Of a stretch of DNA of 64,000 nucleotides, positions 1 through 64,000 are shown piece after piece (positions within the stretch are counted from its first letter, which is position 1; each line of letters begins with the position of its first letter). The notes under the pieces are model-generated. The model searched no databases. It worked only from the letters and a program-made list of their open reading frames with translations, and was not told the DNA's origin. A program made the translations under genes and the position numbers. The stretch spans positions 83,930 through 147,929 of the IMG/VR virus record IMGVR_UViG_3300042881_003883. One strand, given 5' to 3'. This DNA is from a virus. Taxonomy: Duplodnaviria > Heunggongvirae > Uroviricota > Caudoviricetes.

Positions 1-1
1 T

Positions 2-724
2 AACTATACAACTATTGCATCATCTATTGTATGTACTCAGCCACTTGGTTACAACTTCTTAGGGGGTAAGTTAACCGCAATGATGACTACGGTTCCGGAA
101 GTTAGGGAATTTTGGAAAAAGAAGTACGGACAAACTCTAATAGCAGTTGGTACAACTTCCCTTTATGGAATACATTCACAATACAATGGAATTCCTCACT
201 TTAAAACATTAGGTGAATCAGCTGGTAAAATTAGTTTAAAGCCGGATGATAAATTCTATGACCCTTGGCATCAATGGATTAAGGAAAATCGTGCAGAGTG
301 GTATCAAACTGCTATCACAAACGAACGAATCCGTAATGGGGCTAATATGGGTACTGGTGAAGGAGCTAGTGGACCTGTAAGTGGTATTAAACAAAAGATT
401 TTGGGACAGATATTCAAAGAATGTAACATTAAAGCAAATGAATATCATCATGGGTTTAAACGAGGTGTATATCTCGCTATGATTTATGAAAATGGACCTG
501 AGTTCCTACGTTCAGAAATTGAAGAATCTGAATTGGTAATGAAACCAAAGTTCGCTGAAGGATATGATTACATTAATAAGTGGTGGAAAAGACAGGCAAT
601 TAAGAGATATTCTAAGTTGCATGATGAAGGTAGATTAAAACCGGAACATTTATATTACATAGATGGTATTGGTGTAGAATGGGAAGATTTTAAGGCTCAG
701 AGATTGAGTGAAGTAGGTAGATAA
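2..724 (+). CDS. hypothetical protein, probably 5'-partial (the frame is open back to the window start; first in-window ATG is at 80)
   Basis: ORF 80..724; the same frame has no stop between positions 2 and 79, so the gene likely begins upstream of the window. No recognisable motifs. Confidence 0.45.
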   Translation, partial: NYTTIASSIVCTQPLGYNFLGGKLTAMMTTVPEVREFWKKKYGQTLIAVGTTSLYGIHSQYNGIPHFKTLGESAGKISLKPDDKFYDPWHQWIKENRAEWYQTAITNERIRNGANMGTGEGASGPVSGIKQKILGQIFKECNIKANEYHHGFKRGVYLAMIYENGPEFLRSEIEESELVMKPKFAEGYDYINKWWKRQAIKRYSKLHDEGRLKPEHLYYIDGIGVEWEDFKAQRLSEVGR

Positions 725-740
725 TAAATAAAAAAACAAA

Positions 741-1688
741 ATGGCATTTTTCGAACAAAGTATAGAAGAAAAAGTAGATAATTCATTGTGGGTTGAATCA
801 TATAGACCTACTCGATTAGATGATTATGTAGGTAACGAACACCTTAAAGCAAAGGTAGCGGGTTATTTAGAAACTGGTGATGTACCACATCTTTTATTGT
901 ATGGTAGAGCTGGTACGGGTAAAACTACATTAGCAAAATTGATTGTAAAATCAATTGAATGTGATTATATGATTATAAACGCATCATCTGAAAACAATGT
1001 GGAGACAGTTCGTAATAAAGTTACCAACTTTGCATCATCACAGGGTTTTAAGAAATGGAAGATTGTAATTTTGGATGAGTTTGATTATATGACTCAAAAT
1101 GCACAGGCAATTCTTCGTAACTTAATGGAAACGTTTAGTGGACATTGTAGATTCATTTTGACTTGTAATTATGTTGAGAAGGTAATTGACCCGATTCAAT
1201 CTCGTTGCCAAACTTTCCAAATTGTACCTCCAACTAAAAAAGATGTTGCAGTACAGGTTAGTAAAATCCTTAACAATGAAGGAGTAAAATTCGAAGTTAA
1301 AGATTTGGTACCAATTATTGATGCTGGGTATCCTGATATTCGTAAGATTATCAATACCTGTCAATTAAATTCAGTAAAAGGTGAGTTGAAAGTAGATACA
1401 AAAAATCTATTGGAAAACGATTACAAAATGAAAGTTTTGGATATTCTTAAATCAAAAGATGATAAGAGAAATAAGTATATGAATATGAGGCAAACAATTA
1501 TTGATAGTAGAGTTACTGACTTTACTGAATTGTTTACATTATTATATGATAAGGTAGATGAATACGCTCCATCTAACACAGCAAATGTTATTATTGCATT
1601 ATCACAAGGGCAAAGTAACCATTTCAATTCAATTGATAAGGAAATCCCAATGGCAGCGTGTTTAATTGAAATTTTAAATTTAGTATAA
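741..1688 (+). CDS. clamp-loader ATPase (RFC small subunit / T4 gp44-like AAA+)
   Basis: Walker A GRAGTGKTT, Walker B ILDEFD, sensor SRC motif (QSRCQTF); ~315 aa like RFC small subunits. Confidence 0.85.
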   Translation: MAFFEQSIEEKVDNSLWVESYRPTRLDDYVGNEHLKAKVAGYLETGDVPHLLLYGRAGTGKTTLAKLIVKSIECDYMIINASSENNVETVRNKVTNFASSQGFKKWKIVILDEFDYMTQNAQAILRNLMETFSGHCRFILTCNYVEKVIDPIQSRCQTFQIVPPTKKDVAVQVSKILNNEGVKFEVKDLVPIIDAGYPDIRKIINTCQLNSVKGELKVDTKNLLENDYKMKVLDILKSKDDKRNKYMNMRQTIIDSRVTDFTELFTLLYDKVDEYAPSNTANVIIALSQGQSNHFNSIDKEIPMAACLIEILNLV

Positions 1689-2002
1689 TGGCGAAAGTAT
1701 TAGGAATGAATAGTGGGAAACCACAAAAACCATCAGCTGAAGCGCAAGCTGGTGGACCAAAAATAGATATAGGTAAATCTAAACCAATCTTATGTGAAAA
1801 ATGTGGATACGATACATTTGTAACTGGTGGTAAGTTTAGAAAAATATCAAAGTTACTAACTGGAACACCACAAGATGTAGTTATCCCAATTGATATCTTT
1901 ATTTGTGGTAATTGTGGTGAAGTATGTGAGGAATTGATGCCACCTGAATTGAGAGTATTAGAACAATTAGATAAGCAAAATACAAACGAACAAACTAAGT
2001 AA
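1688..2002 (+). CDS. small zinc-ribbon protein (CxxC...CxxC)
   Basis: CEKCGYDTF...CGNCGEVC; start overlaps upstream stop by 1 nt (TAATG), suggesting co-translation with the clamp loader. Confidence 0.5.
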   Translation: MAKVLGMNSGKPQKPSAEAQAGGPKIDIGKSKPILCEKCGYDTFVTGGKFRKISKLLTGTPQDVVIPIDIFICGNCGEVCEELMPPELRVLEQLDKQNTNEQTK

Positions 2003-2451
2003 TGGCAGCTACCCTTTTTGACCATATTACACAAATAACCAATGTTCAAAACCCTAAGTATTGGGATACATTGGATGAGAGTGACCGTAAGACCTGGTCA
2101 AACTATATGGTACTCCGTTTTCTATCTATGAAATATGAGTGGGTAGAAACTATCGCTAGTGTTCAACCATATCTTCAGGAAGTACCACCTAAAGCAATGT
2201 ATTTGGCTTTAATTGATTTACTCCCAAAGGGTAGACATTTTATGAAATACATCAAACCAAAGGGTGCTGATAAGTATGAGGGATGGTTAATAGATTTGGT
2301 AGCTAAAAACTATGAAGTATCAAAGATAGAAGCAGAAGATTATCTAAAGATATTATATGCATCTCACACTGGTAAACAAAAAATTATTGAGTTGGCTGAA
2401 AACTATGGGACAGACCCAAAAGTGATAAAAAAACTAAAAATAAACGTATAA
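2002..2451 (+). CDS. hypothetical protein
   Basis: ORF with ATG start overlapping the upstream stop; no recognisable motifs. Confidence 0.5.
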   Translation: MAATLFDHITQITNVQNPKYWDTLDESDRKTWSNYMVLRFLSMKYEWVETIASVQPYLQEVPPKAMYLALIDLLPKGRHFMKYIKPKGADKYEGWLIDLVAKNYEVSKIEAEDYLKILYASHTGKQKIIELAENYGTDPKVIKKLKINV

Positions 2452-2463
2452 TAAATCAATTAA

Positions 2464-2497
2464 AGTTTGGAAAATCCAAACTTTTTTTGTATATTTG
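2464..2497 (+). promoter_or_regulatory. terminator hairpin (AGTTTGG-AAAAT-CCAAACT + T7) immediately followed by a TATATTTG -7 promoter box
   Basis: Perfect 7 bp stem, T-run, then TATATTTG at 2490-2497, 18 nt upstream of the ATG at 2516. Confidence 0.6.
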
Positions 2498-2515
2498 TAA
2501 TATAAAATTAAAGTT

Positions 2516-3382
2516 ATGGCAAAAGTAAGTTTTTCACAATTCTCAACATGGAGTTCATGTCCTCAACAATATAAGTTGAGATACATCGATAAGTTGGGTG
2601 AAAGTTCTGCCAATATTCATACACTCTTTGGAACCGCAATGCACGAAACAATCCAACATTTCCTTTCGGTTATGTATGGGGTTTCTAAAAAGCAAGCGGA
2701 ACTAATTGATACTGATAAGTTATTATTAGAATGGATGCGTAAAGAATATATCAAAGAAACTGAAAAACTTAGTTCGGGTGTAATATGTACCCAATTGGAG
2801 TTAGAAGAGTTCTATGGTGATGGTAGAAGAATCCTTGAGTGGTTCAAAAAGAAATTAGATAAGTTCTACACTAAAACTGGGTTTGAATTAGTTGGAATTG
2901 AAATTCCACTTAATGCACCTATTAAAGAAGGTGTATATCTTATTGGATTTATCGATATTGTAATGAGAGATTTATCAACTGGTGAAATTATCATCATTGA
3001 TTTAAAAACATCAACAATGGGATGGAATAAGTACCAAAAAGCTGATAAGTTAAAGAACGCTCAGATTATAATCTATAAAAAATATTATTCTGAATTATTT
3101 AATATTCCTTTGGATAAAATCAAAGTAGAGTATCAGATTATGAGAAGGAAAATGCCTGAAGAGGCTCCATTTCCAATTCCATATATGTCAAAACACATTC
3201 CTGCATCTGGAAAACCAACTGTAAATAAAGTATATGGTGAGTTTATGGAATTTGTGAATAGTGTATTTGATGATGAGGGTAAATTTAGAGATGTTCCATA
3301 TCCAAAAAACCCCGGAGAACGAAAAAAGAATTGTAAATTTTGTGAATTCGGCCAACGAGGTTTATGTGATGGGATTTCTTAA
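2516..3382 (+). CDS. PD-(D/E)XK nuclease, Cas4/RecB-like exonuclease with Fe-S cysteine cluster
   Basis: GFIDIVMRD...IIDLKTS (D-E-K core); one N-terminal Cys plus C-terminal CKFCEFGQRGLC triad, typical of Cas4/AddB-type nucleases. Confidence 0.75.
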   Translation: MAKVSFSQFSTWSSCPQQYKLRYIDKLGESSANIHTLFGTAMHETIQHFLSVMYGVSKKQAELIDTDKLLLEWMRKEYIKETEKLSSGVICTQLELEEFYGDGRRILEWFKKKLDKFYTKTGFELVGIEIPLNAPIKEGVYLIGFIDIVMRDLSTGEIIIIDLKTSTMGWNKYQKADKLKNAQIIIYKKYYSELFNIPLDKIKVEYQIMRRKMPEEAPFPIPYMSKHIPASGKPTVNKVYGEFMEFVNSVFDDEGKFRDVPYPKNPGERKKNCKFCEFGQRGLCDGIS

Positions 3383-3431
3383 CGAAAAATAAATATCCAT
3401 ATACTTATATATATAAATTAATATAAACAAT

Positions 3432-3629
3432 ATGGAAACCCAAACAAAATTAACAACTGTTAAGATTCTAAAGGGAGTATATTCGAATTTTAAAAGTGTA
3501 TCTTTTGAATCGGATGTTACCTTACAAAAATTAGTAAATAGAACTGTAGAGAGATATGTTACAGATGAAAAATTCAGAAACGAAATGAACGAATATCTGA
3601 AATTACAAATCTCTGGTTCTCAATTTTAA
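3432..3629 (+). CDS. hypothetical small protein
   Basis: 65 aa ORF in an otherwise non-coding gap. Confidence 0.4.
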   Translation: METQTKLTTVKILKGVYSNFKSVSFESDVTLQKLVNRTVERYVTDEKFRNEMNEYLKLQISGSQF

Positions 3630-3652
3630 AAAAAAAGTTATTTCAATAAGTT

Positions 3653-5044
3653 ATGAATAAAAAGAAAAAGATTTTATTGCTTTCTGATGATTTGCGAATG
3701 GCAAGTGGTATTGCCACTATGAGCAAAGCATTAGTAATGGGTACTGTTGACAAGTACGATTGGTTCCAAGTAGGAGCCGCAATTAATCACCCTGAGCAAG
3801 GTAAAGTATTGGATGTATCTGTTGATGTTGCCGCTCAAACTGGTGTAGCAGATGCTAGTGTTAAAATACTACCTTGGACTGGATATGGTGATGCTGGATT
3901 GGTTAGACAATTAATCAACGCTGAACAACCTGATGCTATATTACACTTTACCGACCCGAGATATTGGATTTGGTTATATGAGATGGAGCATGAGATTAGA
4001 CAAAATGTTCCAATTATGTTTTACGCTATTTGGGATGATTTACCAGACCCATTATATAATCGTAACTATTACGAAAGTTGTGATTGGATTGGATGCATTT
4101 CTCGTCAAACCTATGGTATCGTATCCCGTTTAACCGCATTAACGGACAAGCCAACTTGGAAACCTCATTCAGATTGGCAGGTATCCTATGTACCACATGG
4201 TATTAATTCAAAAGAATATTTCCCAACAGAAGTACCAGCCGAATTTCGTTCTGAGATATTAGGTGGTAAAGAATATGATTTTGTATTCTTTTGGTCAAAC
4301 CGAAATATTCGTAGAAAACAACCATCTGATGTTATTATGGCATTTAAACAATTTTGTGAGGAATTGGGTGAAGAAAAAGCATCTAAAGTTTGCTTAGTGA
4401 TGCACACACAACCTATCGATGAAAATGGTACCGATTTACCAACGGTTTATAGTACATTAGCACCAAATTGTAACGTTATATTTTCAGATAAACGTAGAAC
4501 TACAAATGAATTAAATTACCTATACAATATGGCTGATGTAACAATCAATATCGCTGGTAATGAGGGATTTGGATTAACAACCGCTGAATCTATAATGGCT
4601 GGTACCCCAATTATCGTAAACGTAACTGGTGGTTTGCAAGACCAATGTGGTTTTAGGTATAAAGATAGTGGAAAATTGGTTAATTCGGAAGATTATATCA
4701 AAATTGGTTCACTTCACAATTGGAGAGATTGGGAAGATAAATTAGAACCAGGACCTTGGGTTAGACCTGTATGGAGTAGAGCACAATCATTAACAGGTTC
4801 AGTTCCAACACCATATATTTGGGATGATAAAGTTGATATCTATGATGTTGCTAAAGCAATGATGGATATGTACAATACACCAAAAGAAACTCTTTTAGAG
4901 AATGGATTAAAGGGAAGAGAAGCTTTCATTGGTGAAATAGGATTAAGTTCAGAAAATATGTGTAAAACATTAGTTGATGGAATGGAAGGAACCTTTGAAA
5001 ATTGGAAACCTCGTAAATCATACGAACTATTTAAATTGAATTAA
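3653..5044 (+). CDS. glycosyltransferase, GT4-like (GT-B fold)
   Basis: C-terminal EX7E-type motif NEGFGLTTAESIMAGTPIIV. Confidence 0.7.
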   Translation: MNKKKKILLLSDDLRMASGIATMSKALVMGTVDKYDWFQVGAAINHPEQGKVLDVSVDVAAQTGVADASVKILPWTGYGDAGLVRQLINAEQPDAILHFTDPRYWIWLYEMEHEIRQNVPIMFYAIWDDLPDPLYNRNYYESCDWIGCISRQTYGIVSRLTALTDKPTWKPHSDWQVSYVPHGINSKEYFPTEVPAEFRSEILGGKEYDFVFFWSNRNIRRKQPSDVIMAFKQFCEELGEEKASKVCLVMHTQPIDENGTDLPTVYSTLAPNCNVIFSDKRRTTNELNYLYNMADVTINIAGNEGFGLTTAESIMAGTPIIVNVTGGLQDQCGFRYKDSGKLVNSEDYIKIGSLHNWRDWEDKLEPGPWVRPVWSRAQSLTGSVPTPYIWDDKVDIYDVAKAMMDMYNTPKETLLENGLKGREAFIGEIGLSSENMCKTLVDGMEGTFENWKPRKSYELFKLN

Positions 5045-5061
5045 GAAGAAAATAAAAAGTT

Positions 5062-6357
5062 ATGAATAAACCATTATTAGTATATCAAGCTCCAGTATTC
5101 ACTCGAAGTGGTTATGGTGACCATGCGAGAGATATCTTACGAAGCTTATTTGAAATGGATAAGTACGATGTTAAAGTTGTACCAACCAGATGGGGAAATA
5201 CTCCACAAAATCAAGTTGACCAAACAACTGAATTTGGTAAAAAGGTATTTGCAAATGTAATTACCGAATTGAACCGAAAGCCGGATATCTTTATGCAGAT
5301 GTCCGTTGCTAATGAATTTGAAGCAAAGGGTAATTTTAACATTGGTATTACTGCTGGTGTAGAAACTACTATTTTACCAAAGGAATTTATTGATGGTTCA
5401 AATAAAATGGATATGGTTATAGTACCATCTCAATTCACAAAGAATTTGATGTTAGGTACTGCATATCAAGAAAAAAATAATCAAACGGGGCAGATAGTAA
5501 ATGAGTTCAGAATTAGTAAACCAGTTGAAGTTTTGTTCGAAGGTGTAAATACTGAAATTTACTCAAACCCGGTCAACTCATTAACTGAGTTAGATAAATT
5601 AGAAACTGATTTTAATTTCTTATTTGTTGGGCATTGGTTAAAGGGAAATTTAGGGCAAGATAGGAAAGATGTAGGTATGGTTATTAAAACATTCGCTACA
5701 GTATTCAAATATCTACCTAAAGATAAAAGACCTGGTCTTATTATGAAAACCTCACATGCTGGATTTTCAGTAATGGATAGAGAAGCTACAAGAGATAAGA
5801 TTGATAATATATTAAAACCATTTGGTAAGGATGCACCTAAAGTATATCTTTTACATGGTGATTTAACTGATGATGAAATGGCATCATTATACCATCATCC
5901 AAAAGTTAAAGCAATGGTTTCATTTACTAAAGGTGAAGGATATGGTAGACCATTAGCTGAATTCACTATGACCGGTAAACCAATTGTTGTTTCTGGGTGG
6001 AGCGGACAAATGGATTTCTTACCAAAAGAACACACTATATTTTTAGAGGGTTCATTAACAAATATTGATGAATCCGCAGTTGATACATTTATATTAGCAA
6101 ATGCACAATGGTTTAGTGTAAACTACTCAGATGCGGCCAACAAATTATATAAGGTATTTAATGATTACGATGTACATTTAAAACAATCGGCTGGATTAAA
6201 ATCCAACACATTAAAGAATTTTACATTAGAAAAAATGCATGAAGTTTTTAAACAAATGATGGAAAGATATGAAAAGGGAATACCGCAGGTAAAACCATTC
6301 AACCTACCAAATTTAAACAAAAACAAAATGGAATTACCTAAACTAAATAAAGTATAA
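5062..6357 (+). CDS. glycosyltransferase, GT4-like (GT-B)
   Basis: TKGEGYGRPLAEFTMTGKPIVVS motif analogous to GT4 EX7E. Confidence 0.6.
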   Translation: MNKPLLVYQAPVFTRSGYGDHARDILRSLFEMDKYDVKVVPTRWGNTPQNQVDQTTEFGKKVFANVITELNRKPDIFMQMSVANEFEAKGNFNIGITAGVETTILPKEFIDGSNKMDMVIVPSQFTKNLMLGTAYQEKNNQTGQIVNEFRISKPVEVLFEGVNTEIYSNPVNSLTELDKLETDFNFLFVGHWLKGNLGQDRKDVGMVIKTFATVFKYLPKDKRPGLIMKTSHAGFSVMDREATRDKIDNILKPFGKDAPKVYLLHGDLTDDEMASLYHHPKVKAMVSFTKGEGYGRPLAEFTMTGKPIVVSGWSGQMDFLPKEHTIFLEGSLTNIDESAVDTFILANAQWFSVNYSDAANKLYKVFNDYDVHLKQSAGLKSNTLKNFTLEKMHEVFKQMMERYEKGIPQVKPFNLPNLNKNKMELPKLNKV

Positions 6358-6842
6358 TGGCAACTACTCCAAATCAGGCAATAAAGTATAAACCACTAAT
6401 ATTAGAAGAAAAACGTGTATCCCGTTCGGCTGTACAGCCGTATGGGGTATATCGTATATCTACTTACAAATATGCGGATGGTAATAAGGAATCCCTAAGT
6501 GGAGCCGATTCAACTATTATATTCGTAACGGGAATATATGAACAAAAGTTCTCAGCAATTAAATTATCATCAATTAAACCGGAAGATTTTTTCAAATGGT
6601 TTAAGAAATTGGAAGATAAAGCTAATAAAGTTTTAAATGAACAAAAAACTACAAATGTTGGATTATATGATATAGCAACTGTATATGATAGAGGTGGAGA
6701 ACGTATCTATAATAGTTACGTTAAAACTGGTATTGAATTAAAAAAGATTGAAAATCCATATCGTACATATAACAAAGATGGGATTCAATATATGAGTGAA
6801 GTATTTTTTAAGAAAAATGTATTAGAAGAATATTATGGTTAA
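6357..6842 (+). CDS. hypothetical protein (glycan locus)
   Basis: ORF tightly packed in operon; no recognisable motifs. Confidence 0.5.
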   Translation: MATTPNQAIKYKPLILEEKRVSRSAVQPYGVYRISTYKYADGNKESLSGADSTIIFVTGIYEQKFSAIKLSSIKPEDFFKWFKKLEDKANKVLNEQKTTNVGLYDIATVYDRGGERIYNSYVKTGIELKKIENPYRTYNKDGIQYMSEVFFKKNVLEEYYG

Positions 6843-7464
6843 TATAACATATGCAGTTACAGTTTGTAATGAAATTGAAGAGATTACAAAATTAATCAAT
6901 TTCATACATCCGAGAATTCAAAAAGAGGATGAGATTTTGATTCAATATGATTCAGATGGGGCTACTGAAGATGTGGTAAACTATCTAAGAATTATAGGTG
7001 AATTACATCAAAACATAAACATAATAAGTTTTCCACTTAATAAGGATTTTGCAAGTTTTAAAAACAACTTAAAGAATCATGCAAATGGTATCTTTATTTT
7101 CCAATTGGATGCAGATGAAATCCCATCGGAATTTTTGATTGAAAATATGCACGATTTAATCGAAGCTAACTTAGATATTGATTTATTCTTTGTACCAAGA
7201 GTTAATACCGTTGAAGGATTAACCGATGAACATATTAAAAAATGGGGATGGCAATTAAATCCAAATGGTTGGATTAACTGGCCTGATTTACAAACTAGAA
7301 TTTACCGAAGAACATCGGAGATTGAGTGGGATGGTAAAGTACATGAAAGAATCAAAGGTTATAATACATTAACTATCCTACCATTGCAAGAGGAATACGC
7401 TATCTATCACCCTAAAGGAATAGAAAGACAAGAAAAACAAAACGAATTGTACGATACTATATGA
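6835..7464 (+). CDS. glycosyltransferase family 2-like (GT-A)
   Basis: N-terminal YAVTVCNE (GT2 nucleotide-binding start) and DADE (DXD-like) motif. Confidence 0.6.
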   Translation: MVNITYAVTVCNEIEEITKLINFIHPRIQKEDEILIQYDSDGATEDVVNYLRIIGELHQNINIISFPLNKDFASFKNNLKNHANGIFIFQLDADEIPSEFLIENMHDLIEANLDIDLFFVPRVNTVEGLTDEHIKKWGWQLNPNGWINWPDLQTRIYRRTSEIEWDGKVHERIKGYNTLTILPLQEEYAIYHPKGIERQEKQNELYDTI

Positions 7465-8438
7465 GAATAGCATTTTTAACTGAAATGGGATTTAGTGGAA
7501 CTATCCCACCAACTCATAATAATATGAGAACTGAGTTTGCTTGGATGAACGCTCTTAATGCGGTTCACTATCCATTAGAAACTTATGATTCGGTTAAAAA
7601 CTATGATGTTGTATTTATCATATTTCCAAAAGGAAAAACCTATTTAAATTCTGAAGGTAGTACATTAGTAAATGGAGTAAATCCAGTATCTAAATATTTA
7701 CAACAACCAATAATACCAACTTTAAAAGAAAGTAATACTAAAGTATATTACATTCAAGAAGGACCACATTGGTGGTGGAATGATTATGAAGTTATAGACC
7801 AAATTCAGTTCTATAACTTTTTATCACTTACTGATGGTATATTTGCACACAATCTATCAGATTCTCAATATTATAGAGGATTATTCTGGAATAAAAAGGT
7901 AGAGATAATTCATTCACTTATGATAGAGGATTTCATCAAAGATATTCAACCTATTACTGAGGATAAAGTACTGATTGGTGGTAACTTCTCCCGATGGTAT
8001 GGTGGGTTTGAATCTTATATGGTAGCATCTGAATTTGGATTACCAATATGGGGACAAGAATCTCACTCAAAAAGAGTAAATGAAGGTGGTATTGGTAACC
8101 TATCCCACTTCCCAAGAATGAATTGGAACGATTGGATGGTAGAAGTATCTAAATTCAAATATGGTGTACATCTAATGCCAACGGTAGCAGCTGGTACATT
8201 CTCACTTAATTGTGCATATTTTGGGATACCTGTAATTGGTAATGAAAAGTTAGATACACAACGATTGCTACATCCAAACTTATCAGTAGATGTATCTGAT
8301 ATTGAATCAGCTATGTTAATGGTTGAGATGTTAAAAGACCCCATTTTCTACAAAAAGAAAAGTGAAGAAGCAAAAGATAATTACCAAACTTACTATACAA
8401 AAGAAGTTTGGTTAAAACAAATGATGAATAAAATATGA
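7461..8438 (+). CDS. hypothetical protein, possible glycosyltransferase
   Basis: Operonic (4 nt overlaps at both ends); weak GT-B C-terminal resemblance (GTFSLNCAYFGIPVIGNE). Confidence 0.5.
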   Translation: MRIAFLTEMGFSGTIPPTHNNMRTEFAWMNALNAVHYPLETYDSVKNYDVVFIIFPKGKTYLNSEGSTLVNGVNPVSKYLQQPIIPTLKESNTKVYYIQEGPHWWWNDYEVIDQIQFYNFLSLTDGIFAHNLSDSQYYRGLFWNKKVEIIHSLMIEDFIKDIQPITEDKVLIGGNFSRWYGGFESYMVASEFGLPIWGQESHSKRVNEGGIGNLSHFPRMNWNDWMVEVSKFKYGVHLMPTVAAGTFSLNCAYFGIPVIGNEKLDTQRLLHPNLSVDVSDIESAMLMVEMLKDPIFYKKKSEEAKDNYQTYYTKEVWLKQMMNKI

Positions 8439-9205
8439 TAACAGTTATATTAAATGGTTATAAGAGAGGCGAAAACCTCAACGAACAATTAGAAGCTCTA
8501 AGGAATCAAACGGTAAAGCCGGATGAGATTCTTTTATGGTATAATAATCCAGGTGATAACGATTTGTTGAATTATGATATTGGAACGGAAATTCCAGTTG
8601 CATATTGTAATTACAACTTTGGTGTATGGGCAAGATTCTACTTCGCAATGAACGCTAGAAATCCTTATGTTTGTGTATTTGATGATGATACAATCCCTGG
8701 CGAAAGATGGTTAGAAAATTGTATGGAAACTATGAAAACACATGAAGGTTTATTGGGTTCAGTTGGATTACTTTATCCAAACCCATTACCAGCGGAACAT
8801 TCATCTTATTACGAACACTACTTAAGATTCGGATGGCCGGAATTAGGTAACAATGAAAGAACTGTACAAGTTGATTTAGTTGGACATAGTTGGTTCTTTA
8901 AGAAAGAATGGTTATCTCATATGGTGAGAGAATTACCTGACCCAAAATACAATACCTGTGGTGAAGATATGCACTTTTCGTATATGTTACAAAAGTATGC
9001 AGGAATACCTACATTTGTACCGCCACATCCTAAAGATGATAAATCCCTATGGGGGAGTATCAAAGGAGCTGAATATGGTGGTGATGCTAACTCACTATGG
9101 GAATCAAACCAAGCTAGTGTAGAAGGTACACCATTTAAACAATTAATGAATCAATATTTTCACGAACAAAGAATTAAAGGTTGGAAATTAGTAAATGAAA
9201 AATAA
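8435..9205 (+). CDS. glycosyltransferase family 2-like
   Basis: ITVILNGYKRGENLNEQLEALRNQT...CVFDDDTIP (GT2 N-terminus plus DXD). Confidence 0.6.
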   Translation: MITVILNGYKRGENLNEQLEALRNQTVKPDEILLWYNNPGDNDLLNYDIGTEIPVAYCNYNFGVWARFYFAMNARNPYVCVFDDDTIPGERWLENCMETMKTHEGLLGSVGLLYPNPLPAEHSSYYEHYLRFGWPELGNNERTVQVDLVGHSWFFKKEWLSHMVRELPDPKYNTCGEDMHFSYMLQKYAGIPTFVPPHPKDDKSLWGSIKGAEYGGDANSLWESNQASVEGTPFKQLMNQYFHEQRIKGWKLVNEK

Positions 9206-10196
9206 TACAATATTACTCTGTTTTGGGACAAGACCCGAATGGTTAAAAATTAAACCATTGATTAAGATTATGGATAGAAGTGAATATAAACTTCTATTTA
9301 CAGGTCAACACCCTGATTTACTTCAAAATGTTAAAGTAGATTATAAAATTAATATAAACAATTCTGATAATAGATTGGATTCAATTATATCAGATTGTAT
9401 GTTACAATTCCCTAATGGGGAATTCAGTTCAGTATTAGTTCAAGGTGATACTGGTTCAGCATTTGGCTGTGCATTAGCAGCATTCAATAGACAGTTAAAG
9501 ATTTACTATTTGGAAGCTGGGTTAAGAAGTGGTGATTTACAACACCCATACCCTGAAGAGGGATATAGACAAATGATAGCAAGAATAGCAGATGTGAATC
9601 TTGCACCAACTCAATTATCGGCTAATAATCTAATAAAAGAAAAAGTACATGGTAAAATTCATGTAGTTGGAAACTCTGTATTGGATAATTTGGTAGATTT
9701 TGGTGACCCAACTTATGAAAACTTTGTACTGATTACTTTACATCGTAGAGAAAATCATTATTGGATGGATAAGTGGTTTACAGAACTTAATGATTTAGCA
9801 ATAGCTAATCCTGATTTGGAATTTATTTTACCAATTCATCCAAATCCAAATGTTCAAAAATGGAAACATCTATTAACCAGTGTTAATGTGGTTGAACCAA
9901 TGGAACATACTGATATGATTTTACATATTAAGAAATGTAGATTCATTATTTCGGATAGTGGTGGATTACAAGAAGAGGGCTCATTTTTTAATAAGCAAGT
10001 AATTGTATGTAGAACTACAACCGAAAGACCTGAAGGATTATATACAGGTCATTTACATTTATGTAAAAATCCAAATGATTTAAAAAAATTATTTGGAAAA
10101 GTTAATAATAATCCGTATATTAGTGAAAATTGTCCATATGGTGATGGTGATACTGCTATTAAAGTTTTAAATATATTAAGAGATGAAAAATTTTAG
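9195..10196 (+). CDS. wecB: UDP-N-acetylglucosamine 2-epimerase (non-hydrolysing, WecB/MnaA family)
   Basis: GDTGSAFGCALAAFNRQLKIYYLEAGLRS matches WecB GDTTT..ALAAF....HVEAGLRT; HPDLL... and HVVGN motifs. Confidence 0.8.
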   Translation: MKNNTILLCFGTRPEWLKIKPLIKIMDRSEYKLLFTGQHPDLLQNVKVDYKININNSDNRLDSIISDCMLQFPNGEFSSVLVQGDTGSAFGCALAAFNRQLKIYYLEAGLRSGDLQHPYPEEGYRQMIARIADVNLAPTQLSANNLIKEKVHGKIHVVGNSVLDNLVDFGDPTYENFVLITLHRRENHYWMDKWFTELNDLAIANPDLEFILPIHPNPNVQKWKHLLTSVNVVEPMEHTDMILHIKKCRFIISDSGGLQEEGSFFNKQVIVCRTTTERPEGLYTGHLHLCKNPNDLKKLFGKVNNNPYISENCPYGDGDTAIKVLNILRDEKF

Positions 10197-10959
10197 AGAA
10201 CACTTTTTTAAATTTAAATCCAAATTGGATAATAAAGAAAACTTCGCATTTTCACGTTATTCAGATGGTGAAATGTATATCTTACAAAATAAAGAATTAG
10301 TATTAGATAATGGGCTAATTCAGATTGGAAATGAAAAGCAAGGTGGTGTTTATCAGTCACCTGATTTCAAACACTTTGACCCAAAAGAACATTCATTTTA
10401 TCAACAGAAGTTAGTTGAATCACTTCAATACAAACAACACAATTATTACAAAGGAATTAGTTGTAGTTGTTGTGTAGGTAAGGAAGCATTTGATTGGCAG
10501 GTTGATTTAGCTGGTGGTGATGATGAATCACTAACTTGGGCTAATCTTTGGGTAAACGGAAACTATCCTATATTCATAACACATATTCTACCAATTTTTT
10601 ATAGTAGAGATTGTGTGTTTATTGGACATGAGGATGCTAACTTAAATAGATTACCATTTTTTGTGAAAGACTTTAGAGTGGGTTATAACGCAATGATTAA
10701 TGATTATGGAAAAATTGAAAATATTAAAGAGTGGATTAGAACAAATAATGTTAAAAACCACATATTCCTTTTTTCGGCTTCTACTTTTACCAATTTGGCA
10801 ATTGTGGAGTTGTTTAGAGATTACCCTGATAACACTTATGTTGATATTGGGACTTGTTTAACACCAATGATGGATATGCCAACTCATAGAGGGTATTTAC
10901 AATCATTTTGGAATTACCAAAACACACAAGATATTCAAAAGATTTGCATATGGAATTAG
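10183..10959 (+). CDS. hypothetical Cys-rich protein (glycan locus)
   Basis: ORF; CSCCVGKE cluster; no known family recognised. Confidence 0.5.
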   Translation: MKNFREHFFKFKSKLDNKENFAFSRYSDGEMYILQNKELVLDNGLIQIGNEKQGGVYQSPDFKHFDPKEHSFYQQKLVESLQYKQHNYYKGISCSCCVGKEAFDWQVDLAGGDDESLTWANLWVNGNYPIFITHILPIFYSRDCVFIGHEDANLNRLPFFVKDFRVGYNAMINDYGKIENIKEWIRTNNVKNHIFLFSASTFTNLAIVELFRDYPDNTYVDIGTCLTPMMDMPTHRGYLQSFWNYQNTQDIQKICIWN

Positions 10960-11333
10960 TAGAATGTACAAGCGGATATTGGGAATTTGTAAGAGTTCTT
11001 AGAAATGATAAAAGAGTATTGAGTGGATTTATCAAATCAACTCATATTACTGAAGAAATGCAGAATTCATATATGAAAACACATTCTCAGTTTTATCGTA
11101 TAGCATTGGTTAATGGTAAACCTGCTGGATACGTTGGTGTTATTGAAGATGATATCAGAGTATGTACACATCCTGATTTTCAAGGTTTGGGAGTTGGTAA
11201 GTTTATGATAAACCAATGTATGGTTACATGGCCTACCGCATTTGCAAAAGTAAAAATAGATAATGAAGCAAGTATGAAATTATTCGAAGCTTGTGGATTT
11301 ACAAAAAAATATTATATATTAACTAAAGATTAA
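10950..11333 (+). CDS. GNAT-family N-acetyltransferase
   Basis: QGLGVGKFMINQCM (motif A Q/RxxGxG/A). Track ORF starts at 10908, but the in-frame ATG at 10950 (MELVECTS) avoids a long overlap with the upstream gene. Confidence 0.6.
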   Translation: MELVECTSGYWEFVRVLRNDKRVLSGFIKSTHITEEMQNSYMKTHSQFYRIALVNGKPAGYVGVIEDDIRVCTHPDFQGLGVGKFMINQCMVTWPTAFAKVKIDNEASMKLFEACGFTKKYYILTKD

Positions 11334-11336
11334 ATT

Positions 11337-11963
11337 ATGTTACACAATCCATACAAAATTGTAAGAATGTTTGAAGAGGAAATCGCTAATTATACCGGCG
11401 CTCCTTACGCTATCTCAATTGATAGTTGTACAAACGCATTATTCCTTATTTGTAAATACAATGAGGTGAAGGAAGTTACAATCCCATCAAAAACGTATCT
11501 ATCAGTACCTCAATCGATTATACATGCTGGTGGTACAGTTATCTTCGATAAGAGAGCAGAAACAAACCATTGGAAGGGTTTATACCAATTCAAACCATAT
11601 CCTATCTACGATGCCGCAAAACGATTAACAAGCGGTATGTACATACCCGGAACTTATATGGGGTTATCATTCCACATTAAAAAGTTACTTCCAATTTGGA
11701 AAGGTGGTATGATTCTAACCGATAATGCTGATGCGGCTGATTGGTTTAAAAAAGCTCGTTATGAAGGTAGAAGTGAAAAATATTACAAAGAGGATGATAT
11801 TACATTCCATGGTTGGAATATGTATATGACTCCACAACAAGCAGCTCAAGGTTTGGCTATGTTTCAAAACTATCCAGAACATATGAGTGATTTAGGTGAA
11901 GATAATGGTTATAGAGATTTAACCGAATTTACTGTTTTCAAAAGCAATAAAGTTATAGAATAA
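11337..11963 (+). CDS. compact DegT/DnrJ/EryC1-like PLP-dependent sugar aminotransferase/dehydratase homolog
   Basis: Segment-by-segment match to DegT: FEEEIANYTGAPYAISIDSCTNALFLI; VTIPSKTYLSVPQSI; SFHIKK (PLP Lys); GGMILTDNADAADWFKKARYEGR. Only 208 aa (the family is normally ~370 aa). Confidence 0.6.
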   Translation: MLHNPYKIVRMFEEEIANYTGAPYAISIDSCTNALFLICKYNEVKEVTIPSKTYLSVPQSIIHAGGTVIFDKRAETNHWKGLYQFKPYPIYDAAKRLTSGMYIPGTYMGLSFHIKKLLPIWKGGMILTDNADAADWFKKARYEGRSEKYYKEDDITFHGWNMYMTPQQAAQGLAMFQNYPEHMSDLGEDNGYRDLTEFTVFKSNKVIE

Positions 11964-12628
11964 TGAAAGTAGAAAAATTAATTAGTAAAAATCAACCATC
12001 AAATTGGTTTAATCAAATAACAAAAGAATGTAGGGATGAATATCCAATTCATTTAGTTGACATAGATGCATCGGAAAAACTCGTTGATATGGGATGTAAT
12101 GTTGGTGGTTTTAGTGAAGCATGGAATTATCGCTTTCATAATATCTTAGCAATTGATGCAGCCTCATATAATGTTGAACAATATAAAAGTAGACATTCTC
12201 ATCAAATTTTACACAAAGCAGTATCATCTAAAGATGGTGAAATTGTAAAGTTAAAAAAATATATGGGTAACAATGATGATGATACTAATTCTGGAAACTT
12301 TTCAATAACAGGTTTTGTAAATGAACATAACAAACATGGATTTAGGGGTGATGAATATGAAGAGGTTGAAACTATTAGTTTAGAAACCATTTTAGAAATG
12401 GTTGGTACTATTGGTTTGTTGAAAATTGATATAGAAGGTGCTGAAGTGGATGTATTGTACCAAAAGGATTTATCAAAAGTAAATTACATAACTGGAGAAT
12501 TCCATAATTTTATTGGTAAAGAAAATCAATCAAAATTATTTGGATGGATTGGTAATACTCATACTGAAATATATTCTGTTGGTGATGGTGTTAGTTCTCA
12601 TTTTATAAAAATGTGGAAAAGAAAATAG
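11963..12628 (+). CDS. FkbM-family SAM-dependent methyltransferase
   Basis: MGCNVGGF (SAM motif I) and LLKIDIEGAEVDVL (FkbM signature). Confidence 0.7.
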   Translation: MKVEKLISKNQPSNWFNQITKECRDEYPIHLVDIDASEKLVDMGCNVGGFSEAWNYRFHNILAIDAASYNVEQYKSRHSHQILHKAVSSKDGEIVKLKKYMGNNDDDTNSGNFSITGFVNEHNKHGFRGDEYEEVETISLETILEMVGTIGLLKIDIEGAEVDVLYQKDLSKVNYITGEFHNFIGKENQSKLFGWIGNTHTEIYSVGDGVSSHFIKMWKRK

Positions 12629-12629
12629 T

Positions 12630-13355
12630 ATGAAAATAGCACTATGTTTACATGGTTTATTTGATTCAACAACTGATGGTAGTTCCAATGGTTATGATGG
12701 ATACAACCATATTAAAAAACACATTTTAGATATTACTGATACTGATGTGTTTATCCATAGTTGGGATATTGAAAAAGAGAGTGAAATCACTAAGTTATAT
12801 AATCCAACGTCAGCCATATTTGAAGCCCCAAAAGATTTTAATGAATTGGTAAATGGTAGAGGTTTAAATAATTTGAGTGGAACACCACGTTCACCTCAAA
12901 GTGTATTATCCCATCTTTATAGTGTAACTGAATCAATGAAGTTACCATATATAACTAATTCAGAATATGATATCATTATTAAAGCTCGTTTTGATTTGGG
13001 TAGAATAAATAGAGATACATCTGGACCAGGTAGAGGTAACCCATACCCAGTTCAATGTATTAATTTTCAAACTGAAATCGAATCTGATAAAATATATATG
13101 GCAGATTGGAATCATTTCAAAATGGGACCAGCGGATATGTGGTTTTATGGTACAATGGAAACTATGAAACCATTTACATCATTATATAATTCATTAGAGG
13201 AGCAAATGGAATTTAGAAGTCCATTTCACACATTTGCAGCTCAGATAGAAGGAAACCCTGGTGACCTTTCAAATTCCATAGCATTTTATAAATGGTGGAT
13301 GATACAAAATGGACTTTGGGAAAATAGAATAAATTTACAAACAATATGGGAATAG
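12630..13355 (+). CDS. hypothetical protein; paralog of the C-terminal domain of the 31724..33217 product
   Basis: KIALCLHG...DTDVFIHSWD...DIIIKARFD parallels KIALCFSG...DIDVYGSFWD...DIVIRARTD in the 31724 product. Confidence 0.5.
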   Translation: MKIALCLHGLFDSTTDGSSNGYDGYNHIKKHILDITDTDVFIHSWDIEKESEITKLYNPTSAIFEAPKDFNELVNGRGLNNLSGTPRSPQSVLSHLYSVTESMKLPYITNSEYDIIIKARFDLGRINRDTSGPGRGNPYPVQCINFQTEIESDKIYMADWNHFKMGPADMWFYGTMETMKPFTSLYNSLEEQMEFRSPFHTFAAQIEGNPGDLSNSIAFYKWWMIQNGLWENRINLQTIWE

Positions 13356-14044
13356 AATTACCAATAGTAGTGTACACTCACACCGATATGAAGGATGTAT
13401 GGCCAATGTTTTTTGGACAATTCAAAAAATATATCAATGGTTATAAAGTGTATGTGGCTGTTAATCAAATAGATACGCAAATACCATCGGATTATATCCA
13501 ATTGGTATATGATGATTCAAAATCATATACAGAGCGCTGGAGACAAATACTTCCACAAATTGAGGAAGATGTTATTATGTTTTTGCATGAGGATATGATA
13601 TTATTCGATACACCTAATTTTGAATTATTAGAAAAGTATTATGGTTATGTTAAAAGTGGAGTAGTTGAGAGTATTAAAATGATATTAGCAGGTGATTCAT
13701 TTCTTCCATCAACCATAGATAGTACATTAGTTACCAATCAATACGCAAAGTTTTCAATCCAACCAACACTAGTTAAAAAGGAAATATTTCAAAATTTAGT
13801 TAATACTATTGGTTCGTTAAATATTTGGCAATTTGAAGAAGCTATTATTTCATATGGTCGGGATTTTATGATACGAGTTGGTAGTGAGAAAAAAAGAGGT
13901 ATGTATCACTATGATAGTATTGTTTTCCCTTATATAGCAACTGCTATTAATAAAGGAAAATGGAATATGAGTGAATACCAAAAAGAATTGGATAAAATGT
14001 TTAATGAATATGGTGTAATGCCATTTGAAAGAGGAATAGTATGA
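13346..14044 (+). CDS. hypothetical protein (glycan locus)
   Basis: Operonic ORF. Confidence 0.5.
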   Translation: MGIELPIVVYTHTDMKDVWPMFFGQFKKYINGYKVYVAVNQIDTQIPSDYIQLVYDDSKSYTERWRQILPQIEEDVIMFLHEDMILFDTPNFELLEKYYGYVKSGVVESIKMILAGDSFLPSTIDSTLVTNQYAKFSIQPTLVKKEIFQNLVNTIGSLNIWQFEEAIISYGRDFMIRVGSEKKRGMYHYDSIVFPYIATAINKGKWNMSEYQKELDKMFNEYGVMPFERGIV

Positions 14045-15408
14045 TAAAATTAATAGTATTTGATTTAGATGGAGTTTTAGTAGAAGCTAAGAATATCCAC
14101 TTTGATGCACTAAATAATGCATTAGGACCTGAATATGAAATAAGTTGGGCTGAACACCTTTCAACTTATGATGGTTTGAAAACAAACCAAAAGTTGAATA
14201 TGTTGAGTGAACAAAAGGGATTACCAACTGAATTACATAAACAAGTATGGGATAAAAAACAAAAGTACACATTACAGATGTTAAAAGAGTTGAAACCAAA
14301 TCAAACTCTACAATCGGTAATGAATGCACTTTCTGAAGATGGATACAAATTAGCAGTTTGTTCTAATTCAATCAGAAAGACAGTTTTGACTGTACTTTCA
14401 AAATTGGGAATAATGGAGTTTATGGATTTAATTATCTCAAATGAAGATGTTAAGAATTCTAAACCACACCCTGAGATGTATTGGAAAGCAATTTCAATGA
14501 TGAGTTGTTTACCAGAAGAAACTCTAATTGTAGAGGATTCACCTTATGGGTTACTTGCGGCATCTCGTTCCAAATCTCATATTTTGAGAGTTAGAAATCC
14601 ACAAGAAGTAACCTATACGAACATATTTAAAAAATTAACTGAAATACAAATGGGTAAAATAGAAACAACACCTAAATGGGTAGATAAAAAGTTGAATGTA
14701 TTAATTCCAATGGCTGGTGCTGGAAGTAGATTCCAAACTGCTGGTTATACATTCCCAAAACCACTAATTGATGTAGAGGGTAAACCAATGATTCAAGTTG
14801 TGGTAGAAAATTTGAACATAGATGCAAATTACATATATGTAGTTCAGAAAGCACATAGAGAGCAATATAACTTAGATACCTTACTAAATTTAATTACACC
14901 TGGTTGTAAAGTAGTAGAAGTAGATACATTAACCGAAGGAGCTGCTTGTACGGCATTATTGGCTAAAGAATTTATTGATTCAGAGGCACCACTTTTCTTT
15001 GCAAATTCAGACCAATTTGTAGAATGGGATTCAAACGAATTCTTTTACAAAATGAATGAGAACGATTGTGATGGTGGAATACCAACATTTAAAGCAACTC
15101 ACCCAAAATGGAGTTTTGCTAAGTTAGATGATGATGGATTTGTAACCGAAGTACAAGAGAAAAACCCAATATCTGATTTGGCAACAATTGGTTTTTATTA
15201 TTGGAAACATGGTTCGGATTTTGTGAAATACGCTGAAGAGATGATTGAGCAAGATATTAGAGTGAATGGAGAATTCTATGTTTGTCCTGTTTATAACAAC
15301 GCAATTAAAGCTGGATTAAAGGTTAGAACATTCGATGTACCTAAAATGTGGGGATTGGGAACCCCTGAGGATTTAAAATATTATTTAGAAAATTATAAAA
15401 ATGATTAA
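14041..15408 (+). CDS. bifunctional HAD-superfamily phosphatase / sugar-phosphate nucleotidyltransferase fusion
   Basis: N-terminus VFDLDGVLVEA (HAD motif I DxDG), downstream SNS and K...EDS motifs; C-terminal half LIPMAGAGSRF...KPLIDVEGKPMI (nucleotidyltransferase G-x-G-x-R motif). Confidence 0.7.
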   Translation: MIKLIVFDLDGVLVEAKNIHFDALNNALGPEYEISWAEHLSTYDGLKTNQKLNMLSEQKGLPTELHKQVWDKKQKYTLQMLKELKPNQTLQSVMNALSEDGYKLAVCSNSIRKTVLTVLSKLGIMEFMDLIISNEDVKNSKPHPEMYWKAISMMSCLPEETLIVEDSPYGLLAASRSKSHILRVRNPQEVTYTNIFKKLTEIQMGKIETTPKWVDKKLNVLIPMAGAGSRFQTAGYTFPKPLIDVEGKPMIQVVVENLNIDANYIYVVQKAHREQYNLDTLLNLITPGCKVVEVDTLTEGAACTALLAKEFIDSEAPLFFANSDQFVEWDSNEFFYKMNENDCDGGIPTFKATHPKWSFAKLDDDGFVTEVQEKNPISDLATIGFYYWKHGSDFVKYAEEMIEQDIRVNGEFYVCPVYNNAIKAGLKVRTFDVPKMWGLGTPEDLKYYLENYKND

Positions 15409-16228
15409 AACAGCTACTATAATAACAACTCATAATCCTAAATTTCATCATGCATTTAATTTATTGGAATCCTATATAAAATATGTAGAGAAACCACATG
15501 ACTTATATTTTATTTTTACAAATGAAAATGAAATGTTTGATTTTAATTGGAAATCCGAATACAAATATATGGATAATTATAAACCATTAATATTGGATGA
15601 ATCATTGAGAGATAAAAAAAGTATTGTTAATGTTAAAAAAATGTTTGCATTACAATCTATAATTAACGATTATGATTATGTTGGTGTATATGATTGTGAA
15701 TCTGAATTTGTTAAAAATTGTAACTTAGATACCATATATGAAAATATTGCATCATATGATTATGTAAAGGCTAACGAATCTGAAATTGGAGGTAATATAA
15801 TAAAGTTAGCAGCAGGATATATGGGATTGGATACTAATGAAATATTAATAAATCAAACTAAAAATTATTCTCTATATTGGTGGTTTAGTGAAATACCTGT
15901 TTATAAAAAAGAATTGTTTATAGATTTCTATGATTGGTATAAATCATCTGAAAATTTAAATACATTACAATCAGAATATTATGCATTTGATTATTTGGTT
16001 TATATAATATGGTTAGTTTGTTTTAAAAATTTTAAAATCAAACATATTGAATTACCATTTAAATCCGAAATTTCAGCAGTTGAGGATTTTAGATTAACAC
16101 AAGAACAAAAGGATATTGTTAGTAATGAATTTCAATCGTATTGGTCTGTAAATGGTGTAAACCATAAAAAGTATGATAATATAAAATTAATAGTACATTC
16201 GGATAATGCTGGATATATAGATAAATAA
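15401..16228 (+). CDS. hypothetical protein (glycan locus)
   Basis: Operonic ORF, AT-rich. Confidence 0.5.
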   Translation: MIKTATIITTHNPKFHHAFNLLESYIKYVEKPHDLYFIFTNENEMFDFNWKSEYKYMDNYKPLILDESLRDKKSIVNVKKMFALQSIINDYDYVGVYDCESEFVKNCNLDTIYENIASYDYVKANESEIGGNIIKLAAGYMGLDTNEILINQTKNYSLYWWFSEIPVYKKELFIDFYDWYKSSENLNTLQSEYYAFDYLVYIIWLVCFKNFKIKHIELPFKSEISAVEDFRLTQEQKDIVSNEFQSYWSVNGVNHKKYDNIKLIVHSDNAGYIDK

Positions 16229-16238
16229 AAAAATAATA

Positions 16239-17477
16239 ATGACAAATTATCAAAGAGTTACCTTTATTATACCTTGTAGGAATAATTTAAGATTTTTACA
16301 ACAAGCCGTTTCATCAATTGAAGAACATTATGGTGATGGGCATGATATTGTGATAATGGATGATGCATCAACTGATGATAGTTGGGAATGGATTGAAAAA
16401 TATGGTTCGGATAAGAATCATATTTTAACTTATAGAAATGGTGGAAAAGATAGAGTTGGGCATACTGTTTTATACGATATAGGTATTCAATTAGCTAGAA
16501 CACCAATCGTAACAATATTACATTCAGATATGATTGTAACACCAAACTATGTTGGGAATATGTTGAAACACCTTAAACCAATGAGTGTAGTTTCAGCCAC
16601 TAGAATCGAACCACCATTGCATCCACCTGGTCCTGAAAAATATGTTAAGAATTTTGGAATGGATGTGGATGAGTTTACTGATGCCAAATCCAATTTCTTA
16701 AAATTTGTATATGAAGCTGAGTATCTAAATGAGGGTAAAGTTACTAATGGTATCTTTGCACCTTGGATGTTATATAAAGAAGATTTTGTATCTATTGGTG
16801 GGCATGATAAATTATTTGCACCTATGGAGTTGGAAGATTCTGATATATTTAATAGGTTCCATTTGAATGGGTACCAATTAATTCAGAGTAGAGATGCATT
16901 TGTATATCATATGACTTGTAGAGGTAGTAGATTTAAAGATGGTATCGAAATAGAAAAAGAGATACCACTACCAGATGGTACAATATGGTTCAAACCAAAA
17001 GACTCTGAAGAATATTTACAACTAAGAGCAACCAAATTTAGAGAGTGGTGGAGAAAGTGGCATACTGATGTTTTACATGATGATAATATGATGCCAATAG
17101 TTCCTAAAAGATATTCAACATCATTTATAATTGAAAATTGTAGACCACAACTACTTTCAATATTAGAACCCTGGTGTGATGATATCTATGTAGATTGTGA
17201 ATTTAACTCATATATTATGAATGAAGATTCTAAATCGGAATATATAATATCCGATAAAGTTCATTCAATTGGTAATGATGTTAAAAATAATGTACACATT
17301 AAATTTGATGCTAGTAAATTAACTAATCAACATTTTACTGAATTTATTAAAAAATTACCATTTATTATTGAACAAACTGGGCAATTGGGTACATTCAATT
17401 GGGATATATTTGAAATAAGTATTTTATCTTTAAATACAATTGACATGATTAAACCTCACTTTAAAAACGTATTTTAA
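16239..17477 (+). CDS. glycosyltransferase family 2 with extended C-terminal domain
   Basis: RVTFIIPCRNNLRFLQQAVSSI...IVIMDDASTDDS (classic GT2 N-terminus and DXD). Confidence 0.7.
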   Translation: MTNYQRVTFIIPCRNNLRFLQQAVSSIEEHYGDGHDIVIMDDASTDDSWEWIEKYGSDKNHILTYRNGGKDRVGHTVLYDIGIQLARTPIVTILHSDMIVTPNYVGNMLKHLKPMSVVSATRIEPPLHPPGPEKYVKNFGMDVDEFTDAKSNFLKFVYEAEYLNEGKVTNGIFAPWMLYKEDFVSIGGHDKLFAPMELEDSDIFNRFHLNGYQLIQSRDAFVYHMTCRGSRFKDGIEIEKEIPLPDGTIWFKPKDSEEYLQLRATKFREWWRKWHTDVLHDDNMMPIVPKRYSTSFIIENCRPQLLSILEPWCDDIYVDCEFNSYIMNEDSKSEYIISDKVHSIGNDVKNNVHIKFDASKLTNQHFTEFIKKLPFIIEQTGQLGTFNWDIFEISILSLNTIDMIKPHFKNVF

Positions 17478-18361
17478 TGAAAAAAAAGACATTAGTATGT
17501 ATCCATATAATGCCATCTGAAATAGAAATGTTTCAAAGGTTTATGGAACAATATAGAAAAGCATTATCGTATTGTAGAGAATATGATGTTACTATAAAAG
17601 CAACTTTGAATTTAAACCCAAAACTTACGGATTGGGAAAATAGTGAGTTAAAGCAAGATTACTTTATGAATATCTTCAATGCTCAGTTTCAATATAAAGA
17701 ATTGAAAAATATAAATCAAATTATATTAGATGAATCTATGTGGGGTACAACTCAACAAAAGAGAGAATCTATTAAAATTGATTACTTTGACCAATTTATA
17801 TTTTGTGATACGGATATTGTGATGCATGAACATCAGTTAATATACCAATTACAAGCAGCAGAAAGATTGGAGGGTATGTATATACTTTCACCATCAATTC
17901 CAAAGTGGTGGGATATGAGTTGGGATGGTTTAGTAAGTGATTCAATGAAAAATGCCGAAGCATTTAGTGAAGAAACTATGTTAGGTGCATTTACACAAAC
18001 TCCAACTAATATGCAACTTAAGAAGTTACCATATATTAAATTTGGATGTGGTATGCATACTCTATATTCTAAATCATTTTGGCAGTTTGTTGGAATACCT
18101 GAATCATTTGGTGGTTATGGACCCGAAGATACTTATGGTATGACAGCTGGTAGAATAGCATTAGAAGCTGGTTATGTAGTGAATCAATACGTTTTAGATG
18201 GATTATACATTACAGAAGATTATATAAATAGAGTTCCATCATTTGATGGTAAAATTAAAACTATTGACAAAAAATCTGAATTTTACAAAAACGCAGAAGC
18301 AATTGGTAGAGATGAATTGGTGGCATTTGTAGAAAGATTAAAACAAAAAAGTATCACTTAA
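17477..18361 (+). CDS. hypothetical protein, last gene of glycan operon
   Basis: ATG overlaps the upstream stop; CDTDIVMHE could be a DXD-like motif. Confidence 0.5.
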   Translation: MKKKTLVCIHIMPSEIEMFQRFMEQYRKALSYCREYDVTIKATLNLNPKLTDWENSELKQDYFMNIFNAQFQYKELKNINQIILDESMWGTTQQKRESIKIDYFDQFIFCDTDIVMHEHQLIYQLQAAERLEGMYILSPSIPKWWDMSWDGLVSDSMKNAEAFSEETMLGAFTQTPTNMQLKKLPYIKFGCGMHTLYSKSFWQFVGIPESFGGYGPEDTYGMTAGRIALEAGYVVNQYVLDGLYITEDYINRVPSFDGKIKTIDKKSEFYKNAEAIGRDELVAFVERLKQKSIT

Positions 18362-18432
18362 TCATTAATTTGATATTTATACCAAATACGTTTCAGAATT
18401 GGTTACATTAAATCTAATTAAGAAACAAAATT

Positions 18433-18666
18433 ATGGGATTTATCAAAGACATGTTTAAAGACAGTAACGAAATTAACGAAAAAAATGTAGTAGGATTTGC
18501 ATCATTCGCAGTAATGGTAATATTCGCATTAGCTGATATCGTAACTGGATTTTTAGGAAAAGACTTAATGGTTCAAGAATTCATTTATAATTCATTCGTA
18601 ATAATTACGTTGGGTTCATTTGGAATCGATGGATTACAAAAGTTTGCTGGAAAGAGAGAAGAGTAA
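18433..18666 (+). CDS. small two-TM membrane protein (holin-like topology)
   Basis: 77 aa, two hydrophobic helices (FASFAVMVIFALADIVTGFL; FVIITLGSFGIDGL), charged C-terminal tail KFAGKREE. Confidence 0.45.
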   Translation: MGFIKDMFKDSNEINEKNVVGFASFAVMVIFALADIVTGFLGKDLMVQEFIYNSFVIITLGSFGIDGLQKFAGKREE

Positions 18667-18673
18667 TAACATA

Positions 18674-18700
18674 AAGCCTCCCAATTGGGGGGCTTTTATT
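18674..18700 (+). terminator. rho-independent terminator
   Basis: AAGCCTCCC-AATT-GGGGGGCTT hairpin followed by TTTTATTG; closes the glycan operon. Confidence 0.7.
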
Positions 18701-18754
18701 GTTAAATAAAAATATCTTTATATTTATTGTAAATGATATAAAAAGGATTAAAGT

Positions 18755-19315
18755 ATGAAATCAGTTGAAAAATACATTGTAGAGAATTATGGGAAAAGAA
18801 CCGCATCAAAATTAATGAGTGAGGGTATTCCTAAATTATTTCTAAAAATTGAAGCAGTTAAGAAACAAATAGAAAAATTAACTGCAGAAAGAAAACAAAA
18901 ATTTGGTGGAGCATATGCTGCTAAAGTTAATAGTGAAACGGATGTAAATAAAAGAAATACATTGGTTAAACCAATTTTAGACATCACCAAAAAAATAAAT
19001 GCACTACACAAAAATCTTATCGATTTGTATGATATGGAGGAAAGATACATAAAGGATTTAGGTAAAGATGATGAATTGGTAGTTTCCGAAGATACGGATT
19101 TAGGTCATCAGGATGATGAACCGGGTATGTTAAGAGCTGATTTAAGTATTATCGAAAGATATGCTGAAGAATTAGGTGAGATGTTGGCTCAGTTTGATAG
19201 TACTGGTGAAGAAGTTGATTTTCCACATTGGTGGCAAGCTAAGATAGTTAATGCTAAAGAAGATATGATTGCGGCTAAACACTACTTAAGGTCAGAATTA
19301 GAAAAAAATAATTAA
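18755..19315 (+). CDS. hypothetical protein
   Basis: ORF, acidic C-terminus. Confidence 0.5.
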   Translation: MKSVEKYIVENYGKRTASKLMSEGIPKLFLKIEAVKKQIEKLTAERKQKFGGAYAAKVNSETDVNKRNTLVKPILDITKKINALHKNLIDLYDMEERYIKDLGKDDELVVSEDTDLGHQDDEPGMLRADLSIIERYAEELGEMLAQFDSTGEEVDFPHWWQAKIVNAKEDMIAAKHYLRSELEKNN

Positions 19316-19327
19316 AAATAACTAACA

Positions 19328-19645
19328 ATGCAATCAGAATCAATTTACGCAGTAATAATAACACTAATAACAGTATTAGGTTCAGCTGGAGCTTGGAGGT
19401 TTTATGAGAAAAAAGCCGAAAGACAGGAAAAGGAAGATGAATTTATTAAACATGATTGCTCTAAGAGAATTGATAGATTGGAACAATTGTTAGAAAGAAG
19501 TAGTCAAGAAAAAGATGAACTTAGGGATAAGATACTAAATCTTACTAGAGATTTGGCAGAATTAACTATTAAAGTTCAATATCTTGAAATGGAAAATAAA
19601 AAATTGTTAGAATTAAATACTCAATTTCTGAAACAAAGCTCCTAA
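19328..19645 (+). CDS. N-terminal TM anchor plus coiled-coil protein
   Basis: IYAVIITLITVLGSAGAW helix, then heptad-rich region (LEQLLERSSQEKDELRDKILNL...). Confidence 0.5.
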   Translation: MQSESIYAVIITLITVLGSAGAWRFYEKKAERQEKEDEFIKHDCSKRIDRLEQLLERSSQEKDELRDKILNLTRDLAELTIKVQYLEMENKKLLELNTQFLKQSS

Positions 19646-19706
19646 TTTATTAGGATATATCAGAAAAAAATTGTATATTTGTATGTTAACAATCAAACAA
19701 GAAAAT

Positions 19707-20237
19707 ATGATAGCAAGGAGTTTATTAGTGGAATCTAAGAAGTTAAGAATATTTGATTTTGATGATACATTAGTAAAAACAACATCATTTATATACATAA
19801 CGCATTCTAATGGAAAAAAATCAAAATTAACTCCAGGTCAATACGCTGTTTATAATGAAAAACCTGGTGATGAATTTGATTTTTCTGATTTTCAAAAAGT
19901 TCAGAATCCTCAAGAAATAAAAAAGATTACGAATGTACTTCGTAGAGTAATGGGTAGTAGTGGTGGAGATGGTGTTTACATCCTAACTGCAAGAGCAGCA
20001 TATCAACCTATTAAACAATATCTAAAGGATATTGGTATTAATTCTAATAAAATATTTGTAGTTGCATTAGCATCTAACAACCCGAAAGATAAAGCAGATT
20101 GGATAGAAGATAAAATCGATAACGAAGGTTATGATGATGTTTACTTTGCGGATGATTCTGAAAAGAATGTAGAGGCAACCAAAGCAATGTTAAGAGGTAA
20201 GGATGTTAGATGGAGAGTACAACATATAAAACATTAA
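19707..20237 (+). CDS. HAD-superfamily phosphatase (5'-nucleotidase-like)
   Basis: RIFDFDDTLVKT (DxDxT motif I). Track ORF begins with TTG at 19671 inside the TATATTTG box (19674-19681), so the ATG at 19707 is the more plausible start. Confidence 0.6.
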   Translation: MIARSLLVESKKLRIFDFDDTLVKTTSFIYITHSNGKKSKLTPGQYAVYNEKPGDEFDFSDFQKVQNPQEIKKITNVLRRVMGSSGGDGVYILTARAAYQPIKQYLKDIGINSNKIFVVALASNNPKDKADWIEDKIDNEGYDDVYFADDSEKNVEATKAMLRGKDVRWRVQHIKH

Positions 20238-20271
20238 AAAGATATATTTATAAGAATAACAAAGTACAACT

Positions 20272-20553
20272 ATGAAATTAAACTTTAAACTAAAAGGTAA
20301 TACATATTCAGCTGAATTTGGTGTACATCCCAACATTAAAGATGGTGGGATTGCTTGTATTGCAAAAACTTCAAAAGATTTGGATGTTTTACAAAATATA
20401 ATATCTGATTCAAATGAAGCATTAGTTATTCCAAAGGCATTACAAAGTTATTTGGAATCAAAATTAAAATTACCAATTGATATTGATTTTGATTATAAAG
20501 GTGCTGGATATGGGTTTAAAATAGATATGTACAGCTTATTAAAGAAATTATAG
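20272..20553 (+). CDS. hypothetical protein
   Basis: ORF. Confidence 0.45.
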   Translation: MKLNFKLKGNTYSAEFGVHPNIKDGGIACIAKTSKDLDVLQNIISDSNEALVIPKALQSYLESKLKLPIDIDFDYKGAGYGFKIDMYSLLKKL

Positions 20554-20559
20554 AAGATT

Positions 20560-21747
20560 ATGAAAAAATCAATAAAAGAGGGTTCGATGAGTGATGTAGA
20601 TTTGATGGCTAAAGAGGCATCATCATTTAAAGAATTCGTTAAGGAATTTTACAAAGAATTCAAAGACTTCCCTAAAAATAGAGATGCGATGAAATGGTTG
20701 GAAGATACCTATAAATCAGTTAGTGAAGGTACTGAATCTGATGAATTGGAAAGAGTGGCAGATGCACTTCCTCAAACTGTTGAAGAAATGATTAATGAAA
20801 TTTCTTTATCATCAGCTGGTGTTAGAGATTTTTTAAGAGCGTTGTATCGTAATAACAAAATACTAAAGAAATTAGGATTTTCTAATTTTAAAGGTGCAGT
20901 TGATTATATTAGAAGTAATGGTGGTCGTGATTGGGATGAGTTAAGAGATGAGGCTACTGGATTTGGATTGAAATTTGAATCAATAAACGAAGAAAAACCT
21001 GGTCTTTGGGCAAACATCCGAGCTAAAAGAGCGAGAGGTGAGAAACCTGCACATGGTAATTCTGATGCACATAAAGATGCAGTTAAAGCTGGTAAGAAAA
21101 TAAATAACGAAGACCATAGCGGAGACCCATCCGATAAATACGTTGTAAAACCTTGTAAAGACCCAATTGAAAAATGGGCTGTATGGGAAGGTGATATTAG
21201 AGTAAAGGGATTTGAAACACAACCTGAAGCTCAAGCATTCGCTGATATGAAAAACAAAGAGCAAGGGTTAACTGAAGTAGGTGATGTAATTGATACAATC
21301 ACTATGGATATACCATTGTTTATTAGAACATTGGAATTTGCAAGAGAAGATGCTAAAACTGATATGGATTTGCATGATTTTGCTGAAAGAGCTATTAAGC
21401 TTACAAAGGAAAAGGGTACAATCGATATGAGTTCATATAATGAATTGATTGGTGGTAGTTCTGTAAATGAAGGAGCCGGATGTGGTTGTGGTTGTGGGTG
21501 TGGTGGTTCTAAGTTAACAGAAAACACCGAACCAACTATTATAACCCAATTAAAGGATATAGTTAAGACTAGTTCAAATAAAGTTTTAGTAGACCCAAAG
21601 AGTGGTAAAAAAGTAAGAGTTGATTTGTACTCAGCATCAGCAATAACTAAAGTATATGATGCACTTAAGCAACAATCAAACAAAGATAAATTCGTAAGTA
21701 CTGGATTAATGGGTATGCAATCAATGGCATTTAAATTATTAAAGTAA
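20560..21747 (+). CDS. hypothetical protein with (Gly-Cys)n repeat
   Basis: GAGCGCGCGCGGS encoded by (GGTTGT)n-like microsatellite at 21478-21507. Confidence 0.55.
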   Translation: MKKSIKEGSMSDVDLMAKEASSFKEFVKEFYKEFKDFPKNRDAMKWLEDTYKSVSEGTESDELERVADALPQTVEEMINEISLSSAGVRDFLRALYRNNKILKKLGFSNFKGAVDYIRSNGGRDWDELRDEATGFGLKFESINEEKPGLWANIRAKRARGEKPAHGNSDAHKDAVKAGKKINNEDHSGDPSDKYVVKPCKDPIEKWAVWEGDIRVKGFETQPEAQAFADMKNKEQGLTEVGDVIDTITMDIPLFIRTLEFAREDAKTDMDLHDFAERAIKLTKEKGTIDMSSYNELIGGSSVNEGAGCGCGCGCGGSKLTENTEPTIITQLKDIVKTSSNKVLVDPKSGKKVRVDLYSASAITKVYDALKQQSNKDKFVSTGLMGMQSMAFKLLK

Positions 21748-22271
21748 TGAGCTCATCTAAATTAAAAACCATATTATCGGAAATAGAATGGAAGGGTATG
21801 AAAGTTGAGCTTGGAAAAGTTTATACATTTAAAGATATTCCACCATTCAAAACTCCACAACAAATCAGAGAAGAGGAAGAAGTAGTAACTCAACCTGATA
21901 ATGATAGAGAAATGGTAGTTGGTGTAGCTGAAATTGTTTCTATGGTAAGTGATACCGAAAATAGAAAAGAGATAGCTGCTAAAATGATGAAAAAGTTTGA
22001 TTATGAAAATGTAAAATATAATCCAACTGAATTTTTAAAACTAAGTGGAGTTACTGAAAGTATAGATGAGTTAGTTCAAATGTCAATACAAAATGTGGCA
22101 ACTGATTTAATTCCAAGAGATATAGTTAATGTAGTAACACCAGAATCTAAAGAAAGATATACATCATTTGTAAGAGATTTGGTGAGTACATTAAATATGT
22201 TTTATAAGAAACATGGGGTGGATAGAAGATTTACCGATAGTAATTTCAAATATACAAAATTTTCAAAATAA
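21747..22271 (+). CDS. hypothetical protein
   Basis: ORF; N-terminus MSSSKLKTILSE carries a weaker (I/L)xE motif. Confidence 0.5.
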   Translation: MSSSKLKTILSEIEWKGMKVELGKVYTFKDIPPFKTPQQIREEEEVVTQPDNDREMVVGVAEIVSMVSDTENRKEIAAKMMKKFDYENVKYNPTEFLKLSGVTESIDELVQMSIQNVATDLIPRDIVNVVTPESKERYTSFVRDLVSTLNMFYKKHGVDRRFTDSNFKYTKFSK

Positions 22272-22272
22272 T

Positions 22273-22548
22273 ATGATACGATTAAGTAAATTAATAAACG
22301 AAGCATCTGTTGTTGAATTAAGTGAATTAACTCCAATTCAACAAAAGCAAATTAAAGCATTCGAATCAATAATCGGTGGAAAGGCCGAAATGATTTGGGA
22401 TGGTATACATGGTTTTGTAGTTGCTATAAAATTACAAAATTATCATGGTGCATATCGATTTGATGTAGATACTATGAAAAAATTAATAGCAGCAAAAGTT
22501 CGTTGGGTTGAAGAAGATTTGGGTAAACGAGTTAGTATAGGATTTTAA
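22273..22548 (+). CDS. small protein with N-terminal MIRLSKLINE motif (CTS-like family)
   Basis: Track ORF 22213..22548 overlaps the upstream gene; ATG at 22273 sits 1 nt after the upstream stop and begins MIRLSKLINEAS, the family motif. Confidence 0.5.
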   Translation: MIRLSKLINEASVVELSELTPIQQKQIKAFESIIGGKAEMIWDGIHGFVVAIKLQNYHGAYRFDVDTMKKLIAAKVRWVEEDLGKRVSIGF

Positions 22549-22563
22549 TAACAAAATATAATT

Positions 22564-23544
22564 ATGATACAATTAAAACAATTGATAAATGAGGCTAGTG
22601 ATTTCACTGCTAAGAGTAAGGAAAGTGGAAAGTTAGTACACTTCAAATCAAAAGATTCTTATGATAAAGCTATTAAGGCTGGTTCACATGAGGACCCAAC
22701 TGCAAAAACATCAAAGGGTGGTGATGCTAAGTCTGGTGTGAATATCTTTAATACACCATCTAAAGATGAACCAAAATCGGATACACCCAAAGCAACTCCT
22801 GCTAGTTTAGCTGTTGATAAAGTTGTTTATAATACGAGAACTAAATCAGTTGGTATTGTAAGAATGGCAGATGAAAGAGGTGAAACAAAAACCGATGCAG
22901 ATGGTAATGTAAATACATCTGAATTAGAACCATACAACCCAACAAAGTATCCACATCAAAAAGATGCTAAAGTTGCACCATCTACTCAAAAAGAGGTAGA
23001 TAGTAGAGGTTTATGGAATCCATTTGCACCTGATAGTGATGAACCAAAAGCAGCTGAACCAAAAGCACCAAGAAAAGGTGACCCAACGGTAAATAAAGAA
23101 GTTAGAAAGATAGCTCAAAAGATGGGAATTTCATCTGATAAGATGGATAAAACTGAGTATCAAAAGAAAATGGCTCAAGCAGCAGTTGCGGCACTTACTG
23201 ATTCAAACTTCCATAGTGAAGCAAGAGAGTTAGTAGCAGCATTAGAAGGGAAACCTGAATTAGCAGAGAAGCCAGATTACCCCAACCCATCAGACCCTAA
23301 GTTCAGAGAAAAGATGGATGTAATCAGAGCTAAATATGATTCAGTATATAGTTCACCTGATGATGATGCACAAGATTTGGGGGTAGCCGCATCACAAGCA
23401 GCCGGATGGAGTGGAGATACCGCAATTGATGGAATTGCATTTGAATTAAGAATGAACGGATTTCATAAATTAGCAGATAAGATACAATCAGTAATTAAAG
23501 AAGGTAAAGTTAATAGAACTTCACTTAAGAACTTAATGAAATGA
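22564..23544 (+). CDS. Lys/Pro-rich protein with N-terminal MIQLKQLINE motif; paralog of the 44029..44886 product
   Basis: MIQLKQLINEASDFTAKSKESGKLVHFKSKDSYDKAIKAGSHEDP aligns with MIKLMDLLNEESFVAKSTKTGKVVNFGSRETRDAAIKSGDYEEP. Confidence 0.6.
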   Translation: MIQLKQLINEASDFTAKSKESGKLVHFKSKDSYDKAIKAGSHEDPTAKTSKGGDAKSGVNIFNTPSKDEPKSDTPKATPASLAVDKVVYNTRTKSVGIVRMADERGETKTDADGNVNTSELEPYNPTKYPHQKDAKVAPSTQKEVDSRGLWNPFAPDSDEPKAAEPKAPRKGDPTVNKEVRKIAQKMGISSDKMDKTEYQKKMAQAAVAALTDSNFHSEARELVAALEGKPELAEKPDYPNPSDPKFREKMDVIRAKYDSVYSSPDDDAQDLGVAASQAAGWSGDTAIDGIAFELRMNGFHKLADKIQSVIKEGKVNRTSLKNLMK

Positions 23545-24395
23545 TAAAATTAAATCAGTTAACTGAAAATAAAAACACCCAACCCAACTTAAATGAGGGG
23601 TTGGGTGATGCTATTTCTAAGATTAGGAATTTAGCAATAAGGATAGCTGATAAGAAAGCTGGAAATGCGGTAAAGCATCTTAACTTAGATAAAATTAGTA
23701 AAGATAAACCGGATACAAAGGCAGCAATGAATAAAGCTCAATCGGTTTTTTCAAAGCAAACTGGAATGAATGAGGATTTACGAAGTACAATTAATAAATT
23801 TTCAGTTAATGTAGGAAGTAAATCAGCATTGGGAGCAATTATATCAGCTGTATTAACTGCTGGTAGTTGGACTCAATACGCAACAGCATCATTTTCACAA
23901 TGGTATTATTCTGAAATCCAAAGATTAGCAGAACCTGAGGTAATGAAAATAATGGAAGATGTATATGGTGCACAAGCAGCTGAAGGTTCTTTATGGGCTA
24001 AGTTGGGAATGTACGCATTTTTTATATTTTTTATAATTGCAGTTGTAATGTTTGTATCTGCTAAAATAACACAAAATAGAAAAACCGAAAATACGATGAT
24101 AAAATTAACTGATTTGATGTCAGAATCAAACGAAACTTATTTCAAATCATTTACCGATGCGGCATCAGCTGCTAAAGCATACGCTATGAAAAAAGGGTAT
24201 GAAATTGATGAGAATGATTGGCAAACACAAATAGCAATGGGAGGTAAGTATTCTCGTTCAAGACCATCTATTGGTAAGACTAATTCATTTACTGTTGGAT
24301 TATTGAGAAATGGTAAACCCCAAAGAAAGGCACTACATATTTCAGTATATGGTATGGCTAGTGGAAACTTTGAATTAACTAATTATATTAATTGA
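23541..24395 (+). CDS. protein with N-terminal MIKLNQLTE motif, central TM segment and a second internal MIKLTDLMSE motif
   Basis: AFFIFFIIAVVMFVSA hydrophobic helix; internal ...ENTMIKLTDLMSESNE at about residue 178 (ATG at 24096). Confidence 0.6.
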   Translation: MIKLNQLTENKNTQPNLNEGLGDAISKIRNLAIRIADKKAGNAVKHLNLDKISKDKPDTKAAMNKAQSVFSKQTGMNEDLRSTINKFSVNVGSKSALGAIISAVLTAGSWTQYATASFSQWYYSEIQRLAEPEVMKIMEDVYGAQAAEGSLWAKLGMYAFFIFFIIAVVMFVSAKITQNRKTENTMIKLTDLMSESNETYFKSFTDAASAAKAYAMKKGYEIDENDWQTQIAMGGKYSRSRPSIGKTNSFTVGLLRNGKPQRKALHISVYGMASGNFELTNYIN

Positions 24396-24399
24396 TATA

Positions 24400-24666
24400 A
24401 TGAGTAAAGAAAAATCTTTGGTTACAGTTTATGTTAAAAATGGTGATATAAATAAAGCTCTTAAGATATTCAAAAACAAAACATTTGAATCAGGTCATCT
24501 TTTGGAGTTGAGAGATAGGAAGGAATTTACTAAACCAACTACTAAAAGGAGAAAGCAAATGAAAGATGCTATTCGTAGGCAAGAATTATTAACTATATTG
24601 GATAAAATATCCAATGGAGATACAACAATAAAGGTTCCGGAAAAGAAAGTTAAAAATAAAAAGTAA
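24400..24666 (+). CDS. rpsU: 30S ribosomal protein bS21 homolog (phage-encoded)
   Basis: 88 aa basic protein; RDRKEFTKPTTKRRKQMKDAIRRQ corresponds to the S21 R..E.YEKPSE.RKR...A signature. Confidence 0.75.
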   Translation: MSKEKSLVTVYVKNGDINKALKIFKNKTFESGHLLELRDRKEFTKPTTKRRKQMKDAIRRQELLTILDKISNGDTTIKVPEKKVKNKK

Positions 24667-24693
24667 TATCTCAAAAAGAGAATATTTATAGAT

Positions 24694-27204
24694 ATGGCAG
24701 CAAGTATAAAAATATCAGATTTAAGTCAGTTAGTATCAGGTTCCATAGTTGGTACAACTAAGATACCAGTTGTGGATGGTGGGACAACGTTATATGCACA
24801 GGCATCATCTATAAAAGCATACGTTAGTTCGGATTTAGCAACGGATGCTGAATTAGCATCGCAAATATCAGCGGTTAACTCCACCATTAGTGGATTAACA
24901 ACTGCTAATATCTCTGAGAACGCATCTTATAAATATTATACCGATGCTAGGGTAACTGATAGATTAAACGTACTTAATGTATTATCTGGTTCATCTACTT
25001 CATTGATTGTTTCTGATGGAAGTACAAACGTAACTGCTGTTGATAAAATTACATTTAATAATGCAACTGTTTTCAATGCTGGTAGTGGTGATGTGACTGT
25101 AACTGTACCATCTTCATTAACTGTTGGTAATGGTTCAGGAATACCTATTAGTAGTGTTGATACTATTACATTTCCAGGCGCAACAATTGCTGATAACACT
25201 AATGGTGATATAACTGTTACTATATCAGGTACAGCTACGAATATATCTGCATTAAATTCATTCACATCATCAGCAAATTCATCTATTAATTCAATTAATT
25301 CAACTACTGGTTCTATTAATTTAACTACTGGTTCTATTAATTCATTTACTGGTTCTATTAGAGGTGAGGTTAATAGTATTGAAGCATATACTTCATCATT
25401 AAAAGCAGCATCTATTGTATCATCATCACAACAAATAACTAATTTAGGTTTTTTAAGTAGTTCATTTGGTCTAATATCATCATCACAACAAATAAGTGAT
25501 TTTGGGTTTATAAGCGCATCTGGTGGTACAACAATTCCTCAGGGGACTGTTTCTGGTTCTCAACAAATAGTTGGTTTAGGATTTGTAACTACAAGTTCAT
25601 TAGCAACTGGGCCAAATTTCCATATAATATCACAATCTATAATAGCTACTGACCCTATTGATTCTAATTTATTATTATCATCGGTATATGTAGATAAAAC
25701 CAGAACAATAACATTTTCACAATTTTCAGCATCGTTAGATTCTAGGTTTGGAGCTGGTGGTGGTTCTGATTATATTTCAAATGTTACATTTGGTAATAAT
25801 AGATTAACATTTACTGGGGTTGGTTCAGCATTTAATGATTTTGTTCAATTTCCAAATGGATTGGTATCATCATCCGCACAATTAAATGGATTTGGATTCC
25901 TTACATCAACAGATGTTAATTCAACATACATAGTTAATAGATTACCAAGCGGAGTTATTAGTGGTTCAACTCAAATAACTAATTTAGGATTTGCAACAAC
26001 ATCATCTTTGATTGGTAATGGGTTTATATCATCATCCGCACAAATTACATTAACAAATTCTAACACTGGTGGATTTGATACATCCTATGTTGCTGAAAAT
26101 GTAAATTATAAATATTATACTGATGCTAGAGTTCAAAATGTACTAAATGGATTAACATTAGTATCTGGTTCATTCGGATTACCATCTGGTTCGGTTAGTT
26201 CATCATCTCAAATAGATTACCAACTAATATATAACAAACCAGTATTCTATACTGGTTCTAATAATGTTTTTATTACATCTGGCTCCTCTGGATATAGTAG
26301 TCCTTGGGTTATTATTGAGGTACTATCACCTACATTAACTCAATTTTCATCATTAGTATCATCGATTAGTAGTTCATTATTAACTAATGGTATAGTATCA
26401 TCATCAACACAAATATCCAATTTAGGATTTGTGAGTAACGGAAGTTTAGCAGGATTAAATAATTGGACGGGTTCAAGTGGTGGATTTGGGTTAACATCAT
26501 CATCATTAGCAAGTAGAATTGTTAATTTATCAAATGTAGTATTAACCGCATCTGCACAAATTGATTATGATTTTATTCAAAATACACCAACATTCGCACC
26601 TGGAGATGGTATTTTAATATCTCAAAGTTTAGAGAACGCAATTACTATAACAAATAACGCATCGGCACCTACGTGGAATAGTATAACATCAAAACCAAAT
26701 AATTTGGTATCATCATCATTACAAGTAGATGGATATAATTTATTTGCTAAGACTGGTTCTACAAATACATTCTATGGTAATCAAACTGTAAATGGTGAAG
26801 TTCAAACTACCGATTTAACTGTAACTGGTATTAGTGACTTTCAAGGAGCAGCTACCTTTGCTGGTACATCTACATTTAATAACCCTGTTATTAATGAAAT
26901 AACAGCCATATCAGTAAATGGATTTACGGCATCTTTAGATTTTAGTATAGGTAATTTATTTGAAATAAATTTAGACGGAAATGCTATAACACACATATCA
27001 GCTAGTAATATATCATTCGGTCAAACTGCAACGGTATTAATTACAACTGCTAATCAATCTACTGCATCATTTAGTTCAAACGTAAGACAACCATTTGGTT
27101 CATTCTACACCGCATCTTTGGTTGGTAGTATTGATATTATAACACTTACAAAATTCAATTCTACTGATGTTTATGTAACTTCGGTAAAAAATAATTTTGT
27201 ATAA
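24694..27204 (+). CDS. tail fiber / receptor-binding protein, Ser/Thr-rich with internal repeats
   Basis: 836 aa, ~30% Ser/Thr; repeated (S/G)S(S/T)QQI(T/S)xLGF peptide at least 7 times; duplicated ENxxYKYYTDARV module; 21-bp DNA tandem repeat around 25300-25365. Confidence 0.7.
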   Translation: MAASIKISDLSQLVSGSIVGTTKIPVVDGGTTLYAQASSIKAYVSSDLATDAELASQISAVNSTISGLTTANISENASYKYYTDARVTDRLNVLNVLSGSSTSLIVSDGSTNVTAVDKITFNNATVFNAGSGDVTVTVPSSLTVGNGSGIPISSVDTITFPGATIADNTNGDITVTISGTATNISALNSFTSSANSSINSINSTTGSINLTTGSINSFTGSIRGEVNSIEAYTSSLKAASIVSSSQQITNLGFLSSSFGLISSSQQISDFGFISASGGTTIPQGTVSGSQQIVGLGFVTTSSLATGPNFHIISQSIIATDPIDSNLLLSSVYVDKTRTITFSQFSASLDSRFGAGGGSDYISNVTFGNNRLTFTGVGSAFNDFVQFPNGLVSSSAQLNGFGFLTSTDVNSTYIVNRLPSGVISGSTQITNLGFATTSSLIGNGFISSSAQITLTNSNTGGFDTSYVAENVNYKYYTDARVQNVLNGLTLVSGSFGLPSGSVSSSSQIDYQLIYNKPVFYTGSNNVFITSGSSGYSSPWVIIEVLSPTLTQFSSLVSSISSSLLTNGIVSSSTQISNLGFVSNGSLAGLNNWTGSSGGFGLTSSSLASRIVNLSNVVLTASAQIDYDFIQNTPTFAPGDGILISQSLENAITITNNASAPTWNSITSKPNNLVSSSLQVDGYNLFAKTGSTNTFYGNQTVNGEVQTTDLTVTGISDFQGAATFAGTSTFNNPVINEITAISVNGFTASLDFSIGNLFEINLDGNAITHISASNISFGQTATVLITTANQSTASFSSNVRQPFGSFYTASLVGSIDIITLTKFNSTDVYVTSVKNNFV

Positions 27205-27219
27205 TCCAAATTAATTTCG

Positions 27220-27227
27220 TATATTTG
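27220..27227 (+). promoter_or_regulatory. Bacteroidetes-type -7 promoter box TATATTTG (AATTAATTTCGTATATTTG class)
   Basis: Same 19-mer context recurs at 48803-48821, 55252-55270 and 61736-61755. Confidence 0.55.
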
Positions 27228-27244
27228 TAAAATAAATAAAAGTT

Positions 27245-27715
27245 ATGTCAAAAGGTAGAATCTATTGGTTTACTGGTGAAGCTAGTAATAGTAGAGAATT
27301 GGGAAAAAGACTTCACACACTTCTCCAATCTGAAAAAAGAAATTGGAGAAGGGATGTATTTTACTTAGATAGTGAAGAGTTAAGAAAGATTACAAATAAT
27401 ACAGATTATACTGATTCTGGTACAATCAAACACATAAGACATTTACAAATGATTGCCCAATACCTACACACAACGGGTTGTGATGTAGTAGTATCTGATA
27501 TATCACCATATAAAGAGGTTAGAGAGGAGTTTAAACGTAGAATAGGTTTGACTAACTTTTCTGAATTTTATGTTCACAATTCAAAGCAACCATTGGATTA
27601 TTCCACATATGGTGCACCAACCGAAAACTTCATATCAGTTGATACATTCCGAAATAATTTTGAACTTTCATTTGGGAGTATAGTTAATTATCTAATAGAT
27701 AATCATAAATTATAA
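27245..27715 (+). CDS. APS-kinase (CysC)-like protein with degenerate P-loop
   Basis: IYWFTGEASNSRELG vs CysC VLWFTGLSGSGKST; FYLDSEELR vs YLLDGDNVR; DVVVSDISPYKEVREEFKRRIG vs [23 protein letters not shown]; Walker A Lys/Ser-Thr absent. Confidence 0.55.
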   Translation: MSKGRIYWFTGEASNSRELGKRLHTLLQSEKRNWRRDVFYLDSEELRKITNNTDYTDSGTIKHIRHLQMIAQYLHTTGCDVVVSDISPYKEVREEFKRRIGLTNFSEFYVHNSKQPLDYSTYGAPTENFISVDTFRNNFELSFGSIVNYLIDNHKL

Positions 27716-27767
27716 AAAATCAAATAACCTATATTTATATACATATAGTAGAAACTTAAAATAGTAT

Positions 27768-28340
27768 ATGAAAATGGAAGATGTTACAAATGAGGAACCA
27801 ATGTTCCCAAACTTTGACCCAACCAAAGATTTATCGAAAGCACCCAAACAACGAACTAAACGTGGGTTAGGTGCAAAACCTCTAATGGAATCTGAAATTA
27901 GAGATGTACAACAAAAAGCACGTTCCGCTATGGAAGCTGCTAGAATGTTGGGAGTATCATACAATACATATAAGAAATACGCAAGAGATTATGGTATCTT
28001 TGAAGATTTGAAGAATCCATTTGGACTTGGTATAACCAAAGGTTCATCTGATAAGGGTAGTACCCATGCATTGGATGATATCTTAGCTGGTATGTATCCC
28101 AATTACCCAATACATAAATTCAAAAAGAGATTATTGAATAATGGATATATGTTAGAAAAATGTAATAGTTGTGGATTTGAAGAAAAACGGGTAACCGATT
28201 TCAAGGTTCCATTAGTATTAGATTTTATTGATGGAGATAGATGCAACCACAAATATGAGAACCTTAGAATGCTATGTTTTAATTGCTCATTCCTTATAAA
28301 TGGGAACCTTACAGGTCCAAAAGCGGAGTACGAATATTAA
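27768..28340 (+). CDS. HNH endonuclease with N-terminal HTH-like region
   Basis: CNSCGF...CNHKYENLRMLCFNC (HNH Cys/His/Asn pattern). Confidence 0.7.
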   Translation: MKMEDVTNEEPMFPNFDPTKDLSKAPKQRTKRGLGAKPLMESEIRDVQQKARSAMEAARMLGVSYNTYKKYARDYGIFEDLKNPFGLGITKGSSDKGSTHALDDILAGMYPNYPIHKFKKRLLNNGYMLEKCNSCGFEEKRVTDFKVPLVLDFIDGDRCNHKYENLRMLCFNCSFLINGNLTGPKAEYEY

Positions 28341-28422
28341 TTTTAAAAAAAGTTTGGTAAATTCAGATTTTTTTCGTATCTTTACATAAATAAACAATAT
28401 ATATAAATATAAAACACAAATT

Positions 28423-28635
28423 ATGAACAAGTATTTTGAAGTTACAGTAGAAGTTGTAGTTGCCACTCTTAAGAATGGTAAAGACAAGAAGAACAAAGAA
28501 ATTTATTTAGTAGATGCACAATCGGTAACAGAAGCTGAAGCAAGAGTTGTAAAAGACTTTATGGATGCGGGTGTGGTTGTAGACTACAAAGTAAGTGGAG
28601 CAAGAGAAAGCAGAATTATCAGAGTTATTGAATAA
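28423..28635 (+). CDS. hypothetical small protein
   Basis: ORF. Confidence 0.45.
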   Translation: MNKYFEVTVEVVVATLKNGKDKKNKEIYLVDAQSVTEAEARVVKDFMDAGVVVDYKVSGARESRIIRVIE

Positions 28636-28898
28636 TGAAAGAACCTGAAGTTATTACCGAAGAGGTGAAAATAAAAGTTGCTAAGAGAGTAGCACCTGGA
28701 GACAGGTGGACTCCCTTAGACAACACTTCAGTCATACTTGAATCGTTGACCGATTTATTAGAGTATGTTTATCAGAAAAGAGGCAATACACAATTTTACA
28801 TGGATGCTAAGGATGGTTTCACTTACGTGATTGAAAAAGAACAAAAAGTAATAGAACCACAACCCGATAAAAAGTATTCATTGTATGGAGAGTATTAG
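28635..28898 (+). CDS. hypothetical small protein
   Basis: ORF, ATG overlaps upstream stop. Confidence 0.45.
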   Translation: MKEPEVITEEVKIKVAKRVAPGDRWTPLDNTSVILESLTDLLEYVYQKRGNTQFYMDAKDGFTYVIEKEQKVIEPQPDKKYSLYGEY

Positions 28899-29078
28899 AA
28901 CCTATTTTAAAAGATTATTATTAGGATTAGCAATAACATTTGTAACCATCTTATCAGATAAGAAACTACATGTAATAAACAAAGATATGGTTTCGGATTC
29001 AGTTGATGATGATTTTCATATGTTTATCTAATTTTGATAATATTTATATCAAAGTAAATTAATTTAAAAAAAAAAAGA

Positions 29079-29378
29079 ATGAACACAATTTTAATTATTA
29101 TTGGAGTATTAGCTGTAGCTATTGGTATCGTAATCTATTTACAAAAGACAGGTAAAATAGAAGATAAGGATGGAGATTTAATTCCAGACTCAATTGAAGA
29201 TACAGCAGCTAAAGTTAAAGAAGTAACTAAGCAAGTTAAGGTTAGAGCTAATAATATTGCTAAAGAATCTAAAGAAGTTGTTGCAGCGGTTAAGAAAGTT
29301 GCTAAAGAATCTAAAGATGTAATTGATGCAGTTAAAGGAACTTCTAAAGGAAAAAGAAAACCATCTACAAAAAAATAA
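29079..29378 (+). CDS. single-pass membrane protein with AKESKEV repeats
   Basis: N-terminal TM ILIIIGVLAVAIGIVIYL; repeated AKESK(E/D)V(V/I)(A/D)AVK. Confidence 0.5.
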   Translation: MNTILIIIGVLAVAIGIVIYLQKTGKIEDKDGDLIPDSIEDTAAKVKEVTKQVKVRANNIAKESKEVVAAVKKVAKESKDVIDAVKGTSKGKRKPSTKK

Positions 29379-29660
29379 ATGGATTATTTATTGATTTTTA
29401 GTATAATCGCAATTATATTCATATTAGGGATTTTTGTAATCATTAGAATGATGTATCAAACTAATGAATTGAAATATGAACTAAAATTGGCTAAAGTAAA
29501 TTGCCAAAAGGATTTGGATAGAATTGAAGATAAAATTAATCAATTGGTACATAAAGATAGTTCATACTATTTTAATGAAATCCAAAAATTAGAAAAGTTG
29601 CAAAACACTTTAGCTAAGTTGATTGATTCACAAGTCAATAAATTTGATTCACAAAAATAA
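29379..29660 (+). CDS. single-pass membrane protein with coiled coil
   Basis: N-terminal TM LLIFSIIAIIFILGIFVII; start codon directly abuts the upstream stop. Confidence 0.5.
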   Translation: MDYLLIFSIIAIIFILGIFVIIRMMYQTNELKYELKLAKVNCQKDLDRIEDKINQLVHKDSSYYFNEIQKLEKLQNTLAKLIDSQVNKFDSQK

Positions 29661-29841
29661 ATTTAAGTATTAGTTTATTATGAAGCAGAATAATTCACTT
29701 TCTTCAAACCATTGGGATAATGAGTTTGATGGAATGAAAAAGAAACTCGCAAATAAGAAAAAAACTGAATATAAAAGAAAAGAGAAGTATCGTAAGGATA
29801 GATTCTCAGATGATTACTAATCATTAGGTTATACTTGTTTA

Positions 29842-30591
29842 ATGGAAGATGTTACAATTTTAATTCAGGGTAAAATTACCCAAGAAACCTATAATTTCTA
29901 TGTTGAGGCCTATCCTCAATATCCAATTGTAATTTCAACTTGGTCTAATCATCAATTAGACCTTTCTTATTTTCCTAATAATTTAACAATAGTTCAATCT
30001 CATTTACCTGAAAAATCAGGTGACCAGAATATGAACTATCAATTCATATCTACGTTAAATGGACTTAGTAATGTTAAAACTAAATATGTAATAAAATTTA
30101 GAGGAGATGAGTATTTTTCAAATATAAATACCATTAGTGAATCTATAAAAAGTAACCCATCAAAGATATGGTCAGCACCTATATTTTTTAGACACCCATT
30201 ACATTTCAAATATCATATATCAGACCACATCATTGGTGGTACAATCGAATCTCTTAAATTTATGTATAGTGCAGCTAAGTATGCATTTGATAATGAATTG
30301 ATATTTCATGTAAAGGATGGGGTTAAACATAAATATTGGGAACCTGAAATCCATCTAACTCGTTCATTTTTAATGGCTAAGTATAAAACTGATTTGGTAA
30401 ATGAAACCCCAGCAGAAATAATGTTTGAAAATTTTGATATATTAAAATTGGATAAATTAAAACCATATAAAGTAATTGCAAATATATTTAAAACGCATTG
30501 GTATAGTGATTTTTCACCACATAATAATGAAAGTATAGAAAATATAAATGAATTATTTGATGAAATATTGCCTTATAACAAATGGAAATGA
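29842..30591 (+). CDS. hypothetical protein (satellite glycan-modification cluster)
   Basis: ORF. Confidence 0.5.
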   Translation: MEDVTILIQGKITQETYNFYVEAYPQYPIVISTWSNHQLDLSYFPNNLTIVQSHLPEKSGDQNMNYQFISTLNGLSNVKTKYVIKFRGDEYFSNINTISESIKSNPSKIWSAPIFFRHPLHFKYHISDHIIGGTIESLKFMYSAAKYAFDNELIFHVKDGVKHKYWEPEIHLTRSFLMAKYKTDLVNETPAEIMFENFDILKLDKLKPYKVIANIFKTHWYSDFSPHNNESIENINELFDEILPYNKWK

Positions 30592-31052
30592 TACTAATAT
30601 CACATAGGGGAAATTTAGAAGGTAAATTAACGGATGTTGAAAATAGACCTGATTATATAGATGAAGCACTTAATGCTGGATATGATGTTGAAATTGATGT
30701 GTGGATGATAGAAGGTGTTCTTTTATTAGGACATGATGAACCACAATATGGAATCTCACAACACTGGTTAAACGAAAGACATTCTAAGTTGTGGATACAT
30801 TGTAAAAATGTAGAAGCAATAGAGTGGTTTAATATGATTGGTGGATTCAATTACTTTTGGCATGAAGAAGATACAATGACATTAACATCACATGGTTATA
30901 TGTGGGTGTATCCAGGAAAACAACCTGTTAAAAATAGTATTGCAGTAATGCCTGAAATTCATAATGATGATATTTCAGAATGTAAAGGAGTTTGTTCGGA
31001 TTATATAAAAAATTACAAAGATGAAAAAAGTAGTAGCGGGGATTTGTATTAA
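30582..31052 (+). CDS. glycerophosphodiester phosphodiesterase (GDPD)-like
   Basis: ISHRGN...DVEIDVWMIEGVLLLGHDEP matches GDPD HRG...E.DV..T.DG..V..HD. Confidence 0.65.
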   Translation: MEMILISHRGNLEGKLTDVENRPDYIDEALNAGYDVEIDVWMIEGVLLLGHDEPQYGISQHWLNERHSKLWIHCKNVEAIEWFNMIGGFNYFWHEEDTMTLTSHGYMWVYPGKQPVKNSIAVMPEIHNDDISECKGVCSDYIKNYKDEKSSSGDLY

Positions 31053-31407
31053 GTATATTGATAACACACCATATGTGTTATTAGGATTGAAACCTGATGG
31101 GCATTGGGAATTTCCTGGTGGAAAGGTGGAAGTTGGTGAAATTGATAAACAAGCTCTTGAAAGGGAGTGGATAGAGGAATTAGATGCAATTGTTAAAGTT
31201 GGTGAATTTTATACCAGCGTACAAGAACATCCATATGATGTTTGGTTCTATAATGTAGAACTTACCAAAGATGATAATGATGGTAGTGGAGCAAAAGCAA
31301 AAGAACATATTGATGTAACTTGGTTTGATATTTCTAATTTGGATTCAATTCCAATGGCATCTACAAACTATATAGTTGCTAACTTATTAATGCAAGATTA
31401 TTTATAA
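31021..31407 (+). CDS. NUDIX hydrolase
   Basis: Nudix box GGKVEVGEIDKQALEREWIEELD (Gx5Ex7REUxEExGU). Confidence 0.7.
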   Translation: MKKVVAGICIKYIDNTPYVLLGLKPDGHWEFPGGKVEVGEIDKQALEREWIEELDAIVKVGEFYTSVQEHPYDVWFYNVELTKDDNDGSGAKAKEHIDVTWFDISNLDSIPMASTNYIVANLLMQDYL

Positions 31408-31727
31408 TGAAAGTAGATAAATTAAATGATTTTTTTAAAGGATGGGTAGTTGGAAACTTCAACCCATCTCTTTTCAAAACGAACGATTTTGAGGTAGCTG
31501 TTAAGGAATATAAAACAGGGGATTATGAAGTAGCCCATTATCACAAAGTTGCAACTGAAATAACAATTATAACACAAGGATTGGTTCGTATGAATGGTAC
31601 TGTTTATACAAAGGGTGATGTAATTACAATCGAACCCGGTGAATCTACTGATTTTAAAGTTTTAGATAATACAACAACAACAGTTATTAAATTCCCTTGT
31701 GTAGAGGGTGATAAATATTTACTATGA
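31407..31727 (+). CDS. cupin-domain protein
   Basis: Small beta-barrel-like protein with HYH metal motif region (VAHYHKVATEITII). Confidence 0.5.
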   Translation: MKVDKLNDFFKGWVVGNFNPSLFKTNDFEVAVKEYKTGDYEVAHYHKVATEITIITQGLVRMNGTVYTKGDVITIEPGESTDFKVLDNTTTTVIKFPCVEGDKYLL

Positions 31728-33217
31728 TAAATTACGTTTACATAAAAATACCAGCATCCGATTTTGGGTTATTTGAAAATTTATTTCATGGCAAAAGAGC
31801 CAATGAATACAAAATACATTCAGCAGGACATAGTTGGAACTATCCTACTAAAATAAAAGGTTGGCAAGATTGGGATTACCCACAACAAACACCTAATATA
31901 TTTAGAGATGTAGCTACATTTAAGTTAAGTCCAAATGATGTATTTATTACAACTATTAGAAATCCATTTAATATTTTGGTAGATTATTATAAAGAAAACT
32001 GGGCTAATCTAAAGACTCATTATAATCTAGCTGATATAAATTCAGTTGATGATTTCCAAAAATTTGTGGATATCTATCTAAATAAATCTATTGTATTTCA
32101 TGCACCCGCATTTCGTAACTCAATGTTTTCACAATTAAAGGATATCAATGGTAATTGGTTATTTGATGATAATAGTATTATAATAAGGAGTGAATATATT
32201 AATGAGGATTTAGCTAAATTCTCAGAAACAATAAATTTACCAATATCGCTTGAATTCACACAACCAAAGGTTGATAACGTTATAACATATAGAGATGACC
32301 AAATTGAGAGATTAACAAAATTATGGAAATCTGACTTGGATTATTTCGGATATTCATTTAATAAATCAGAAATGAACACAAAAAAACAAACTAACAGTTT
32401 ACATAAGCCAAAGATAGCATTGTGTTTCTCTGGTGAAATAAGAGATTTAGATAGAACTAAGGAGTATTGGGGTGAATTGATTAAGAAGTATGACATTGAT
32501 GTATATGGTTCATTCTGGGACACTTATAATACTGAATGTGGTGATACTATTGAAAACTTTCATAGGATATACAATGTTAAGAAGGTGGAGGTTGAAAATT
32601 ATAATTCATTTAATGAATCTACCTTATCTATTCTAAGAATTGGTATTGAACCACCAACTTCATTATTGTATTTTTTAAGAGATTCCTGTGTGAACTTTGG
32701 TACAATGAGTATGTGGTACAAAATTTGGAGAGCAAATTTATTAACAAAGGATTTGGGTATTGATTATGATATTGTAATAAGAGCTAGAACTGATACTTAT
32801 TTTGATGATAATTTAGATATATCCATTAATGATATGTTAAATTTACCACATGGTAGGGTTAGGTTAAATAATCACGATAAATCGGAGGGTATATCGGACC
32901 TATTTGCATATGGTTCACCAAAGATGATGGATTATTATTCAACGTGCTATTTTTTCATAATGAATTATTTAACTGAAGGGTATTATTTGGTTCCACATGA
33001 GCATATGTTGCATATTCATATGAACAAAATAAACGTTCCAATTAGATTTATGGTTAATAACATAACAATCACAAGAACATCCAGAGGAACTGAGGATGAA
33101 GTATATTGTAATGGTGTTGATATAAATGAAGAGATTTTACAATCGGATTTTATGGAACTGGAACCACAAAAAGATTTATTCTACAAAGCAAATATTAAAG
33201 AAAAATTCAAAATATGA
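31724..33217 (+). CDS. two-domain protein: sulfotransferase-like N-terminal region plus C-terminal domain paralogous to the 12630..13355 product
   Basis: ITTIRNPFNILVDYY resembles the sulfotransferase 3'-PB motif RNPxD..Y; C-terminal KIALCFSG...DIDVYGSFWD...DIVIRARTD paralogy. Confidence 0.5.
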   Translation: MINYVYIKIPASDFGLFENLFHGKRANEYKIHSAGHSWNYPTKIKGWQDWDYPQQTPNIFRDVATFKLSPNDVFITTIRNPFNILVDYYKENWANLKTHYNLADINSVDDFQKFVDIYLNKSIVFHAPAFRNSMFSQLKDINGNWLFDDNSIIIRSEYINEDLAKFSETINLPISLEFTQPKVDNVITYRDDQIERLTKLWKSDLDYFGYSFNKSEMNTKKQTNSLHKPKIALCFSGEIRDLDRTKEYWGELIKKYDIDVYGSFWDTYNTECGDTIENFHRIYNVKKVEVENYNSFNESTLSILRIGIEPPTSLLYFLRDSCVNFGTMSMWYKIWRANLLTKDLGIDYDIVIRARTDTYFDDNLDISINDMLNLPHGRVRLNNHDKSEGISDLFAYGSPKMMDYYSTCYFFIMNYLTEGYYLVPHEHMLHIHMNKINVPIRFMVNNITITRTSRGTEDEVYCNGVDINEEILQSDFMELEPQKDLFYKANIKEKFKI

Positions 33218-33900
33218 AAAAGTTTATTTTTATAACCATTTCCGTAGTATTACTACCAATATTTGGATATTCTCAAACCAAATTGGACTCACTTGATTTT
33301 GATAAGTACATACATTCAATTACAGGTAGGTTTTCAACTAAATACCATTCAACCATTGATACCACCAGAGGTGATGTATTAGTAAGGACTGTAGAGTATG
33401 ATACACATGATGAAGCGACTCTAATCTATACTCAGCAAGGTGAACTAATTGAGGGTAAGTACTATCCATATAGACAACGTATATACGCAATATACCAAAT
33501 TGATGATTATTACATTGGTTTAAACATATTCTCAATACCAAATGAAGTTGATTTTTGGAATGTACTAACTGATACCAAAGTTGCGTCTGGTAAGTTTAAT
33601 TTAGATGATATAACATTTAAAGTTGATACCAACAAACTAAAGGCACTTGCCATCTATGACCTACCATATAAAGTGGGGTGTGATATAAAGATATACAAAG
33701 ATAACTTAGGGGCATTTAGAGGTAGTACCAATGAATCGGATTGTAAAGGCTCATTTAAGGGAGCAACCTACACTACAACTGAGTTTGTAATATACCAACA
33801 CGAAGTTATTAGTTGGGAGAGGGGTTGGGATGATTCTGGAACTCAAATATGGGGGCCAAAAACAGGTCCATATATCTACTCAAAAGTTGCAAATCACTAA
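33214..33900 (+). CDS. secreted protein (signal peptide)
   Basis: N-terminus MKKFIFITISVVLLPIFGYSQ, a typical Bacteroidetes signal peptide. Confidence 0.55.
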   Translation: MKKFIFITISVVLLPIFGYSQTKLDSLDFDKYIHSITGRFSTKYHSTIDTTRGDVLVRTVEYDTHDEATLIYTQQGELIEGKYYPYRQRIYAIYQIDDYYIGLNIFSIPNEVDFWNVLTDTKVASGKFNLDDITFKVDTNKLKALAIYDLPYKVGCDIKIYKDNLGAFRGSTNESDCKGSFKGATYTTTEFVIYQHEVISWERGWDDSGTQIWGPKTGPYIYSKVANH

Positions 33901-33947
33901 TTTTTCAAATATCTTATATTTAAACCCATATAAATAAAAACATTATT

Positions 33948-34106
33948 ATGGATATAAGTGAAAGAATTCAAGATATTATTGATGGTTTAGAGGAGGCAAT
34001 ATCATATGAAGAGTGGAAACAGGTAGAGGATGCTAGAAAAGAGTTATTATTTCTATTAGCAGACTTAGATTCAGATTTTCCATCTACATTTGAGGAAGAT
34101 TTTTAA
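33948..34106 (+). CDS. small acidic hypothetical protein (52 aa)
   Basis: ATG-initiated ORF in the 530 bp gap; not in supplied track. Confidence 0.3.
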   Translation: MDISERIQDIIDGLEEAISYEEWKQVEDARKELLFLLADLDSDFPSTFEEDF

Positions 34107-34127
34107 GAAAATCGTAAGATTTTTAAG

Positions 34128-34204
34128 AAAACCCTTGTTTATATCAAATATTATTCGTATATTAGACAGGTAATTGAGAGAGTAATTAATCAAACCCCTA
34201 ATAT
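34128..34204 (+). promoter_or_regulatory. repeated promoter-leader cassette, copy B
   Basis: cTTGTTTATATCAaatATTATTCGTATATTAGACAGGTAATTGAGAGAGTAATTAATCAAACCCCTAAtat then ATG. Confidence 0.6.
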
Positions 34205-34345
34205 ATGAAACCAAAAAACACCCTTCCAACCCACAGACGATTGTTAATCGAGTCGATGGAACTACTTTTTAGTGGTAAAAAAACCAAAGCTAAAAAGACA
34301 CTAAAACAAGCCAAATTAGAGATTGATAAATTTTATCAAAAATAA
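34205..34345 (+). CDS. small basic hypothetical protein (46 aa)
   Basis: ORF immediately after cassette copy B; not in supplied track. Confidence 0.35.
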   Translation: MKPKNTLPTHRRLLIESMELLFSGKKTKAKKTLKQAKLEIDKFYQK

Positions 34346-34351
34346 CTTCAA

Positions 34352-34429
34352 TTTTATTTGGATATCTCAGGTATTTGTCGTATATTTGAGTATAAGATTA
34401 AGAGATAAATTAATTAAAACCCTAAAAAT
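34352..34429 (+). promoter_or_regulatory. repeated promoter-leader cassette, copy A
   Basis: ...TTCGTATATTTGAGTATAAGATTAAGAGATAAATTAATTAAAACCCTAAAAAT then ATG 34430. Confidence 0.6.
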
Positions 34430-36547
34430 ATGAGTAAATTTAAAAAGTACGGAAATTCTTCTTATTGGTTAAAGGACTGGGAAGATGATGACATCATTGT
34501 TAATCAAATGAATGATGTGGAACGTAAATCACATGACCTTTACAAATTAGCCGCTTCTAAACGAGCTATCTCCAACTTCGTTAATATCGTTACCAACGAT
34601 TCAATTCCTGTTAAATTTAGTACACGTGGTGATTCCTATACCGATGGTAAGACTGTGGTAATTGGTTCACAAATCGTAGACCCTAAGGATTTTGATGTGG
34701 CTGTTGGATTAGCATTGCACGAAGGTTCTCACATTAAACTTTCAGATTTTAAAACATTAGGTGATATTTACAATTTGGTTCCATCTCATATTAAAGATGG
34801 GGCAATCAAAAAAGGTATTACTAATCCAATTTCAACTATCAAAGATATTTGGAATGTGGTTGAGGACCGTAGAATTGATTACTACGTTTTTACCTCCGCT
34901 CCGGGTTATAGAGATTACTATCGTTCAATGTACGATAAATACTTTAATGACCCATTAATTGATAAGGGATTAACTTCAGATGAATATACTGAATCAACAA
35001 TTGATTCTTATATGTTCCGAATCATTAACATTCACAACAAAAATACAAACCTTAACGCTTTACCGGGTTTCACCGAAATCTATAAAACAATTGGTTTAGG
35101 TACTATTAACCGATTGAAATCTACCTTAGATACATTTAATGTGGCTATGGAAGTTTTTCAAATTATTCTAAATAACTTACCATCATTATCTGATGGTGAA
35201 GGTGAGGGTACTGGTGGACAGGGTGATTCTGAAGAAAATCAAAATCAAAATGGAAATGGTAATGGTAGTTCAAATGAATCACGTGAAATGAGTGATTCTG
35301 AATTTGATGATTTAATGGATTCATTGGATGGTTCATCTCCAATGACGGGTGATATGGATAGTAAACCAACTGGTGGTTCTTCTATGGAAATTGAAATGCC
35401 TGAAGGTGTTGAGCGTGGTGAAGCAACTGAATCAACTGAAGGTGGTAAGGAATCAAATAAATTAACTCTTAGTGATAACCAAAAAAACCTCCTTAAAAAG
35501 AAAATTCAAAAGCAGAAAGAGTTTATGAGAGGTGAAATTCGTAAAAAATCTATCACTCGAACTGAAGCAAATAATGTTAACGCAATTGAGGAAAGTGGTT
35601 CAGAAATTACTTCAGTTGGTGCTGGTGTTAATGATGGTTGGGGTAACTCTCGAAAGGGTACAACTTGTATAGTAGTTAAGAAACTTACCAAATCATTATT
35701 TGAAAATCAAATGTTCCCAATGACTGATAACAATTGGTACAAACCTGAAGAGACTGGATTGATTAAAATGCATTATGAGACTGAAGTTCAAAATGGAATT
35801 CGAATTGGAACTATATTAGGAAAGAAACTTCAGGTTAGAGGTGAGGACCGTTCTACGGTGTTCAATCGCCAAAAGAATGGTAGTATTGATAAACGAATGA
35901 TTTCATCATTAGGATTTGGTAATGAAAATGTGTTCCAATATATGGAAACCGATTCTTACAAAAAAGCTAACCTACATATCTCAATTGATGCTAGTGGTTC
36001 AATGGGTGGTTCTAAATGGGTTAATACCTTAACCAATGTGGTTGCACTTTGTAAAGCAGTTGATATGATTCAAAACCTATCAATTCAGGTTTCATTCAGA
36101 ACTACACATGGTAATTCACCATATGTGGTTATGGCTTACGATTCTCGTATTGATAAGTTCTCAAAGGTAAAACAAATGTTTCCGGCACTTAGAGCTGGTG
36201 GTACTACTCCTGAGGGATTATGTTTTGAGGCAATTATGAAGAATTTCTTAGGTTCTAATAACGATATGGATTCTTACTTCCTAAACATCTCAGATGGTGA
36301 ACCTTACTTTGAAGGTGGTTCTTTCCGATATAGTGGTGAACCGGCATTCGAACACACTCGTAAAATGGTTAAACAAATCGAAGGAATGGGAATTAAAACT
36401 CTTTCTTACTTTGTAGATGAGTGGTCAAATACAACCGAACCATCTCGAGGATTTAAGAAGATGTATGGTAAGGGAGCTAAGAAAATCGATGTAACAAATG
36501 TGGCTCAAATAACTAAAACAATAAATGAGTTGTTCTTAACAAAATAA
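34430..36547 (+). CDS. CobT-like von Willebrand factor A (VWA) domain protein
   Basis: C-terminal MIDAS DASGSMGG; acidic low-complexity linker GEGEGTGGQGDSEENQNQNGNGNGSS; paired with the CobS-like AAA downstream. Confidence 0.75.
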   Translation: MSKFKKYGNSSYWLKDWEDDDIIVNQMNDVERKSHDLYKLAASKRAISNFVNIVTNDSIPVKFSTRGDSYTDGKTVVIGSQIVDPKDFDVAVGLALHEGSHIKLSDFKTLGDIYNLVPSHIKDGAIKKGITNPISTIKDIWNVVEDRRIDYYVFTSAPGYRDYYRSMYDKYFNDPLIDKGLTSDEYTESTIDSYMFRIINIHNKNTNLNALPGFTEIYKTIGLGTINRLKSTLDTFNVAMEVFQIILNNLPSLSDGEGEGTGGQGDSEENQNQNGNGNGSSNESREMSDSEFDDLMDSLDGSSPMTGDMDSKPTGGSSMEIEMPEGVERGEATESTEGGKESNKLTLSDNQKNLLKKKIQKQKEFMRGEIRKKSITRTEANNVNAIEESGSEITSVGAGVNDGWGNSRKGTTCIVVKKLTKSLFENQMFPMTDNNWYKPEETGLIKMHYETEVQNGIRIGTILGKKLQVRGEDRSTVFNRQKNGSIDKRMISSLGFGNENVFQYMETDSYKKANLHISIDASGSMGGSKWVNTLTNVVALCKAVDMIQNLSIQVSFRTTHGNSPYVVMAYDSRIDKFSKVKQMFPALRAGGTTPEGLCFEAIMKNFLGSNNDMDSYFLNISDGEPYFEGGSFRYSGEPAFEHTRKMVKQIEGMGIKTLSYFVDEWSNTTEPSRGFKKMYGKGAKKIDVTNVAQITKTINELFLTK

Positions 36548-36574
36548 TTCAAATTGTTAATAACTTTATTGAAA

Positions 36575-36669
36575 ATAATTAGAAAAAGGCTTGTTTATCT
36601 CAAGTCTTTTTTGTATATTTGAGTATAAGATTGATAGATAGATTAAATCACTTAAAAAACCCCTAAATT
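36575..36669 (+). promoter_or_regulatory. repeated promoter-leader cassette, copy C (with hairpin AGGCTTGTTTATCTCAAGTCT + T6)
   Basis: GAAAATAATTAGAAAAAGGCTTGTTTATCTCAAG...TATATTTGAGTATAAGATT...AAAAAACCCCTAAATT then ATG 36670. Confidence 0.6.
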
Positions 36670-36894
36670 ATGGCTAAAAGTAAAAAAACGATTGAAGTTA
36701 GTACTATGTTGGATTGGGCTAATGAACAACTAAAACGAACCGATGAGTTCGCTACAGTGGCATTTAAGGCTGGCATTGCCACCACCATTGAAAGAATCCT
36801 ATTCAATACCAATAATTACAAAGGATTTGGGTTTATAGACAACGCAGATTCGGATACTGGTACATTAGGTTATTATAGTCGATTTTATTATTAA
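36670..36894 (+). CDS. small hypothetical protein between CobT- and CobS-like genes
   Basis: 74 aa ORF with its own cassette copy. Confidence 0.45.
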   Translation: MAKSKKTIEVSTMLDWANEQLKRTDEFATVAFKAGIATTIERILFNTNNYKGFGFIDNADSDTGTLGYYSRFYY

Positions 36895-36904
36895 AAAAAG
36901 CAAA

Positions 36905-36999
36905 AATAATTGGCAAAAAGCTTGTTTATATCAGAAATTGTTCGTATATTAGACAGGTAATTGAGAGAGTAATTAATTAAAACCCTAAAATAAATAAAA
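36905..36999 (+). promoter_or_regulatory. repeated promoter-leader cassette, copy D
   Basis: AAAATAATTGGCAAAAAGCTTGTTTATATCAGAAATTGTTCGTATATTAGACAGGTAATTGAGAGAGTAATTAATTAAAACCCTAAAAT. Confidence 0.6.
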
Positions 37000-38208
37000 A
37001 TGAAAGATTTAAAAATTGGATTCGTAGGAAATGAGGTTTACAAAGTAGAAGCTTTTGGTAACTCATTTAAGTTAATTGACACTAAAGGTCAAAAAGTTGG
37101 TACAATGGGTATCGGAACCGGTACTCGTAAAGATGCATTTGAGCAGGGATTGGCTCTTCAGGCATTCGTTCAAAAGAATGGTAAGAAGGTTTTCCGAAAA
37201 GTGGGAATGGAAGTTTATAATAACTTAGTTTCCCCAATGAATACCGATAATGGTGGTGTTCAATTTGAAGATAAAGGTGACCATAACGCAATCAAAGATT
37301 TCATTCACAATAGTTCAATTGATTTGAAACCAATTGAATTGGTGATGACACCTCTAAAGTGGAAATACTTAGTTCGTTCAGCTGTTAGAGCTAAAAACAT
37401 TATGATGACTGGACCTGCTGGTTGTGGTAAAACAATGGCAGCTAAAGCATTGGTTAAAGCACTTGACCGACCTGATTTCTACTTCAACTTAGGAGCAACG
37501 CAAGACCCTCGTGCTACTTTGATTGGTAATACTCACTTTGATAAAAACAAAGGAACTTTCTTCGCTGAATCGGCATTCGTTAAAGCAATTAAAACTCCAA
37601 ACGCTGTGATTCTATTAGATGAGTTGAGTAGAGCTCACCCTGATGCTTGGAACATTTTGATGACCGTTTTAGATGGTGGACAACGTTACTTACGTTTGGA
37701 TGAGGCTGAAGGTTCACCAATTGTTAAAGTGGCTGAAGGTGTTACCTTTATCGCTACCGCTAACATAGGTTCTGAATATACTTCGACTAGGGTAATCGAT
37801 AGGGCTATCTTAGACCGTTTCGTAACTATCGAAATGGATGTTCTAAATGATGAGCAGGAATTTGGATTGTTAAAGTTTATGTTCCCTGAGGTTAATGATT
37901 ATGATTTGAAAGCAATCGCTGAAATCGCTCACCACACTCGAACTCAATCGATGAGTGATTCTGGTAAAGTTACCGCTATGGTATCGACGAGAGCTAGTGT
38001 TGAAATGGCTGGATTAATTTATGATGGATTCGATTTATTCGAATCAGCTGAAATTTCAATCTTCCCATTCTTCTCTAATGATGGTGGTGTAGATTCTGAA
38101 AGAACTTATGTGAAACAACTGGTTCAAAAATATGTTAAAGATACATCAGCAGAAGCTCTTTTTACCGAACAAAAAGAAGAGTTAGTAGATGAAATCCCAA
38201 TGTTCTAA
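37000..38208 (+). CDS. CobS-like / MoxR-type AAA+ ATPase
   Basis: Walker A GPAGCGKT; Walker B ILLDELSRAHPDAWNILMTVLDGG; ~400 aa. Confidence 0.8.
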   Translation: MKDLKIGFVGNEVYKVEAFGNSFKLIDTKGQKVGTMGIGTGTRKDAFEQGLALQAFVQKNGKKVFRKVGMEVYNNLVSPMNTDNGGVQFEDKGDHNAIKDFIHNSSIDLKPIELVMTPLKWKYLVRSAVRAKNIMMTGPAGCGKTMAAKALVKALDRPDFYFNLGATQDPRATLIGNTHFDKNKGTFFAESAFVKAIKTPNAVILLDELSRAHPDAWNILMTVLDGGQRYLRLDEAEGSPIVKVAEGVTFIATANIGSEYTSTRVIDRAILDRFVTIEMDVLNDEQEFGLLKFMFPEVNDYDLKAIAEIAHHTRTQSMSDSGKVTAMVSTRASVEMAGLIYDGFDLFESAEISIFPFFSNDGGVDSERTYVKQLVQKYVKDTSAEALFTEQKEELVDEIPMF

Positions 38209-38230
38209 GGTTAATCAATTATAAATGAGA

Positions 38231-38247
38231 TGGGGGGTAATACCCCC
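38231..38247 (+). other. GC-rich hairpin (GGGGGGT-AAT-ACCCCCC) after the CobS-like stop
   Basis: Perfect 7 bp G/C stem; no T-run follows, so function as a terminator is uncertain. Confidence 0.4.
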
Positions 38248-38280
38248 CTGAATCTCTAAATTCAAAAAAAAAGATTAACT

Positions 38281-38616
38281 ATGAAAATACTCCAAACAAT
38301 AGATTGGAAAATGCGAAAGTTCAATTTAAATATAAAATTACTTAATATATACATCAACGGACCTTATGAACAATGGGGTGTTGAAATTCTGAAAATAACA
38401 AAGGGATTGCATTCTTATTATTTATTTAAATTTTTATGTTTCTTACCAAATTACACAAACCGATTTAGATTTAGATGGGAGGGTGATTTGTTCTTTTTAA
38501 GGAATACTTTAGCAAAGCAATTGGATGAGTTGCAAGACCACAAAGTATGGTCACCTCGAACATTCAATAAATTCCACAAAATAAAATACAATGTATTAAA
38601 ATTCATATTACGATGA
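38281..38616 (+). CDS. doubtful ORF (Phe/Trp/Leu-rich; may be non-coding leader)
   Basis: ATG ORF in a 400 bp gap; atypical composition; contains direct repeat GATTTAGATTTAGAT. Confidence 0.25.
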   Translation: MKILQTIDWKMRKFNLNIKLLNIYINGPYEQWGVEILKITKGLHSYYLFKFLCFLPNYTNRFRFRWEGDLFFLRNTLAKQLDELQDHKVWSPRTFNKFHKIKYNVLKFILR

Positions 38617-39707
38617 AATTAGAAACGATTTACAAAAAAACTAAGACAGGTGCAACTCAAGAGTGGACAATTGAAGTATCCGATAATAAATACAGAACTC
38701 ATAGTGGACAATGTGGTGGAGTAATTACCACAAACACATGGACAGTTGTGTATGGTAAAAATGAAGGTAAAGCAAATGGTACTACTGATAACGAACAAGC
38801 TCTTAAAGAAGCAATAGCTAAGAGAACTAAAAAGTTAGAGAGTGGTTATTTTGAAAGTATTAATAACATTGATACTAAACAATACTTTGAACCTATGTTG
38901 GCGGCCAAGTGGGAAGATTACAAAGATAAAATTGAATACCCAATATTCTCTCAACCAAAATTAGATGGTATCCGATGTATCCTTACCAAAGATGGTATGT
39001 TTAGTAGGAATGGTAAACCAATTGTATCAGCACCTCACATTTTTGAATCAATGAAATATTTGTTTGATGAGAATCCAAATCTAATATTTGATGGAGAATT
39101 GTACGCTGATAAGTTCGCTAATGATTTCAATAAGATTGTATCGTTGGTGAAAAAAACAAAGCCAACTCCATCTGATTTAGAGGAATGTAAAAAAGTAATC
39201 AAATACCATATCTATGATTTCCCATCACATGGTGGTGAATTTGTTGAAAGATTCAAAGCATTGTATGGTGTTAAGTTACCATCTACTTGTGAGTTTGTAA
39301 CAACCCACCCTGTTAGGGATGAGGCTGGTGTTATGGATTTGTATGGTAAATATGTTGAGCAGGGTTATGAGGGGCAAATGCTTCGTACTGGTGGACTTTA
39401 TGAGAATAAACGAAGTAAGTACCTTTTGAAGCATAAATCCTTTGTAGATGAGGAATATACGATTTTAGATATATGTGAAGGTGAGGGTAACCGAACCGGC
39501 ACTTGTGGATATATGGTATTTAATACCAAAGATGGAAAGCGATTCAAATCAAATGTAAAGGGGACATTTGCTGAAACAGCTGAGATTTTAGAAAACAAAG
39601 ATTCCTTGATAGGTAAAGAAGCAACTGTTAAGTACTTTAACCTAACACCGGATGGAATTCCCCGATTTCCTTATGTTATAAAAATAAATAGAAATGAGTA
39701 TGAGTAA
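38613..39707 (+). CDS. lig: ATP-dependent DNA ligase
   Basis: Motif I KLDGIR, motif III FDGELY, motif IV EGQMLR, motif V LLKHK. Confidence 0.85.
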   Translation: MKLETIYKKTKTGATQEWTIEVSDNKYRTHSGQCGGVITTNTWTVVYGKNEGKANGTTDNEQALKEAIAKRTKKLESGYFESINNIDTKQYFEPMLAAKWEDYKDKIEYPIFSQPKLDGIRCILTKDGMFSRNGKPIVSAPHIFESMKYLFDENPNLIFDGELYADKFANDFNKIVSLVKKTKPTPSDLEECKKVIKYHIYDFPSHGGEFVERFKALYGVKLPSTCEFVTTHPVRDEAGVMDLYGKYVEQGYEGQMLRTGGLYENKRSKYLLKHKSFVDEEYTILDICEGEGNRTGTCGYMVFNTKDGKRFKSNVKGTFAETAEILENKDSLIGKEATVKYFNLTPDGIPRFPYVIKINRNEYE

Positions 39708-39860
39708 AGACACCAAAGATTGGATGGAAAAGTTAGTAAAGAACTATCGAATTCCATTGGAAGAGGACAAATCCAAAAAACAAGAACCAAAGAAACTATT
39801 GAAAGAATCACAATTAAAAAAGATTTTGGAAAGAAATTAGGTTATTTGAATTATTTTTTG

Positions 39861-39868
39861 TATATTTG
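39861..39868 (+). promoter_or_regulatory. -7 promoter box TATATTTG
   Basis: TTATTTTTTGTATATTTG context shared with 2483-2497 and 19665-19681. Confidence 0.5.
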
Positions 39869-39914
39869 AAATATGAATTACTATAATATACAAGCATTCG
39901 TAAAAAAGATAAAG

Positions 39915-40178
39915 ATGAAAACATTCAAAGATTTAGAATTTAAACCACATACTGCCGGAATGGGAGGTGTGATGAGTCGTATCATATTTGAAAATGGATA
40001 TGGTGCTAGTGTAGTTAAGACCCCATATACCTATGGTGGTGATAGGGGAAAATATGAATTAGCAGTATTAGGTACTGATGGTGATTTGACATATGATACT
40101 CCAATTACAGATGATGTTATTGGGTATTTATCAGAAACAGAAGTTACTGATATATTAGAACAAATCCAAAAATTGTAA
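39915..40178 (+). CDS. hypothetical protein (track start 39873 lies only 4 nt after the promoter box, so the ATG at 39915 is more plausible)
   Basis: ORF; start position uncertain. Confidence 0.45.
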   Translation: MKTFKDLEFKPHTAGMGGVMSRIIFENGYGASVVKTPYTYGGDRGKYELAVLGTDGDLTYDTPITDDVIGYLSETEVTDILEQIQKL

Positions 40179-40179
40179 T

Positions 40180-40641
40180 ATGGCATATAATAAATTCCGT
40201 TGGTACACATCTAAACTTAGAAAGAAGCCACTACCAAAATCAGCTCCATTACTCCGAAGGATTCAAAATGGTGATTTTGAAGTTTCACCTTATTTTGATG
40301 AGGCAAAGTATAATAGAGAACTTGCGATTGAAGCTTATGAATTGACTAAAAAGAATGCACTTATTTCAGACCCAGCTCAATTAGAGATGGAGGCATTGTA
40401 TGCTGGTAGAATTAAAAGAGTAAAAGCTCTTAAGTTAGATGAAGTAGGTAATACTGATGAGAATAAACGATTGCGAGAATTACAAAGAGCATTAGCCGAA
40501 GAATTCGAAAAGGATTTATGGGAGAAGGCTATGGAAAGAAAGCGGGGTAAGGGTACTACTGAAGATTTATATTGGTGGTATAAAAAACAATGTAAGCTTG
40601 GTTACACTAAATCAGAATTACAAATTAGAGGAATCATATGA
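40180..40641 (+). CDS. hypothetical basic protein
   Basis: ORF. Confidence 0.5.
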   Translation: MAYNKFRWYTSKLRKKPLPKSAPLLRRIQNGDFEVSPYFDEAKYNRELAIEAYELTKKNALISDPAQLEMEALYAGRIKRVKALKLDEVGNTDENKRLRELQRALAEEFEKDLWEKAMERKRGKGTTEDLYWWYKKQCKLGYTKSELQIRGII

Positions 40642-40825
40642 AAGAAGCATACTTTAAAGTACTAAATACAATTAAAACTGCACAATACGCTGCAATGGCA
40701 AATGGAAGTGTGAAAAAATTAATAAATAATTTTAGTAATATGTATGATGACAAGGATTTAATTGAATCTTTGGATACTATTTATAATGAAAAACTAAAAG
40801 AATATCAACTATAATACTTATTGAT

Positions 40826-41101
40826 ATGGAAATGATTAAAAGCAGATACGGATTAGAGAGAGTTATCGAAAAATTAGATACCAATAGACTTAGGATTACT
40901 GGGGAATCTCAATTTCAAAGAACATCAACAAATGATTCCGGTGAAACGGTAATGTTTGACTTTGAAGGTGGACCGGTATTATCGGTAGGAGGAGTACTTA
41001 ATTTTCAAAAATCAAAATGGATTATAACATCAATCACACCAATTGATTCAAAGTACGAAGGATTGGTAGAATGCATTGTAGGGGTTAAATTATCTTATTA
41101 G
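40826..41101 (+). CDS. hypothetical small protein
   Basis: ORF. Confidence 0.4.
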   Translation: MEMIKSRYGLERVIEKLDTNRLRITGESQFQRTSTNDSGETVMFDFEGGPVLSVGGVLNFQKSKWIITSITPIDSKYEGLVECIVGVKLSY

Positions 41102-41112
41102 GAGAATAGATT

Positions 41113-41307
41113 ATGTTTGGTTTACTATCAGAGGCAGAAGTACAAGACCCACTTATCACTAAAAAGATATTGGAATCACTTACAGCGGCCCAAAACAAAA
41201 TGTTGAACGATGGTAGACTTCTAATCAACCCTATAACAGGGGATACAATAGTACCCATTCGGGTATCACAAAATCAAATAGCAAAAATTGTAATTAATAT
41301 ATTTTAA
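41113..41307 (+). CDS. hypothetical small protein
   Basis: ORF. Confidence 0.4.
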   Translation: MFGLLSEAEVQDPLITKKILESLTAAQNKMLNDGRLLINPITGDTIVPIRVSQNQIAKIVINIF

Positions 41308-41556
41308 GATGGAAATCAAATATCCAACTTTTAAGTATTTTAATGAAGAGTGGAATAACGAACCCCACACCGATGATGAGTATGGAGATACGCATGTAGA
41401 TGGTGTAGATGAAATTTAGTTATTGGGATTAAGGGGATACCTCCTTTTCATCGATTCGGTGGGGGGTGAGTCGCAACCTTAATTTTTTTGATAGTTTTGT
41501 TATATTTATACTTATATTTGAATATTACATTTAGCTATCCTTACACTTATTACTAT

Positions 41557-41775
41557 ATGAATAACTCCGCACATCCGAATCCACAACGTAGTAGATTAGA
41601 AAGATTTATATACGAAATACAAAGCCGCTTGGGAATACAACCAAAATGGGAAAGGGATTTACTTCAAACCGATGAGAAGTTAAAGACGTATAAGGAGTTT
41701 AAGGATAAGGGGATATGTAGTACATTGTATTACTTAAGAATAAATTTTTTAAAAGGATGGACAATAAAATTATAG
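41557..41775 (+). CDS. small ORF upstream of a possible -1 frameshift site
   Basis: Track ORF begins with TTG at 41488 inside the AT-rich promoter-like TTATATTTG; first ATG is at 41557. T_TTT_TTA heptamer near the 3' end. Confidence 0.3.
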   Translation: MNNSAHPNPQRSRLERFIYEIQSRLGIQPKWERDLLQTDEKLKTYKEFKDKGICSTLYYLRINFLKGWTIKL

Positions 41776-41966
41776 AGTTAATCAACAAATACCCAAACGA
41801 TGCTGAGTTGGGAAATGTTATCCGTAGAGCGTATTGGAGAGAATCCACAACTGGGGAGAAAATCTTTGAATCCCCGGATAAGGGAAAAACGATATACTCC
41901 CGTCAAAGTGGTGAAACCGAACGAACTTTAGTAGATAGGCAGATGGAGATACCATATGAGGGATAA
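41757..41966 (+). CDS. small ORF in the -1 frame relative to 41557..41775
   Basis: Overlaps the upstream ORF by 19 nt. Confidence 0.35.
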   Translation: MDNKIIELINKYPNDAELGNVIRRAYWRESTTGEKIFESPDKGKTIYSRQSGETERTLVDRQMEIPYEG

Positions 41967-42094
41967 ACTAAAAAGGTTTTGGAAGAGGTTAGTATCTCTT
42001 ACATTAGAAGCTGGGGAAGGGATATGGGAAGCAACCAAAAATGGAAATTATCCATATTTATAGGGGAGTTAAGTAACAACCCAATTTCGAGTCT

Positions 42095-42865
42095 ATGTAC
42101 AAAGTAAGAGGATATCAAAAACCGGAGGATTCGTTCCACACTATTGGAGAGTGGGAACGTATCTCTAAGCGTTTTTTAGACCTACAAAAGGGTGGTTCCG
42201 ATACTAGGGGTGGGGTTTTACCTACGGACCCGAAGATGATGGAACTTATAGATACTTATTTTGGATATCAACTATGGGTTGAAACCGATTTGTATGGGGA
42301 TTTGACCAAGAAAAACGTTTTAGACTTTATTGAAGATTTTGTAAACCATAGGATATGGGGAATCAGAGATGAGTTTGGGGATTATATAAAGAACATAAAC
42401 AATGATAGGATTGCGTTCTTTAATAGTAGAGGAGCAATTGAACCTTATATTCTATTGGATAAATCGTTTACTAAGGATACTTATGGTAACGTAGGTTCTG
42501 AGGTGGTAACGTACCATTGGACATCTGAGGAGGGATTCAGAAACCTTGCAGATAGTATCCGAAGTGGGTATAGTTTTTCTATATCAACGTTTACTACCCA
42601 AGCAAAGGAGTTCTTTAGACCGGAGAGTAATATATTGGTAAAGATAAGAGGAGAGTTAGTAGCCGCATTTAAATCAGATGTAAAATCATTTGCAACTGAT
42701 AGAGGAAATCGGGCAGCTAACTTATTCCGTTTTTCATACCCGGATAATGAGAATAATCTATGTACGGATTTAGTGAATTGTACTGAGAACAAAACCTCAC
42801 TTTGGAACGAAATAATTGTAAAACCAATATCTATATTAGATTATAAGCAAATTAAAAAGTATTAA
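42095..42865 (+). CDS. hypothetical protein in GC-elevated island
   Basis: Local GC ~45-52% vs ~31% genome; AGG/GGG/CCG codons enriched. Confidence 0.5.
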   Translation: MYKVRGYQKPEDSFHTIGEWERISKRFLDLQKGGSDTRGGVLPTDPKMMELIDTYFGYQLWVETDLYGDLTKKNVLDFIEDFVNHRIWGIRDEFGDYIKNINNDRIAFFNSRGAIEPYILLDKSFTKDTYGNVGSEVVTYHWTSEEGFRNLADSIRSGYSFSISTFTTQAKEFFRPESNILVKIRGELVAAFKSDVKSFATDRGNRAANLFRFSYPDNENNLCTDLVNCTENKTSLWNEIIVKPISILDYKQIKKY

Positions 42866-42866
42866 T

Positions 42867-43280
42867 ATGATAAGTTTAAAAGAAATTATCTATGAAGTAC
42901 TAAATGAGGTTGTGATAAGTGTATCGGATTTAGATGATACATTAGAACAATATAGAAAAGATACCAATTGGACAGATTGGTATATGAGTGGAGGATGTTA
43001 TACATTTGCTGATGGTCTGAATAAGTATTTAGGAAATAGAGGTAAGTATGTAGCTATAATAGAACCGGAAACGAAAGCGATGGTTCACGTTTGTGTTTTG
43101 TATGGTGGGAAGTATTGTGATTATAACGGATGTAGAAGTAAAAACGATATACTATCCGATATCACTATAAATGGAACTCCGATATGGAAAACCATAAACC
43201 GGTCACAAATATCATCGGAACATAATTTTGATAATAGTGAAGTAACCTCAATAGTAAAGAATTTAAATAAAATAAGATAA
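42867..43280 (+). CDS. Cys-rich protein with N-terminal MISLKEIIYE motif (CTS-like family)
   Basis: First ~20 nt nearly identical to the start of the 43280 gene. Confidence 0.55.
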   Translation: MISLKEIIYEVLNEVVISVSDLDDTLEQYRKDTNWTDWYMSGGCYTFADGLNKYLGNRGKYVAIIEPETKAMVHVCVLYGGKYCDYNGCRSKNDILSDITINGTPIWKTINRSQISSEHNFDNSEVTSIVKNLNKIR

Positions 43281-44032
43281 TGATAAGTTTAAAGGAAATA
43301 ATTAAAGGGATTCTAAGTGAGGGTGTTGATGACCCGGGAATCTTAAAATGTGTATTTATGGCAGGAGGACCTGGAAGTGGGAAATCATTTACTGCTAAAG
43401 AGATATTTGGAGTGGGTAAATCTGCATTTTCATCGGTATCTGCTGGTGGATTGAAATTAGTAAATTCTGATACTGCATTTGAGAAGGGTCTTAAAGATAA
43501 TGGTATTGATATGAAGGAGTTGGGTAACATTGAAAAGAATGACCCGGAACTTTGGGATTTAATCACTAAGGGAGATAATTCAATTAGAGGAAAAGCAAAA
43601 GCGATTACCGATAAACAAAGAGCTTTTTATGAAGCTGGTAGATTGGGTATGATTATCGATGGAACCGGAGATGAGGTATCTAAGATTAAAAAGAAAATGG
43701 AACATGCTGAATCATTAGGATATGATTGTTCAATGGTGTTTGTAAATACATCATTGGAAGTAGCATTGGAAAGAAATAAAAACCGAGATAGAGTTCTATC
43801 GGATGAGTTGGTAACCAAAATTTGGAAAGATTGTCAAAATAACTTAGGAGCATTCCAAGGTATGTTTAGTGGTAACTTTGTAATTGTAGATAATACCGTT
43901 TACAAACCGGTAAATAGACCAGTACAACAAGCAGTAGATGCGTTCTTAAGAAAACCACTTTATAATCCAATTGGAAAAAAATGGGTAGCAACTGCTAGAA
44001 TATTAAAAAAATCTAATCTGATTAAGAAATGA
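43280..44032 (+). CDS. P-loop kinase (PNK/zeta-toxin/AAA_33-like) with N-terminal MISLKEIIKGILSE motif
   Basis: Walker A GGPGSGKS; IIDGTGDE...VFVNTSLEVALERNKNR resembles the PNK/zeta-type kinase core. Confidence 0.6.
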   Translation: MISLKEIIKGILSEGVDDPGILKCVFMAGGPGSGKSFTAKEIFGVGKSAFSSVSAGGLKLVNSDTAFEKGLKDNGIDMKELGNIEKNDPELWDLITKGDNSIRGKAKAITDKQRAFYEAGRLGMIIDGTGDEVSKIKKKMEHAESLGYDCSMVFVNTSLEVALERNKNRDRVLSDELVTKIWKDCQNNLGAFQGMFSGNFVIVDNTVYKPVNRPVQQAVDAFLRKPLYNPIGKKWVATARILKKSNLIKK

Positions 44033-44886
44033 TAAAATTAATGGACTTGTTGAACGAAGAAAGCTTCGTAGCAAAATCAACAAAAACGGGTAAGGTAGTA
44101 AACTTTGGTTCAAGAGAAACCAGAGATGCTGCAATTAAATCCGGCGATTATGAAGAACCTGAAAAGGGAGATGCTGGTGCACCTCCTAAACCTAAAGTAA
44201 ATATATTTGATAAACCAGCTGATAAGAAAGCTGGAGGAGAAACTCCAAAAGCGGCCGAAGAACCTACAAAGGAACCGGCTGAGAAAACCGATTACGAAAA
44301 GGGATTGGCTGCTAAGGCTAAGGAAGCAGTTGGTAGAATTAGTGATAAAATCAAAGGATGGGCCAAAGAAGAAAAAGAATTCTTTAAATCTGATTCACAT
44401 AAAGGAGGTTCTAAGGAAAGAAGAAGTTGGGGACACGCAATTTCAGATAAAGCTAAAGGAGCTTGGGAAGCTGTTAAAAAGGGCGCTAAAGGTGAAGTAG
44501 AAGAATTCAAAACTGCAGGTGGTGCAGTTAAATCACTATTTAAAGGTGAAGAGATGAATGACCACCAAAAGAAGGCTTTAAAAGCAGTAGCTATTAAAGT
44601 TGTAACAACTGCTCTATTTGGAGCTGCAACCGGTGGATTAGCACACGGAGCTGCTGCATTCGGTCAACACGTTGCTATGGAGTTTATTCCTCACGTAGTA
44701 GGTGAAACGATTTTAAAAGGAGTAGGTAAAGCGGCAATATTTGCTGGAGATGAAGAAGAGAATGAAGATGTATATATGGAGAAATTCGCTCAGATGATTG
44801 CTGAGAAATTGGCTAACGAACCAATACCGGCTGAGTTGATGGAGAAATTCGTAGATTCATATAATGAAAAGAAACTAGCAAAATAA
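44029..44886 (+). CDS. Lys-rich protein with Gly/Ala-rich hydrophobic segment and N-terminal MIKLMDLLNE motif; paralog of the 22564 product
   Basis: N-terminal 45 aa align with the 22564 product; TTALFGAATGGLAHGAAAFG glycine-zipper-like helix. Confidence 0.6.
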   Translation: MIKLMDLLNEESFVAKSTKTGKVVNFGSRETRDAAIKSGDYEEPEKGDAGAPPKPKVNIFDKPADKKAGGETPKAAEEPTKEPAEKTDYEKGLAAKAKEAVGRISDKIKGWAKEEKEFFKSDSHKGGSKERRSWGHAISDKAKGAWEAVKKGAKGEVEEFKTAGGAVKSLFKGEEMNDHQKKALKAVAIKVVTTALFGAATGGLAHGAAAFGQHVAMEFIPHVVGETILKGVGKAAIFAGDEEENEDVYMEKFAQMIAEKLANEPIPAELMEKFVDSYNEKKLAK

Positions 44887-44889
44887 GAA

Positions 44890-45489
44890 ATGAAAAGATT
44901 AAGTTTATTTATCCCATTTATTTTAATATTATTTTCATTTACAGGTGATTCTCACCGACATGAAGTTAAGGTAAAAACCCCAATATTTGAAGTACTATAT
45001 TCAGAGGTATTCGAACAACCACTTTGGTTAACATATGAATCAACTAATAGAGCTACAAATGTGAATAGAGGTTCTATGGATTTTTATACTGAAAAGGATG
45101 TACATACATCAGATGCTAATGATTATCGTACAAATGTATATGATAAGGGTCACTTAGCACCAGCAGCTACATTTTCTGATAATATAGAAAATTTAAAACA
45201 AACGTTTTCATATTTGAATTGTGCACTACAAGACCAATATATGAATAGAGGTGAGTGGAGAATGTTAGAAGAGCAGGAAAGAAAATGGGATGATACCGAA
45301 AAACTAAAAGTTAAAGTTGAGTTGGTATTTGGAAAAGGACATAAAGTCCTACCAACCGGAGGACATGTTCCAACATCAATGGTTAAACATATCTATTTTT
45401 CAAAACAAAAGAAGTGGAAATGTTTTGATTTTCCTAATTCAAAACCAACTAAAGGTTGGGAAGGGCATGAAGTTAAACATATTCACTAA
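44890..45489 (+). CDS. secreted non-specific DNA/RNA endonuclease (Serratia-NUC / DRGH family)
   Basis: Signal peptide MKRLSLFIPFILILFSF; active-site-like DKGHLAPAA (DRGH motif variant), N..Q downstream. Confidence 0.7.
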   Translation: MKRLSLFIPFILILFSFTGDSHRHEVKVKTPIFEVLYSEVFEQPLWLTYESTNRATNVNRGSMDFYTEKDVHTSDANDYRTNVYDKGHLAPAATFSDNIENLKQTFSYLNCALQDQYMNRGEWRMLEEQERKWDDTEKLKVKVELVFGKGHKVLPTGGHVPTSMVKHIYFSKQKKWKCFDFPNSKPTKGWEGHEVKHIH

Positions 45490-45549
45490 AAAAATAGCGA
45501 AAACAAAAAAGATATATATTTATAATAAGAAAACAAAAAAAGATTTATT

Positions 45550-45999
45550 ATGGCATTAACATACGAATGGAAATTAACGGGTTTAAAAAAGCAAGATACT
45601 GCTGATTTAACTGATTTAGTAATTGGAACCCAATGGAAATTAATTGGTACTAATGAAAATGGTACTGAAGGTACATTTAGTGGAGCAACTCCATTGGATA
45701 TTCCTGATGCTGATGAGGCGGGATTTATTCCTTATGAGCAACTTACTGAAGAAGTTGTATTAGGTTGGATTCAAAATATAGTATCTGGTAGTGCACCAAC
45801 TAATTATATGGCTCACATCAATGAACAAATCTTAAAGCAAATCAACCAAAAAGAATACGCTATTAAAGAAGTTGGTGAAACTGATTTACCTTGGTCACCT
45901 ACATCTGGAAGTGTGACTCCGGCTGGTCCGATGGAACCTGCACCAACAGCAGCTCCAACAACTGAAACTACAACTGAAGTTGTGGTTGATGGTGAATAA
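45550..45999 (+). CDS. hypothetical protein with Pro/Thr/Ala-rich C-terminus
   Basis: ORF; acidic. Confidence 0.5.
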   Translation: MALTYEWKLTGLKKQDTADLTDLVIGTQWKLIGTNENGTEGTFSGATPLDIPDADEAGFIPYEQLTEEVVLGWIQNIVSGSAPTNYMAHINEQILKQINQKEYAIKEVGETDLPWSPTSGSVTPAGPMEPAPTAAPTTETTTEVVVDGE

Positions 46000-46026
46000 T
46001 ATCACCTAATAAAAAATAATTAAAGA

Positions 46027-46062
46027 AAAGCTTGGATATACCAAGCTTTTTTTGTATCTTTG
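46027..46062 (+). promoter_or_regulatory. terminator hairpin (AAGCTTGG-ATATA-CCAAGCTT + T6) followed by -7 box TATCTTTG
   Basis: Perfect 8 bp palindromic stem containing HindIII-like AAGCTT; box at 46055-46062. Confidence 0.6.
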
Positions 46063-46081
46063 TGTTTATAAAATATGTTAT

Positions 46082-47407
46082 ATGTTTACACCCTTTTCAG
46101 TATTAGATACTAGAACAAAGGAATGGAAGCAAAGAAAGGAATATTGGATTACTAATTATGGTATCCAATCTGAATTAGGTAGAGAGGATACTCAATCCAA
46201 AACTATCTTTTGGGATACACCCAATTCAGTTTCCGTATTTGACCCAGTACTTTGTGAATTGATGTACGATTGGTTCTCACCCAAAGGTGGAATGGTATTA
46301 GACCCATTCGCTGGTGGTAGTGTGAGAGGTATCGTATGTGAAGAGATGAACCGAAGATACGTTGGAATTGATTTATCCAAATCACAAGTAAAAGCCAACA
46401 AAGAGCAATCAAAAAAACCCTTATGGATTAATGGTGATTCGAATGAGGAATTGGACAAGGTAGCCGATGAATCATTTGATTTTGTATTTACATGCCCACC
46501 TTACTACGATTTGGAGATTTATACTGATGATGTGAATGATATTTCCAATATGGATGTGGATTCATTTGATAAAGTATATGAATCAATACTCCTAAAATCA
46601 GTTCAAAAACTAAAAGATAACCGATTCTTTGGGATTGTAGTATCTGAAGTTAGAGAACCATCCGTAACTGGTAAGTATTCTAAAGGTAGATATAGAGGTT
46701 TGGTTCGTAAAACCATAGATATGTTGGAATCAGCTGGAATGGAATTCTATAATGATATGATTCTATTCAATTCTCAACACCAAGCTTCACGAGTTGGTAA
46801 AACTTACTTTGATAGAAATCGTAAAATACCATCAGTTCATCAAAACATTCTAATTTTTGTAAAAGGAAACCCTGATATCGCAACTATTGAGATTGAAGGT
46901 GGTGAACCTATGTGTAAAGTAGATGGGAAGGAATACCTATCATTTAGACATGCGGCAATTGATGTGGATGCAGATAAGTTAGTTGCATCTGAAGTAGAGA
47001 GAAGATGTAGAAGTACTAAATCATCTTACAAAGAGTGGCAAATCATTGGTGAAGAAACCAACCCACATATAAAATACGAAGTAGATGGAGTTCCGTTTGA
47101 GAACCCAAAACAAATAGCAGATTTAATTGGTGGAGATTTCACCGAACAAATTGCTAGAAATTATATTGAATCAAACAATCCCAAATATAGACATTGGAAA
47201 CGGGTGGATAGTAATGATATTACCTATGGTGAAATGATGGATATGTGGGATAATAATATTAGATTAGAAATACCAGTTATAAGTTGTGATGGAATTGAAT
47301 TCTATTCAATGGAAGATGCTGGTAACCATTTTGGTATCTCATCTGAAAGAGTAAGACAGAAACTAAAATCGGATAAACATTCCGATTGGATTTATTTAGA
47401 CAATTAA
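46082..47407 (+). CDS. DNA methyltransferase (beta-class N6A/N4C) with ~190 aa C-terminal extension
   Basis: Motif I DPFAGGSVRG precedes motif IV TCPPYY (beta permutation). Track start 46052 lies inside the promoter box; ATG at 46082 preferred. Confidence 0.75.
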   Translation: MFTPFSVLDTRTKEWKQRKEYWITNYGIQSELGREDTQSKTIFWDTPNSVSVFDPVLCELMYDWFSPKGGMVLDPFAGGSVRGIVCEEMNRRYVGIDLSKSQVKANKEQSKKPLWINGDSNEELDKVADESFDFVFTCPPYYDLEIYTDDVNDISNMDVDSFDKVYESILLKSVQKLKDNRFFGIVVSEVREPSVTGKYSKGRYRGLVRKTIDMLESAGMEFYNDMILFNSQHQASRVGKTYFDRNRKIPSVHQNILIFVKGNPDIATIEIEGGEPMCKVDGKEYLSFRHAAIDVDADKLVASEVERRCRSTKSSYKEWQIIGEETNPHIKYEVDGVPFENPKQIADLIGGDFTEQIARNYIESNNPKYRHWKRVDSNDITYGEMMDMWDNNIRLEIPVISCDGIEFYSMEDAGNHFGISSERVRQKLKSDKHSDWIYLDN

Positions 47408-47411
47408 AATT

Positions 47412-48263
47412 ATGAAAGTATTAGTAACAGGCGGGAACGGCTTCATCGGTTCAAACTTAATTAAACGATTACTATCCGAAGGACATCATGTAGTTTCATT
47501 GGATGACCTTTCAACTGGATTGAAGGAGTATGAAATTGAAGGATGTAATTATGTGTATGGTGATATAGAACATTTGATGTATTGGAAAGGTGATAACTTT
47601 GATTTATGTTACCATCTTGCTGCACTAAGTAGAATCCAACCATCATTTGATGACCCAATGGAAACATTTAGGGTAAATGCGGGTGGTACACAAATGGTAG
47701 CTGAATGGGCTAAAGAAAATAATGTAAAGGTAGTTTACGCAGGTTCATCATCTCGTTGGTGTAACCCTCAAACTTCACCATACGCAACTGATAAGAAGAT
47801 TGGTGAGGATATCTTAAAGATGTACAAAACTGCTTATGGTTGTGATTTTGAAATTTGTAGATTCTATAATGTCTATGGTCCAAATGAATTAGTAGATGGT
47901 AAATGGGCAGCTGTAATTGGAATTTGGAGATATCAACTTCAAAATGGATTACCATTTACAATAGTTGGTGATGGTGACCAACGCAGAGATTTCACTCACG
48001 TTGAAGATATTGTTGATGGATTGTATAGAGTTGGTATGGGTTCAGAAAAGCATGATGATGCTTGGGAATTGGGAACTGGTGTTAACTATTCTATAAATGA
48101 AATTTATGATATGATGGTAGAAAGATTTGGTGAAATCCAAAAAGTACATATCCCAGACCAAGCTGGAAATTATCGTTCAACTTTAAGAGAAAACTATGAT
48201 ACTTTAAATCGATTAGGTTGGAGTCCATCTGATAAATTACATTCATACATACAATCCCTATGA
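47412..48263 (+). CDS. NAD-dependent epimerase/dehydratase (short-chain SDR, sugar-nucleotide type)
   Basis: VLVTGGNGFIGSNL Rossmann motif; YATDK (YxxxK). Confidence 0.7.
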   Translation: MKVLVTGGNGFIGSNLIKRLLSEGHHVVSLDDLSTGLKEYEIEGCNYVYGDIEHLMYWKGDNFDLCYHLAALSRIQPSFDDPMETFRVNAGGTQMVAEWAKENNVKVVYAGSSSRWCNPQTSPYATDKKIGEDILKMYKTAYGCDFEICRFYNVYGPNELVDGKWAAVIGIWRYQLQNGLPFTIVGDGDQRRDFTHVEDIVDGLYRVGMGSEKHDDAWELGTGVNYSINEIYDMMVERFGEIQKVHIPDQAGNYRSTLRENYDTLNRLGWSPSDKLHSYIQSL

Positions 48264-48808
48264 GTAAAATAGTAAATCTATTTGGAGGACCTGGTATTGG
48301 GAAATCATCCATTGCCAATGGTCTTACATATAAGTTAAAAAAGAAACACATAAGTTGTGATAATCCATATGAGTTTCCAAAAGTATTGGCATGGGATGAG
48401 AATCATTCTGCTATCAAAGACCAATTGTATGTACTTGCAAACCAACATAGGGGAATTGTTAAGAGTTATGGGAAGGTTGACTATATTATATTGGATTCAC
48501 CAATTGTATTATCATTGGTATATAAATCAGTATATAAAGGTACTGAGTACCCAGCAACGCTGTATGGTGATTCATTTGATAAAATGGTGTTAGACATTCA
48601 TAATCAATATGATACGCTTAATATCGTTCTAAAACGTTCTGAGGGTGGGTATAATGAAAAGGAAAGGTACCAATCATTGAATGAATCCAAAATGCTGGAT
48701 TTGGAGATAGAAAATACCCTAATTAAACACCATATTCCATTTATTTATGTAGATGTTAACGATGATACTTTAAAAAACATACTAAAATATTTGGATATTC
48801 CAAATTAA
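48260..48808 (+). CDS. P-loop NTPase / nucleotide kinase-like
   Basis: Walker A GGPGIGKSS; ~180 aa, dNK/dNMP-kinase-like size. Confidence 0.55.
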   Translation: MSKIVNLFGGPGIGKSSIANGLTYKLKKKHISCDNPYEFPKVLAWDENHSAIKDQLYVLANQHRGIVKSYGKVDYIILDSPIVLSLVYKSVYKGTEYPATLYGDSFDKMVLDIHNQYDTLNIVLKRSEGGYNEKERYQSLNESKMLDLEIENTLIKHHIPFIYVDVNDDTLKNILKYLDIPN

Positions 48809-48813
48809 TTTCG

Positions 48814-48821
48814 TATATTTG
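48814..48821 (+). promoter_or_regulatory. -7 promoter box TATATTTG (AATTAATTTCGTATATTTG class)
   Basis: 30 nt upstream of ATG 48851. Confidence 0.55.
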
Positions 48822-48850
48822 ATTATTAATAACTTAAAACTCTAAAATAT

Positions 48851-49195
48851 ATGGCAGCAAGGAAACAAAATCAGTTTAAGTATGGTATCGAAATCACCAA
48901 ACCTTGGTCAAAAGAAATGTATGACCATAATGATAAGGTAGCTGAAATTGTTAAACAAAACATTGAAAAAGCACTATTTGAAATCTTTAAAGATGGTGAT
49001 GAAAAATCACTTCGTGAAATATCAAAATCGGTATGTGCACATGGATTCGGTGATGGGTATTCATTTGAGGATATCTATAATGAAACTATGAATGATTTGG
49101 ATATGGCTCAAAACTATTGGTTGAATGATATCTATGATGATATTGTTTCAGATGGATTTGCACCTAAGTTGGATGTATTTTTTATTGGTTATTAA
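48851..49195 (+). CDS. hypothetical acidic protein
   Basis: ORF. Confidence 0.5.
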   Translation: MAARKQNQFKYGIEITKPWSKEMYDHNDKVAEIVKQNIEKALFEIFKDGDEKSLREISKSVCAHGFGDGYSFEDIYNETMNDLDMAQNYWLNDIYDDIVSDGFAPKLDVFFIGY

Positions 49196-49196
49196 T

Positions 49197-49403
49197 ATGG
49201 TAAGTAAATTAAAAGAAGAGTGGTCTGTTGACCCACAACTTAAACATTGGAATGGTAAAAGTTCAGTTCAAGATGATAAATGTGGATGTTCTACACCCAC
49301 ATTAGTTGAACTTTGGGAGCATGATAGTTGTGTAAGGGGTAGAATTGATACCATCGTATGTACAAATTGTAATAAGATTAACTCATTTAATATCGTAAGA
49401 TAA
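49197..49403 (+). CDS. small Cys-rich zinc-ribbon-like protein
   Basis: CGCS...C..G...CTNCNK; track ORF 49125 overlaps the upstream gene, ATG 49197 preferred. Confidence 0.45.
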   Translation: MVSKLKEEWSVDPQLKHWNGKSSVQDDKCGCSTPTLVELWEHDSCVRGRIDTIVCTNCNKINSFNIVR

Positions 49404-49414
49404 AAAATTAAATT

Positions 49415-49825
49415 ATGAAAAAAAGAATTTACTTAGATGATGTAAGAACTCCAGTAGATAAAGAATCTTGGGTAGTTGTTAGAAACTATGAACAATTTAT
49501 TGATACAGTTACTTACATTGGATTGGAAAATATTGACTTGATTTCATTGGACCACGATTTAGGAGATACTGCAATGGCAGAGTGGCATAAGAATGTATAT
49601 CACAATTATGAATTAAACTATGATAATATTAAGGAAAAGACTGGAATGGATTGCACTAAATGGTTGGTTAATCAATGGTTGGACGGACATGCTGTTGTTG
49701 ATGTTGTAATACATTCAGCAAACGCAATTGGTTCAGCAAATATGATGGGATACATTAACAATTATAGACACGTTAGTAGATTACCACAAAATTGTGTAAG
49801 AGTACAAATAGAACATACAGTATAA
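49415..49825 (+). CDS. hypothetical protein with YLDDVRTP...SLDHDLG motif
   Basis: ORF; conserved-looking acidic motif, family not recognised. Confidence 0.5.
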   Translation: MKKRIYLDDVRTPVDKESWVVVRNYEQFIDTVTYIGLENIDLISLDHDLGDTAMAEWHKNVYHNYELNYDNIKEKTGMDCTKWLVNQWLDGHAVVDVVIHSANAIGSANMMGYINNYRHVSRLPQNCVRVQIEHTV

Positions 49826-49828
49826 AAT

Positions 49829-50083
49829 ATGAAAACAATTTATAAATATCCGGTAACTTCACAAGACTGCACTTTAAAATTACCTAAAGGTGCTGAAATC
49901 CTAACAGTTAAATTGCATGGTGAATTTCCATGTCTTTGGGCCGTAGTAAATCCTAAAGAGAAAGTAGAAGAAAGACACATTTGCATTGTGGGTACTGGTT
50001 GGGATATTGATGAAGGTATGAAATATATTGAAACATACATTGATGGATACTTTGTATGGCACGTATTTGAATTAATAAAATAA
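49829..50083 (+). CDS. hypothetical small protein
   Basis: ORF. Confidence 0.45.
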   Translation: MKTIYKYPVTSQDCTLKLPKGAEILTVKLHGEFPCLWAVVNPKEKVEERHICIVGTGWDIDEGMKYIETYIDGYFVWHVFELIK

Positions 50084-50086
50084 ATT

Positions 50087-50746
50087 ATGAAAGTAGGATT
50101 TGCAGATAGTTTTGGAGATAGCTTAAAAACTCTGATTAGACATGAAAGTTGGTGGTATAAAACTTACGAAGTAGTTCGTTATAAGATACCGGTATTTTTT
50201 AAAAACATTTATAGATTCCGTAAAATGTTATGGAACCATAGATGGTATGATTACCGATTCACATTAGAGGCATTACAAACTTCATTAGAAATAATGGAAG
50301 CAAAGATGCATGATGGTATAGAGGTTAGAGAATCACGTGATAAGAAGATTGCCAAAATGCAAAGAGCAATCCAAATTCTTAAAAACATTAACGATGATAA
50401 ATACATCGATATGGCTGAAGGGGAATTGGGGGTTCTTTATATGAGAGATTGGCAATTTGAAGAAACTGGTGAAACTACTGATAATCCATTTGGAGAAAAT
50501 AATGAAAAACTTTATGTATTAGTAGATAATGAAACTCCATCAGAAAAGAAACACAATCGTAAAGTTTTTGATAGAGCTAGAAAGTTAGAAGCGCAAGAGT
50601 GGAAAGAACTTTGGAAAATCTTCGAAGGACAGGATATAAATGGATATAAAAAATTCAAAACTACAAAATCAGCTGAAGAAATGTTAAAAACTGATACATG
50701 GAACGAATGGTTTGATGGTTCGGATATGAGGGGCTGGTGGGATTAA
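50087..50746 (+). CDS. hypothetical protein (Trp-rich)
   Basis: ORF. Confidence 0.5.
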   Translation: MKVGFADSFGDSLKTLIRHESWWYKTYEVVRYKIPVFFKNIYRFRKMLWNHRWYDYRFTLEALQTSLEIMEAKMHDGIEVRESRDKKIAKMQRAIQILKNINDDKYIDMAEGELGVLYMRDWQFEETGETTDNPFGENNEKLYVLVDNETPSEKKHNRKVFDRARKLEAQEWKELWKIFEGQDINGYKKFKTTKSAEEMLKTDTWNEWFDGSDMRGWWD

Positions 50747-50756
50747 AAATTAGAAT

Positions 50757-51038
50757 ATGGCAATAAGTGCAACAAACCAACCTCGTAAATTTGAACGTAT
50801 CTATAAAGATGATGATGGTTGTATATCTATTTGGAAGTATGATTTAGATAGAACTACAAATGGACCTGTTTCTGTTGAGATTAAATATCCAGCTGGTTGG
50901 GATAAAGCATATAAAGATGCACAAAAGCAGGCAGCATTAGAGAAAAAAGGTAAGTTGGGTGAGTTACATGATGCGTTCGCTAAGTTGGATGAAAAACGTA
51001 AAAGAGAAAAAGCTAAACAAACACCAAATAAAAAATAA
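50757..51038 (+). CDS. hypothetical protein
   Basis: ORF. Confidence 0.45.
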   Translation: MAISATNQPRKFERIYKDDDGCISIWKYDLDRTTNGPVSVEIKYPAGWDKAYKDAQKQAALEKKGKLGELHDAFAKLDEKRKREKAKQTPNKK

Positions 51039-51041
51039 ACT

Positions 51042-51302
51042 ATGAGTTATAATAGAGAAAAAATTAATGAGGTAAACCCAGACGCATATATATGGGATGA
51101 TATGGATGAAGCTATTGTTGGAATTTCCGATAGTGGTAGAGTTATATATGATATCTATAAAATGGAATGCTTAGTTTATGATGAGAATAAAGAAAATATG
51201 ACATTTGAGGAAGCTGTTGAGTGGGTTGAGTTTAACGTACTATCAGCATACTTAGGTGATTTTACTCCAATTCATATTTGGACAATACCAACAAAAGAAT
51301 AG
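51042..51302 (+). CDS. hypothetical acidic protein
   Basis: ORF. Confidence 0.45.
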   Translation: MSYNREKINEVNPDAYIWDDMDEAIVGISDSGRVIYDIYKMECLVYDENKENMTFEEAVEWVEFNVLSAYLGDFTPIHIWTIPTKE

Positions 51303-51308
51303 AAAGAT

Positions 51309-52412
51309 ATGAATAAAATAGATAAACAATATCAGGATTTACTTCAAACCATTTTAGATTATGGTATTGATAAGAAAGATAGAACTGGTACTGGCACAAA
51401 GTCAATATTTGGTTATACTATCAGACACAATATGAAAGATGGATTTCCACTTCTAACAACTAAGAAGATGCCATTTAAAACTATTGTAACTGAATTACTA
51501 TGGTTTTTGAAGGGTGATACTAATATTAAGTATTTGGTTGATAATGGTTGTAACATTTGGAATGGTGATGCCTATAAAAACTACGTTGATACTGTTGATA
51601 AGATGTGGTTAAAATCTGACATTGGGGATTTAGATGATATGATTTATGACAGACTACTACTTGTTGTAGGGGATGAAATAAGACTTTTGACTCAAGAAGA
51701 ATTTATATATACAATTAAATTAGATGATGAGTTTGCTAGTAGATACGGTGAATTAGGACCAATTTATGGTAAGCAATGGAGGAAGTGGGCACATGAAGCG
51801 GGTGAGATTAACAAAGGTGGTGTAGACCAAATACAAAACCTAATCAATGACCTTAAAACAAATCCAGACTCAAGACGATTAATGGTTAATGCTTGGAATG
51901 TAGGTGAATTAGACCAAATGGTTCTTCCACCTTGTCATTATGGATTTCAAGTTTATACGAGAGAGTTGAGCCATGAAGAGAGAATAGGTGTATGTTTAGG
52001 TCAAAGACCAGAATCTAAGTTTGCAGCTCATGTTGATACAAATGAGATATTAATGAACGATTGGGGTATTCCAACTCGAGCAATCTCATTAATGTGGAAT
52101 CAACGCTCAGTAGATACATTCTTAGGTTTACCATTCAACATAGCATCTTATGGATTGTTATTAGAAATCATTGCTAAAGAAGTAAATATGATACCTGATG
52201 AATTGATTGGAAATTTAGGTGATACACATTTGTATTTAAATCACATTGAACAAGCAAAAGAACAAATTAGTAGAAAACCATTTGAGTTACCTACGCTAAA
52301 ATTCAATCCTTGTCCTATAACAGGAATAGATATAGAATACCAAAGTATTGCGCAATTTGAAATTGAAAATTATCAATCACATCCAGCAATCAAAGCACCA
52401 TTATCAAATTAA
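51309..52412 (+). CDS. thyA: thymidylate synthase (ThyA family) with ~50-60 aa insertions
   Basis: RTGTGTKSIFG, LLWFLKGDTN, GELGPIYGKQWRKW, DSRRLMVNAWN, LPPCHYGFQVY (catalytic Cys); 367 aa, longer than the usual ~265-316. Confidence 0.85.
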   Translation: MNKIDKQYQDLLQTILDYGIDKKDRTGTGTKSIFGYTIRHNMKDGFPLLTTKKMPFKTIVTELLWFLKGDTNIKYLVDNGCNIWNGDAYKNYVDTVDKMWLKSDIGDLDDMIYDRLLLVVGDEIRLLTQEEFIYTIKLDDEFASRYGELGPIYGKQWRKWAHEAGEINKGGVDQIQNLINDLKTNPDSRRLMVNAWNVGELDQMVLPPCHYGFQVYTRELSHEERIGVCLGQRPESKFAAHVDTNEILMNDWGIPTRAISLMWNQRSVDTFLGLPFNIASYGLLLEIIAKEVNMIPDELIGNLGDTHLYLNHIEQAKEQISRKPFELPTLKFNPCPITGIDIEYQSIAQFEIENYQSHPAIKAPLSN

Positions 52413-52417
52413 AAATT

Positions 52418-52978
52418 ATGAAATCAAATTTAACAGAAAAATTATTATCAATCTGCGGAGATGCAGATAAAACTTATGGATACTTCGATAGTGAATTTAT
52501 TATTAAATTAACTGAAGAACAACGTATTCAAGTAGAATCAGAATTAATCAAGTCTTTAGGATTTGATAAGATAGTATGGATGGACCTACCAGCTGGTTTG
52601 ACTGAAGATGGAGAAAAGGCAGTTGTTATGAAAACTCACAAAATGTCAGATGTTGAAGAACCACCTTATATGGGTAAAGTAGGGTATGTTTACACTATAA
52701 TGTTTACTCCAAAAATGTATGACCCGATGGAAATATATAAACCAGTAAAAGATGGTTGTGTTTTTGGTCCTATTGTATATAATCCAGAAACATTCGAACC
52801 TACACAAAGTATCACGTTAACTTGGTCACCTGAATTTGCACAAGATTTTCCAACTAACAACAATGAGGAGATGCTGAAACAAAGTTTAATAGAGCGTTTA
52901 GAAAAAGTATTAGATAATCCTGAAGAATATAGACCAAATGGATTTATAGGATGTTTACTAAGATACGCTGCAGTATAA
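52418..52978 (+). CDS. hypothetical protein
   Basis: ORF. Confidence 0.5.
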   Translation: MKSNLTEKLLSICGDADKTYGYFDSEFIIKLTEEQRIQVESELIKSLGFDKIVWMDLPAGLTEDGEKAVVMKTHKMSDVEEPPYMGKVGYVYTIMFTPKMYDPMEIYKPVKDGCVFGPIVYNPETFEPTQSITLTWSPEFAQDFPTNNNEEMLKQSLIERLEKVLDNPEEYRPNGFIGCLLRYAAV

Positions 52979-53005
52979 TTAAAACCAACAATTAAAGCAT
53001 AAATA

Positions 53006-53152
53006 ATGATTATATTTAAAATTATTGGAATTTGTACGATAGTTAATTTTTTATTTATCGCTTACCATATGTGGAAAGCACCTGAGATGGATGAACAAAC
53101 GGGTAGAATTATAAAAGAAGGTAAAAAACTATCCGATATTTTTAAAAAATAA
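53006..53152 (+). CDS. small single-TM protein (48 aa)
   Basis: IIFKIIGICTIVNFLFIAY helix; not in supplied track. Confidence 0.3.
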   Translation: MIIFKIIGICTIVNFLFIAYHMWKAPEMDEQTGRIIKEGKKLSDIFKK

Positions 53153-53158
53153 ATTAAA

Positions 53159-53401
53159 ATGACAATTCATATATCGGTATATGATTTAGAATCCAAAGTT
53201 CGTAAATTATATTTAGAAGATAAAATACAAAGCTTAGGAATAGATTATCAGCCAAACTCAATTACTGGTTGGTATGATGGTAACGAAATTGAAGTATTTA
53301 ACTTTAATAGGGTATGTAGAATGGATAACAGATGGAGTGGTTATGTATTACATAAAAACAAAACAGAAATAATAATTGAAATTACAAACTTATGGAAATA
53401 A
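53159..53401 (+). CDS. hypothetical small protein
   Basis: ORF. Confidence 0.45.
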   Translation: MTIHISVYDLESKVRKLYLEDKIQSLGIDYQPNSITGWYDGNEIEVFNFNRVCRMDNRWSGYVLHKNKTEIIIEITNLWK

Positions 53402-53607
53402 ACGATGGACACTATTTGGAATTAATGGATAGACTTCATGTAGTATGTTGTACAATTGATGAACATATATTAAATCATCCACTTACGGAAGTTAATCCGG
53501 ATATACAAACAAAAATTGAAAAAGCATTGGAATTATTATACGATGCATACCAAGACGCTGGGAATTTAGATTCCCAACTTGATGATGGTAAATTAAATAA
53601 CAAATAA
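53392..53607 (+). CDS. hypothetical small acidic protein
   Basis: ORF. Confidence 0.45.
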   Translation: MEINDGHYLELMDRLHVVCCTIDEHILNHPLTEVNPDIQTKIEKALELLYDAYQDAGNLDSQLDDGKLNNK

Positions 53608-53617
53608 AAACAAAATT

Positions 53618-53788
53618 ATGAGAAAATTTTATAGAAGTAGTAAGAACAAATTCCTAAGTGGTATTTGTGGTGGTTTGGGTTACCACACTAAAGTAGACCC
53701 AATTTTATGGAGAGCGTTATTAGTTGTCTTAGGACCGGCAGCAGTAATACCATATATAGTTTTAACATTTTTAACTGAAGATAAATAA
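53618..53788 (+). CDS. PspC-domain small membrane protein
   Basis: RSSKNKFLSGICGGLGYHTKVDPILWRALLVVL matches the PspC-domain R...DK.I.GVCGGIA.Y...DP..VR consensus; not in supplied track. Confidence 0.55.
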   Translation: MRKFYRSSKNKFLSGICGGLGYHTKVDPILWRALLVVLGPAAVIPYIVLTFLTEDK

Positions 53789-53789
53789 T

Positions 53790-54302
53790 ATGTTACCTTT
53801 AAAAGAAGCAACTGCTGAAAAGCACAAATTGGCTGAAAGAATGCCATTCAACGGATTGATGTTTAGTGGTAGATTAACCGCATCTCAATATGGTGAGTAT
53901 CTTAAATCACAATTAGCAATCTTTTCAACATTGGAAAACAACTTTGAATTTCCAAATGAGGGATTAAAGAGAGTATCAGCTGTAAGTGAGGATTTGGGAT
54001 ACTTAGGTGTATCAGATGTTTCACCTGATTCAGCAACCGAATCATATATTCAATATCTAAAAGGATTAACACAAGATGAGGCAAATGCTCATATCTATCT
54101 TAACTACTTAGCAATTATGTTTGGTGGACAGATGATGAAAGAGAAAACACCCGGTCAAGGTAAAATGTATGATTTTGAAAATATGATGGAATGTGCTGGT
54201 TCAATCAGAGCTATTCAAAAAGATGAATGGGCAGATGAGGTAAATGCAGGATTTGATTTTATGATTGAAATCTTTAAAGAATTAGAAAAATGTACGATTT
54301 AG
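53790..54302 (+). CDS. heme oxygenase (compact HO family)
   Basis: LKEATAEKHKLAE vs HO-1 LKEATKEVHTQAE (proximal His); HIYLNYLAIMFGGQMMKEK vs HAYTRYLGDLSGGQVLKKI; IEIFKELEK vs IQLFEELQ. Confidence 0.8.
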   Translation: MLPLKEATAEKHKLAERMPFNGLMFSGRLTASQYGEYLKSQLAIFSTLENNFEFPNEGLKRVSAVSEDLGYLGVSDVSPDSATESYIQYLKGLTQDEANAHIYLNYLAIMFGGQMMKEKTPGQGKMYDFENMMECAGSIRAIQKDEWADEVNAGFDFMIEIFKELEKCTI

Positions 54303-54931
54303 TAGAACGTATAACATATCATAGTGAGAAGTTTAAAAACCTCATCGAATCAATCGATGGGGTTAAAGAACTCCATACTGATGATTATGGTTGGGAGAAC
54401 TACCGATACGAATCACCAATTTTCAGATTAGCTCACGTAGAGAGATACTTTGTAGGTTCACTTGCAGTTTGTCACATCACTTGTTTCCCACATAAGAACT
54501 CAAAAGCACCAATCTTTGGATTTGATGTAGTTGGTGGTACTAATAGTGGAAAGATAAGTGGAGCATTTATAGATTGTTCCCCAGTCCTTTATGATGAAGA
54601 TTGGCATAATACTGAATGGAACACCGATAGAAAGTTACCTTATTGGGCATCGGTATTTTCGGAACAATTCATAGCAGTAAGACCTACTGAAGATGAATAT
54701 GAGAAAATATTTGAAACTGCTTGGGGGGTATTTCAACGATATATTGAACAATTAAGAAGTGAAGTAGATATTACATCCGATTCAAATGAGTTGAGAATTA
54801 TTATAGAAAACCAAAACATATATTGTAGACACCAAGCTGATAATCCTCGTACATTTGGTGCATTGAAAACGGAAATTGGAGAAGAGAGGGCTACCTACTT
54901 TATGCAAAAAGTACTATTTCCAGAAATATAA
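54290..54931 (+). CDS. ferredoxin-dependent bilin reductase (FDBR; PcyA/PebS/PcyX-like)
   Basis: FRLAHVERYFVGSLAVCHITCFPHKNSKAPIFGFDVVGG matches FDBR core RRAHVE...VLHCV.FP....P.FG.D.VGG; 12 nt overlap with the heme oxygenase gene. Confidence 0.7.
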   Translation: MYDLVERITYHSEKFKNLIESIDGVKELHTDDYGWENYRYESPIFRLAHVERYFVGSLAVCHITCFPHKNSKAPIFGFDVVGGTNSGKISGAFIDCSPVLYDEDWHNTEWNTDRKLPYWASVFSEQFIAVRPTEDEYEKIFETAWGVFQRYIEQLRSEVDITSDSNELRIIIENQNIYCRHQADNPRTFGALKTEIGEERATYFMQKVLFPEI

Positions 54932-54936
54932 AAATA

Positions 54937-55251
54937 TTGAAAACCAAAAAACTATATCTTAACAACGATTCCATATTAAAATGGGTAGAATTAAATAGGG
55001 ATACAATCAACCAATTATTGTATGAGAATGTATTTGATTTCGCAAAATCTGACAAAATGTCATTTTCAATCATGCGAATCTACTCATTTGATGACAAAGA
55101 TTCAAATGGTATGGATATTGTAACTAATCTATTGATTACAAAAGAAGAGTTGTATGATACAGTTGAAAAATTGTTAAAGGCATATGAGGGTGATGAATAT
55201 TACGAAAGATGTGCAGAATTACTAAAACTTAAAAATAGTTTGGTAGATTAA
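54937..55251 (+). CDS. hypothetical protein
   Basis: ORF. Confidence 0.45.
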   Translation: MKTKKLYLNNDSILKWVELNRDTINQLLYENVFDFAKSDKMSFSIMRIYSFDDKDSNGMDIVTNLLITKEELYDTVEKLLKAYEGDEYYERCAELLKLKNSLVD

Positions 55252-55262
55252 AATATTTTTCG

Positions 55263-55270
55263 TATATTTG
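55263..55270 (+). promoter_or_regulatory. -7 promoter box TATATTTG
   Basis: TTTTCGTATATTTG, 22 nt upstream of ATG 55293. Confidence 0.55.
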
Positions 55271-55292
55271 TAGAAATATAAAATTAACGCAT

Positions 55293-55553
55293 ATGAGAGC
55301 ATTGGAGGGAGGAAGATTTTCGGTAAATGAATTTTTTGAAGCATTTGGAAATATGCCTAAAGATAATGATTTACATCGAATAACTCAAACATTCATCAAA
55401 GCTTACCATAGGAATGGTACAGACCCATTCGAATTGGTTAAGGGGTTTGGTATTGATTGGGTGGAACTTCTTATGAAATATAATGAACAAGTTGAAGAGT
55501 ACGAATTATGTGCTATCTTCAGAGATTTAATAAATGATTATAAAAACAAATAA
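55293..55553 (+). CDS. hypothetical protein
   Basis: ORF. Confidence 0.45.
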   Translation: MRALEGGRFSVNEFFEAFGNMPKDNDLHRITQTFIKAYHRNGTDPFELVKGFGIDWVELLMKYNEQVEEYELCAIFRDLINDYKNK

Positions 55554-55558
55554 AGATT

Positions 55559-55855
55559 ATGGCAGAAAATGTAGGAAAACCATTAGGAGATAGAGTTCTC
55601 TTAAAATTAGAAGATACTTCAGATAAAAAATCATCTGGTGGTATCATCTTAAATCAATCAACTCAAACAGTTGTGGAAGCAGTTGTAATTGCAGTTAGTG
55701 ATGGATACCCATCACAAGGTGGTGAGTGGATTAAATTATCAGTAAATGAAGGTGATAAAGTATTAATATCAAATGGAACTCCTGGTGAGAAAATTAAGTT
55801 AGGTGGGGTTAGTTATAACCTTGTTAGAGATTCGGATTTATTAATGAAATTATAA
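55559..55855 (+). CDS. groES: co-chaperonin GroES
   Basis: 98 aa; KPLGDRVLLK...SSGGIIL mobile-loop region typical of Cpn10. Confidence 0.85.
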   Translation: MAENVGKPLGDRVLLKLEDTSDKKSSGGIILNQSTQTVVEAVVIAVSDGYPSQGGEWIKLSVNEGDKVLISNGTPGEKIKLGGVSYNLVRDSDLLMKL

Positions 55856-57463
<1,608 letters not shown>

Positions 57464-57514
57464 TACTTATATAGGAATCCTGTCGTAATTTAAAGTGACT
57501 GGACCTAACAAGAA

Positions 57515-57545
57515 CCCCAACCCCGTAAGGTTGGGGATTTTTTGT
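57515..57545 (+). terminator. rho-independent terminator after groEL
   Basis: CCCCAACC-CCGTAA-GGTTGGGG hairpin plus ATTTTTTGTG. Confidence 0.75.
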
Positions 57546-57577
57546 GCCATTGATTATCAACACGTTATAAAAAAGTT

Positions 57578-57673
57578 GAAAAATAATTGGCAAAAGGCTT
57601 GTTTATATCAGGAATTATTCGTAGGTTTACATAGTAATAAGAGATGATAATTAAACCCCTAAAATTAAAAATT
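57578..57673 (+). promoter_or_regulatory. repeated promoter-leader cassette, copy E
   Basis: GAAAAATAATTGGCAAAAGGCTTGTTTATATCAGGAATTATTCGTAGGTTTACATAGTAATAAGAGATGATAATTAAACCCCTAAAATTAAAAATT. Confidence 0.6.
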
Positions 57674-58015
57674 ATGAACAAAGAGAAATTTAACGAAGTA
57701 TTTGAGAAAAAAGTTGGCTATGATTCAGAGAACAAAAAGTTCTTAATTAGGGTATATCCATCCCTTATCAAAGTAATTAATAATAATCCAAAACCAAAGT
57801 GGGTGGATGTTATTGAGGATATGTTAGGATATAAGAGTAGCGGATATTATTCATCAATCCGTAGATGTTTAAAAGAGATTGATGTATGTACCTATGATAA
57901 AAGTGTAGGTCATTTTGTTAAAGGTTCAAATTGGGATAGGTTCGTATCTAATGAAAATTGGAATTGGTTTATTTGTAAAACAGGTAGTTGTGAACGTTCA
58001 TTTGTTAAAAAATAA
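57674..58015 (+). CDS. hypothetical Cys-containing protein
   Basis: Track start 57644 is an ATG created by a 2-nt insertion inside the conserved leader; ATG 57674 matches the leader-ATG spacing of other copies. Confidence 0.5.
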   Translation: MNKEKFNEVFEKKVGYDSENKKFLIRVYPSLIKVINNNPKPKWVDVIEDMLGYKSSGYYSSIRRCLKEIDVCTYDKSVGHFVKGSNWDRFVSNENWNWFICKTGSCERSFVKK

Positions 58016-58023
58016 TTACGAAA

Positions 58024-58098
58024 TGTCTTGTTTATATCAGGAATTATTCGTATGTTTACAGAGTAATAAGAGATAATTAAACCCCTAAAACTAATAAA
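58024..58098 (+). promoter_or_regulatory. repeated promoter-leader cassette, copy F
   Basis: GTCTTGTTTATATCAGGAATTATTCGTATGTTTACAGAGTAATAAGAGATAATTAAACCCCTAAAACTAATAAA. Confidence 0.6.
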
Positions 58099-58407
58099 AT
58101 GAAAACAAAATTCGAAATCTGGTTAGAAAATGTTAATACTGAGTTAGAAACTGAGTGGAACAATACCTTTACTCACAAAGCTTGGACTCCAATATTACCC
58201 AATAAAGGTAGTAAATTTATTAAAATGATGCATGGAACCACTGTTTGGGGGTTCGTATCAATGGTTGATGGTGAACACTTAGGAGCTCCAATCAAAAAAG
58301 GTGATTTAATGAAACCTGCTAGTTGGAGAGCCGCTGCTAAACATAGTAGAGGTAATATCTTTGATGGAACTGCTAAATATGGTATGTACGGACCTAAATA
58401 CCTATAA
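58099..58407 (+). CDS. hypothetical protein
   Basis: ORF after cassette F. Confidence 0.5.
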   Translation: MKTKFEIWLENVNTELETEWNNTFTHKAWTPILPNKGSKFIKMMHGTTVWGFVSMVDGEHLGAPIKKGDLMKPASWRAAAKHSRGNIFDGTAKYGMYGPKYL

Positions 58408-58408
58408 T

Positions 58409-58801
58409 ATGAACCAATTCCCTAACAATTTTCAAAAAGTTGTTAATTTTCTTAAAAACCAATCAATATCAGTTGAACTATCAAATAGTACCTGTTACAT
58501 TGGTAATTCTGATAATGCTAAAATTTACATTCATAGGAGATATAATCTAAATAAAAACGGATTGTATGCACTTTTACATGAAGCTGGTCACTTTTTACAA
58601 CCACATGGTAAGTATAGTGCTAACCACTATAAAAATGTTGATGATTGTGAACAACCTACCAAATTCAATATGTATCAGTTTATGAATGAAGTTGATGCAT
58701 GGGATAGGGGGTTAAATCTGGCTAATGAATTGGGTATTTTCATTAACAAAGAAGAATGGGGTAAGGAAAGGGAAATTGCATTGTTAACCTATTACGTTTA
58801 A
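58409..58801 (+). CDS. small HExxH zinc-metallopeptidase-like protein
   Basis: LLHEAGHFLQPHG (HExxH). Track start 58361 (TTG) overlaps the upstream gene; ATG 58409 is preferred. Confidence 0.5.
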   Translation: MNQFPNNFQKVVNFLKNQSISVELSNSTCYIGNSDNAKIYIHRRYNLNKNGLYALLHEAGHFLQPHGKYSANHYKNVDDCEQPTKFNMYQFMNEVDAWDRGLNLANELGIFINKEEWGKEREIALLTYYV

Positions 58802-58805
58802 ATCT

Positions 58806-59306
58806 ATGAGAGAGTATATTTTAAGTTATTTACCACAGGTTGTTGAGGAAGCTAATAACAGATTCAAAATTTTCAAATCTGTTGTGGATTATGGTTCCCT
58901 ATCTACTAAGTTGAAATCGGAACTGATATCCAATATGTTAGAAGCATCATTTTCTAAGGTGGTTCCTGAGGTAATATCCCCATTTTCCGATGGTGAACCT
59001 GACCTTTATGTGAAAGGTACCGCATTGGAGATTAAAACCGCTAAAACTACCCATATTTGGAGGGGTGGTGAGTTTTCTAAGAGGGAATCGGACTACCTAT
59101 TGGTATCCTACGATGATTCTGGGGCTGACCTTAAGTGGTTCTTTATACACACCTATCTAATGGAATCCGATTGGAAATCATCAGGAAGCGATTCCTATTA
59201 CGCTACAACGATAGATTTAAACTATGTGATGGAAACCAAAGAATATCAGATTCTTATGGGTAAAATTCAGAAAAAAAGGGTTAAAAATCACTTAATTTGT
59301 TGTTAA
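58806..59306 (+). CDS. hypothetical protein
   Basis: ORF. Confidence 0.5.
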   Translation: MREYILSYLPQVVEEANNRFKIFKSVVDYGSLSTKLKSELISNMLEASFSKVVPEVISPFSDGEPDLYVKGTALEIKTAKTTHIWRGGEFSKRESDYLLVSYDDSGADLKWFFIHTYLMESDWKSSGSDSYYATTIDLNYVMETKEYQILMGKIQKKRVKNHLICC

Positions 59307-59310
59307 AAAT

Positions 59311-59358
59311 TTGGAAATACCAAATATTATTCGTATATTAGACATATAATTAAGAGAT
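59311..59358 (+). promoter_or_regulatory. repeated promoter-leader cassette, truncated copy G
   Basis: CAAATATTATTCGTATATTAGACATATAATTAAGAGAT then ATG 59359. Confidence 0.5.
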
Positions 59359-59772
59359 ATGATATTAACTAAGGAGTTGGAAAAGTTTATTAATAGTAAG
59401 TTAAAAAAGGTTGCTAAACACTATGGATATAGTAATTTTCAATCAACTTTACCTTATTTGGAAATTATAAAATCGGATGAAATTTGGGCCGATGATGATT
59501 TGGAATTTTATGGTTCAACTACAAAGTCAAAATCTGAAGAGGATAAAGAATTGAAAGGTTGGTATGAGAGTATGGATAATACACTTACTATTGTAATTGA
59601 TAATGTAAAAAATAGGAGAGATTTGGTAAGGACAATCATTCACGAATATCAACATTATTTACAATCACCCTGTTGGATGAGTAGGTATTATAATATGGGT
59701 TATGAATATTCAAACCACCCATATGAAGTTGCAGCATACGCTGAGGAAAATAACTATAAAATGTTTATGTAA
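59359..59772 (+). CDS. small HExxH metallopeptidase-like protein (SprT/WLM-like)
   Basis: IIHEYQHYLQS (HExxH) and downstream conserved aromatic-rich segment. Confidence 0.5.
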   Translation: MILTKELEKFINSKLKKVAKHYGYSNFQSTLPYLEIIKSDEIWADDDLEFYGSTTKSKSEEDKELKGWYESMDNTLTIVIDNVKNRRDLVRTIIHEYQHYLQSPCWMSRYYNMGYEYSNHPYEVAAYAEENNYKMFM

Positions 59773-59773
59773 T

Positions 59774-59968
59774 ATGATACAAAAATTAATACAAAAGATT
59801 GAATCAAAGATTCTAACAAAGTTATTCATGCGTTGGGTGGATAAAGAATGGGATTTGGAATTATTGCAAATGACCGGAGGTATGATTTCAGCTAGAGAAA
59901 CTGAAATTAAATCATTAATTGACATGGCCACTCGTAAAGAGGTTTATGGATTTAAAAGATACGATTAA
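59774..59968 (+). CDS. hypothetical small protein
   Basis: ATG 2 nt after the upstream stop; track ORF 59702 overlaps the upstream gene. Confidence 0.45.
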   Translation: MIQKLIQKIESKILTKLFMRWVDKEWDLELLQMTGGMISARETEIKSLIDMATRKEVYGFKRYD

Positions 59969-60177
59969 TGTTTTACAATAGACAATTTATCCATATGGGT
60001 AATGAGATGTTTGTTGTAAAACGAACATTTAAAGGAGAAAAGTTTGAGAAGGTAATGCAGAAATTCACATCAAAAGAAATATGTGAAGCTTACCATTGTG
60101 AAAAAATACTAAAAGGTAAGGATGGGCTGTTTTATTTATGTGATAAAGTAGATGATGCCCAAGTTATTAACAAATAA
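59968..60177 (+). CDS. hypothetical small protein
   Basis: ORF. Confidence 0.45.
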   Translation: MFYNRQFIHMGNEMFVVKRTFKGEKFEKVMQKFTSKEICEAYHCEKILKGKDGLFYLCDKVDDAQVINK

Positions 60178-60195
60178 ATGTTGATAACTTTTTTG

Positions 60196-60288
60196 AAAAT
60201 AATTGAAAAAAGGCTTGTAGGTCTCAATTATTTTACTTATATTTGGTTATAAGATTAAGAGATAATTAAACCCCTAAAATTGAAAAAT
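60196..60288 (+). promoter_or_regulatory. repeated promoter-leader cassette, copy H
   Basis: GAAAATAATTGAAAAAAGGCTTGTAGGTCTCAATTATTTTACTTATATTTGGTTATAAGATTAAGAGATAATTAAACCCCTAAAATTGAAAAAT. Confidence 0.6.
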
Positions 60289-60576
60289 ATGAAAAGTAAA
60301 GTAATCACATTAAGTACGGAACCATTAGAATCAACTGTTCGTTATAAGAATTGTGTAATAGTTCCTGCTGGAAATGAGAAGTTTCCATCATTAGTTGAAA
60401 TTGAAAAAGCACCAGTTCGATTAGGTGTTAAAGGTAAAAAGTTCATTAACGCTATGAAGGCTCAATTAACCATTGATGCTATCGGAGCTGAGTTGATGAT
60501 TGGTGGTGGAGTTAAGAAAGTTAAAGAGGAGTTAGATAGTATTGGATTCATAATGGCGCAAGATGCAGCTTTTTAA
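60289..60576 (+). CDS. hypothetical protein
   Basis: Track start 60280 is a TTG inside the leader; ATG 60289 preferred. Confidence 0.5.
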   Translation: MKSKVITLSTEPLESTVRYKNCVIVPAGNEKFPSLVEIEKAPVRLGVKGKKFINAMKAQLTIDAIGAELMIGGGVKKVKEELDSIGFIMAQDAAF

Positions 60577-60907
60577 TCCCGAAAACGAACTAACCCAAAC
60601 CCAACTTGATGAGTTGGCTAAGGAAAACTTCGATTCCTTTTTACAATATTTGGATGAGAAGGCAGCCTATTTAAAACAATTCACTAAACCATTAGGTCAA
60701 TATCACACAAAGAACTTTGCCTCTTTATCCAAAGGTGGTGAATTAACTGATAAGGAATTGAAGAGAGCTAAAGAAATTGGAAAAGAAGGTGATGATGAGA
60801 TAGCTCGTAGGATAGCTGAAGCAGCTGAGAAATTAGGAGATGACCCTAAGTATAGGGATGAAGGTATTAAAAACTTAAAAACCAACCGCAGACAGTGGTT
60901 CGATTAA
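60563..60907 (+). CDS. hypothetical protein
   Basis: ORF. Confidence 0.5.
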   Translation: MQLFNPENELTQTQLDELAKENFDSFLQYLDEKAAYLKQFTKPLGQYHTKNFASLSKGGELTDKELKRAKEIGKEGDDEIARRIAEAAEKLGDDPKYRDEGIKNLKTNRRQWFD

Positions 60908-60908
60908 T

Positions 60909-61097
60909 ATGAGTATGACTTGGCAATATAGAGAAATGGGAAGTAGGAATAAAAAGACTGGAAAGTTATCCTACTATAATGTTACAGTAACCGATTGGAA
61001 AATTACCAATTGTGAATGTTCAGCTCGTTCATTCAATAGATACACACCATGTAAACATATGAAATCAATACATCAGAAATTAGGACACTCCTTATAA
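60909..61097 (+). CDS. SWIM-type zinc-finger small protein
   Basis: CECSARSFNRYTPCKHM (CxCxnCxH). Confidence 0.5.
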   Translation: MSMTWQYREMGSRNKKTGKLSYYNVTVTDWKITNCECSARSFNRYTPCKHMKSIHQKLGHSL

Positions 61098-61107
61098 TAA
61101 AATTTAA

Positions 61108-61335
61108 ATGAAAGCAAAATTACAATTCAATTTACCCGATGATGAACATGAATTCCAAATGGCAATTCAGGGGGCATCAATGCACTCAGTACTTTGGGAA
61201 ATGGACCAATGGTTACGAGCACAATACAAATATATGTCAGATGCTGAATATAGTGAGGATGCTTACAAAGCATATGAAACGGCTAGAAGTAAACTCAACG
61301 AATTTATGAACGATGAAAATATAAGTTTCGATTAA
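61108..61335 (+). CDS. hypothetical small protein
   Basis: ORF. Confidence 0.45.
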   Translation: MKAKLQFNLPDDEHEFQMAIQGASMHSVLWEMDQWLRAQYKYMSDAEYSEDAYKAYETARSKLNEFMNDENISFD

Positions 61336-61724
61336 TGGAAATGCAACTAATATCAACCCATCCAATTAAGAAAGCTGATTTGGGGTTTCATGCAAATCTA
61401 TTTGGTGGCAAACTTTTAGCATGGATTGATGCTGCTGGTGCCGCTATGGCAATGGAAGTATGTGATACACCCAGAATAGTGACTGTAAAAATTGATGAGT
61501 GTTTATTTAAAAGACCCGCTAAAGAAGGGCAACTTCTAAAAATATATGGAAGAGTAAAGGAGATAGGGAATACTTCTTTAACTCTAATGTTAGAAGCTAG
61601 AGCACATAATGTATATTCGGGTCAGCAAACCATAATCCTATCAACTAACATTAAATTTGTAAGGATTGATGAAAGCAACGAACCCATTCCTATTTCAGAT
61701 AGAGTTAAATTAAAATATAAATAA
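61335..61724 (+). CDS. acyl-CoA thioesterase (hotdog fold, YciA/4HBT-like)
   Basis: HANLFGGKLLAWIDAAGAAMAMEV, typical hotdog thioesterase N-terminal region. Confidence 0.7.
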   Translation: MEMQLISTHPIKKADLGFHANLFGGKLLAWIDAAGAAMAMEVCDTPRIVTVKIDECLFKRPAKEGQLLKIYGRVKEIGNTSLTLMLEARAHNVYSGQQTIILSTNIKFVRIDESNEPIPISDRVKLKYK

Positions 61725-61747
61725 TTAGGATATATCGAATTAATTTC

Positions 61748-61755
61748 GTATATTT
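61748..61755 (+). promoter_or_regulatory. -7 promoter box TATATTTG
   Basis: AATTAATTTCGTATATTTG; 20 nt upstream of ATG 61776. Confidence 0.55.
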
Positions 61756-61775
61756 GTATAAATAAAAATAAAATT

Positions 61776-62117
61776 ATGAATAAGTTAAAGCAATACCAAA
61801 AACAAATCGTTACCTTTATTACAATATTTTTATTGGTAACATATGGAATCTTTCCAGCACTAACAGCAGCTAATACCCTTTTAAACATCGTAGGATTTGT
61901 GGGTTTAGTATTATTATCATTCTGGGGTTTATTGGAATTAAAAGAGTTAATAACATCAAATGAAGGTGGACTGGTTGATAAAGAGGAATTAAAGGAAGCT
62001 GCTAAGATGGCCGCTAAACCTAAAACAAAACGTAAACCAAAGGTAACTAAATCGGAACATCCGTTACCACCACACAGTACAACTGTGAAAACATCTAAAC
62101 CAAAACCAACAAAATAA
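61776..62117 (+). CDS. two-TM membrane protein with Lys/Pro-rich C-terminal tail
   Basis: Hydrophobic helices IVTFITIFLLVTYGIFPAL and IVGFVGLVLLSFWGLL; precedes the SPFH gene. Confidence 0.55.
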   Translation: MNKLKQYQKQIVTFITIFLLVTYGIFPALTAANTLLNIVGFVGLVLLSFWGLLELKELITSNEGGLVDKEELKEAAKMAAKPKTKRKPKVTKSEHPLPPHSTTVKTSKPKPTK

Positions 62118-62118
62118 T

Positions 62119-63051
62119 ATGGCAAGTTATGACAGATGGGGTAATAGATTATCACCAGAACAAGAACAATTAATAGAACAAGAAAAATTAAATAAACAAT
62201 TAAAAATTAAACAAATGGTAAAGAGAATTTTAATCGGAGTAGGAGTATTTATTGGATTAGCAGTATTATCACAATCGTGTGAAAGAATTGATGCTGGGCA
62301 CGTTGGTGTAAAAGTTAATCAGTATGGTGATAACAAAGGAGTTGATGATGTAACGGCAGTTACTGGTATGGTATTTTACAATCCAATCACAACTAAGGTG
62401 TATGAGTTTCCAACATTCATTCAGCACAAAGAGTATAAGAAAACTGAAGATGTTGACAATTCATTTATTGTAAACTCAAAAGATGGTTCTGAATTTTCAG
62501 TATCACCAATTATGAACTATTCAGTACAAAGGGATAAAGTTCCGGCAATCTTCGCTAAGTATCGTAGACCATTGGAAGATATTGAAGAAGGTTTCTTAAA
62601 AACGGCAGTGTATGATGCATTCCGTTTGGCAACCAATAAATATACGGCTGATGAGTTGATTAGTAATAGAGCAATATTCGAAATTGAAGTTCGTAGATTG
62701 TTAGATGCTCAGTTATTAAAAGAGGGATTTGTTATCAATCAATTCACATCTAACTTAATATATCCTGAAACATTCAAACGTTCAATTGAAGCTAAGAACA
62801 ACGCAGTTCAATCAGCACTGAGAGCAGAGAATGAAGTTAAAACCGCAGAAGCACAGGCAAAAATCAAAGTAGCAACCGCAAATGGTAACGCTCAGGCAAT
62901 GTTAACCGCAGCAAAAGCTGAAGCTGAAGCAAATAGAATGAAGCAAGTTACATTAACACCATTGTTATTACAATTAGAGTGGATTAACAAATGGGATGGT
63001 AAGTTACCTGTTTATGGAACAGCACCTCAATTGTACAAAGGAATGAACTAA
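62119..63051 (+). CDS. SPFH/band-7 (prohibitin/HflC-like) membrane protein
   Basis: N-terminal TM, then SPFH core ...VGVKVNQYG...; coiled-coil Ala/Glu-rich C-terminus. Confidence 0.75.
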   Translation: MASYDRWGNRLSPEQEQLIEQEKLNKQLKIKQMVKRILIGVGVFIGLAVLSQSCERIDAGHVGVKVNQYGDNKGVDDVTAVTGMVFYNPITTKVYEFPTFIQHKEYKKTEDVDNSFIVNSKDGSEFSVSPIMNYSVQRDKVPAIFAKYRRPLEDIEEGFLKTAVYDAFRLATNKYTADELISNRAIFEIEVRRLLDAQLLKEGFVINQFTSNLIYPETFKRSIEAKNNAVQSALRAENEVKTAEAQAKIKVATANGNAQAMLTAAKAEAEANRMKQVTLTPLLLQLEWINKWDGKLPVYGTAPQLYKGMN

Positions 63052-63146
63052 CATCGTTATATTCATAAAACAAAGAAATCTCATATTTATACTAAACATA
63101 TAATATGGGATTTTTTGTTTTTAGTATAATCAATTTATAAGTAAAT

Positions 63147-63680
63147 ATGACAATACCAGCATCAGGACAAATAGCAATGTCTGCAATTAATACAGAATTA
63201 GGACGTTCAGCCACTGCTCAAATATCATTGGATGCAGCAGAGAATGGAACATATGCTACTATTAATGTAAACAGCACTTTTAGACCAAATGGAGCCAACC
63301 CAGCAGCAATGTCAGAGTGGCGTAAATATAACCATTCAGCTTTACCACTTGTTACATCACAAAATATATATTGGGAACACTTTAGAGGGGGGCCAACTGG
63401 AGGGGGCATGCGAATATACAAAAATGGTTCAATTGTAGTTAATAATCCAGCTGCTCTACCACAGGTAAAAATTGGAAATTTCACCGCTAATCCATCTGAT
63501 GTTATTCTGGTACAGGTTTTTGAAGCCTTAAAAACCCCCGATTATTGTGAAATTGTTGTAACTTCTGACAATTTTAATTATGTCGATTTCCAGTATGATT
63601 CCGACATGTCGCTTACTTTCACTGTACAAGTACCAGATGGTGATTATTTGATACAGACAAGACAAGACCCATTCATTTAA
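63147..63680 (+). CDS. hypothetical protein (possibly structural)
   Basis: ORF. Confidence 0.5.
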   Translation: MTIPASGQIAMSAINTELGRSATAQISLDAAENGTYATINVNSTFRPNGANPAAMSEWRKYNHSALPLVTSQNIYWEHFRGGPTGGGMRIYKNGSIVVNNPAALPQVKIGNFTANPSDVILVQVFEALKTPDYCEIVVTSDNFNYVDFQYDSDMSLTFTVQVPDGDYLIQTRQDPFI

Positions 63681-63692
63681 ACTAAGTAAAAA

Positions 63693-64000
63693 ATGATAAA
63701 TAAACAATTATTATTAGATAATCAAATTGAGGGTGTACTTGGTAAATCATTAACATCAGTTATAGAAAAAAATGGATACAAAATACAAATGAATAATGAT
63801 TTTAATTATTTAGAATTAATAAATCCAGATGGTAAACTATTATTAGATGATGTACCAAATTATATTACGGAATATTCACCTGAATTATTAGATAAGGAAT
63901 TTACTTCAATCTTAATTGGTGGATTAGGACTTGGTGTAATACCATTCGTGGTGCAGGATTTTTGCACCACTATTGATGTAATTGAAATTAATACTGATAT
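63693..64000 (+). CDS. 3'-partial ORF with Rossmann/SAM-methyltransferase-like motif
   Basis: ILIGGLGLGVIPFVVQDFCTTIDVIEI resembles MTase/spermidine-synthase motif I (GxGxG ... acidic residue at strand end); runs off the window end. Confidence 0.4.
   Translation, partial: MINKQLLLDNQIEGVLGKSLTSVIEKNGYKIQMNNDFNYLELINPDGKLLLDDVPNYITEYSPELLDKEFTSILIGGLGLGVIPFVVQDFCTTIDVIEINTD

What the first reader, a model, noticed from the sequence alone, without database searches (positions are those of the whole stretch)
3653..18361. ~15 kb phage-encoded glycan biosynthesis operon with at least six glycosyltransferases and sugar-nucleotide tailoring enzymes
About 21 contiguous + strand genes with overlapping start/stop codons run from 3653 to the terminator at 18674-18700. 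They include two GT4-like and at least three GT2-like glycosyltransferases, a WecB-type UDP-GlcNAc 2-epimerase, a compact DegT-like PLP enzyme, a GNAT, an FkbM methyltransferase and a HAD-phosphatase/nucleotidyltransferase fusion. They also include about eight proteins of no recognisable family, two of them paralogous to a domain at 31.7-33.2 kb. Phages usually carry one to three GTs, for DNA glucosylation or O-antigen conversion. An autonomous multi-step pathway of this size resembles giant-virus glycosylation machinery. It could build a glycan on virion proteins, with the Ser/Thr-rich tail fiber at 24694 as an obvious acceptor, or remodel the host capsule or O-antigen during infection.
Basis: partly seen in the sequence, partly recalled or inferred. 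Interest (0 to 1): 0.85.

Follow-up and report, generated by a model that had tools for sequence, protein, structure and literature searches.

The report
Jumbo-phage multi-glycosyltransferase sugar operon
A large virus of aquatic bacteria carries a tightly packed 15 kb operon with seven or eight sugar-adding enzymes plus enzymes that make unusual activated sugars; similar clusters are already annotated in cultured marine phages, and what they decorate is still unknown.

Summary
Window 3653-18666 carries 18 tightly packed + strand ORFs (not 21), ending at a terminator at 18673-18696.

No ORF in the 64 kb window has more than two membrane segments. There is therefore no initiating transferase, flippase or polymerase. 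Composition matches the rest of the phage, so this is not a recent capture from a host.

The cluster is not unprecedented. The core, in order nuclease, GT-B, GT-B, GT-A and later GT2, is syntenic in cultured Flavobacterium phage immuto and, apart from a weakly matched terminal GT2, in Microcystis phage Mel-JY01. It also occurs in hundreds of viral contigs. Cyanophages P-SSM2 and S-SCSM2R carry 22-24 comparable genes.

The core is conserved as well as the replication proteins across phages with hosts in different phyla. I therefore favour a phage-made acceptor, most likely virion protein (about 0.4). Host envelope remodelling and DNA glycosylation remain open.

Verdict: a new member of a known, functionally unresolved kind. 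Interest is moderate.

The parts
2486..2497 (+). Promoter-like element TTTGTATATTTG (Bacteroidota-type -7 box TAnnTTTG). It is the only exact (zero-mismatch) copy of this motif between 2486 and the terminator at 18673; one 1-mismatch match lies inside the operon at 8670-8681.
   Evidence: Motif occurs 17 times vs 2.9 expected, mostly intergenic and on the + strand. Intergenic listing.
2516..3382 (+). PD-(D/E)XK nuclease. It is the conserved upstream neighbour of the glycosyltransferase module in all relatives examined.
   Evidence: Pfam PDDEXK_1 E 2e-21. Synteny.
3432..3629 (+). 65-aa conserved ORF of unknown function directly upstream of GT-B1.
   Evidence: Present in 56 of 80 related loci at 60-89% identity, and at 35% in immuto. 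No Pfam family.
3653..5044 (+). GT-B1: GT4-type glycosyltransferase, a core gene of the lineage. It keeps the EX7E motif (EGFGLTTAE).
   Evidence: Pfam Glycos_transf_1, 34.6 bits. Best PDB hit is chlorovirus B736L (3oy2), E 1.5e-13. At least 8000 protein clusters. 46% identity to immuto gp181.
5062..6357 (+). GT-B2: divergent paralogue of GT-B1, also a core gene. It keeps EX7E (EGYGRPLAE).
   Evidence: phrog_2170 E 8e-16. NCBIfam glycosyltransferase E 1.4e-6. PDB 3oy2 E 6e-3. phmmer against GT-B1 E 9e-4.
6357..6842 (+). 161-aa ORF of unknown function, weakly conserved in position.
   Evidence: 26-50% identity in 35 related loci. No family hit. No similarity to the immuto ORF at the same position.
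6835..7464 (+). Core 209-aa GT-A (GT2) glycosyltransferase with a DAD motif.
   Evidence: Pfam Glycos_transf_2 E 8e-7. 40-44% identity at the same position in immuto and Mel-JY01 and in MAG-binned phage contigs.
7461..8438 (+). Probable GT-B glycosyltransferase (weak evidence).
   Evidence: Pfam WsaF_C E 0.02. tblastn E 4e-8, 21% identity, to immuto gp173, annotated 'GDP-mannose-dependent mannosyltransferase'. hhalign against GT-B1 was negative.
8435..9205 (+). GT-A (GT2) glycosyltransferase with a DDD motif.
   Evidence: Pfam Glycos_transf_2 E 3e-8.
9195..10196 (+). Non-hydrolysing UDP-GlcNAc 2-epimerase (WecB type), predicted to make UDP-ManNAc.
   Evidence: Pfam Epimerase_2 E 1e-62. NCBIfam TIGR00236 wecB, 218 bits against a cut-off of 210; the NeuC model scores only 27 bits.
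10183..10959 (+). GT-D fold (DUF1792-like) glycosyltransferase with an invariant S-D-G-E (DXE) motif at residues 27-30.
10908..11333 (+). GNAT N-acetyltransferase. The JGI gene call starts at about 10950.
   Evidence: Pfam Acetyltransf_1 E 6e-9. Gene call.
11337..11963 (+). Compact (198-208 aa) DegT/WecE-type PLP sugar aminotransferase-like protein. It retains SFHIKK.
   Evidence: Pfam DegT E 3e-19. NCBIfam LegC/PseC/DesI hits. 83-90% identity in relatives and 40% to immuto gp172.
11963..12628 (+). FkbM-family methyltransferase. It belongs to the variable part, being absent from all 80 fetched relatives.
   Evidence: Pfam Methyltransf_21 E 4e-13. TIGR01444, 53.9 bits against a cut-off of 37.7. 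Absence shown.
12630..13355 (+). phrog_13607-family protein of unknown function. It is paralogous to the C-terminal half of 31724-33217.
   Evidence: phrog_13607 E 7e-11. BLASTP E 0.04. Three homologues flank the HAD-NTP gene in cyanophage S-CAM9.
13346..14044 (+). 232-aa ORF of unknown function.
   Evidence: No family hit. hhalign was negative against GT-A and against the phrog_13607 alignment.
14041..15408 (+). Fusion of a beta-phosphoglucomutase-like HAD domain and a sugar-1-phosphate nucleotidyltransferase. Predicted role: sugar-phosphate to NDP-sugar.
   Evidence: Pfam HAD_2 E 2e-31 plus NTP_transferase E 2e-9. NCBIfam bPGM and RmlA-like hits. PDB 4evw E 2e-20. 57% full-length identity in T4-like cyanophages.
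15401..16228 (+). 275-aa ORF of unknown function; a rare, variable part of the operon.
   Evidence: Only 28 homologues in 5.8 billion proteins. No PDB or Pfam hit from the profile.
16239..17477 (+). 412-aa GT2 glycosyltransferase with an extra C-terminal domain. It is the terminal core glycosyltransferase: 42% identity over the full length to immuto gp169.
   Evidence: Pfam Glycos_transf_2 E 1.4e-17. Comparison. Best PDB hit 5hea (GalT1/dGT1 C-terminal domain), E 1.4e-3.
17477..18361 (+). GT-A fold glycosyltransferase, recognised only from the predicted structure. D111-x-D113 is nearly invariant.
   Evidence: AF2 pLDDT 96, pTM 0.93. 207 PDB matches with E at or below 1e-3, and the top 50 listed are all GT-A glycosyltransferases. 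Alignment.
18433..18666 (+). 77-aa single-pass membrane protein preceded by the second promoter motif (ATATTTATA at 18373).
   Evidence: Hydropathy scan. Motif. 52% identity to an ORF in immuto that lies elsewhere in that genome.
18673..18696 (+). Intrinsic-terminator-like hairpin closing the unit.
   Evidence: 10 bp stem, 6 GC pairs, T-rich tail.
27245..33217 (+). Possible second glycan-related block. It holds an APS-kinase-like kinase (27245-27715), a WavE-like protein (29842-30591), a 156-aa protein shared with cyanophage clusters (30582-31052), a NUDIX protein (31021-31407) and a 497-aa protein whose C-terminal half is a phrog_13607 domain (31724-33217).
   Evidence: Pfam hits. NCBIfam apsK scores well below its cut-off. 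Cyanophage homologies.

Best explanation
The region is one transcription unit of about 16 kb in a jumbo phage that probably infects Bacteroidota. It runs from a host-type promoter at 2486 to the terminator at 18673-18696. It encodes a soluble glycan assembly line that works in the cytoplasm and does not use a lipid carrier.

Shown by the analyses:
- A WecB epimerase is present; UDP-ManNAc as its product follows from the family assignment.
- A fused HAD mutase/phosphatase and nucleotidyltransferase is present; activation of a second sugar as an NDP-sugar follows from the domain families.
- There are seven firm and one probable glycosyltransferases of three folds (GT-B, GT-A, GT-D). None has a membrane segment.

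Inferred:
- A compact DegT aminotransferase together with a GNAT makes an acetamido-deoxy sugar.
- An FkbM enzyme O-methylates a sugar.

The operon has two layers. The conserved core is GT-B1, GT-B2, the 209-aa GT-A and the 412-aa GT2. It always lies downstream of the same PD-(D/E)XK nuclease. The variable tail comprises the GT-D protein, further GT-A proteins, the tailoring enzymes and the unknown ORFs, and it differs between relatives.

Inference on the acceptor: the core is conserved as strongly as the replication proteins in phages whose hosts belong to different phyla, and nothing is present to start, flip or polymerise a lipid-linked glycan. The acceptor is therefore most likely made by the phage itself, most probably one or more virion proteins. 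In this model the core enzymes lay down a conserved inner glycan. The variable enzymes add strain-specific outer sugars, in the way that giant viruses and mycobacteriophages decorate their particles.
For: - Enzyme and fold assignments.
- No ORF in the 64 kb window has more than two membrane-like segments, and there is no Pfam hit to an initiating transferase, flippase or polymerase.
- Core synteny and identity in relatives: GT-B1 63-82%, GT-B2 50-78% and the 209-aa GT-A 46-81%, against clamp loader 57-87% and nuclease 50-84%.
- Flavobacterium phage immuto: GT-B1 46%, GT-B2 44%, 209-aa GT-A 44% and 412-aa GT2 42%, against nuclease 36%.
- Microcystis phage Mel-JY01: 46-56%, 45% and 40% for the same first three, against clamp loader 39%. 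Its GT2 match is weak (23% over 235 aa, E 3e-8).
- MAG-binned phage contigs with GC from 27 to 48% carry the same gene order.
- No isolate bacterial genome among 185,579 species has a relative of GT-B1.
- The best solved relative of both GT-B proteins is chlorovirus B736L.
- The characterised GT-D (DUF1792) enzyme described in the paper read here (PMC5063993), like the solved homologues matched, acts in cytoplasmic O-glycosylation of a serine-rich repeat protein.
- An unusually Ser/Thr-rich (30%) repeat protein is encoded 6 kb downstream.
- GT-B1 and the core GT-A are acidic (pI 5.1 and 4.8), which would be unexpected for enzymes that bind DNA (my assumption; not compared with known DNA glycosyltransferases).
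Against: - There is no direct evidence that any virion protein is glycosylated.
- The 836-aa protein is not shown to be structural. It sits behind a different promoter motif from the operon.
- The operon appears to be read from a host-type promoter together with a nuclease at the end of the replication module. That fits an early function on DNA or on the host at least as well.
- The parallel with serine-rich-repeat glycosylation is at fold level only. Both GT-B proteins keep EX7E, so they are not a catalytic-plus-chaperone pair like Gtf1/Gtf2.
- Soluble glycosyltransferases can also act on host lipid-linked intermediates.
- About 200 kb of the genome was not seen.
Confidence: 0.4

Rival explanations
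1. Host envelope remodelling. The soluble phage glycosyltransferases and sugar-nucleotide enzymes act early in infection on the host's own undecaprenyl-linked LPS, capsule or O-glycan intermediates. The host flippases and ligases export the altered glycan. The result would block superinfection or stop progeny from sticking to cell debris. This is the classical reading of cyanophage 'LPS' clusters.
For: - Expression from a host-type promoter, probably early.
- The gene families (WecB, WecE-like, GNAT, a WavE-like protein at 29842) are typical of LPS and enterobacterial-common-antigen loci.
- Published interpretations of P-SSM2 and S-SCSM2R take this view.
- The variable tail of the operon resembles the diversity of serotype loci.
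Against: - Four core glycosyltransferases stay syntenic and 40-56% identical in phages of Flavobacterium, Microcystis and contigs binned with very different phyla. Host surface glycans are not conserved at that scale.
- There is no initiating transferase, flippase, polymerase or ligase in 64 kb.
- GT-B1 has no relative in isolate bacterial genomes.
Confidence: 0.25
2. DNA glycosylation. At least the conserved GT-B pair, which is always next to the PD-(D/E)XK nuclease and clamp loader, glycosylates a modified base in phage DNA. The other enzymes would extend or supply the sugars, giving glycan-hypermodified DNA that resists host nucleases.
For: - The nuclease-GT-B1 adjacency is conserved even in a 484 kb huge phage and at the end of the replication module.
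- GT-B1 passes the Pfam cut-off for GT4-conflict (28.9 vs 26 bits).
- Phage glycosyltransferases are known to build mono- to trisaccharides on 5hmC, often beside polymerase or clamp genes and epimerases.
- GT-B2 is mildly basic (pI 8.3).
Against: - No enzyme that makes a hydroxymethyl-pyrimidine lies in the window. The only thymidylate-synthase homologue passes the curated ThyA equivalog cut-off (356 vs 325 bits). The only DNA methyltransferase is of the N6/N4 type.
- Neither GT-B protein gave a sequence hit to T4 alpha- or beta-glucosyltransferase at E up to 1.
- GT-B1 and the core GT-A are acidic.
- In the two-fifths of the immuto genome whose annotation was read (first 64.5 kb), the DNA modification pathway is 7-deazaguanine/DpdA, unlinked to the cluster, and no second thymidylate-synthase homologue is annotated.
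- Seven or eight glycosyltransferases plus aminotransferase, acetyltransferase and methyltransferase exceed any known DNA glycan.
Confidence: 0.15
3. A soluble or lipid glycoconjugate. The GT4 enzymes glycosylate a small molecule or diacylglycerol, as their nearest curated families MshA, BshA and Mgs do. The product would be a metabolite or glycolipid used during infection.
For: The best NCBIfam hits of GT-B1 are MshA, BshA and a monoglucosyl-diacylglycerol synthase, all far below their cut-offs.
Against: These are generic hits to retaining GT4 enzymes. Eight glycosyltransferases and tailored amino sugars point to an oligo- or polysaccharide. No lipid or thiol biosynthesis genes accompany the cluster.
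Confidence: 0.08

Closest known systems
Glycan gene cluster of Flavobacterium phage vB_FspM_immuto (NC_055915, gp183-gp169)
   Same: The order is the same: PD-(D/E)XK nuclease, small ORF, GT-B, GT-B, small ORF, 207-aa GT2, and at the end a GT2 of about 400 aa. Identities are 46%, 44%, 44% and 42%. It also has a compact WecE-like protein (40% identity), a methyltransferase, an acetyltransferase and a sugar epimerase. The host phylum is probably the same.
   Different: immuto has 14 genes in about 11 kb in a 160 kb genome. It lacks the WecB epimerase, the GT-D protein, the HAD-nucleotidyltransferase fusion, the phrog_13607 protein and the last GT-A. It carries a full-length WecE and a PglD-like protein instead. 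I found no functional study of its cluster.
'LPS'/cell-wall gene clusters of T4-like cyanophages (P-SSM2: 24 genes; S-SCSM2R: 22 genes with 13 glycosyltransferases; S-CAM9)
   Same: These are lytic aquatic myoviruses with many glycosyltransferases plus sugar-nucleotide enzymes and without export machinery. The HAD-nucleotidyltransferase fusion (57% identity), the phrog_13607-family proteins and the 156-aa protein are shared with S-CAM9.
   Different: The phage lineage is different: the clamp loader is only 36-37% identical. The nuclease-linked GT-B/GT-B/GT-A core is absent from the cyanophage cluster I inspected. Function is unknown there too.
Giant-virus autonomous glycosylation (chlorovirus capsid glycans; Mimivirus fibril glycans)
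   Same: The virus encodes both glycosyltransferases and pathways for rare amino and acetamido sugars, and acts in the cytoplasm without host ER or lipid-carrier machinery. The best solved relative of both GT-B proteins is chlorovirus NY-2A B736L. The gene sets are clade-specific and variable.
   Different: Those are eukaryotic viruses whose glycans on virion proteins have been demonstrated. Here no glycoprotein is shown. B736L itself has no proven acceptor, and it is also a generic top hit for DNA glucosyltransferases.
Serine-rich-repeat protein O-glycosylation (Fap1: Gtf1/Gtf2, Gtf3, DUF1792, CgT)
   Different: Sequence identity is about 10%. Both phage GT-B proteins look catalytic. There is no accessory Sec system. 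The Ser/Thr-rich candidate acceptor is unverified and lies in another transcription unit.
Mycobacteriophage virion glycosylation (Freeman et al. 2023, cited in PMC12619734)
   Same: Phage-encoded glycosyltransferases modify the phage's own capsid and tail proteins.
   Different: According to the genome notes returned by the literature search, those phages carry about two glycosyltransferases. I did not examine whether they make their own sugar nucleotides. Here there are seven or eight plus five tailoring enzymes.
Moraphages (aquatic jumbo phages of Bacteroidota; PMC12619734)
   Same: Genomes of 200-307 kb, mostly from freshwater, with predicted Flavobacteriia hosts. They are reported to be related to the ERM huge phages; this window also matches an Al-Shayeb-type uncultured huge-phage record (LR756508), which I could not confirm to be an ERM phage. 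Four core orthologous groups are putative glycosyltransferases. That number matches the four-glycosyltransferase core found here.
   Different: That paper does not dissect the cluster.

Membership tests
Virus-autonomous glycosylation machinery (giant-virus / phage virion glycosylation) | Virus-encoded glycosyltransferases | tested here: met
   Seven firm glycosyltransferase folds and one probable.
Virus-autonomous glycosylation machinery (giant-virus / phage virion glycosylation) | Virus-encoded sugar-nucleotide synthesis and tailoring | tested here: met
   WecB, HAD-nucleotidyltransferase, DegT-like, GNAT and FkbM. An SDR epimerase/dehydratase lies at 47412-48263.
Virus-autonomous glycosylation machinery (giant-virus / phage virion glycosylation) | Glycan attached to virion proteins | not testable with these tools
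   Needs glycoprotein staining or MS of virions. The Ser/Thr-rich 836-aa protein is only a candidate.
Bacterial Wzx/Wzy- or ABC-dependent O-antigen/capsule locus (captured from a host) | Initiating phosphoglycosyl transferase (WecA/WbaP type), polytopic membrane protein | tested here: not met
   No Pfam hit. No ORF in the window has more than two membrane-like segments.
Bacterial Wzx/Wzy- or ABC-dependent O-antigen/capsule locus (captured from a host) | Flippase/polymerase or ABC exporter | tested here: not met
   Same scans.
Bacterial Wzx/Wzy- or ABC-dependent O-antigen/capsule locus (captured from a host) | Host-like composition or near-identical bacterial counterpart | tested here: not met
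   GC, GC3 and codon usage equal those of the rest of the phage. No relative of GT-B1 in isolate genomes. No megablast hit in phage records.
Phage DNA glycosylation (T4 alpha/beta-glucosyltransferase; 5hmC glycan hypermodification) | Linked enzyme that makes a hydroxymethyl-pyrimidine (dCMP/dUMP hydroxymethylase, or C5-methyltransferase plus 5mYOX) | tested here: not met
   Within the 64 kb window there is only a ThyA that passes the equivalog cut-off, and an N6/N4 methyltransferase. The rest of the genome was not seen.
Phage DNA glycosylation (T4 alpha/beta-glucosyltransferase; 5hmC glycan hypermodification) | Glycosyltransferase related to known DNA glycosyltransferases, with a basic DNA-binding groove | tested here: inconclusive
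   No sequence hit to T4 glucosyltransferases at E up to 1. GT4-conflict Pfam match just above cut-off. pI is 5.1 for GT-B1 and 8.3 for GT-B2. No structure model was made of these two.
Serine-rich-repeat protein glycosylation system (GtfA/GtfB type) | GT-D (DUF1792) glycosyltransferase | tested here: met
Serine-rich-repeat protein glycosylation system (GtfA/GtfB type) | Catalytic GT-B paired with a non-catalytic GT-B chaperone | tested here: not met
   Both GT-B proteins keep the EX7E motif (sequences).
Serine-rich-repeat protein glycosylation system (GtfA/GtfB type) | Adjacent serine-rich repeat acceptor and accessory Sec export | tested here: inconclusive
   A 30% Ser/Thr repeat protein lies 6 kb downstream in another transcription unit. 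No SecA2/SecY2 was found, and none would be expected in a phage.
Moraphage lineage | Clustering with moraphage MCP, TerL and PolB; four core glycosyltransferase orthologous groups | not testable with these tools
   Only indirect agreement: habitat, size, predicted host, relatives and a four-glycosyltransferase core.

The most novel reading that the evidence does not exclude
The nuclease-linked GT-B/GT-B/GT-A/GT2 core, together with a strain-variable tail of further glycosyltransferases (including a GT-D enzyme) and amino-sugar tailoring enzymes, would be a phage-autonomous glycosylation system that does not use a lipid carrier. It would coat the particle, fibres or capsid, of a very abundant lineage of aquatic phages with a complex, strain-specific glycan. 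This would be a bacterial-virus counterpart of the giant-virus glycan machinery, present in thousands of environmental phage variants and testable in the cultured phage immuto.
Probability: 0.3. Interest if true: 0.75.

Novelty: new member of a known kind. Interest (0 to 1): 0.45.

Why it matters
Large glycan gene clusters in lytic aquatic phages have been noted since 2005, but no acceptor has ever been identified for them. This locus adds three useful facts.

- A four-glycosyltransferase core is conserved in sequence and position, next to a nuclease, across phages whose hosts belong to different phyla. That argues for a phage-made rather than a host-specific target.
- The rest of the cluster is a variable cassette, like a serotype locus.
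- One member has the rare GT-D fold; the solved and characterised examples matched here act in protein O-glycosylation.

GT-B1 alone has more than 8000 protein clusters in metagenomes, so whatever it does is common in lakes and estuaries. The cultured relative immuto makes the question testable at the bench. If virions prove to be glycosylated, this would affect how we think about phage adsorption, particle stability and grazing or immune recognition in aquatic systems.

Tried and rejected
**Searches that found nothing**
- Megablast of the operon against 50,697 phage records gave no match.
- All-against-all BLASTP and phmmer of the window proteins found no significant paralogues apart from the weak pairs GT-B1/GT-B2 and GT-A/GT-A. 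The second claimed paralogue of the 31.7-33.2 kb domain could not be found.
- The 836-aa Ser/Thr-rich protein has no match in phage records or the PDB.
- The search for close relatives of GT-B1 in bacterial genomes found none. The profile search found only MAG contigs that show phage gene order.
- Literature searches for immuto and Mel-JY01 found no study of these clusters.
- No tRNA genes are present in the window.

**ORFs I could not assign**
- 15401-16228: 28 homologues, but the profile finds nothing in the PDB or Pfam. hhalign against a GT-A profile was negative.
- 13346-14044: hhalign was negative against GT-A and against phrog_13607.
- 7461-8438: hhalign against GT-B1 was negative, so it remains only 'probable'.
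- The phrog_13607 family: no PDB match and only a non-significant resemblance to the WavE-like ORF.
- 6357-6842 against the ORF at the same position in immuto: no similarity.
- 10183-10959 by sequence alone finds nothing in the PDB. Only the predicted structure revealed the GT-D fold.

**Ideas considered and dropped**
- A legionaminic or sialic acid pathway: there is no NeuB or NeuA, and the epimerase is WecB-type rather than NeuC-type.
- A cyanophage origin, suggested by CpeT, heme oxygenase and a bilin reductase: the promoters and nearest relatives point to Bacteroidota.
- The N-terminal half of 31724-33217 as a sulfotransferase: it looks like one by eye, but no profile supports it.
- The sigma-70 consensus scan found fewer sites than in shuffled sequence, so it is uninformative here.

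Full report
**What is in the sequence**

The window is entirely + strand coding and has about 31% GC. It is identical to part of a 270,754 bp JGI metagenome contig. Proteins from the operon occur on contigs of up to 477 kb and in 143-203 blocks of the assembly collection. This is therefore a widespread jumbo phage.

Upstream of the finding lie a T4-like clamp loader (741-2451) and a PD-(D/E)XK nuclease (2516-3382). From 3653 to 18361 there are 17 contiguous ORFs, followed by a 77-aa ORF at 18433-18666. A strong terminator-like hairpin sits at 18673-18696. Eleven of the 17 junctions overlap by 1-14 nt. The coordinates, strand and terminator are correct.

**Enzyme content**

Pfam and NCBIfam confirm the following:
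- a GT4 glycosyltransferase (3653-5044);
- three GT2 glycosyltransferases (6835-7464, 8435-9205, 16239-17477);
- a non-hydrolysing WecB-type UDP-GlcNAc 2-epimerase, 218 bits against a cut-off of 210;
- a GNAT acetyltransferase;
- a 208-aa DegT/WecE-like protein that keeps the SFHxxK lysine;
- an FkbM methyltransferase;
- a fusion of a beta-phosphoglucomutase-like HAD domain with a sugar-1-phosphate nucleotidyltransferase.

Three ORFs with no Pfam family could be assigned by other means.
- 5062-6357 matches phrog_2170 'glycosyltransferase' (E 8e-16). Like the first GT-B, its best solved relative is chlorovirus B736L. Both proteins keep the EX7E motif.
- 17477-18361 gave a model with pLDDT 96. 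It matches 207 PDB chains at E at or below 1e-3, and the 50 best listed are all GT-A glycosyltransferases. A D-x-D motif is nearly invariant.

7461-8438 is a probable GT-B on weak evidence. The operon thus holds seven firm glycosyltransferases and one probable one, of three folds.

Six ORFs remain unassigned: 6357-6842, 12630-13355, 13346-14044, 15401-16228, 18433-18666, and strictly also 7461-8438.

Only 12630-13355 shares a family (phrog_13607) with the C-terminal half of 31724-33217.

**What is absent**

No ORF on the + strand of the 64 kb window has more than two membrane-like segments. No profile for an initiating phosphoglycosyl transferase, a flippase, a polymerase, an ABC exporter or a ligase was hit. 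The operon cannot by itself make a surface polysaccharide through a lipid carrier.

GC (31.2 vs 32.4%), GC3 (20.7 vs 21.4%) and codon frequencies (r = 0.97) match the rest of the window. The operon is therefore long resident in the phage and not a fresh capture.

**Transcription and host**

Intergenic regions carry two recurrent motifs.
- TTYGTATATTTG occurs 17 times against 2.9 expected. It contains TAnnTTTG, which from my own knowledge is the -7 element of Bacteroidota sigma-A promoters.
- ATATTTATA occurs at nine intergenic + strand sites.

One exact copy of the first motif lies at 2486, after a hairpin and before the nuclease gene. The only other match between there and 18673 is a 1-mismatch one inside the GT2 gene at 8670, which may be chance. 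The second motif precedes 18433, 20272, the Ser/Thr-rich gene at 24694 and others. I infer a single unit of about 16 kb, transcribed by the host polymerase from the nuclease gene to the terminator. I also infer a separate, possibly later, promoter class for the fibre-like gene. Neither inference has been tested.

Three observations point to a Bacteroidota host:
- the first motif;
- 81-93% nucleotide identity of part of the thymidylate synthase gene to Flavobacterium phage immuto;
- binning of related contigs with Bacteroidota MAGs.

**Relatives**

A scan of IMG/VR found 210 loci encoding relatives of the first GT-B at 63-100% identity.

Across 23 long loci the order clamp loader, nuclease, small ORF, GT-B1, GT-B2, (small ORF), 209-aa GT-A is constant. 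The glycosyltransferases are as conserved as the replication proteins. Genes 7461-14044 occur only in the closer relatives. Genes 11963-12628 and 15401-18666 were absent from every fetched locus, although many of those loci end within 10 kb downstream of GT-B1 and so may not reach that far. This makes them a variable tail, with that caveat.

The same core, plus the terminal 412-aa GT2, is present and annotated in cultured Flavobacterium phage vB_FspM_immuto. There it is a 14-gene cluster that includes two WecE-like proteins, a methyltransferase, a PglD-like protein and an epimerase. Most of the core is also present in Microcystis phage Mel-JY01, where the terminal GT2 match is weak. The nuclease-GT-B1 pair persists in a 484 kb huge phage. 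Rhodothermus phage RM378 also carries a GT-B1 homologue.

No isolate genome among 185,579 bacterial and archaeal species holds a relative of GT-B1. The eight MAG hits include five long enough to inspect. All five show the phage gene order, with GC from 27 to 48% in the three measured.

The HAD-nucleotidyltransferase fusion is 57% identical over its full length to proteins of T4-like cyanophages. In S-CAM9 it sits in a 10 kb cluster with at least four glycosyltransferases, three phrog_13607-family proteins and a homologue of window ORF 30582-31052.

**Literature**

- P-SSM2 carries 24 'LPS' genes in two clusters (PMC1079782).
- S-SCSM2R carries 22 cell-wall genes including 13 glycosyltransferases (PMC12801897).
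- 'Moraphages' are aquatic jumbo phages of 200-307 kb with predicted Flavobacteriia hosts, related to ERM huge phages. Four of their core orthologous groups are glycosyltransferases (PMC12619734). This may be the same or a sister lineage, which I could not test.

The premise that phages carry only one to three glycosyltransferases is therefore wrong for aquatic myoviruses. In none of these cases has the acceptor been determined.

**Most likely mechanism**

Shown: the operon has a supply arm and an assembly arm. The supply arm comprises WecB, the HAD-nucleotidyltransferase fusion, the DegT-like protein, the GNAT and FkbM. An SDR epimerase/dehydratase lies 30 kb away at 47412-48263. The assembly arm consists of soluble glycosyltransferases.

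Inferred from family knowledge: the products include UDP-ManNAc, an NDP-hexose and an N-acetylated amino-deoxy sugar, made as WecE and WecD make one for the enterobacterial common antigen, together with O-methylation.

Inferred from comparative data: host surface glycans are highly variable, yet the four core glycosyltransferases stay syntenic and 40-56% identical in phages of Flavobacterium, Microcystis and others, and are more conserved than the adjacent nuclease. The core therefore most likely acts on something the phage itself supplies.

With no lipid-carrier machinery, acidic core enzymes, a GT-D enzyme whose characterised homologue O-glycosylates a serine-rich protein in the cytoplasm, and chlorovirus B736L as the nearest solved relative, I favour glycosylation of virion proteins. 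In this model a conserved inner glycan carries a strain-variable outer part. I put this at about 0.4.

**Rivals**

- Host envelope remodelling through host lipid-linked intermediates (about 0.25). It fits the probable early promoter and the traditional reading, but fits the cross-phylum conservation poorly.
- DNA glycosylation (about 0.15). It fits the conserved nuclease and replication neighbourhood, the marginal GT4-conflict match and published DNA glycan pathways. Against it, the window has no hydroxymethylase or 5mYOX, the thymidylate synthase passes the curated ThyA cut-off, and immuto modifies its DNA through an unlinked 7-deazaguanine/DpdA pathway. About 200 kb of this genome was not seen.
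- A small-molecule or lipid glycoside (below 0.1).

**Verdict**

However, it is an expanded member of a kind of phage gene cluster that is already annotated in cultured phages and discussed in the literature. Its interest lies in three things: the conserved nuclease-linked core, the GT-D enzyme, and the fact that a cultured relative makes the long-open acceptor question testable.

Noticed in passing
window 2486, 19670, 27216, 34154, 34377, 36610, 36941, 39857, 46051, 48810, 55259, 59330, 61745 (+ strand): Recurrent intergenic motif TTYGTATATTTG (17 matches vs 2.9 expected). It contains the Bacteroidota-type -7 promoter element TAnnTTTG, which suggests a Bacteroidota (Flavobacteriia) host and host-polymerase transcription of these genes.
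   Followed up: partly
window 18373, 20244, 24682, 27731, 29040, 41502, 42054, 45516, 63083 (+ strand): A second intergenic motif, ATATTTATA, lies just upstream of a different set of genes, including the Ser/Thr-rich 836-aa ORF. It may be a phage-specific (late?) promoter class. Its overall count (13 vs 6.3 expected) is only marginally enriched.
   Followed up: partly
window 34107-34207, 34330-34432, 36560-36672, 36895-37002, 57550-57646, 58005-58101, 60185-60291: Seven copies of a conserved intergenic cassette of about 100 nt. The consensus runs AAAATAATT...AAAAGGCTTGTTTATATCAGG...TTCGTATATTTG...AAGAGATA...ATTAAACCCCTAAAA...ATG. It looks like a promoter plus a conserved 5' leader in front of small genes and larger ones.
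   Followed up: partly
window 24400-24666: Phage-encoded ribosomal protein bS21 (Pfam Ribosomal_S21, E 1.6e-13), immediately upstream of the Ser/Thr-rich ORF.
   Followed up: no
window 33214-33900, 53790-54302, 54290-54931: A CpeT/CpcT-like protein, a heme oxygenase and a PcyA-like ferredoxin-dependent bilin reductase (95 bits, below the equivalog cut-off of 206). These sit in a phage whose promoters and relatives point to a non-cyanobacterial host, so bilin synthesis genes here lie outside a cyanophage.
   Followed up: partly
window 27245-33217: A second block with possible glycan genes. It holds an APS-kinase-like P-loop kinase (far below the apsK cut-off, so the substrate is uncertain), a WavE-like protein, a NUDIX protein, a weak cupin, and a 497-aa protein whose N-terminal half resembles a sulfotransferase by eye only. 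ORF 30582-31052 and the phrog_13607 domain are shared with cyanophage S-CAM9's glycan cluster.
   Followed up: partly
window 24694-27204: An 836-aa protein with 30% Ser+Thr, pI 4.3, repeats of the type (V/I)SSSQQIxxxGF and a duplicated YKYYTDARV. It has no homologue in 50,697 phage records or in the PDB. It causes the local drop in GC and AT skew.
   Followed up: partly
window 51309-52412: A thymidylate synthase of 367 aa, with insertions relative to typical ThyA. Part of the gene is 81-93% identical at the nucleotide level to Flavobacterium phage immuto, although the rest of the two genomes is far more divergent. This suggests recent exchange or an intron/intein-like insert.
   Followed up: no
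window 55559-57463; 46052-47407; 27768-28340: GroES/GroEL pair, also present in immuto. An N6/N4 DNA methyltransferase carrying an I-TevI-type DNA-binding domain. An HNH endonuclease 41% identical to one in immuto.
   Followed up: no
L099 (immuto NC_055915 1-35300): The cultured relative immuto encodes a complete 7-deazaguanine DNA modification set (FolE, QueD, QueE, QueC, a QueF-like protein, DpdA). I did not check whether the window's phage has it, because it would lie outside the window.
   Followed up: no

Follow-up and report, generated by a model that had tools for sequence, protein, structure and literature searches.

A Ten-Residue Leader on Otherwise Unrelated Proteins of an Uncultured T4-like Cyanophage Is Probably a Head-Targeting Propeptide

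Leader Copies in the Window

The window analysed in this study is a stretch of 64,000 nucleotides within a 270,754-bp contig (JGI 3300042460 Ga0453165_0000015, at about 47,839–111,838) of an uncultured, distant T4-like cyanophage, the closest isolate to which is Microcystis phage Mel-JY01. Contigs syntenic with it are Ga0610007_00141 and Ga0480397_0000006. Reading of the sequence revealed that a ten-residue leader heads otherwise unrelated proteins of the window, and its consensus in the window and related contigs (the latter designated here by L numbers) is M-I-(K/S/R/Q)-L-x-x-(L/I)-(L/I)-x-E. A previous sequence-only reading had listed seven M-I-x-L-x-x-(L/I) copies; all seven were confirmed at their coordinates, all on the + strand and six of them at gene starts (Table 1). 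The accompanying claim that every copy ends in (L/I)-x-E held for six of the seven and failed for the internal copy at 24096, which ends in M-S-E. Residues 8–10 of four copies read INE, INE, IYE and LNE, the exceptions including LTE at residues 7–9 (23541) and LSE at residues 12–14 (43280). In total, three of the seven copies depart from the E10 form (E9; M-S-E; G10 with E14). Two variant leaders, at 21747 and 18755, had been overlooked in that reading. On the other hand, the HAD hydrolase at 14041 is a false positive: its start (MIKLIVFDLDG) is the first beta-strand of the protein and lacks the Phi-x-E ending (Phi, hydrophobic residue).

Among the 107 + strand genes, six MI.L..[LIM] starts were observed versus 0.11–0.22 expected, and four of them with E10 versus 0.008–0.017 expected. 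Shuffling of residues 2–15 within each protein gave a mean of 0.27 motif starts and a maximum of four, and a chance origin of the copies is ruled out by these counts and shuffles. The hydrophobic moment of the leader 10-mers was indistinguishable from that of their own shuffles (amphipathicity test, not significant). Searches with Pfam and PHROGs assigned a confident family to only one of the leader proteins, the kinase described below, and neither the leader region nor gene 22564 had near-identical or protein-level matches in cultured phages. The tRNA and Rfam scans of the 64-kb window returned nothing. The phage also encodes GroES/GroEL.

Table 1. Features of the two leader clusters and their flanks in the window. 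Arrows mark predicted cleavage junctions.
Feature	Position	Strand	Details
186-aa protein, tentative member	18755..19315	+	MKSVEKYIVE start fits the T4 template
HAD-like gene, 184 aa	19683..20237	+	conserved upstream flank of variable slot; identity to L234, L232
Promoter-like motif TATTTATA	20245..20252	+	19 nt upstream of gene 20272
174-aa protein	21747..22271	+	variant, N-terminally extended leader MSSSKLKTILSE at 21747–21782
91-aa protein	22273..22548	+	leader MIRLSKLINE at 22273–22302; INE↓AS
326-aa Lys-rich protein	22564..23544	+	leader MIQLKQLINE at 22564–22593; INE↓AS
284-aa ORF, apparent fusion of two leader genes	23541..24395	+	leader copy MIKLNQLTEN; first leader MIKLNQLTE at 23541–23567
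Second, internal leader (residue 186 of ORF 23541–24395)	24096–24125	+	MIKLTDLMSE; 99-aa module follows
Ribosomal protein S21 gene	24400..24666	+	conserved downstream flank of variable slot; Pfam PF01165
Promoter-like motif TATTTATA	42055..42062	+	32 nt upstream of gene 42095
137-aa protein	42867..43280	+	leader MISLKEIIYE at 42867–42896; IYE↓V
250-aa P-loop kinase (AAA_33 / zeta-toxin / polynucleotide-kinase-like)	43280..44032	+	Pfam, PHROGs, Foldseek
14-residue leader of the kinase	43280–43321	+	MISLKEIIKGILSE; LSE↓GVDD
285-aa protein	44029..44886	+	leader MIKLMDLLNE at 44029–44058; LNE↓E

Leader Cluster 1 and Its Flanks

The start of gene 22273 is the second ATG of its ORF, which agrees with the JGI gene call (91 aa). 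In fetched protease-containing JGI metagenome contigs, all seven homologues of this gene start 10–17 nt past the stop codon of a Peptidase_S77 gene, and these homologues, of 146 aa, retain an internal L-x-E↓AS at the aligned position. The leader of the 22564 protein is followed by a conserved module of about 50 aa that is common to gene 44029, and residues M1, I2, L4, L7 and E10 are invariant in its homologues down to 28% identity. The ORF 23541–24395 has a strong transmembrane segment (residues 155–177), which is unusual for a capsid-core protein. The 99-aa module behind its internal leader is found in syntenic contigs as the C-terminal domain of leader proteins encoded separately, with an identity of 74% in L234 (4118–5173) and 46% in L232 (4267–4716); a comparable tandem fusion with an internal leader is found in L046. 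Similarly, the C-terminal 71 aa of the 21747 protein match the C-terminal domain of canonical leader proteins in L234 (2415–4115; MIKLKNILNE) and L232 (2520–3458; MIKLTDILNE). The 18755 protein is a possible further member of the family, tentatively included: its start is hydrophobic at positions 4, 7 and 8 and has Glu at position 10, as in the T4 template, and its C-terminal domain is 48–51% identical to the product of the gene that immediately precedes the S77 protease gene in L125 and L129.

The cluster occupies a variable slot between two conserved flanks. The HAD-like gene is 82% and 67% identical to its counterparts in L234 and L232, respectively, and the S21 gene is found at the same position in both contigs, whereas the genes in between differ among the window, L232 and L234. 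In the syntenic genomes of 265–267 kb, the flanks are kept and the leader genes and their domains are swapped. In L003-type relatives and in Mel-JY01, the S21 gene lies inside the head module.

Leader Cluster 2

The second cluster belongs to the gene run 42095–45489. The 42867 protein contains a second LNE at residues 12–14 and has a weak, sub-threshold Pfam match to Phage_YunG-like; no homologues of it were found in the fetched loci. Based on motif, profile and predicted fold, the product of gene 43280 is a member of the AAA_33 / zeta-toxin / polynucleotide-kinase group of P-loop kinases. It contains the Walker A motif GGPGSGKS, scores above the Pfam cut-offs for AAA_33 (40.6 bits; cut-off 27) and Zeta_toxin (30.4 bits; cut-off 22.3), and has polynucleotide kinase 4gp7 (E = 1e-6) and zeta toxin (3q8x/1gvn) as the best Foldseek matches. 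In the AF2 model of the kinase, residues 1–19 have a pLDDT below 50, with a helix at residues 4–12, and the first strand begins at residue 23; as modelled, the leader forms a low-confidence helix that stands apart from the kinase fold.

Among the leader proteins, the kinase is the only one with homologues in isolates. Its junction Phi-x-E↓GV(D/Y)D is invariant despite N-terminal extensions that range from 8 to 108 residues, and Phi-x-E↓G recurs in RsoM2USA (MTTFKEYLLE↓G), Melnitz and HTVC008M, as well as internally in Atu_ph07. A kinase of 71% identity is encoded in L193, 1.6 kb downstream of an S77 protease gene and upstream of the capsid gene.

The N-terminal module of the 44029 protein is paralogous to that of the 22564 protein over about 50 residues, and its C-terminal domain includes a Gly/Ala-rich hydrophobic stretch. 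Residues 103–285 are approximately 60% identical to an internal part of proteins of 1,400–1,800 aa, which themselves start with leader-like peptides, e.g., MTITELIEEILNE.

The Leader Family in Related Contigs

In related contigs, 60 distinct ORFs with an M-I-x-L-x-x-(L/I) start were collected, and 43 of them have Glu at position 10; the pattern used to find them did not specify this residue, which makes Glu10 an independent property. A Phi-x-E ending within residues 9–14 was found in 49 ORFs, and in 42 of these the motif ends exactly at residue 10. The codons of the leader vary among the relatives: Ile2 is encoded by ATA (27) or ATT (22), Leu4 by TTA, CTA, TTG, CTT or CTC, and Glu by GAA or GAG. 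Thus, as the variation is synonymous, selection acts on the peptide and not on the DNA. When residues 1–14 were removed, the proteins behind the leader fell by similarity into at least 19 unrelated groups.

One of these proteins, encoded by L068 11009–12151 beside the protease and starting with MIKLKTILLE, matches ADPrib_exo_Tox (PF03496; E = 7e-11). Comparison with the catalytic region of T4 Alt by hhalign gave an E-value of 9e-6 and a shared FVSTSL, the homology covering the catalytic core only (61 aligned columns; probability, 83%). No protein of the window matched an ADP-ribosyltransferase (R-S-ExE domain, Pfam), and the window set was therefore not assigned to the T4 Alt-like family. In Mel-JY01, leader-like starts are seen on the Alt-like protein WWT39312 (MYEYVEYILE↓K) and on three proteins encoded at 60276–62718, one of which begins with MIKLKSLLQE↓I. 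Furthermore, the head module of marine cyanophage S-PM2 lacks the leader, which is therefore not general among Kyanoviridae head genes.

Association with the Prohead Protease and Head Genes

A Peptidase_S77 protease gene is absent from the 64-kb window and the 10 kb downstream of it, and searches with the Mel-JY01 protease (alone or aligned) and the L003 protease gave, among the matches listed, only other lineages and not the contig of the window. The protease is present in Mel-JY01. In L003, ORF 8938–9531 encodes Peptidase_S77 (gp21 family; E = 1e-26; hhalign probability, 100%) and ORF 13296–14924 encodes the Gp23 capsid protein, with orthologues of 22273 and 22564 between the two; in L003-type relatives these lie directly downstream of the protease. 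The catalytic His and Ser of the protease are invariant. Orthologues of 22564 are located between the S77 protease and the S21/scaffold/major capsid gene in L003, L005, L007 and L034.

Across 82 loci, the leader is found on 50 of the 201 distinct genes that start within 4 kb downstream of the protease (25%), compared with 15 of 398 distinct genes elsewhere in the same loci (4%). Up to seven genes, in varying sets, fill the protease-to-scaffold slot; typically one to three of them bear the leader, and some genes of this head-module slot lack it. A leader protein (MISLVKLITE), for which no matches were found in cultured phages, is also encoded just upstream of the protease, at the position of T4 gp68. 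In the window and its closest syntenic relatives, the leader slot lies away from the head core genes.

T4-like cleavage contexts are also seen in other head proteins of this lineage, namely at the N-terminus of the protease (MKSLLIE↓T) and in the scaffold (MANSKLLKE↓A); the putative scaffold of L003 starts with MANSKLLKE and contains 12 (L/I)-x-E sites. An (L/I)-x-E↓A site (QLLDE↓A) was read directly from the capsid protein sequence near residue 60, the alignment of its N-terminus with that of T4 being too loose to fix the cleavage site.

Comparison with T4 and Other Systems

[quoted passage not shown] Other T4 propeptides, taken from the T4 record, are those of gp24 (MAKINELLRE), Alt (MELITELFDE) and gp22 (MLKEQLIAE). 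The T4 propeptides and the new leader are alike in being hydrophobic at positions 4, 7 and 8 and in having Glu at position 10, a pattern match too short, at ten residues, to support a homology statistic; a loose T4 template is only about 3-fold enriched. According to the literature, the T4 CTS comprises about 10 aa, gp24 loses a 10-residue peptide, and the internal proteins and Alt lose small N-terminal peptides (PMC9958956), gp21 cleaving after the Glu of I/LxE (PMC12991175). Since conservation of the T4 CTS is limited to IPII and IPIII, and localisation to the core "remains mysterious" (PMC9958956), the equivalence of the new leader is drawn by analogy.

Like the CTS of IPII and IPIII, the leader is an N-terminal peptide of about 10 residues with hydrophobic positions 4, 7 and 8 and an (I/L)-x-E end, and it is carried by unrelated proteins, at loci with varying cargo and, in the relatives, in Peptidase_S77-bearing phages. 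However, M1 and E10 are the only residues of MIKLxxLLxE that recur in the T4 sequence, and the family is much larger: the T4 carriers are small basic internal proteins, whereas the new family includes enzymes, a membrane-segment protein and proteins of 1,800 aa. The closest pattern matches are the gp24 and Alt propeptides (M-x-K/L-I-x-E-L-L/F-x-E), and the Alt-like ADP-ribosyltransferase of the relatives bears the new leader beside the protease gene; in contrast, no ADP-ribosyltransferase was detected among the leader proteins of the window. Recombination between CTS-coding 5' ends is said to have been described for the T-even internal-protein loci by Repoila et al. in 1994. As in those loci, the leader and flanks are conserved here and the cargo genes are exchanged between close relatives. 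In the relatives, the slot is bounded by head-module genes 21 and 22, whereas the window-type slot is at a separate HAD-to-S21 locus, and tandem fusions with internal leaders occur.

In the giant phages phiKZ and SPN3US, propeptides are cut at (A/S/G)-x-E. These phages resemble the present lineage in having a gp21-related protease and many head-internal proteins (PMC5694885; predicted here), as well as conserved N-termini among diverged paralogues and a protein with a membrane segment (in SPN3US, the ejection protein gp47). Their ejection-protein propeptides are mostly of about 80–130 residues, gp45 alone having about 20 (PMC5694885). The leaders described here are, by contrast, of 9–14 residues with an (L/I)-x-E end, and a long propeptide of the phiKZ/SPN3US type was rejected on this length. 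Another parallel is the encapsulin cargo-loading peptide, which is short, terminal and by itself enough to direct diverse cargo into a shell of the HK97 fold; it differs in being C-terminal, uncleaved and non-viral, and in its sequence logic. In the literature searched, such a leader is undescribed outside T4 and the giant phiKZ/SPN3US phages.

Proposed Function and Alternative Explanations

The sequence-only reading had compared the motif with T4 capsid-targeting peptides, and each computational test run favoured this. The support comes from the Glu-ended 10-residue unit and its statistics, the unrelated cargo, the selection at the peptide level and the match to T4 propeptides, as well as from the clustering downstream of the S77 gene, the Alt-like carrier and the orthologues of window genes in the head-module slot of relatives. 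By analogy, it is fairly likely that the decapeptide leader is a T4-type targeting and cleavage propeptide of a highly variable set of head-packaged proteins, and it is probably a removable tag that loads proteins into the virus head, as in the T4 internal proteins. The expectation that such a set would be uncharacterised in this lineage stands within the literature searched, where no paper mentions Mel-JY01.

From these data, we infer the route by which the leader proteins would be targeted, cleaved, kept in the virion and ejected, together with any role as effectors, as follows. The proteins would be made late in infection together with the head proteins, and the short leader would draw them into the scaffolding core of the prohead. 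The gp21-family serine protease (Peptidase_S77) would then cut after the Glu of (L/I)-x-E and remove the leader, and the mature proteins would remain beside the DNA inside the head and pass into the host cell upon infection. The cargo would include the P-loop kinase, the Lys-rich proteins and the membrane-segment protein of the window, and the Alt-like ADP-ribosyltransferase and 1,800-aa giant proteins of the relatives. Internal leaders in fused ORFs may represent cleavage sites that release separate modules. At the highly variable loci formed by these genes, the leader is retained and the cargo exchanged.

It is unlikely that the leader loads proteins into the prohead merely as assembly or scaffold components that are degraded and expelled during maturation, as are T4 gp22, gp67 and gp68, rather than delivered as effectors. 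Such a role would suit the location of leader genes in the protease-scaffold slot and, just upstream of the protease, at the gp68 position (MISLVKLITE), the Lys/Glu-rich, low-complexity composition of several leader proteins, and the similar start of the putative L003 scaffold (MANSKLLKE) with its 12 (L/I)-x-E sites. However, enzyme cargos with intact catalytic motifs (the P-loop kinase and the Alt-like ADP-ribosyltransferase) argue against it, and cargo sets that differ widely between near-identical backbones suit accessory proteins better than essential scaffolds. Quite improbable is a peptide unrelated to the capsid, serving in chaperone or protease recognition, membrane association via a short helix, or oligomerisation. 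The peptide is indeed short and helical in the kinase model, one carrier has a transmembrane segment, GroES/GroEL is phage-encoded, and the window clusters do not adjoin head genes; nevertheless, the peptide lacks a hydrophobic stretch of the signal-peptide type, and the fixed Glu10, the T4 propeptide match, the concentration of leaders just downstream of the protease gene and the Alt homologue among the carriers would all be left unexplained.

A nucleic-acid-level element, either a translation-initiation region or a recombination boundary of cassettes with the peptide as a by-product, is very improbable. In its favour, ATGATA...TTA is the reading of all seven window copies even though ATA accounts for just 35% of Ile codons (P about 6e-4), the copies lack an evident Shine-Dalgarno sequence upstream, and domain shuffling is visible among the leader genes. 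On the other hand, the same residues are encoded by different codons across relatives, the conservation reaches Glu10 and the internal copies in fused ORFs, and recombination between CTS-coding 5' ends would account equally well for uniform codons in a single genome. The idea that the motif has no function and merely reflects simple paralogy or the AT-rich codon usage at gene starts has in its favour a genome of 32% G+C, in which Lys, Ile, Leu and Asn are frequent near N-termini, and the true paralogy of 22564 and 44029 over about 50 residues; it is effectively refuted by six starts versus at most 0.22 expected (four with E10 versus at most 0.017), the 19 unrelated cargo groups and the leader kept in homologues down to 28% identity.

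Proteins carried in the phage head take effect ahead of all phage gene expression; among the packaged proteins of T4, IPI is a restriction-enzyme inhibitor and Alt an RNA-polymerase modifier. For the head-packaging reading preferred here, the P-loop kinase of the window and the Alt-like enzyme of the relatives hint at a possible anti-defence or takeover role. Except in the T-even phages and the phiKZ group, there is, to our knowledge, almost no means of recognising packaged phage proteins. A conserved leader tied to the prohead protease would allow packaged proteins to be predicted from sequence alone in widespread uncultured cyanophages, and dozens of uncharacterised cargo families would become candidate host-takeover or counter-defence factors. 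A broader proposal, put forward tentatively and nearly as likely to hold as to fail, is that MIKLxxLLxE is the "packaging code" of an abundant clade of uncultured freshwater and marine T4-like (jumbo) cyanophages. It would mark a large, fast-exchanging injected arsenal of kinases, ADP-ribosyltransferases, membrane-inserting proteins and 1,800-aa giants, and the fused ORFs would be polyproteins from which the protease releases individual effectors. Were this to hold, metagenomes could directly yield lists of injected effectors, counter-defence proteins among them.

A Promoter-like Motif Upstream of the Leader Clusters

The canonical T4 late promoter TATAAATA is not enriched in the sequence (21 matches versus 18.3 expected). 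A different promoter-like consensus, ATATTTATA, was identified, and each of its 11 copies on the + strand of the window is followed by a gene start at a distance of no more than 70 nt. The copy at 20245 heads the gene run 20272–24666, which includes leader cluster 1, and that at 42055 heads the run 42095–45489, which comprises leader cluster 2 and a secreted-looking endonuclease. In Mel-JY01, the motif precedes no replication gene; it is found before the portal gene, the tail tube gene and leader gene 60276, as well as before a small gene just upstream of the sheath gene and a gene adjoining the tail lysozyme gene.

Leader Peptides Encoded in the Window

The sequence-only reading had described seven copies of a leader peptide resembling T4-type capsid-targeting sequences. 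The leader has about ten residues (MI(K/S/R/Q)LxxL(L/I)xE) and is carried by otherwise unrelated proteins. All seven are present at the positions it gave, on the + strand; the assertion that every copy ends in (L/I)-x-E holds for six, the copy at 24096 ending in M-S-E. Three of the seven depart from the E10 form. Among the 107 + strand genes of the window, six starts of the form MI.L..[LIM] were seen against 0.11–0.22 expected from amino-acid frequencies, and four with Glu10 as well against 0.008–0.017. The start MIKLIVFDLDG of a HAD hydrolase at 14041 was rejected as a member, since this peptide is the first beta-strand of the protein. One window leader protein contains a transmembrane segment, for which SPN3US gp47 is a precedent.

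All of the seven window copies read ATGATA...TTA (P ~ 6 × 10−4 for ATA alone), and this uniformity points to exchange between leader 5′ ends inside one genome. The fetched loci together contain 60 distinct ORFs beginning with MI.L..[LIMV], a pattern that does not include Glu. Phi-x-E (Phi, hydrophobic residue) ends at residues 9–14 in 49 of them, in 42 of these exactly at residue 10, and Glu occupies position 10 in 43 of the 60. The codons vary synonymously at Ile2 (ATA, 27; ATT, 22), Leu4 (TTA, CTA, TTG, CTT, CTC) and Glu10 (GAA, GAG), which indicates that constraint acts on the peptide. Without residues 1–14, the cargo proteins form at least 19 unrelated groups. In homologues of gene 22564, M1, I2, L4, L7 and E10 are invariant at identities down to 28%. 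Amphipathicity of the 10-mer leaders had no statistical support.

Features of the window
Feature	Position	Strand	Remark
Glycan-synthesis cluster	3653–18361		Glycosyltransferases, FkbM-type methyltransferase, HAD + nucleotidyltransferase fusion; partial synteny with Mel-JY01 83–90 kb
Motif ATATTTATA, among 11 sites	18374, 20245, 24683, 27732, 29041, 41503, 42055, 45517, 63084	coding	Just upstream of gene starts only
Variant leader MKSVEKYIVE	18755		Tentative; overlooked by the sequence-only reading
395-aa variable-slot protein	20560–21747		Cys-Gly repeat GAGCGCGCGCGG, residues ~299–336; weak metallothionein-like match
Variant leader MSSSKLKTILSE	21747		Overlooked by the sequence-only reading
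Leader MIRLSKLINE	22273	+	Second ATG of ORF; same start in JGI gene call
Leader MIQLKQLINE	22564	+	
Leader MIKLNQLTE	23541	+	
Leader MIKLTDLMSE	24096	+	Internal; residue 186 of ORF 23541–24395
Ribosomal protein S21	24400–24666		Downstream edge of variable slot; in relatives, inside head-morphogenesis module between protease and scaffold + capsid genes
Fibre-like protein, 836 aa	24694–27204		Ser/Gly/Thr-rich, repetitive; N-terminus conserved in loci L232 and L234, rest strongly diverged; no family match
CpeT	33214–33900		Cyanophage-type auxiliary gene
Leader MISLKEIIYE	42867	+	
Leader MISLKEIIKGILSE	43280	+	P-loop kinase
Leader MIKLMDLLNE	44029	+	
Endonuclease_NS	44890–45489		DNA/RNA non-specific; signal-peptide-like N-terminus
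DNA methyltransferase	46082–47407		69% identical homologues (MIKTFSILDTR) 1.2–3 kb downstream of prohead protease in relatives, within the head-module slot that leader genes occupy there, but lacking a Phi-x-E leader
Heme oxygenase	53790–54302		Cyanophage-type auxiliary gene
Ferredoxin-dependent bilin reductase	54290–54931		Cyanophage-type auxiliary gene
GroES	55559–55855		Phage-encoded
GroEL	55862–57463		PHROG chaperonin, E = 5 × 10−168

Source Genome and Closest Isolate

The window corresponds to about positions 47,839–111,838 of a 270,754-bp JGI metagenome contig (32% G+C). It contains T4-type clamp-loader genes, DNA ligase and thymidylate synthase, as well as genes for ribosomal protein S21 and GroES/GroEL and a large cluster for glycan synthesis; the CpeT, heme oxygenase and bilin reductase genes point to a cyanobacterial host. 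Among cultured phages, the closest is Microcystis phage Mel-JY01 (190 kb), mentioned nowhere in the literature searched, with syntenic genes at 40–56% identity. It encodes T4-type portal, Peptidase_S77 (gp21-family) prohead protease and Gp23 capsid genes, and three of its adjoining genes start with MIKLKSLLQE, MIKLKSLLKE and MIKLMSLVTE.

Linkage of the Leader to Prohead Protease and Head Genes in Relatives

The decisive comparative result is the linkage of leader, protease and head genes, read from the contigs of relatives. In the nearest relatives of gene 22564 (~62% identical; metagenome loci L003, on a 288,673-bp contig, L005, L007 and L034), the Peptidase_S77 gene is followed in turn by a 22273-like and a 22564-like gene, more leader genes, S21, a putative, acidic scaffold and Gp23, the capsid protein. 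Protease-bearing contigs were retrieved using the L003-type protease as the query, and counts refer to the loci listed. All seven 22273 homologues listed begin 10–17 nt past the protease stop codon, many 22564 homologues 100–500 nt past it, and in one relative a kinase sharing 71% identity with gene 43280 sits 1.6 kb downstream of the protease. Among the 82 loci listed, the leader is carried by 50 of 201 distinct genes starting at most 4 kb downstream of the protease, versus 15 of 398 elsewhere. The protease-to-scaffold slot holds a variable set of up to seven genes, typically one to three with the leader. In the window's genome type, the leader slot is set apart from the head core genes.

In Mel-JY01-type contigs, the protease is adjoined by a 330–410-aa protein (MIKLK.IL.E), which matches ADPrib_exo_Tox (E = 7 × 10−11) and, by hhalign, the T4 Alt catalytic core (E = 9 × 10−6; FVSTSL in both); the Mel-JY01 copy starts with MYEYVEYILE. 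Among T4 enzymes, Alt is the textbook example of one that is packaged in the head and bears a propeptide.

Comparison with T4 and Proposed Function

[quoted passage not shown] The latter string is present in a T4 engineering paper. In all four, as in the new leader, positions 4, 7 and 8 are hydrophobic and position 10 is Glu. The protease of the relatives, with invariant catalytic His and Ser, starts with MKSLLIE|T (vertical bar, predicted cut) as compared with MNEPQLLIE|T in T4, and T4-like cleavage contexts are found near residue 60 of the capsid protein (QLLDE|A) and at the start of the putative scaffold (MANSKLLKE|A). In T4, the N-terminal CTS of ~10 aa puts proteins into the scaffolding core (PMC9958956).

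The proposal of CTS-bearing packaged proteins is supported, rather than proven, by independent comparative evidence. The leader is probably a T4-type targeting and cleavage propeptide; the main rival explanation, which keeps the targeting but makes the leader proteins degradable components of the core, seems unlikely. The kind of element is known, and what is new relative to T4 is the different consensus, a cargo set of far greater size and diversity, and the polyprotein-like fusions.

Kinase Junction

At least 120 close homologues of the kinase gene 43280 (72–99% identical) carry N-terminal extensions of 8–108 residues with quite different sequences, and yet almost all keep the junction Phi-x-E|GV(D/Y)DPGILK. 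The pattern misses only one sequence truncated at its N-terminus and three in which I is conservatively replaced by V; in two of the latter the junction can still be seen. The same junction occurs in Ralstonia phage RsoM2USA (MTTFKEYLLE|GIED), alongside two leader-like neighbours, as well as in Melnitz (MKTFAELQE|G) and HTVC008M, and internally in a 779-aa protein of Atu_ph07, whose N-terminal part has ADP-ribosyltransferase-like motifs, as judged by eye. The fold is nearest to polynucleotide kinase and zeta toxin. In the AlphaFold2 model (mean pLDDT 78.5), residues 1–19 have pLDDT < 50, with a short helix at 4–12 and the fold's first strand at residue 23, which places the leader outside the kinase domain.

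Variable Loci and Fusions

The flanks of the window's first leader cluster recur in two syntenic contigs, 265 and 267 kb long (HAD-like gene, 82% and 67% identical; S21, 66% and 61%), both of which also retain the fibre-like gene in its N-terminal part. The leader genes that lie in between are different ones (e.g., MIKLTDILNE, MKLKKLLSE, MIKLKNILNE, MIRLNKILNE, MIKLKDILSE), among which C-terminal domains are shuffled, and the position of the kinase cassette differs in each of these genomes. In the 267-kb contig (L232), a subtilisin-type Peptidase_S8 gene (8355–9968) lies directly upstream of the kinase cassette, with no counterpart at the same position in the window.

The 99-aa module behind the internal leader is the C-terminal domain of a separate leader protein in the syntenic genomes, which identifies ORF 23541–24395 as a fusion; locus L046 has a fusion of the same kind. 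Giant proteins of 1,400–1,800 aa in loci L014–L038 (e.g., L019 3188–8602), with leader-like starts MTITELIEEILNE and MNMNLSELINE, share with window gene 44029 its C-terminal domain, at ~60% identity.

Promoter-Like Motif

All 11 + strand window copies of TATTTATA (consensus ATATTTATA) are followed by a gene start within 70 nt, and the motif heads the gene runs 20272–24666 and 42095–45489. In Mel-JY01, copies stand ahead of the portal and tail tube genes, a small gene that immediately precedes the sheath gene, a neighbour of the tail lysozyme gene, and one leader gene; none of the Mel-JY01 replication genes is preceded by the motif. When reverse-complemented, the T4 late promoter TATAAATA gives the consensus. 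The motif is a putative late promoter. The last gene of the second leader cluster run encodes the Endonuclease_NS protein.

What the first reader, a model, noticed from the sequence alone, without database searches (positions are those of the whole stretch)
24400..24666. Phage-encoded ribosomal protein bS21 directly upstream of the tail fiber gene
An 88-aa basic ORF carries the S21 KP(S/T)xxRKR signature (KEFTKPTTKRRKQMKDAIRR). bS21 is the ribosomal protein most often captured by phages, especially those of Bacteroidetes and SAR11. It probably biases host ribosomes toward phage mRNAs. That fits the leader-dependent translation suggested by the conserved 5'-UTR cassette, and fits Bacteroidetes' SD-independent initiation, in which bS21 participates.
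Basis: partly seen in the sequence, partly recalled or inferred. Interest (0 to 1): 0.6.

Follow-up and report, generated by a model that had tools for sequence, protein, structure and literature searches.

The report
Phage-encoded ribosomal protein bS21 gene
A very large uncultured phage carries its own well-conserved copy of the small ribosomal protein bS21, a known kind of phage gene, but this copy lacks the tyrosine typical of the Bacteroidota-type bacteria the phage appears built to infect.

Summary
The ORF at 24400-24666 (+), 88 aa, is a real bS21 homologue. It lies on a huge phage: all genes are on one strand, replication genes are T4-like, and the identical protein occurs on contigs up to 477 kb. 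It is under purifying selection (dN/dS 0.13). Phage bS21 is already well documented, so this is a new member of a known kind.

- The window has almost no Shine-Dalgarno (SD) sequences (5% of genes, below background), A-rich leaders, and 12-13 Bacteroidota-type TAnnTTTG promoters. This supports an SD-independent, Bacteroidota-like host.
- The protein has Arg59 where Bacteroidia bS21 has the anti-SD-sequestering Tyr54, and a 41-residue, net +9 C-terminal part. It does not mimic Bacteroidia bS21.
- Relatives 54-57% identical sit between the prohead protease and the major capsid protein in T4-like head modules. No cellular genome holds a close relative, so this is an old phage-resident lineage.

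"Tail fibre" for the downstream 836-aa ORF is plausible but unproven. The CCCCTAAAA cassette is unrelated to this gene.

The parts
24400..24666 (+). Phage bS21 gene, 88 aa including the stop codon. It has no SD: predicted pairing of its leader with the 16S 3' tail is -2.3 kcal/mol. Its start lies 4 nt after the stop of the upstream ORF.
   Evidence: HMM and PDB matches; leader pairing; dN/dS 0.13 against an 86%-identical relative.
24421..24588 (+). Conserved bS21 core, residues 8-63. It holds the KPT motif (K45-P46-T47, nt 24532-24540) and predicted helices 17-31, 33-41 and 48-71.
   Evidence: Pfam match to residues 9-61. AlphaFold2 model with mean pLDDT 83.
24574..24576 (+). Codon CGT = Arg59. 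This is the position aligned with Tyr54 of Flavobacterium johnsoniae bS21, the residue that stacks on A1534 and helps sequester the anti-SD.
   Evidence: HMMER alignment to 9i5v. Bacteroidota sequences. MAFFT column check. The role of Tyr54 comes from PMC7797042 and PMC9976891.
24589..24663 (+). C-terminal extension, residues 64-88 (LTILDKISNGDTTIKVPEKKVKNKK). It is absent from Bacteroidota bS21, conserved within the phage family, and under purifying selection (dN/dS 0.10).
22273..24395 (+). Three upstream ORFs: 22273-22548, 22564-23544 and 23541-24395. They share an N-terminal leader (MIRLSKLINEAS, MIQLKQLINEAS, MIKLNQLTENK). The first two are homologous to ORFs lying between the prohead protease and S21 in related phages. 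They are candidate internal head proteins and are probably co-transcribed with S21.
   Evidence: context of relatives.
24694..27204 (+). 836-aa Ser/Thr/Gly-rich ORF 27 nt downstream of S21. It is fibre-like, with a conserved N-terminal ~100 aa and swapped C-terminal parts among homologues. It is not proven to be a tail fibre.
   Evidence: No family hit. AlphaFold2 pLDDT of 42.6 is uninformative.
19639..19681 (+). Nearest upstream Bacteroidota-type promoter-like site (...TTAGGATATATCAGAAAAAAATTGTATATTTG, with the -7 element TATATTTG at 19674-19681). It is the candidate start of the transcription unit that contains S21.
   Evidence: Consensus taken from PMC6847099.
27185..27227 (+). Next Bacteroidota-type promoter-like site (-7 element TATATTTG at 27220-27227), just after the fibre-like ORF. 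It marks the likely end of the S21-containing unit.
18673..18696 (+). Intrinsic-terminator-like hairpin (10-bp stem with 6 G-C pairs, followed by a T-run) upstream of the gene block that includes S21.

Best explanation
The ORF encodes a functional, phage-resident homologue of small-subunit ribosomal protein bS21.

Shown:
- Family membership.
- Location on a huge T4-like phage genome.
- Purifying selection on both the core and the C-terminal tail.
- Wide occurrence in metagenomes.
- Absence of close cellular relatives.
- Relatives embedded in T4-like head-assembly modules.
- An SD-free gene set driven by Bacteroidota-type promoters.

Inferred: the protein is made from a polycistronic message together with putative virion proteins. 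It then occupies the bS21 site on the platform of the host 30S subunit, replacing the loosely bound host bS21 or filling subunits that lack it. bS21-containing ribosomes are the form that initiates efficiently on SD-less mRNAs in Bacteroidia, so the phage copy would keep ribosomes competent for the SD-less, A-rich phage leaders during infection, and possibly retune them.

This copy has Arg instead of the anti-SD-stacking Tyr54 and a long basic tail. It is therefore expected to treat the 16S 3' tail and the upstream mRNA differently from host bS21. That is the likeliest source of any selectivity.
For: Identity. Predicted secondary structure fits bS21.

Phage setting:
- Clamp loader, PolB and other phage genes.
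- The identical protein occurs on 113 contigs up to 477 kb.

Functionality:
- dN/dS is 0.13 overall, 0.14 for the core and 0.10 for the tail.
- The N-terminus and tail are conserved in the family.

Phage-resident lineage:
- Four relatives at 54-57% identity are all on phage contigs. Three lie between Peptidase_S77 and Gp23.
- A scan of 185,579 species genomes with the family's two motifs found only two Bacteroidota (Marinoscillum) bS21 genes, at 38-42% identity, and one 2.4-kb phage-like contig.

SD-independent host:
- SD core in 5% of genes against 10% background. Median leader-anti-SD pairing is -1.3 kcal/mol against -3.4 for random windows.
- TAHHTTTG in intergenic DNA: 12 on the coding strand, 2 on the other, 1.7 in shuffles. 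It is not enriched in pelagiphage, cyanophage or OM43-phage controls.

Literature:
- Pelagiphage bS21 enters E. coli 70S ribosomes (PMC6375957).
- Phage bS21 is co-expressed with structural genes (PMC9723584).
- F. johnsoniae ribosomes lacking bS21 initiate worse on SD-less mRNAs (PMC9976891).
Against: - No expression, ribosome-binding or host data exist for this phage.
- The host is inferred only from regulatory signals.
- The protein lacks the two Bacteroidia-specific bS21 features, so it may bind a Bacteroidia platform poorly or behave like the Y54A mutant.
- Purified E. coli ribosomes carrying pelagiphage bS21 were only ~5% as active in vitro (PMC6375957). Incorporation need not mean stimulation.
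- The structural comparison to solved bS21 was not significant.
- The window contains no SD-bearing subset of phage genes that a freed anti-SD could favour. Two genes pair at <= -10 kcal/mol against ~3.5 expected by chance.
Confidence: 0.6

Rival explanations
1. Simple supply or maintenance. The phage copy has no selectivity. It only replaces host bS21 once host rpsU expression stops after host shut-off, keeping 30S subunits replete so that SD-less mRNAs are still translated.
For: - bS21 is essential in F. johnsoniae, and ribosomes lacking it initiate about 2-fold worse on SD-less mRNAs (PMC9976891).
- The phage gene has no SD, so it would escape the host's SD-dependent rpsU autoregulation.
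- It is under purifying selection.
Against: - The protein differs from Bacteroidota bS21 at the anti-SD contact and carries a conserved 25-residue extra tail under selection. A pure stand-in would not need this.
- Other SD-poor phage contigs do carry host-like Tyr/His versions.
Confidence: 0.2
2. The host is not a Bacteroidia. It is another SD-poor lineage with similar promoters, for example another member of the Fibrobacterota-Chlorobiota-Bacteroidota group, whose own bS21 lacks Tyr54. The phage protein would then be an ordinary mimic of host bS21.
For: - Chlorobia are SD-poor and their bS21 lacks Y54 (PMC9976891).
- Host assignment here rests only on promoter and leader statistics.
- The window carries bilin genes (CpeT, heme oxygenase, bilin reductase) that are otherwise typical of cyanophages and pelagiphages.
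Against: - No cellular genome among 185,579 species representatives carries the family's motifs apart from two Marinoscillum genes (Tyr-type, 38-42% identical) and a phage-like contig.
- Relatives of the same S21 family occur in phages whose genes do use SD (L009 71%, L011 45%). The Arg, long-tail type is therefore not tied to one host type.
Confidence: 0.15
3. The protein no longer works on the ribosome. It has been co-opted as a small basic nucleic-acid-binding protein of the virion or prohead, for example packaged with the DNA, as its neighbourhood of head-module genes might suggest.
For: - In relatives the gene lies between the prohead protease and the scaffold/major capsid genes.
- In the window it follows ORFs with capsid-targeting-like leaders.
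- Chen et al. raise virion packaging as a possibility (PMC9723584).
Against: - S21 itself lacks the shared N-terminal leader of its neighbours.
- The full bS21 core, including the KP(S/T) motif and basic helix, is conserved at equivalog-level scores.
- Pelagiphage bS21 does enter ribosomes (PMC6375957).
Confidence: 0.05

Closest known systems
bS21 of freshwater Bacteroidetes-infecting huge phages (Chen et al. 2022, PMC9723584). The 735-kb phage LR756501 and IMG/VR loci L027-L044 carry the same type.
   Same: - A phage-encoded bS21 on large T4-like or huge phage genomes.
- The gene set is SD-poor.
- The gene is linked to head-assembly genes, either directly in relatives or through homologous neighbours in the window.
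- The C-terminal part is conserved within a clade.
   Different: Those proteins are 61-66 aa and keep an aromatic residue (Tyr, sometimes His or Phe) at F. johnsoniae position 54 (PMC9723584). The window protein is 88 aa, has Arg at that position, and has a 41-residue C-terminal part with net charge +9. It is not adjacent to protease or capsid genes in this genome.
bS21 of Pelagibacter phage HTVC008M and Methylophilales phage Melnitz (Kyanoviridae-like myophages; Mizuno et al. 2019, PMC6375957)
   Same: - Marine T4-like phages.
- A basic residue (Lys or Arg) at the Tyr54 position and a basic C-terminal part.
- Melnitz is the best cultured-phage match, at 43% identity over residues 8-60.
- Ribosome incorporation has been shown for the HTVC008M protein.
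   Different: Those phages use SD sequences (47% and 68% of genes) and lack Bacteroidota-type promoters. Their S21 genes lie among small early-type or replication genes. Sequence identity to the window protein is low.
Cellular bS21 of Bacteroidia (F. johnsoniae 7JIL, P. gingivalis 9I5V, Marinoscillum)
   Same: - The same fold family.
- P. gingivalis bS21 is the best match among solved structures (33.8 bits).
- It works in an SD-independent translation system like the one the phage's genes appear adapted to.
   Different: The cellular proteins have Tyr54, a short weakly basic C-terminal part (18-21 aa, net +3 to +5) and, in many species, a very strong SD upstream of rpsU for autoregulation (PMC9976891). 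The phage gene has none of these three features.

Membership tests
Ribosomal protein bS21 (Pfam PF01165 / TIGR00030) | Profile-HMM score above the curated family cut-off over the full domain | tested here: met
   PF01165 50.5 bits against 27, profile positions 1-54 of 55. TIGR00030 equivalog 45.5 bits against 28.95. PHROG 21469 E 8.4e-10.
Ribosomal protein bS21 (Pfam PF01165 / TIGR00030) | Small basic protein with a KP(S/T) motif between an N-terminal helical part and a long basic C-terminal helix | tested here: met
   88 aa. K45-P46-T47 is present. Predicted helices at 17-31, 33-41 and 48-71, pLDDT 83.
Ribosomal protein bS21 (Pfam PF01165 / TIGR00030) | Three-dimensional similarity to solved bS21 chains | tested here: inconclusive
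   Foldseek against the PDB returned only mitochondrial bS21m chains, at E 0.4-10 and TM about 0.37. bS21 is extended and shaped by rRNA, so a free model is not expected to superpose.
Ribosomal protein bS21 (Pfam PF01165 / TIGR00030) | Physical incorporation at the 30S platform | not testable with these tools
   Shown only for the pelagiphage HTVC008M protein in E. coli (PMC6375957).
Bacteroidia-type (anti-SD-sequestering) bS21 | Aromatic residue at F. johnsoniae position 54 that stacks on A1534 | tested here: not met
   Arg59 aligns with Tyr54. The family alignment has Arg in at least 90% of members.
Bacteroidia-type (anti-SD-sequestering) bS21 | Short, weakly basic part C-terminal of KP(S/T) | tested here: not met
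   41 residues, net +9, against 18-21 residues, net +3 to +5, in F. johnsoniae, P. gingivalis and Marinoscillum. The criterion comes from PMC7797042.
Bacteroidia-type (anti-SD-sequestering) bS21 | Exceptionally strong SD upstream of the gene (autoregulation) | tested here: not met
   Leader-anti-SD pairing is -2.3 kcal/mol. The criterion of < -13 kcal/mol comes from PMC9976891.
Phage-encoded ribosomal protein genes (auxiliary / host-takeover class) | Encoded on a bona fide phage genome | tested here: met
   All genes are on one strand. There are T4-like clamp loader, PolB, ligase and HNH genes. Relatives lie next to portal, prohead protease and Gp23.
Phage-encoded ribosomal protein genes (auxiliary / host-takeover class) | Purifying selection on the phage copy | tested here: met
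   dN/dS 0.13 against L045. This is one pair, with 18 synonymous and 12 non-synonymous differences.
Phage-encoded ribosomal protein genes (auxiliary / host-takeover class) | Co-location and co-expression with late structural genes | tested here: inconclusive
   Two upstream ORFs are homologous to head-module ORFs of relatives, and a fibre-like ORF follows. No protease or capsid gene is adjacent here, and expression timing cannot be tested.
Phage tail fibre (claim for the downstream ORF 24694-27204) | Match to a tail-fibre family or fold | tested here: not met
   No Pfam, PHROG or GenBank-phage hit. The AlphaFold2 pLDDT of 42.6 is too low to search with.
Phage tail fibre (claim for the downstream ORF 24694-27204) | Modular architecture: conserved N-terminal anchor and exchangeable C-terminal parts | tested here: met
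   Many homologues share only the first ~12% at 48-63% identity. Some end in C1q or ice-binding-type domains.

The most novel reading that the evidence does not exclude
A megaphage adapted to an SD-blind Bacteroidota host carries an 'SD-world' bS21 (Arg at the Tyr54 position, long basic tail). It inherited this protein within a phage lineage that also infects SD-using hosts. Once the protein enters the host 30S subunit it would create specialised ribosomes. Their 16S 3' tail would be handled differently from the host's, for example left un-sequestered as in the Y54A mutant or gripped by the tail. These ribosomes would also escape the host's rpsU autoregulatory counter-measure. This would be a mechanistically distinct way of taking over translation, different from the host-mimicking bS21 described so far for Bacteroidetes phages.
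Probability: 0.2. Interest if true: 0.7.

Novelty: new member of a known kind. Interest (0 to 1): 0.4.

Why it matters
Phage bS21 is the commonest virus-encoded ribosomal protein, but its effect on translation is still unknown. This lineage gives a sharp contrast case. Most bS21 genes on SD-poor phage contigs keep the Bacteroidia-specific tyrosine. This abundant phage, up to 477 kb, does not, although its promoters and leaders look Bacteroidota-adapted.

The contrast makes an open question directly testable in the existing F. johnsoniae genetic and in vitro system: does a phage bS21 merely mimic the host protein, or does it change how the anti-SD and mRNA leaders are handled? The conserved linkage with head-module genes also supports the view that phage bS21 is tied to virion production.

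Tried and rejected
- Megablast of 8 kb around the gene against GenBank phages found no match. The phage has no close cultured or deposited relative.
- tblastn of the 836-aa ORF against phages found nothing. Pfam and PHROG scans, also at permissive E-values, found nothing. The AlphaFold2 model had pLDDT 42.6 and was too poor for a fold search. 'Tail fibre' therefore stays an inference.
- Foldseek of the S21 model against the PDB gave only non-significant bS21m hits.
- Rfam found no RNA family in the whole window. The S21 leader fold is not unusual, z = -1.0.
- The CCCCTAAAA link is rejected: there are only three copies, 33 kb away.
- T4-type late promoter TATAAATA is not enriched: 21 found against 18 expected. 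Sigma-70-type promoters are fewer than in shuffles: 41 against 59.7.
- I looked for a subset of phage genes with strong SD that a freed anti-SD could favour. Two genes pair at <= -10 kcal/mol against ~3.5 expected by chance, so there is no evidence for one.
- A cyanobacterial or SAR11 host, suggested by CpeT, heme oxygenase and bilin reductase, is considered less likely. Control cyanophage and pelagiphage regions use SD (34% and 47%) and lack TAHHTTTG enrichment.
- The genome-collection scan is limited to two family-specific peptide patterns. It shows the absence of close cellular relatives but is not a phylogeny.

Full report
**1. The observation**

The window holds an 88-codon ORF on the + strand, with ATG at 24400 and a stop ending at 24666. 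Its product is MSKEKSLVTVYVKNGDINKALKIFKNKTFESGHLLELRDRKEFTKPTTKRRKQMKDAIRRQELLTILDKISNGDTTIKVPEKKVKNKK.

- It matches Pfam Ribosomal_S21 (PF01165) over the whole profile at 50.5 bits (cut-off 27, E 1.6e-13).
- It matches NCBIfam TIGR00030, an equivalog model, at 45.5 bits (cut-off 28.95).
- It matches PHROG 21469 'ribosomal protein S21'.
- Its significant matches among solved structures are almost all bS21 chains. The best is 9i5v_9 at E 2.7e-7, which is the Porphyromonas gingivalis ribosome (PMC12123416).

**2. What the window is**

- All ORFs of 90 aa or more that look like genes are on the + strand. G+C is about 31-32%, and there are no tRNAs.
- Precomputed Pfam hits on an identical 270-kb metagenomic contig (JGI 3300042460) show PolB just upstream of the window. 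Within it lie a clamp loader, a PD-(D/E)XK nuclease and a long block of glycosyltransferase and sugar-modifying genes. Also present are an APS-kinase-like gene, an HNH endonuclease, CpeT, DNA ligase, thymidylate synthase, heme oxygenase with a ferredoxin-dependent bilin reductase, GroES/GroEL and a Band_7 protein.
- The clamp loader matches 2,774 phage records. The best are a 484-kb uncultured huge phage, then Microcystis, Ralstonia, Pelagibacter and Synechococcus myophages, at 36-45% identity.
- There is no near-identical DNA in GenBank phages.
- The identical S21 protein is found on 113 contigs, the longest 477 kb. An 89%-identical protein is in the Tara Oceans set.

This is an abundant, uncultured, very large T4-like phage, probably marine.

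**3. Is the gene functional and phage-resident?**

Against an 86%-identical relative (L045), dN/dS is 0.13. It is 0.14 for residues 1-63 and 0.10 for residues 64-88. This is a single pair, but both the core and the extra tail are clearly constrained.

The homologue search returned 115 proteins, nearly all 70-109 aa. They share SGHLLELRDRKEFTKPTT and a basic tail. I inspected four relatives 54-57% identical over the aligned part, and all lie on phage contigs.
- Three sit inside T4-like head modules: portal, prohead protease Peptidase_S77, 2-4 ORFs, S21, an acidic scaffold-like ORF, then Gp23.
- The fourth (L010) shares the window's context: HAD/nucleotidyl-transferase, GT2, S21, then a large ORF.

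I scanned one genome for each of 185,579 bacterial and archaeal species with the family's two most conserved peptide patterns. It found only two Marinoscillum (Bacteroidota) bS21 genes, at 38-42% identity, and a 2.4-kb contig binned with a Flavobacterium MAG. On that contig S21 is followed by the same acidic scaffold-like ORF, so it is a phage fragment.

The family is thus an old phage-borne bS21 lineage, not a recent capture from a sequenced host. This agrees with Chen et al., who found that phage and bacterial bS21 cluster apart and that bS21 usually lies 2-6 genes from the prohead protease and capsid genes (PMC9723584).

**4. The immediate neighbourhood**

- The S21 start codon is 4 nt after the stop of the upstream 284-aa ORF.
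- The genes from about 19.7 kb to 27.2 kb are tightly packed.
- A strong terminator-like hairpin lies at 18673-18696.
- Bacteroidota-type promoter-like sites lie at 19674 and 27220.

S21 is therefore probably an internal cistron of a unit that ends with the 836-aa ORF. This is an inference.

Two upstream ORFs (22273-22548 and 22564-23544) are homologous to ORFs that lie between the protease and S21 in relatives. They share an N-terminal leader M-I-(K/R/Q)-L-x-x-L-x-x-E with the 284-aa ORF, with an ORF at 44029, and with the corresponding ORFs of L009, L011 and L046. From my knowledge of T4, this resembles capsid-targeting sequences and the (L/I)-x-E cleavage sites of the gp21 prohead protease. 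These may therefore be internal head proteins. That reading is a lead, not a test. S21 itself does not carry this leader.

**5. The 'tail fibre'**

The 836-aa ORF has no Pfam, PHROG or GenBank-phage match. Its AlphaFold2 model is unusable, with pLDDT 42.6.

Its homologues behave like fibre or receptor-binding proteins. More than 500 metagenomic relatives exist. Many share only the first ~12% at 48-63% identity with different remainders. A few end in C1q or ice-binding-type domains. The invariant N-terminal ~100 residues are followed by Ser/Gly-rich repeats.

'Fibre-like virion protein' is a reasonable inference. 'Tail fibre gene' is not demonstrated.

**6. Translation signals and host**

SD usage:
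- Only 5 of 98 crude gene calls have an AGGA/GGAG/GAGG core at -20 to -4, against 10% of random windows.
- Predicted pairing of leaders with the 16S 3' tail has a median of -1.3 kcal/mol, against -3.4 for random 25-mers. SD-like sequences are avoided.
- Leaders are A-rich: 0.58-0.64 A at -10 to -13, 0.61-0.62 at -3 and 0.55 at -6. This is the pattern described for Flavobacterium johnsoniae (PMC6847099).
- With the same script, controls gave SD cores in 47% of genes for Pelagibacter phage HTVC008M, 68% for Methylophilales phage Melnitz, 34% for Prochlorococcus phage P-SSM4, and 0-9% for two cellular Marinoscillum loci.

Promoters:
- The Bacteroidota -7 element TAnnTTTG occurs 13 times on the coding strand in the 3.2 kb of intergenic DNA. 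It occurs twice on the other strand and 2.3 +/- 1.4 times in shuffles.
- The refined TAHHTTTG gives 12, 2 and 1.7.
- The sites share an extended consensus with a TTTG/TTAG-containing upstream part about 20 nt away. This matches the -33/-7 TTTG/TANNTTTG promoter of Bacteroidetes (PMC6847099).
- The control phages and L009 show no enrichment.

The host is most likely a Bacteroidota, or at least a member of that wider group. This remains an inference, because no direct host link was available.

**7. What kind of bS21 is it?**

Bacteroidia bS21 is marked by Tyr54, which stacks on A1534 where the 16S 3' tail turns into its pocket. It is also marked by a short, weakly basic C-terminal part (PMC7797042). 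Y54A or C-terminal truncation frees the anti-SD. It raises translation of strong-SD mRNA 3-5 fold and lowers initiation on SD-less mRNAs. Host rpsU carries an extreme SD for autoregulation (PMC9976891). All Bacteroidetes-phage bS21 of Chen et al. keep an aromatic residue at that position (PMC9723584).

In the window protein:
- The aligned residue is Arg59. Arg is nearly invariant in the family.
- The part after KPT is 41 residues with net charge +9. In F. johnsoniae, P. gingivalis and Marinoscillum it is 18-21 residues with +3 to +5.
- The gene has no SD.

- SD-poor contigs mostly carry 61-66-aa proteins with Tyr or His at this column. These are the IMG/VR loci L027-L044, which represent only about 6-7 distinct protein sequences. 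The 735-kb phage LR756501 also has Tyr, though it sits at an intermediate SD fraction of 0.20.
- SD-using contigs all carry Lys or Arg.
- The window's sub-lineage (window, L045, L010, L012 and roughly L046) is the exception: SD-poor contigs with Arg and a long basic tail. One further SD-poor locus, L026, carries Leu at this column.
- Members of the same S21 family also occur in SD-using phages (L009 71%, L011 45%, L018-L020).

The protein is therefore a bS21, but it is not a Bacteroidia-type bS21.

**8. Mechanism**

The identity, phage residence, selection and regulatory context are shown. The rest is inferred.

bS21 binds late and loosely at the 30S platform, next to the 3' end of 16S rRNA and the mRNA exit. 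A pelagiphage bS21 enters E. coli ribosomes (PMC6375957). The most likely function is incorporation into host 30S subunits during infection, so that ribosomes stay able, or become better able, to initiate on the phage's SD-less, A-rich leaders. The missing Tyr and the added basic tail make it likely that the 16S 3' tail or upstream mRNA is handled differently than with host bS21.

Whether this gives selectivity for phage mRNAs is unknown. It could instead supply bS21 after host shut-off, or defeat the host's rpsU feedback. The window contains no SD-bearing subset of genes that would profit from a freed anti-SD.

The rivals are a pure supply role, a non-Bacteroidia host whose bS21 is of this type, and a non-ribosomal or virion role. 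They are listed with their tests.

**9. The leader cassette**

CCCCTAAAA occurs three times. It sits inside three ~75-nt repeats at about 57599-57670, 58028-58098 and 60215-60288. Each repeat combines a promoter-like TTG...TA(T/A)(G/A)TTT(A/G) part with a leader ending at a start codon. It is a local feature of three small genes. It has no visible connection with S21.

**10. Comparison and verdict**

Phage-encoded bS21 is well described (PMC6375957, PMC7162821, PMC9723584). The sources already label this protein family as ribosomal protein S21. The finding is a correct identification of a new member of a known kind.

The added value lies in three results:
- the host-type inference from promoters and leaders;
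- the demonstration that this lineage is phage-resident and ancestrally part of the head module;
- the tested absence of the Bacteroidia bS21 signatures in a phage that otherwise looks Bacteroidota-adapted.

The last point gives a concrete experiment in an existing system.

Interest is 0.4. The most novel reading not excluded is specialised ribosomes made with a 'foreign-type' bS21, at probability about 0.2.

Noticed in passing
window 2490, 19674, 27220, 34381, 36614, 39861, 41492, 41513, 46055, 48814, 55263, 60238, 61749 (+ strand): Thirteen intergenic TAnnTTTG elements, mostly TATATTTG, share an upstream TTTGG/TTAGG-ATAT-TC-A part about 20 nt away. This matches the Bacteroidota -33/-7 promoter consensus. 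Counts are 13 on the coding strand, 2 on the other and 2.3 in shuffles.
   Followed up: yes
whole window (98-106 crude gene calls): Shine-Dalgarno sequences are essentially absent and even avoided: 5% of genes against 10% background. Leaders are A-rich at -10 to -13, -6 and -3. T is frequent at -1 (0.60).
   Followed up: yes
window 57599-57670, 58028-58098, 60215-60288: Three copies of a ~75-nt conserved promoter-plus-leader lie upstream of three small ORFs. They end in GATAATTAAACCCCTAAAA(T/C)T(A/G)A...ATG. This is the 'CCCCTAAAA cassette'.
   Followed up: partly
window 22273-22548, 22564-23544, 23541-24395 (also an internal ATG at 24096), 44029-44886; L009 5540 and 6490; L011 3791, 5750, 6613; L046 4981: A set of otherwise unrelated ORFs shares an N-terminal leader M-I/K-K/R-L-x-x-L-x-x-E(A/E). 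In related phages they lie between the prohead protease and S21. The leader resembles T4 capsid-targeting sequences and prohead-protease cleavage sites, so these may be internal head proteins.
   Followed up: partly
window 33214-33900, 53790-54302, 54290-54931: CpeT-like, heme oxygenase and ferredoxin-dependent bilin reductase genes are present. The reductase is closest to that of Pelagibacter phage Mosig (32.5% identity), then to cyanophage PcyA. Bilin genes are unexpected in a phage whose regulatory signals look Bacteroidota-adapted.
   Followed up: partly
window 55559-55855 and 55862-57463: A phage-encoded GroES/GroEL pair (Cpn10, Cpn60).
   Followed up: no
window 3653-18361: A ~15-kb block of glycosyltransferases, an epimerase, an aminotransferase, an acetyltransferase, a methyltransferase and a HAD/nucleotidyl-transferase gene. 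This is a large surface-glycan or nucleotide-sugar module, partly syntenic in relatives L010 and L046.
   Followed up: no
window 27245-27715, 27768-28340, 46052-47407: An APS-kinase-like P-loop protein follows the fibre-like ORF and is conserved there in L045 and L046. Also present are an HNH endonuclease and an N6/N4 DNA methyltransferase fused to an I-TevI-type DNA-binding domain.
   Followed up: no
L006 (NZ_CAXBFR010000196.1, 2.4 kb, binned as 'uncultured Flavobacterium sp.'): This is the only 'cellular' full-length relative of the S21 family. The contig is a phage head-module fragment: S21 followed by an acidic scaffold-like ORF identical in type to those of L009, L011 and L012. It is either a binning artefact or a weak hint of a Flavobacterium association.
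   Followed up: partly
L009 and L011 versus window, L010, L012, L045: The same phage S21 family occurs in phages whose genes use SD (45-71%) and in phages whose genes do not (0-8%). The family apparently spans hosts with different initiation modes. None of the phage S21 genes themselves has an SD.
   Followed up: partly
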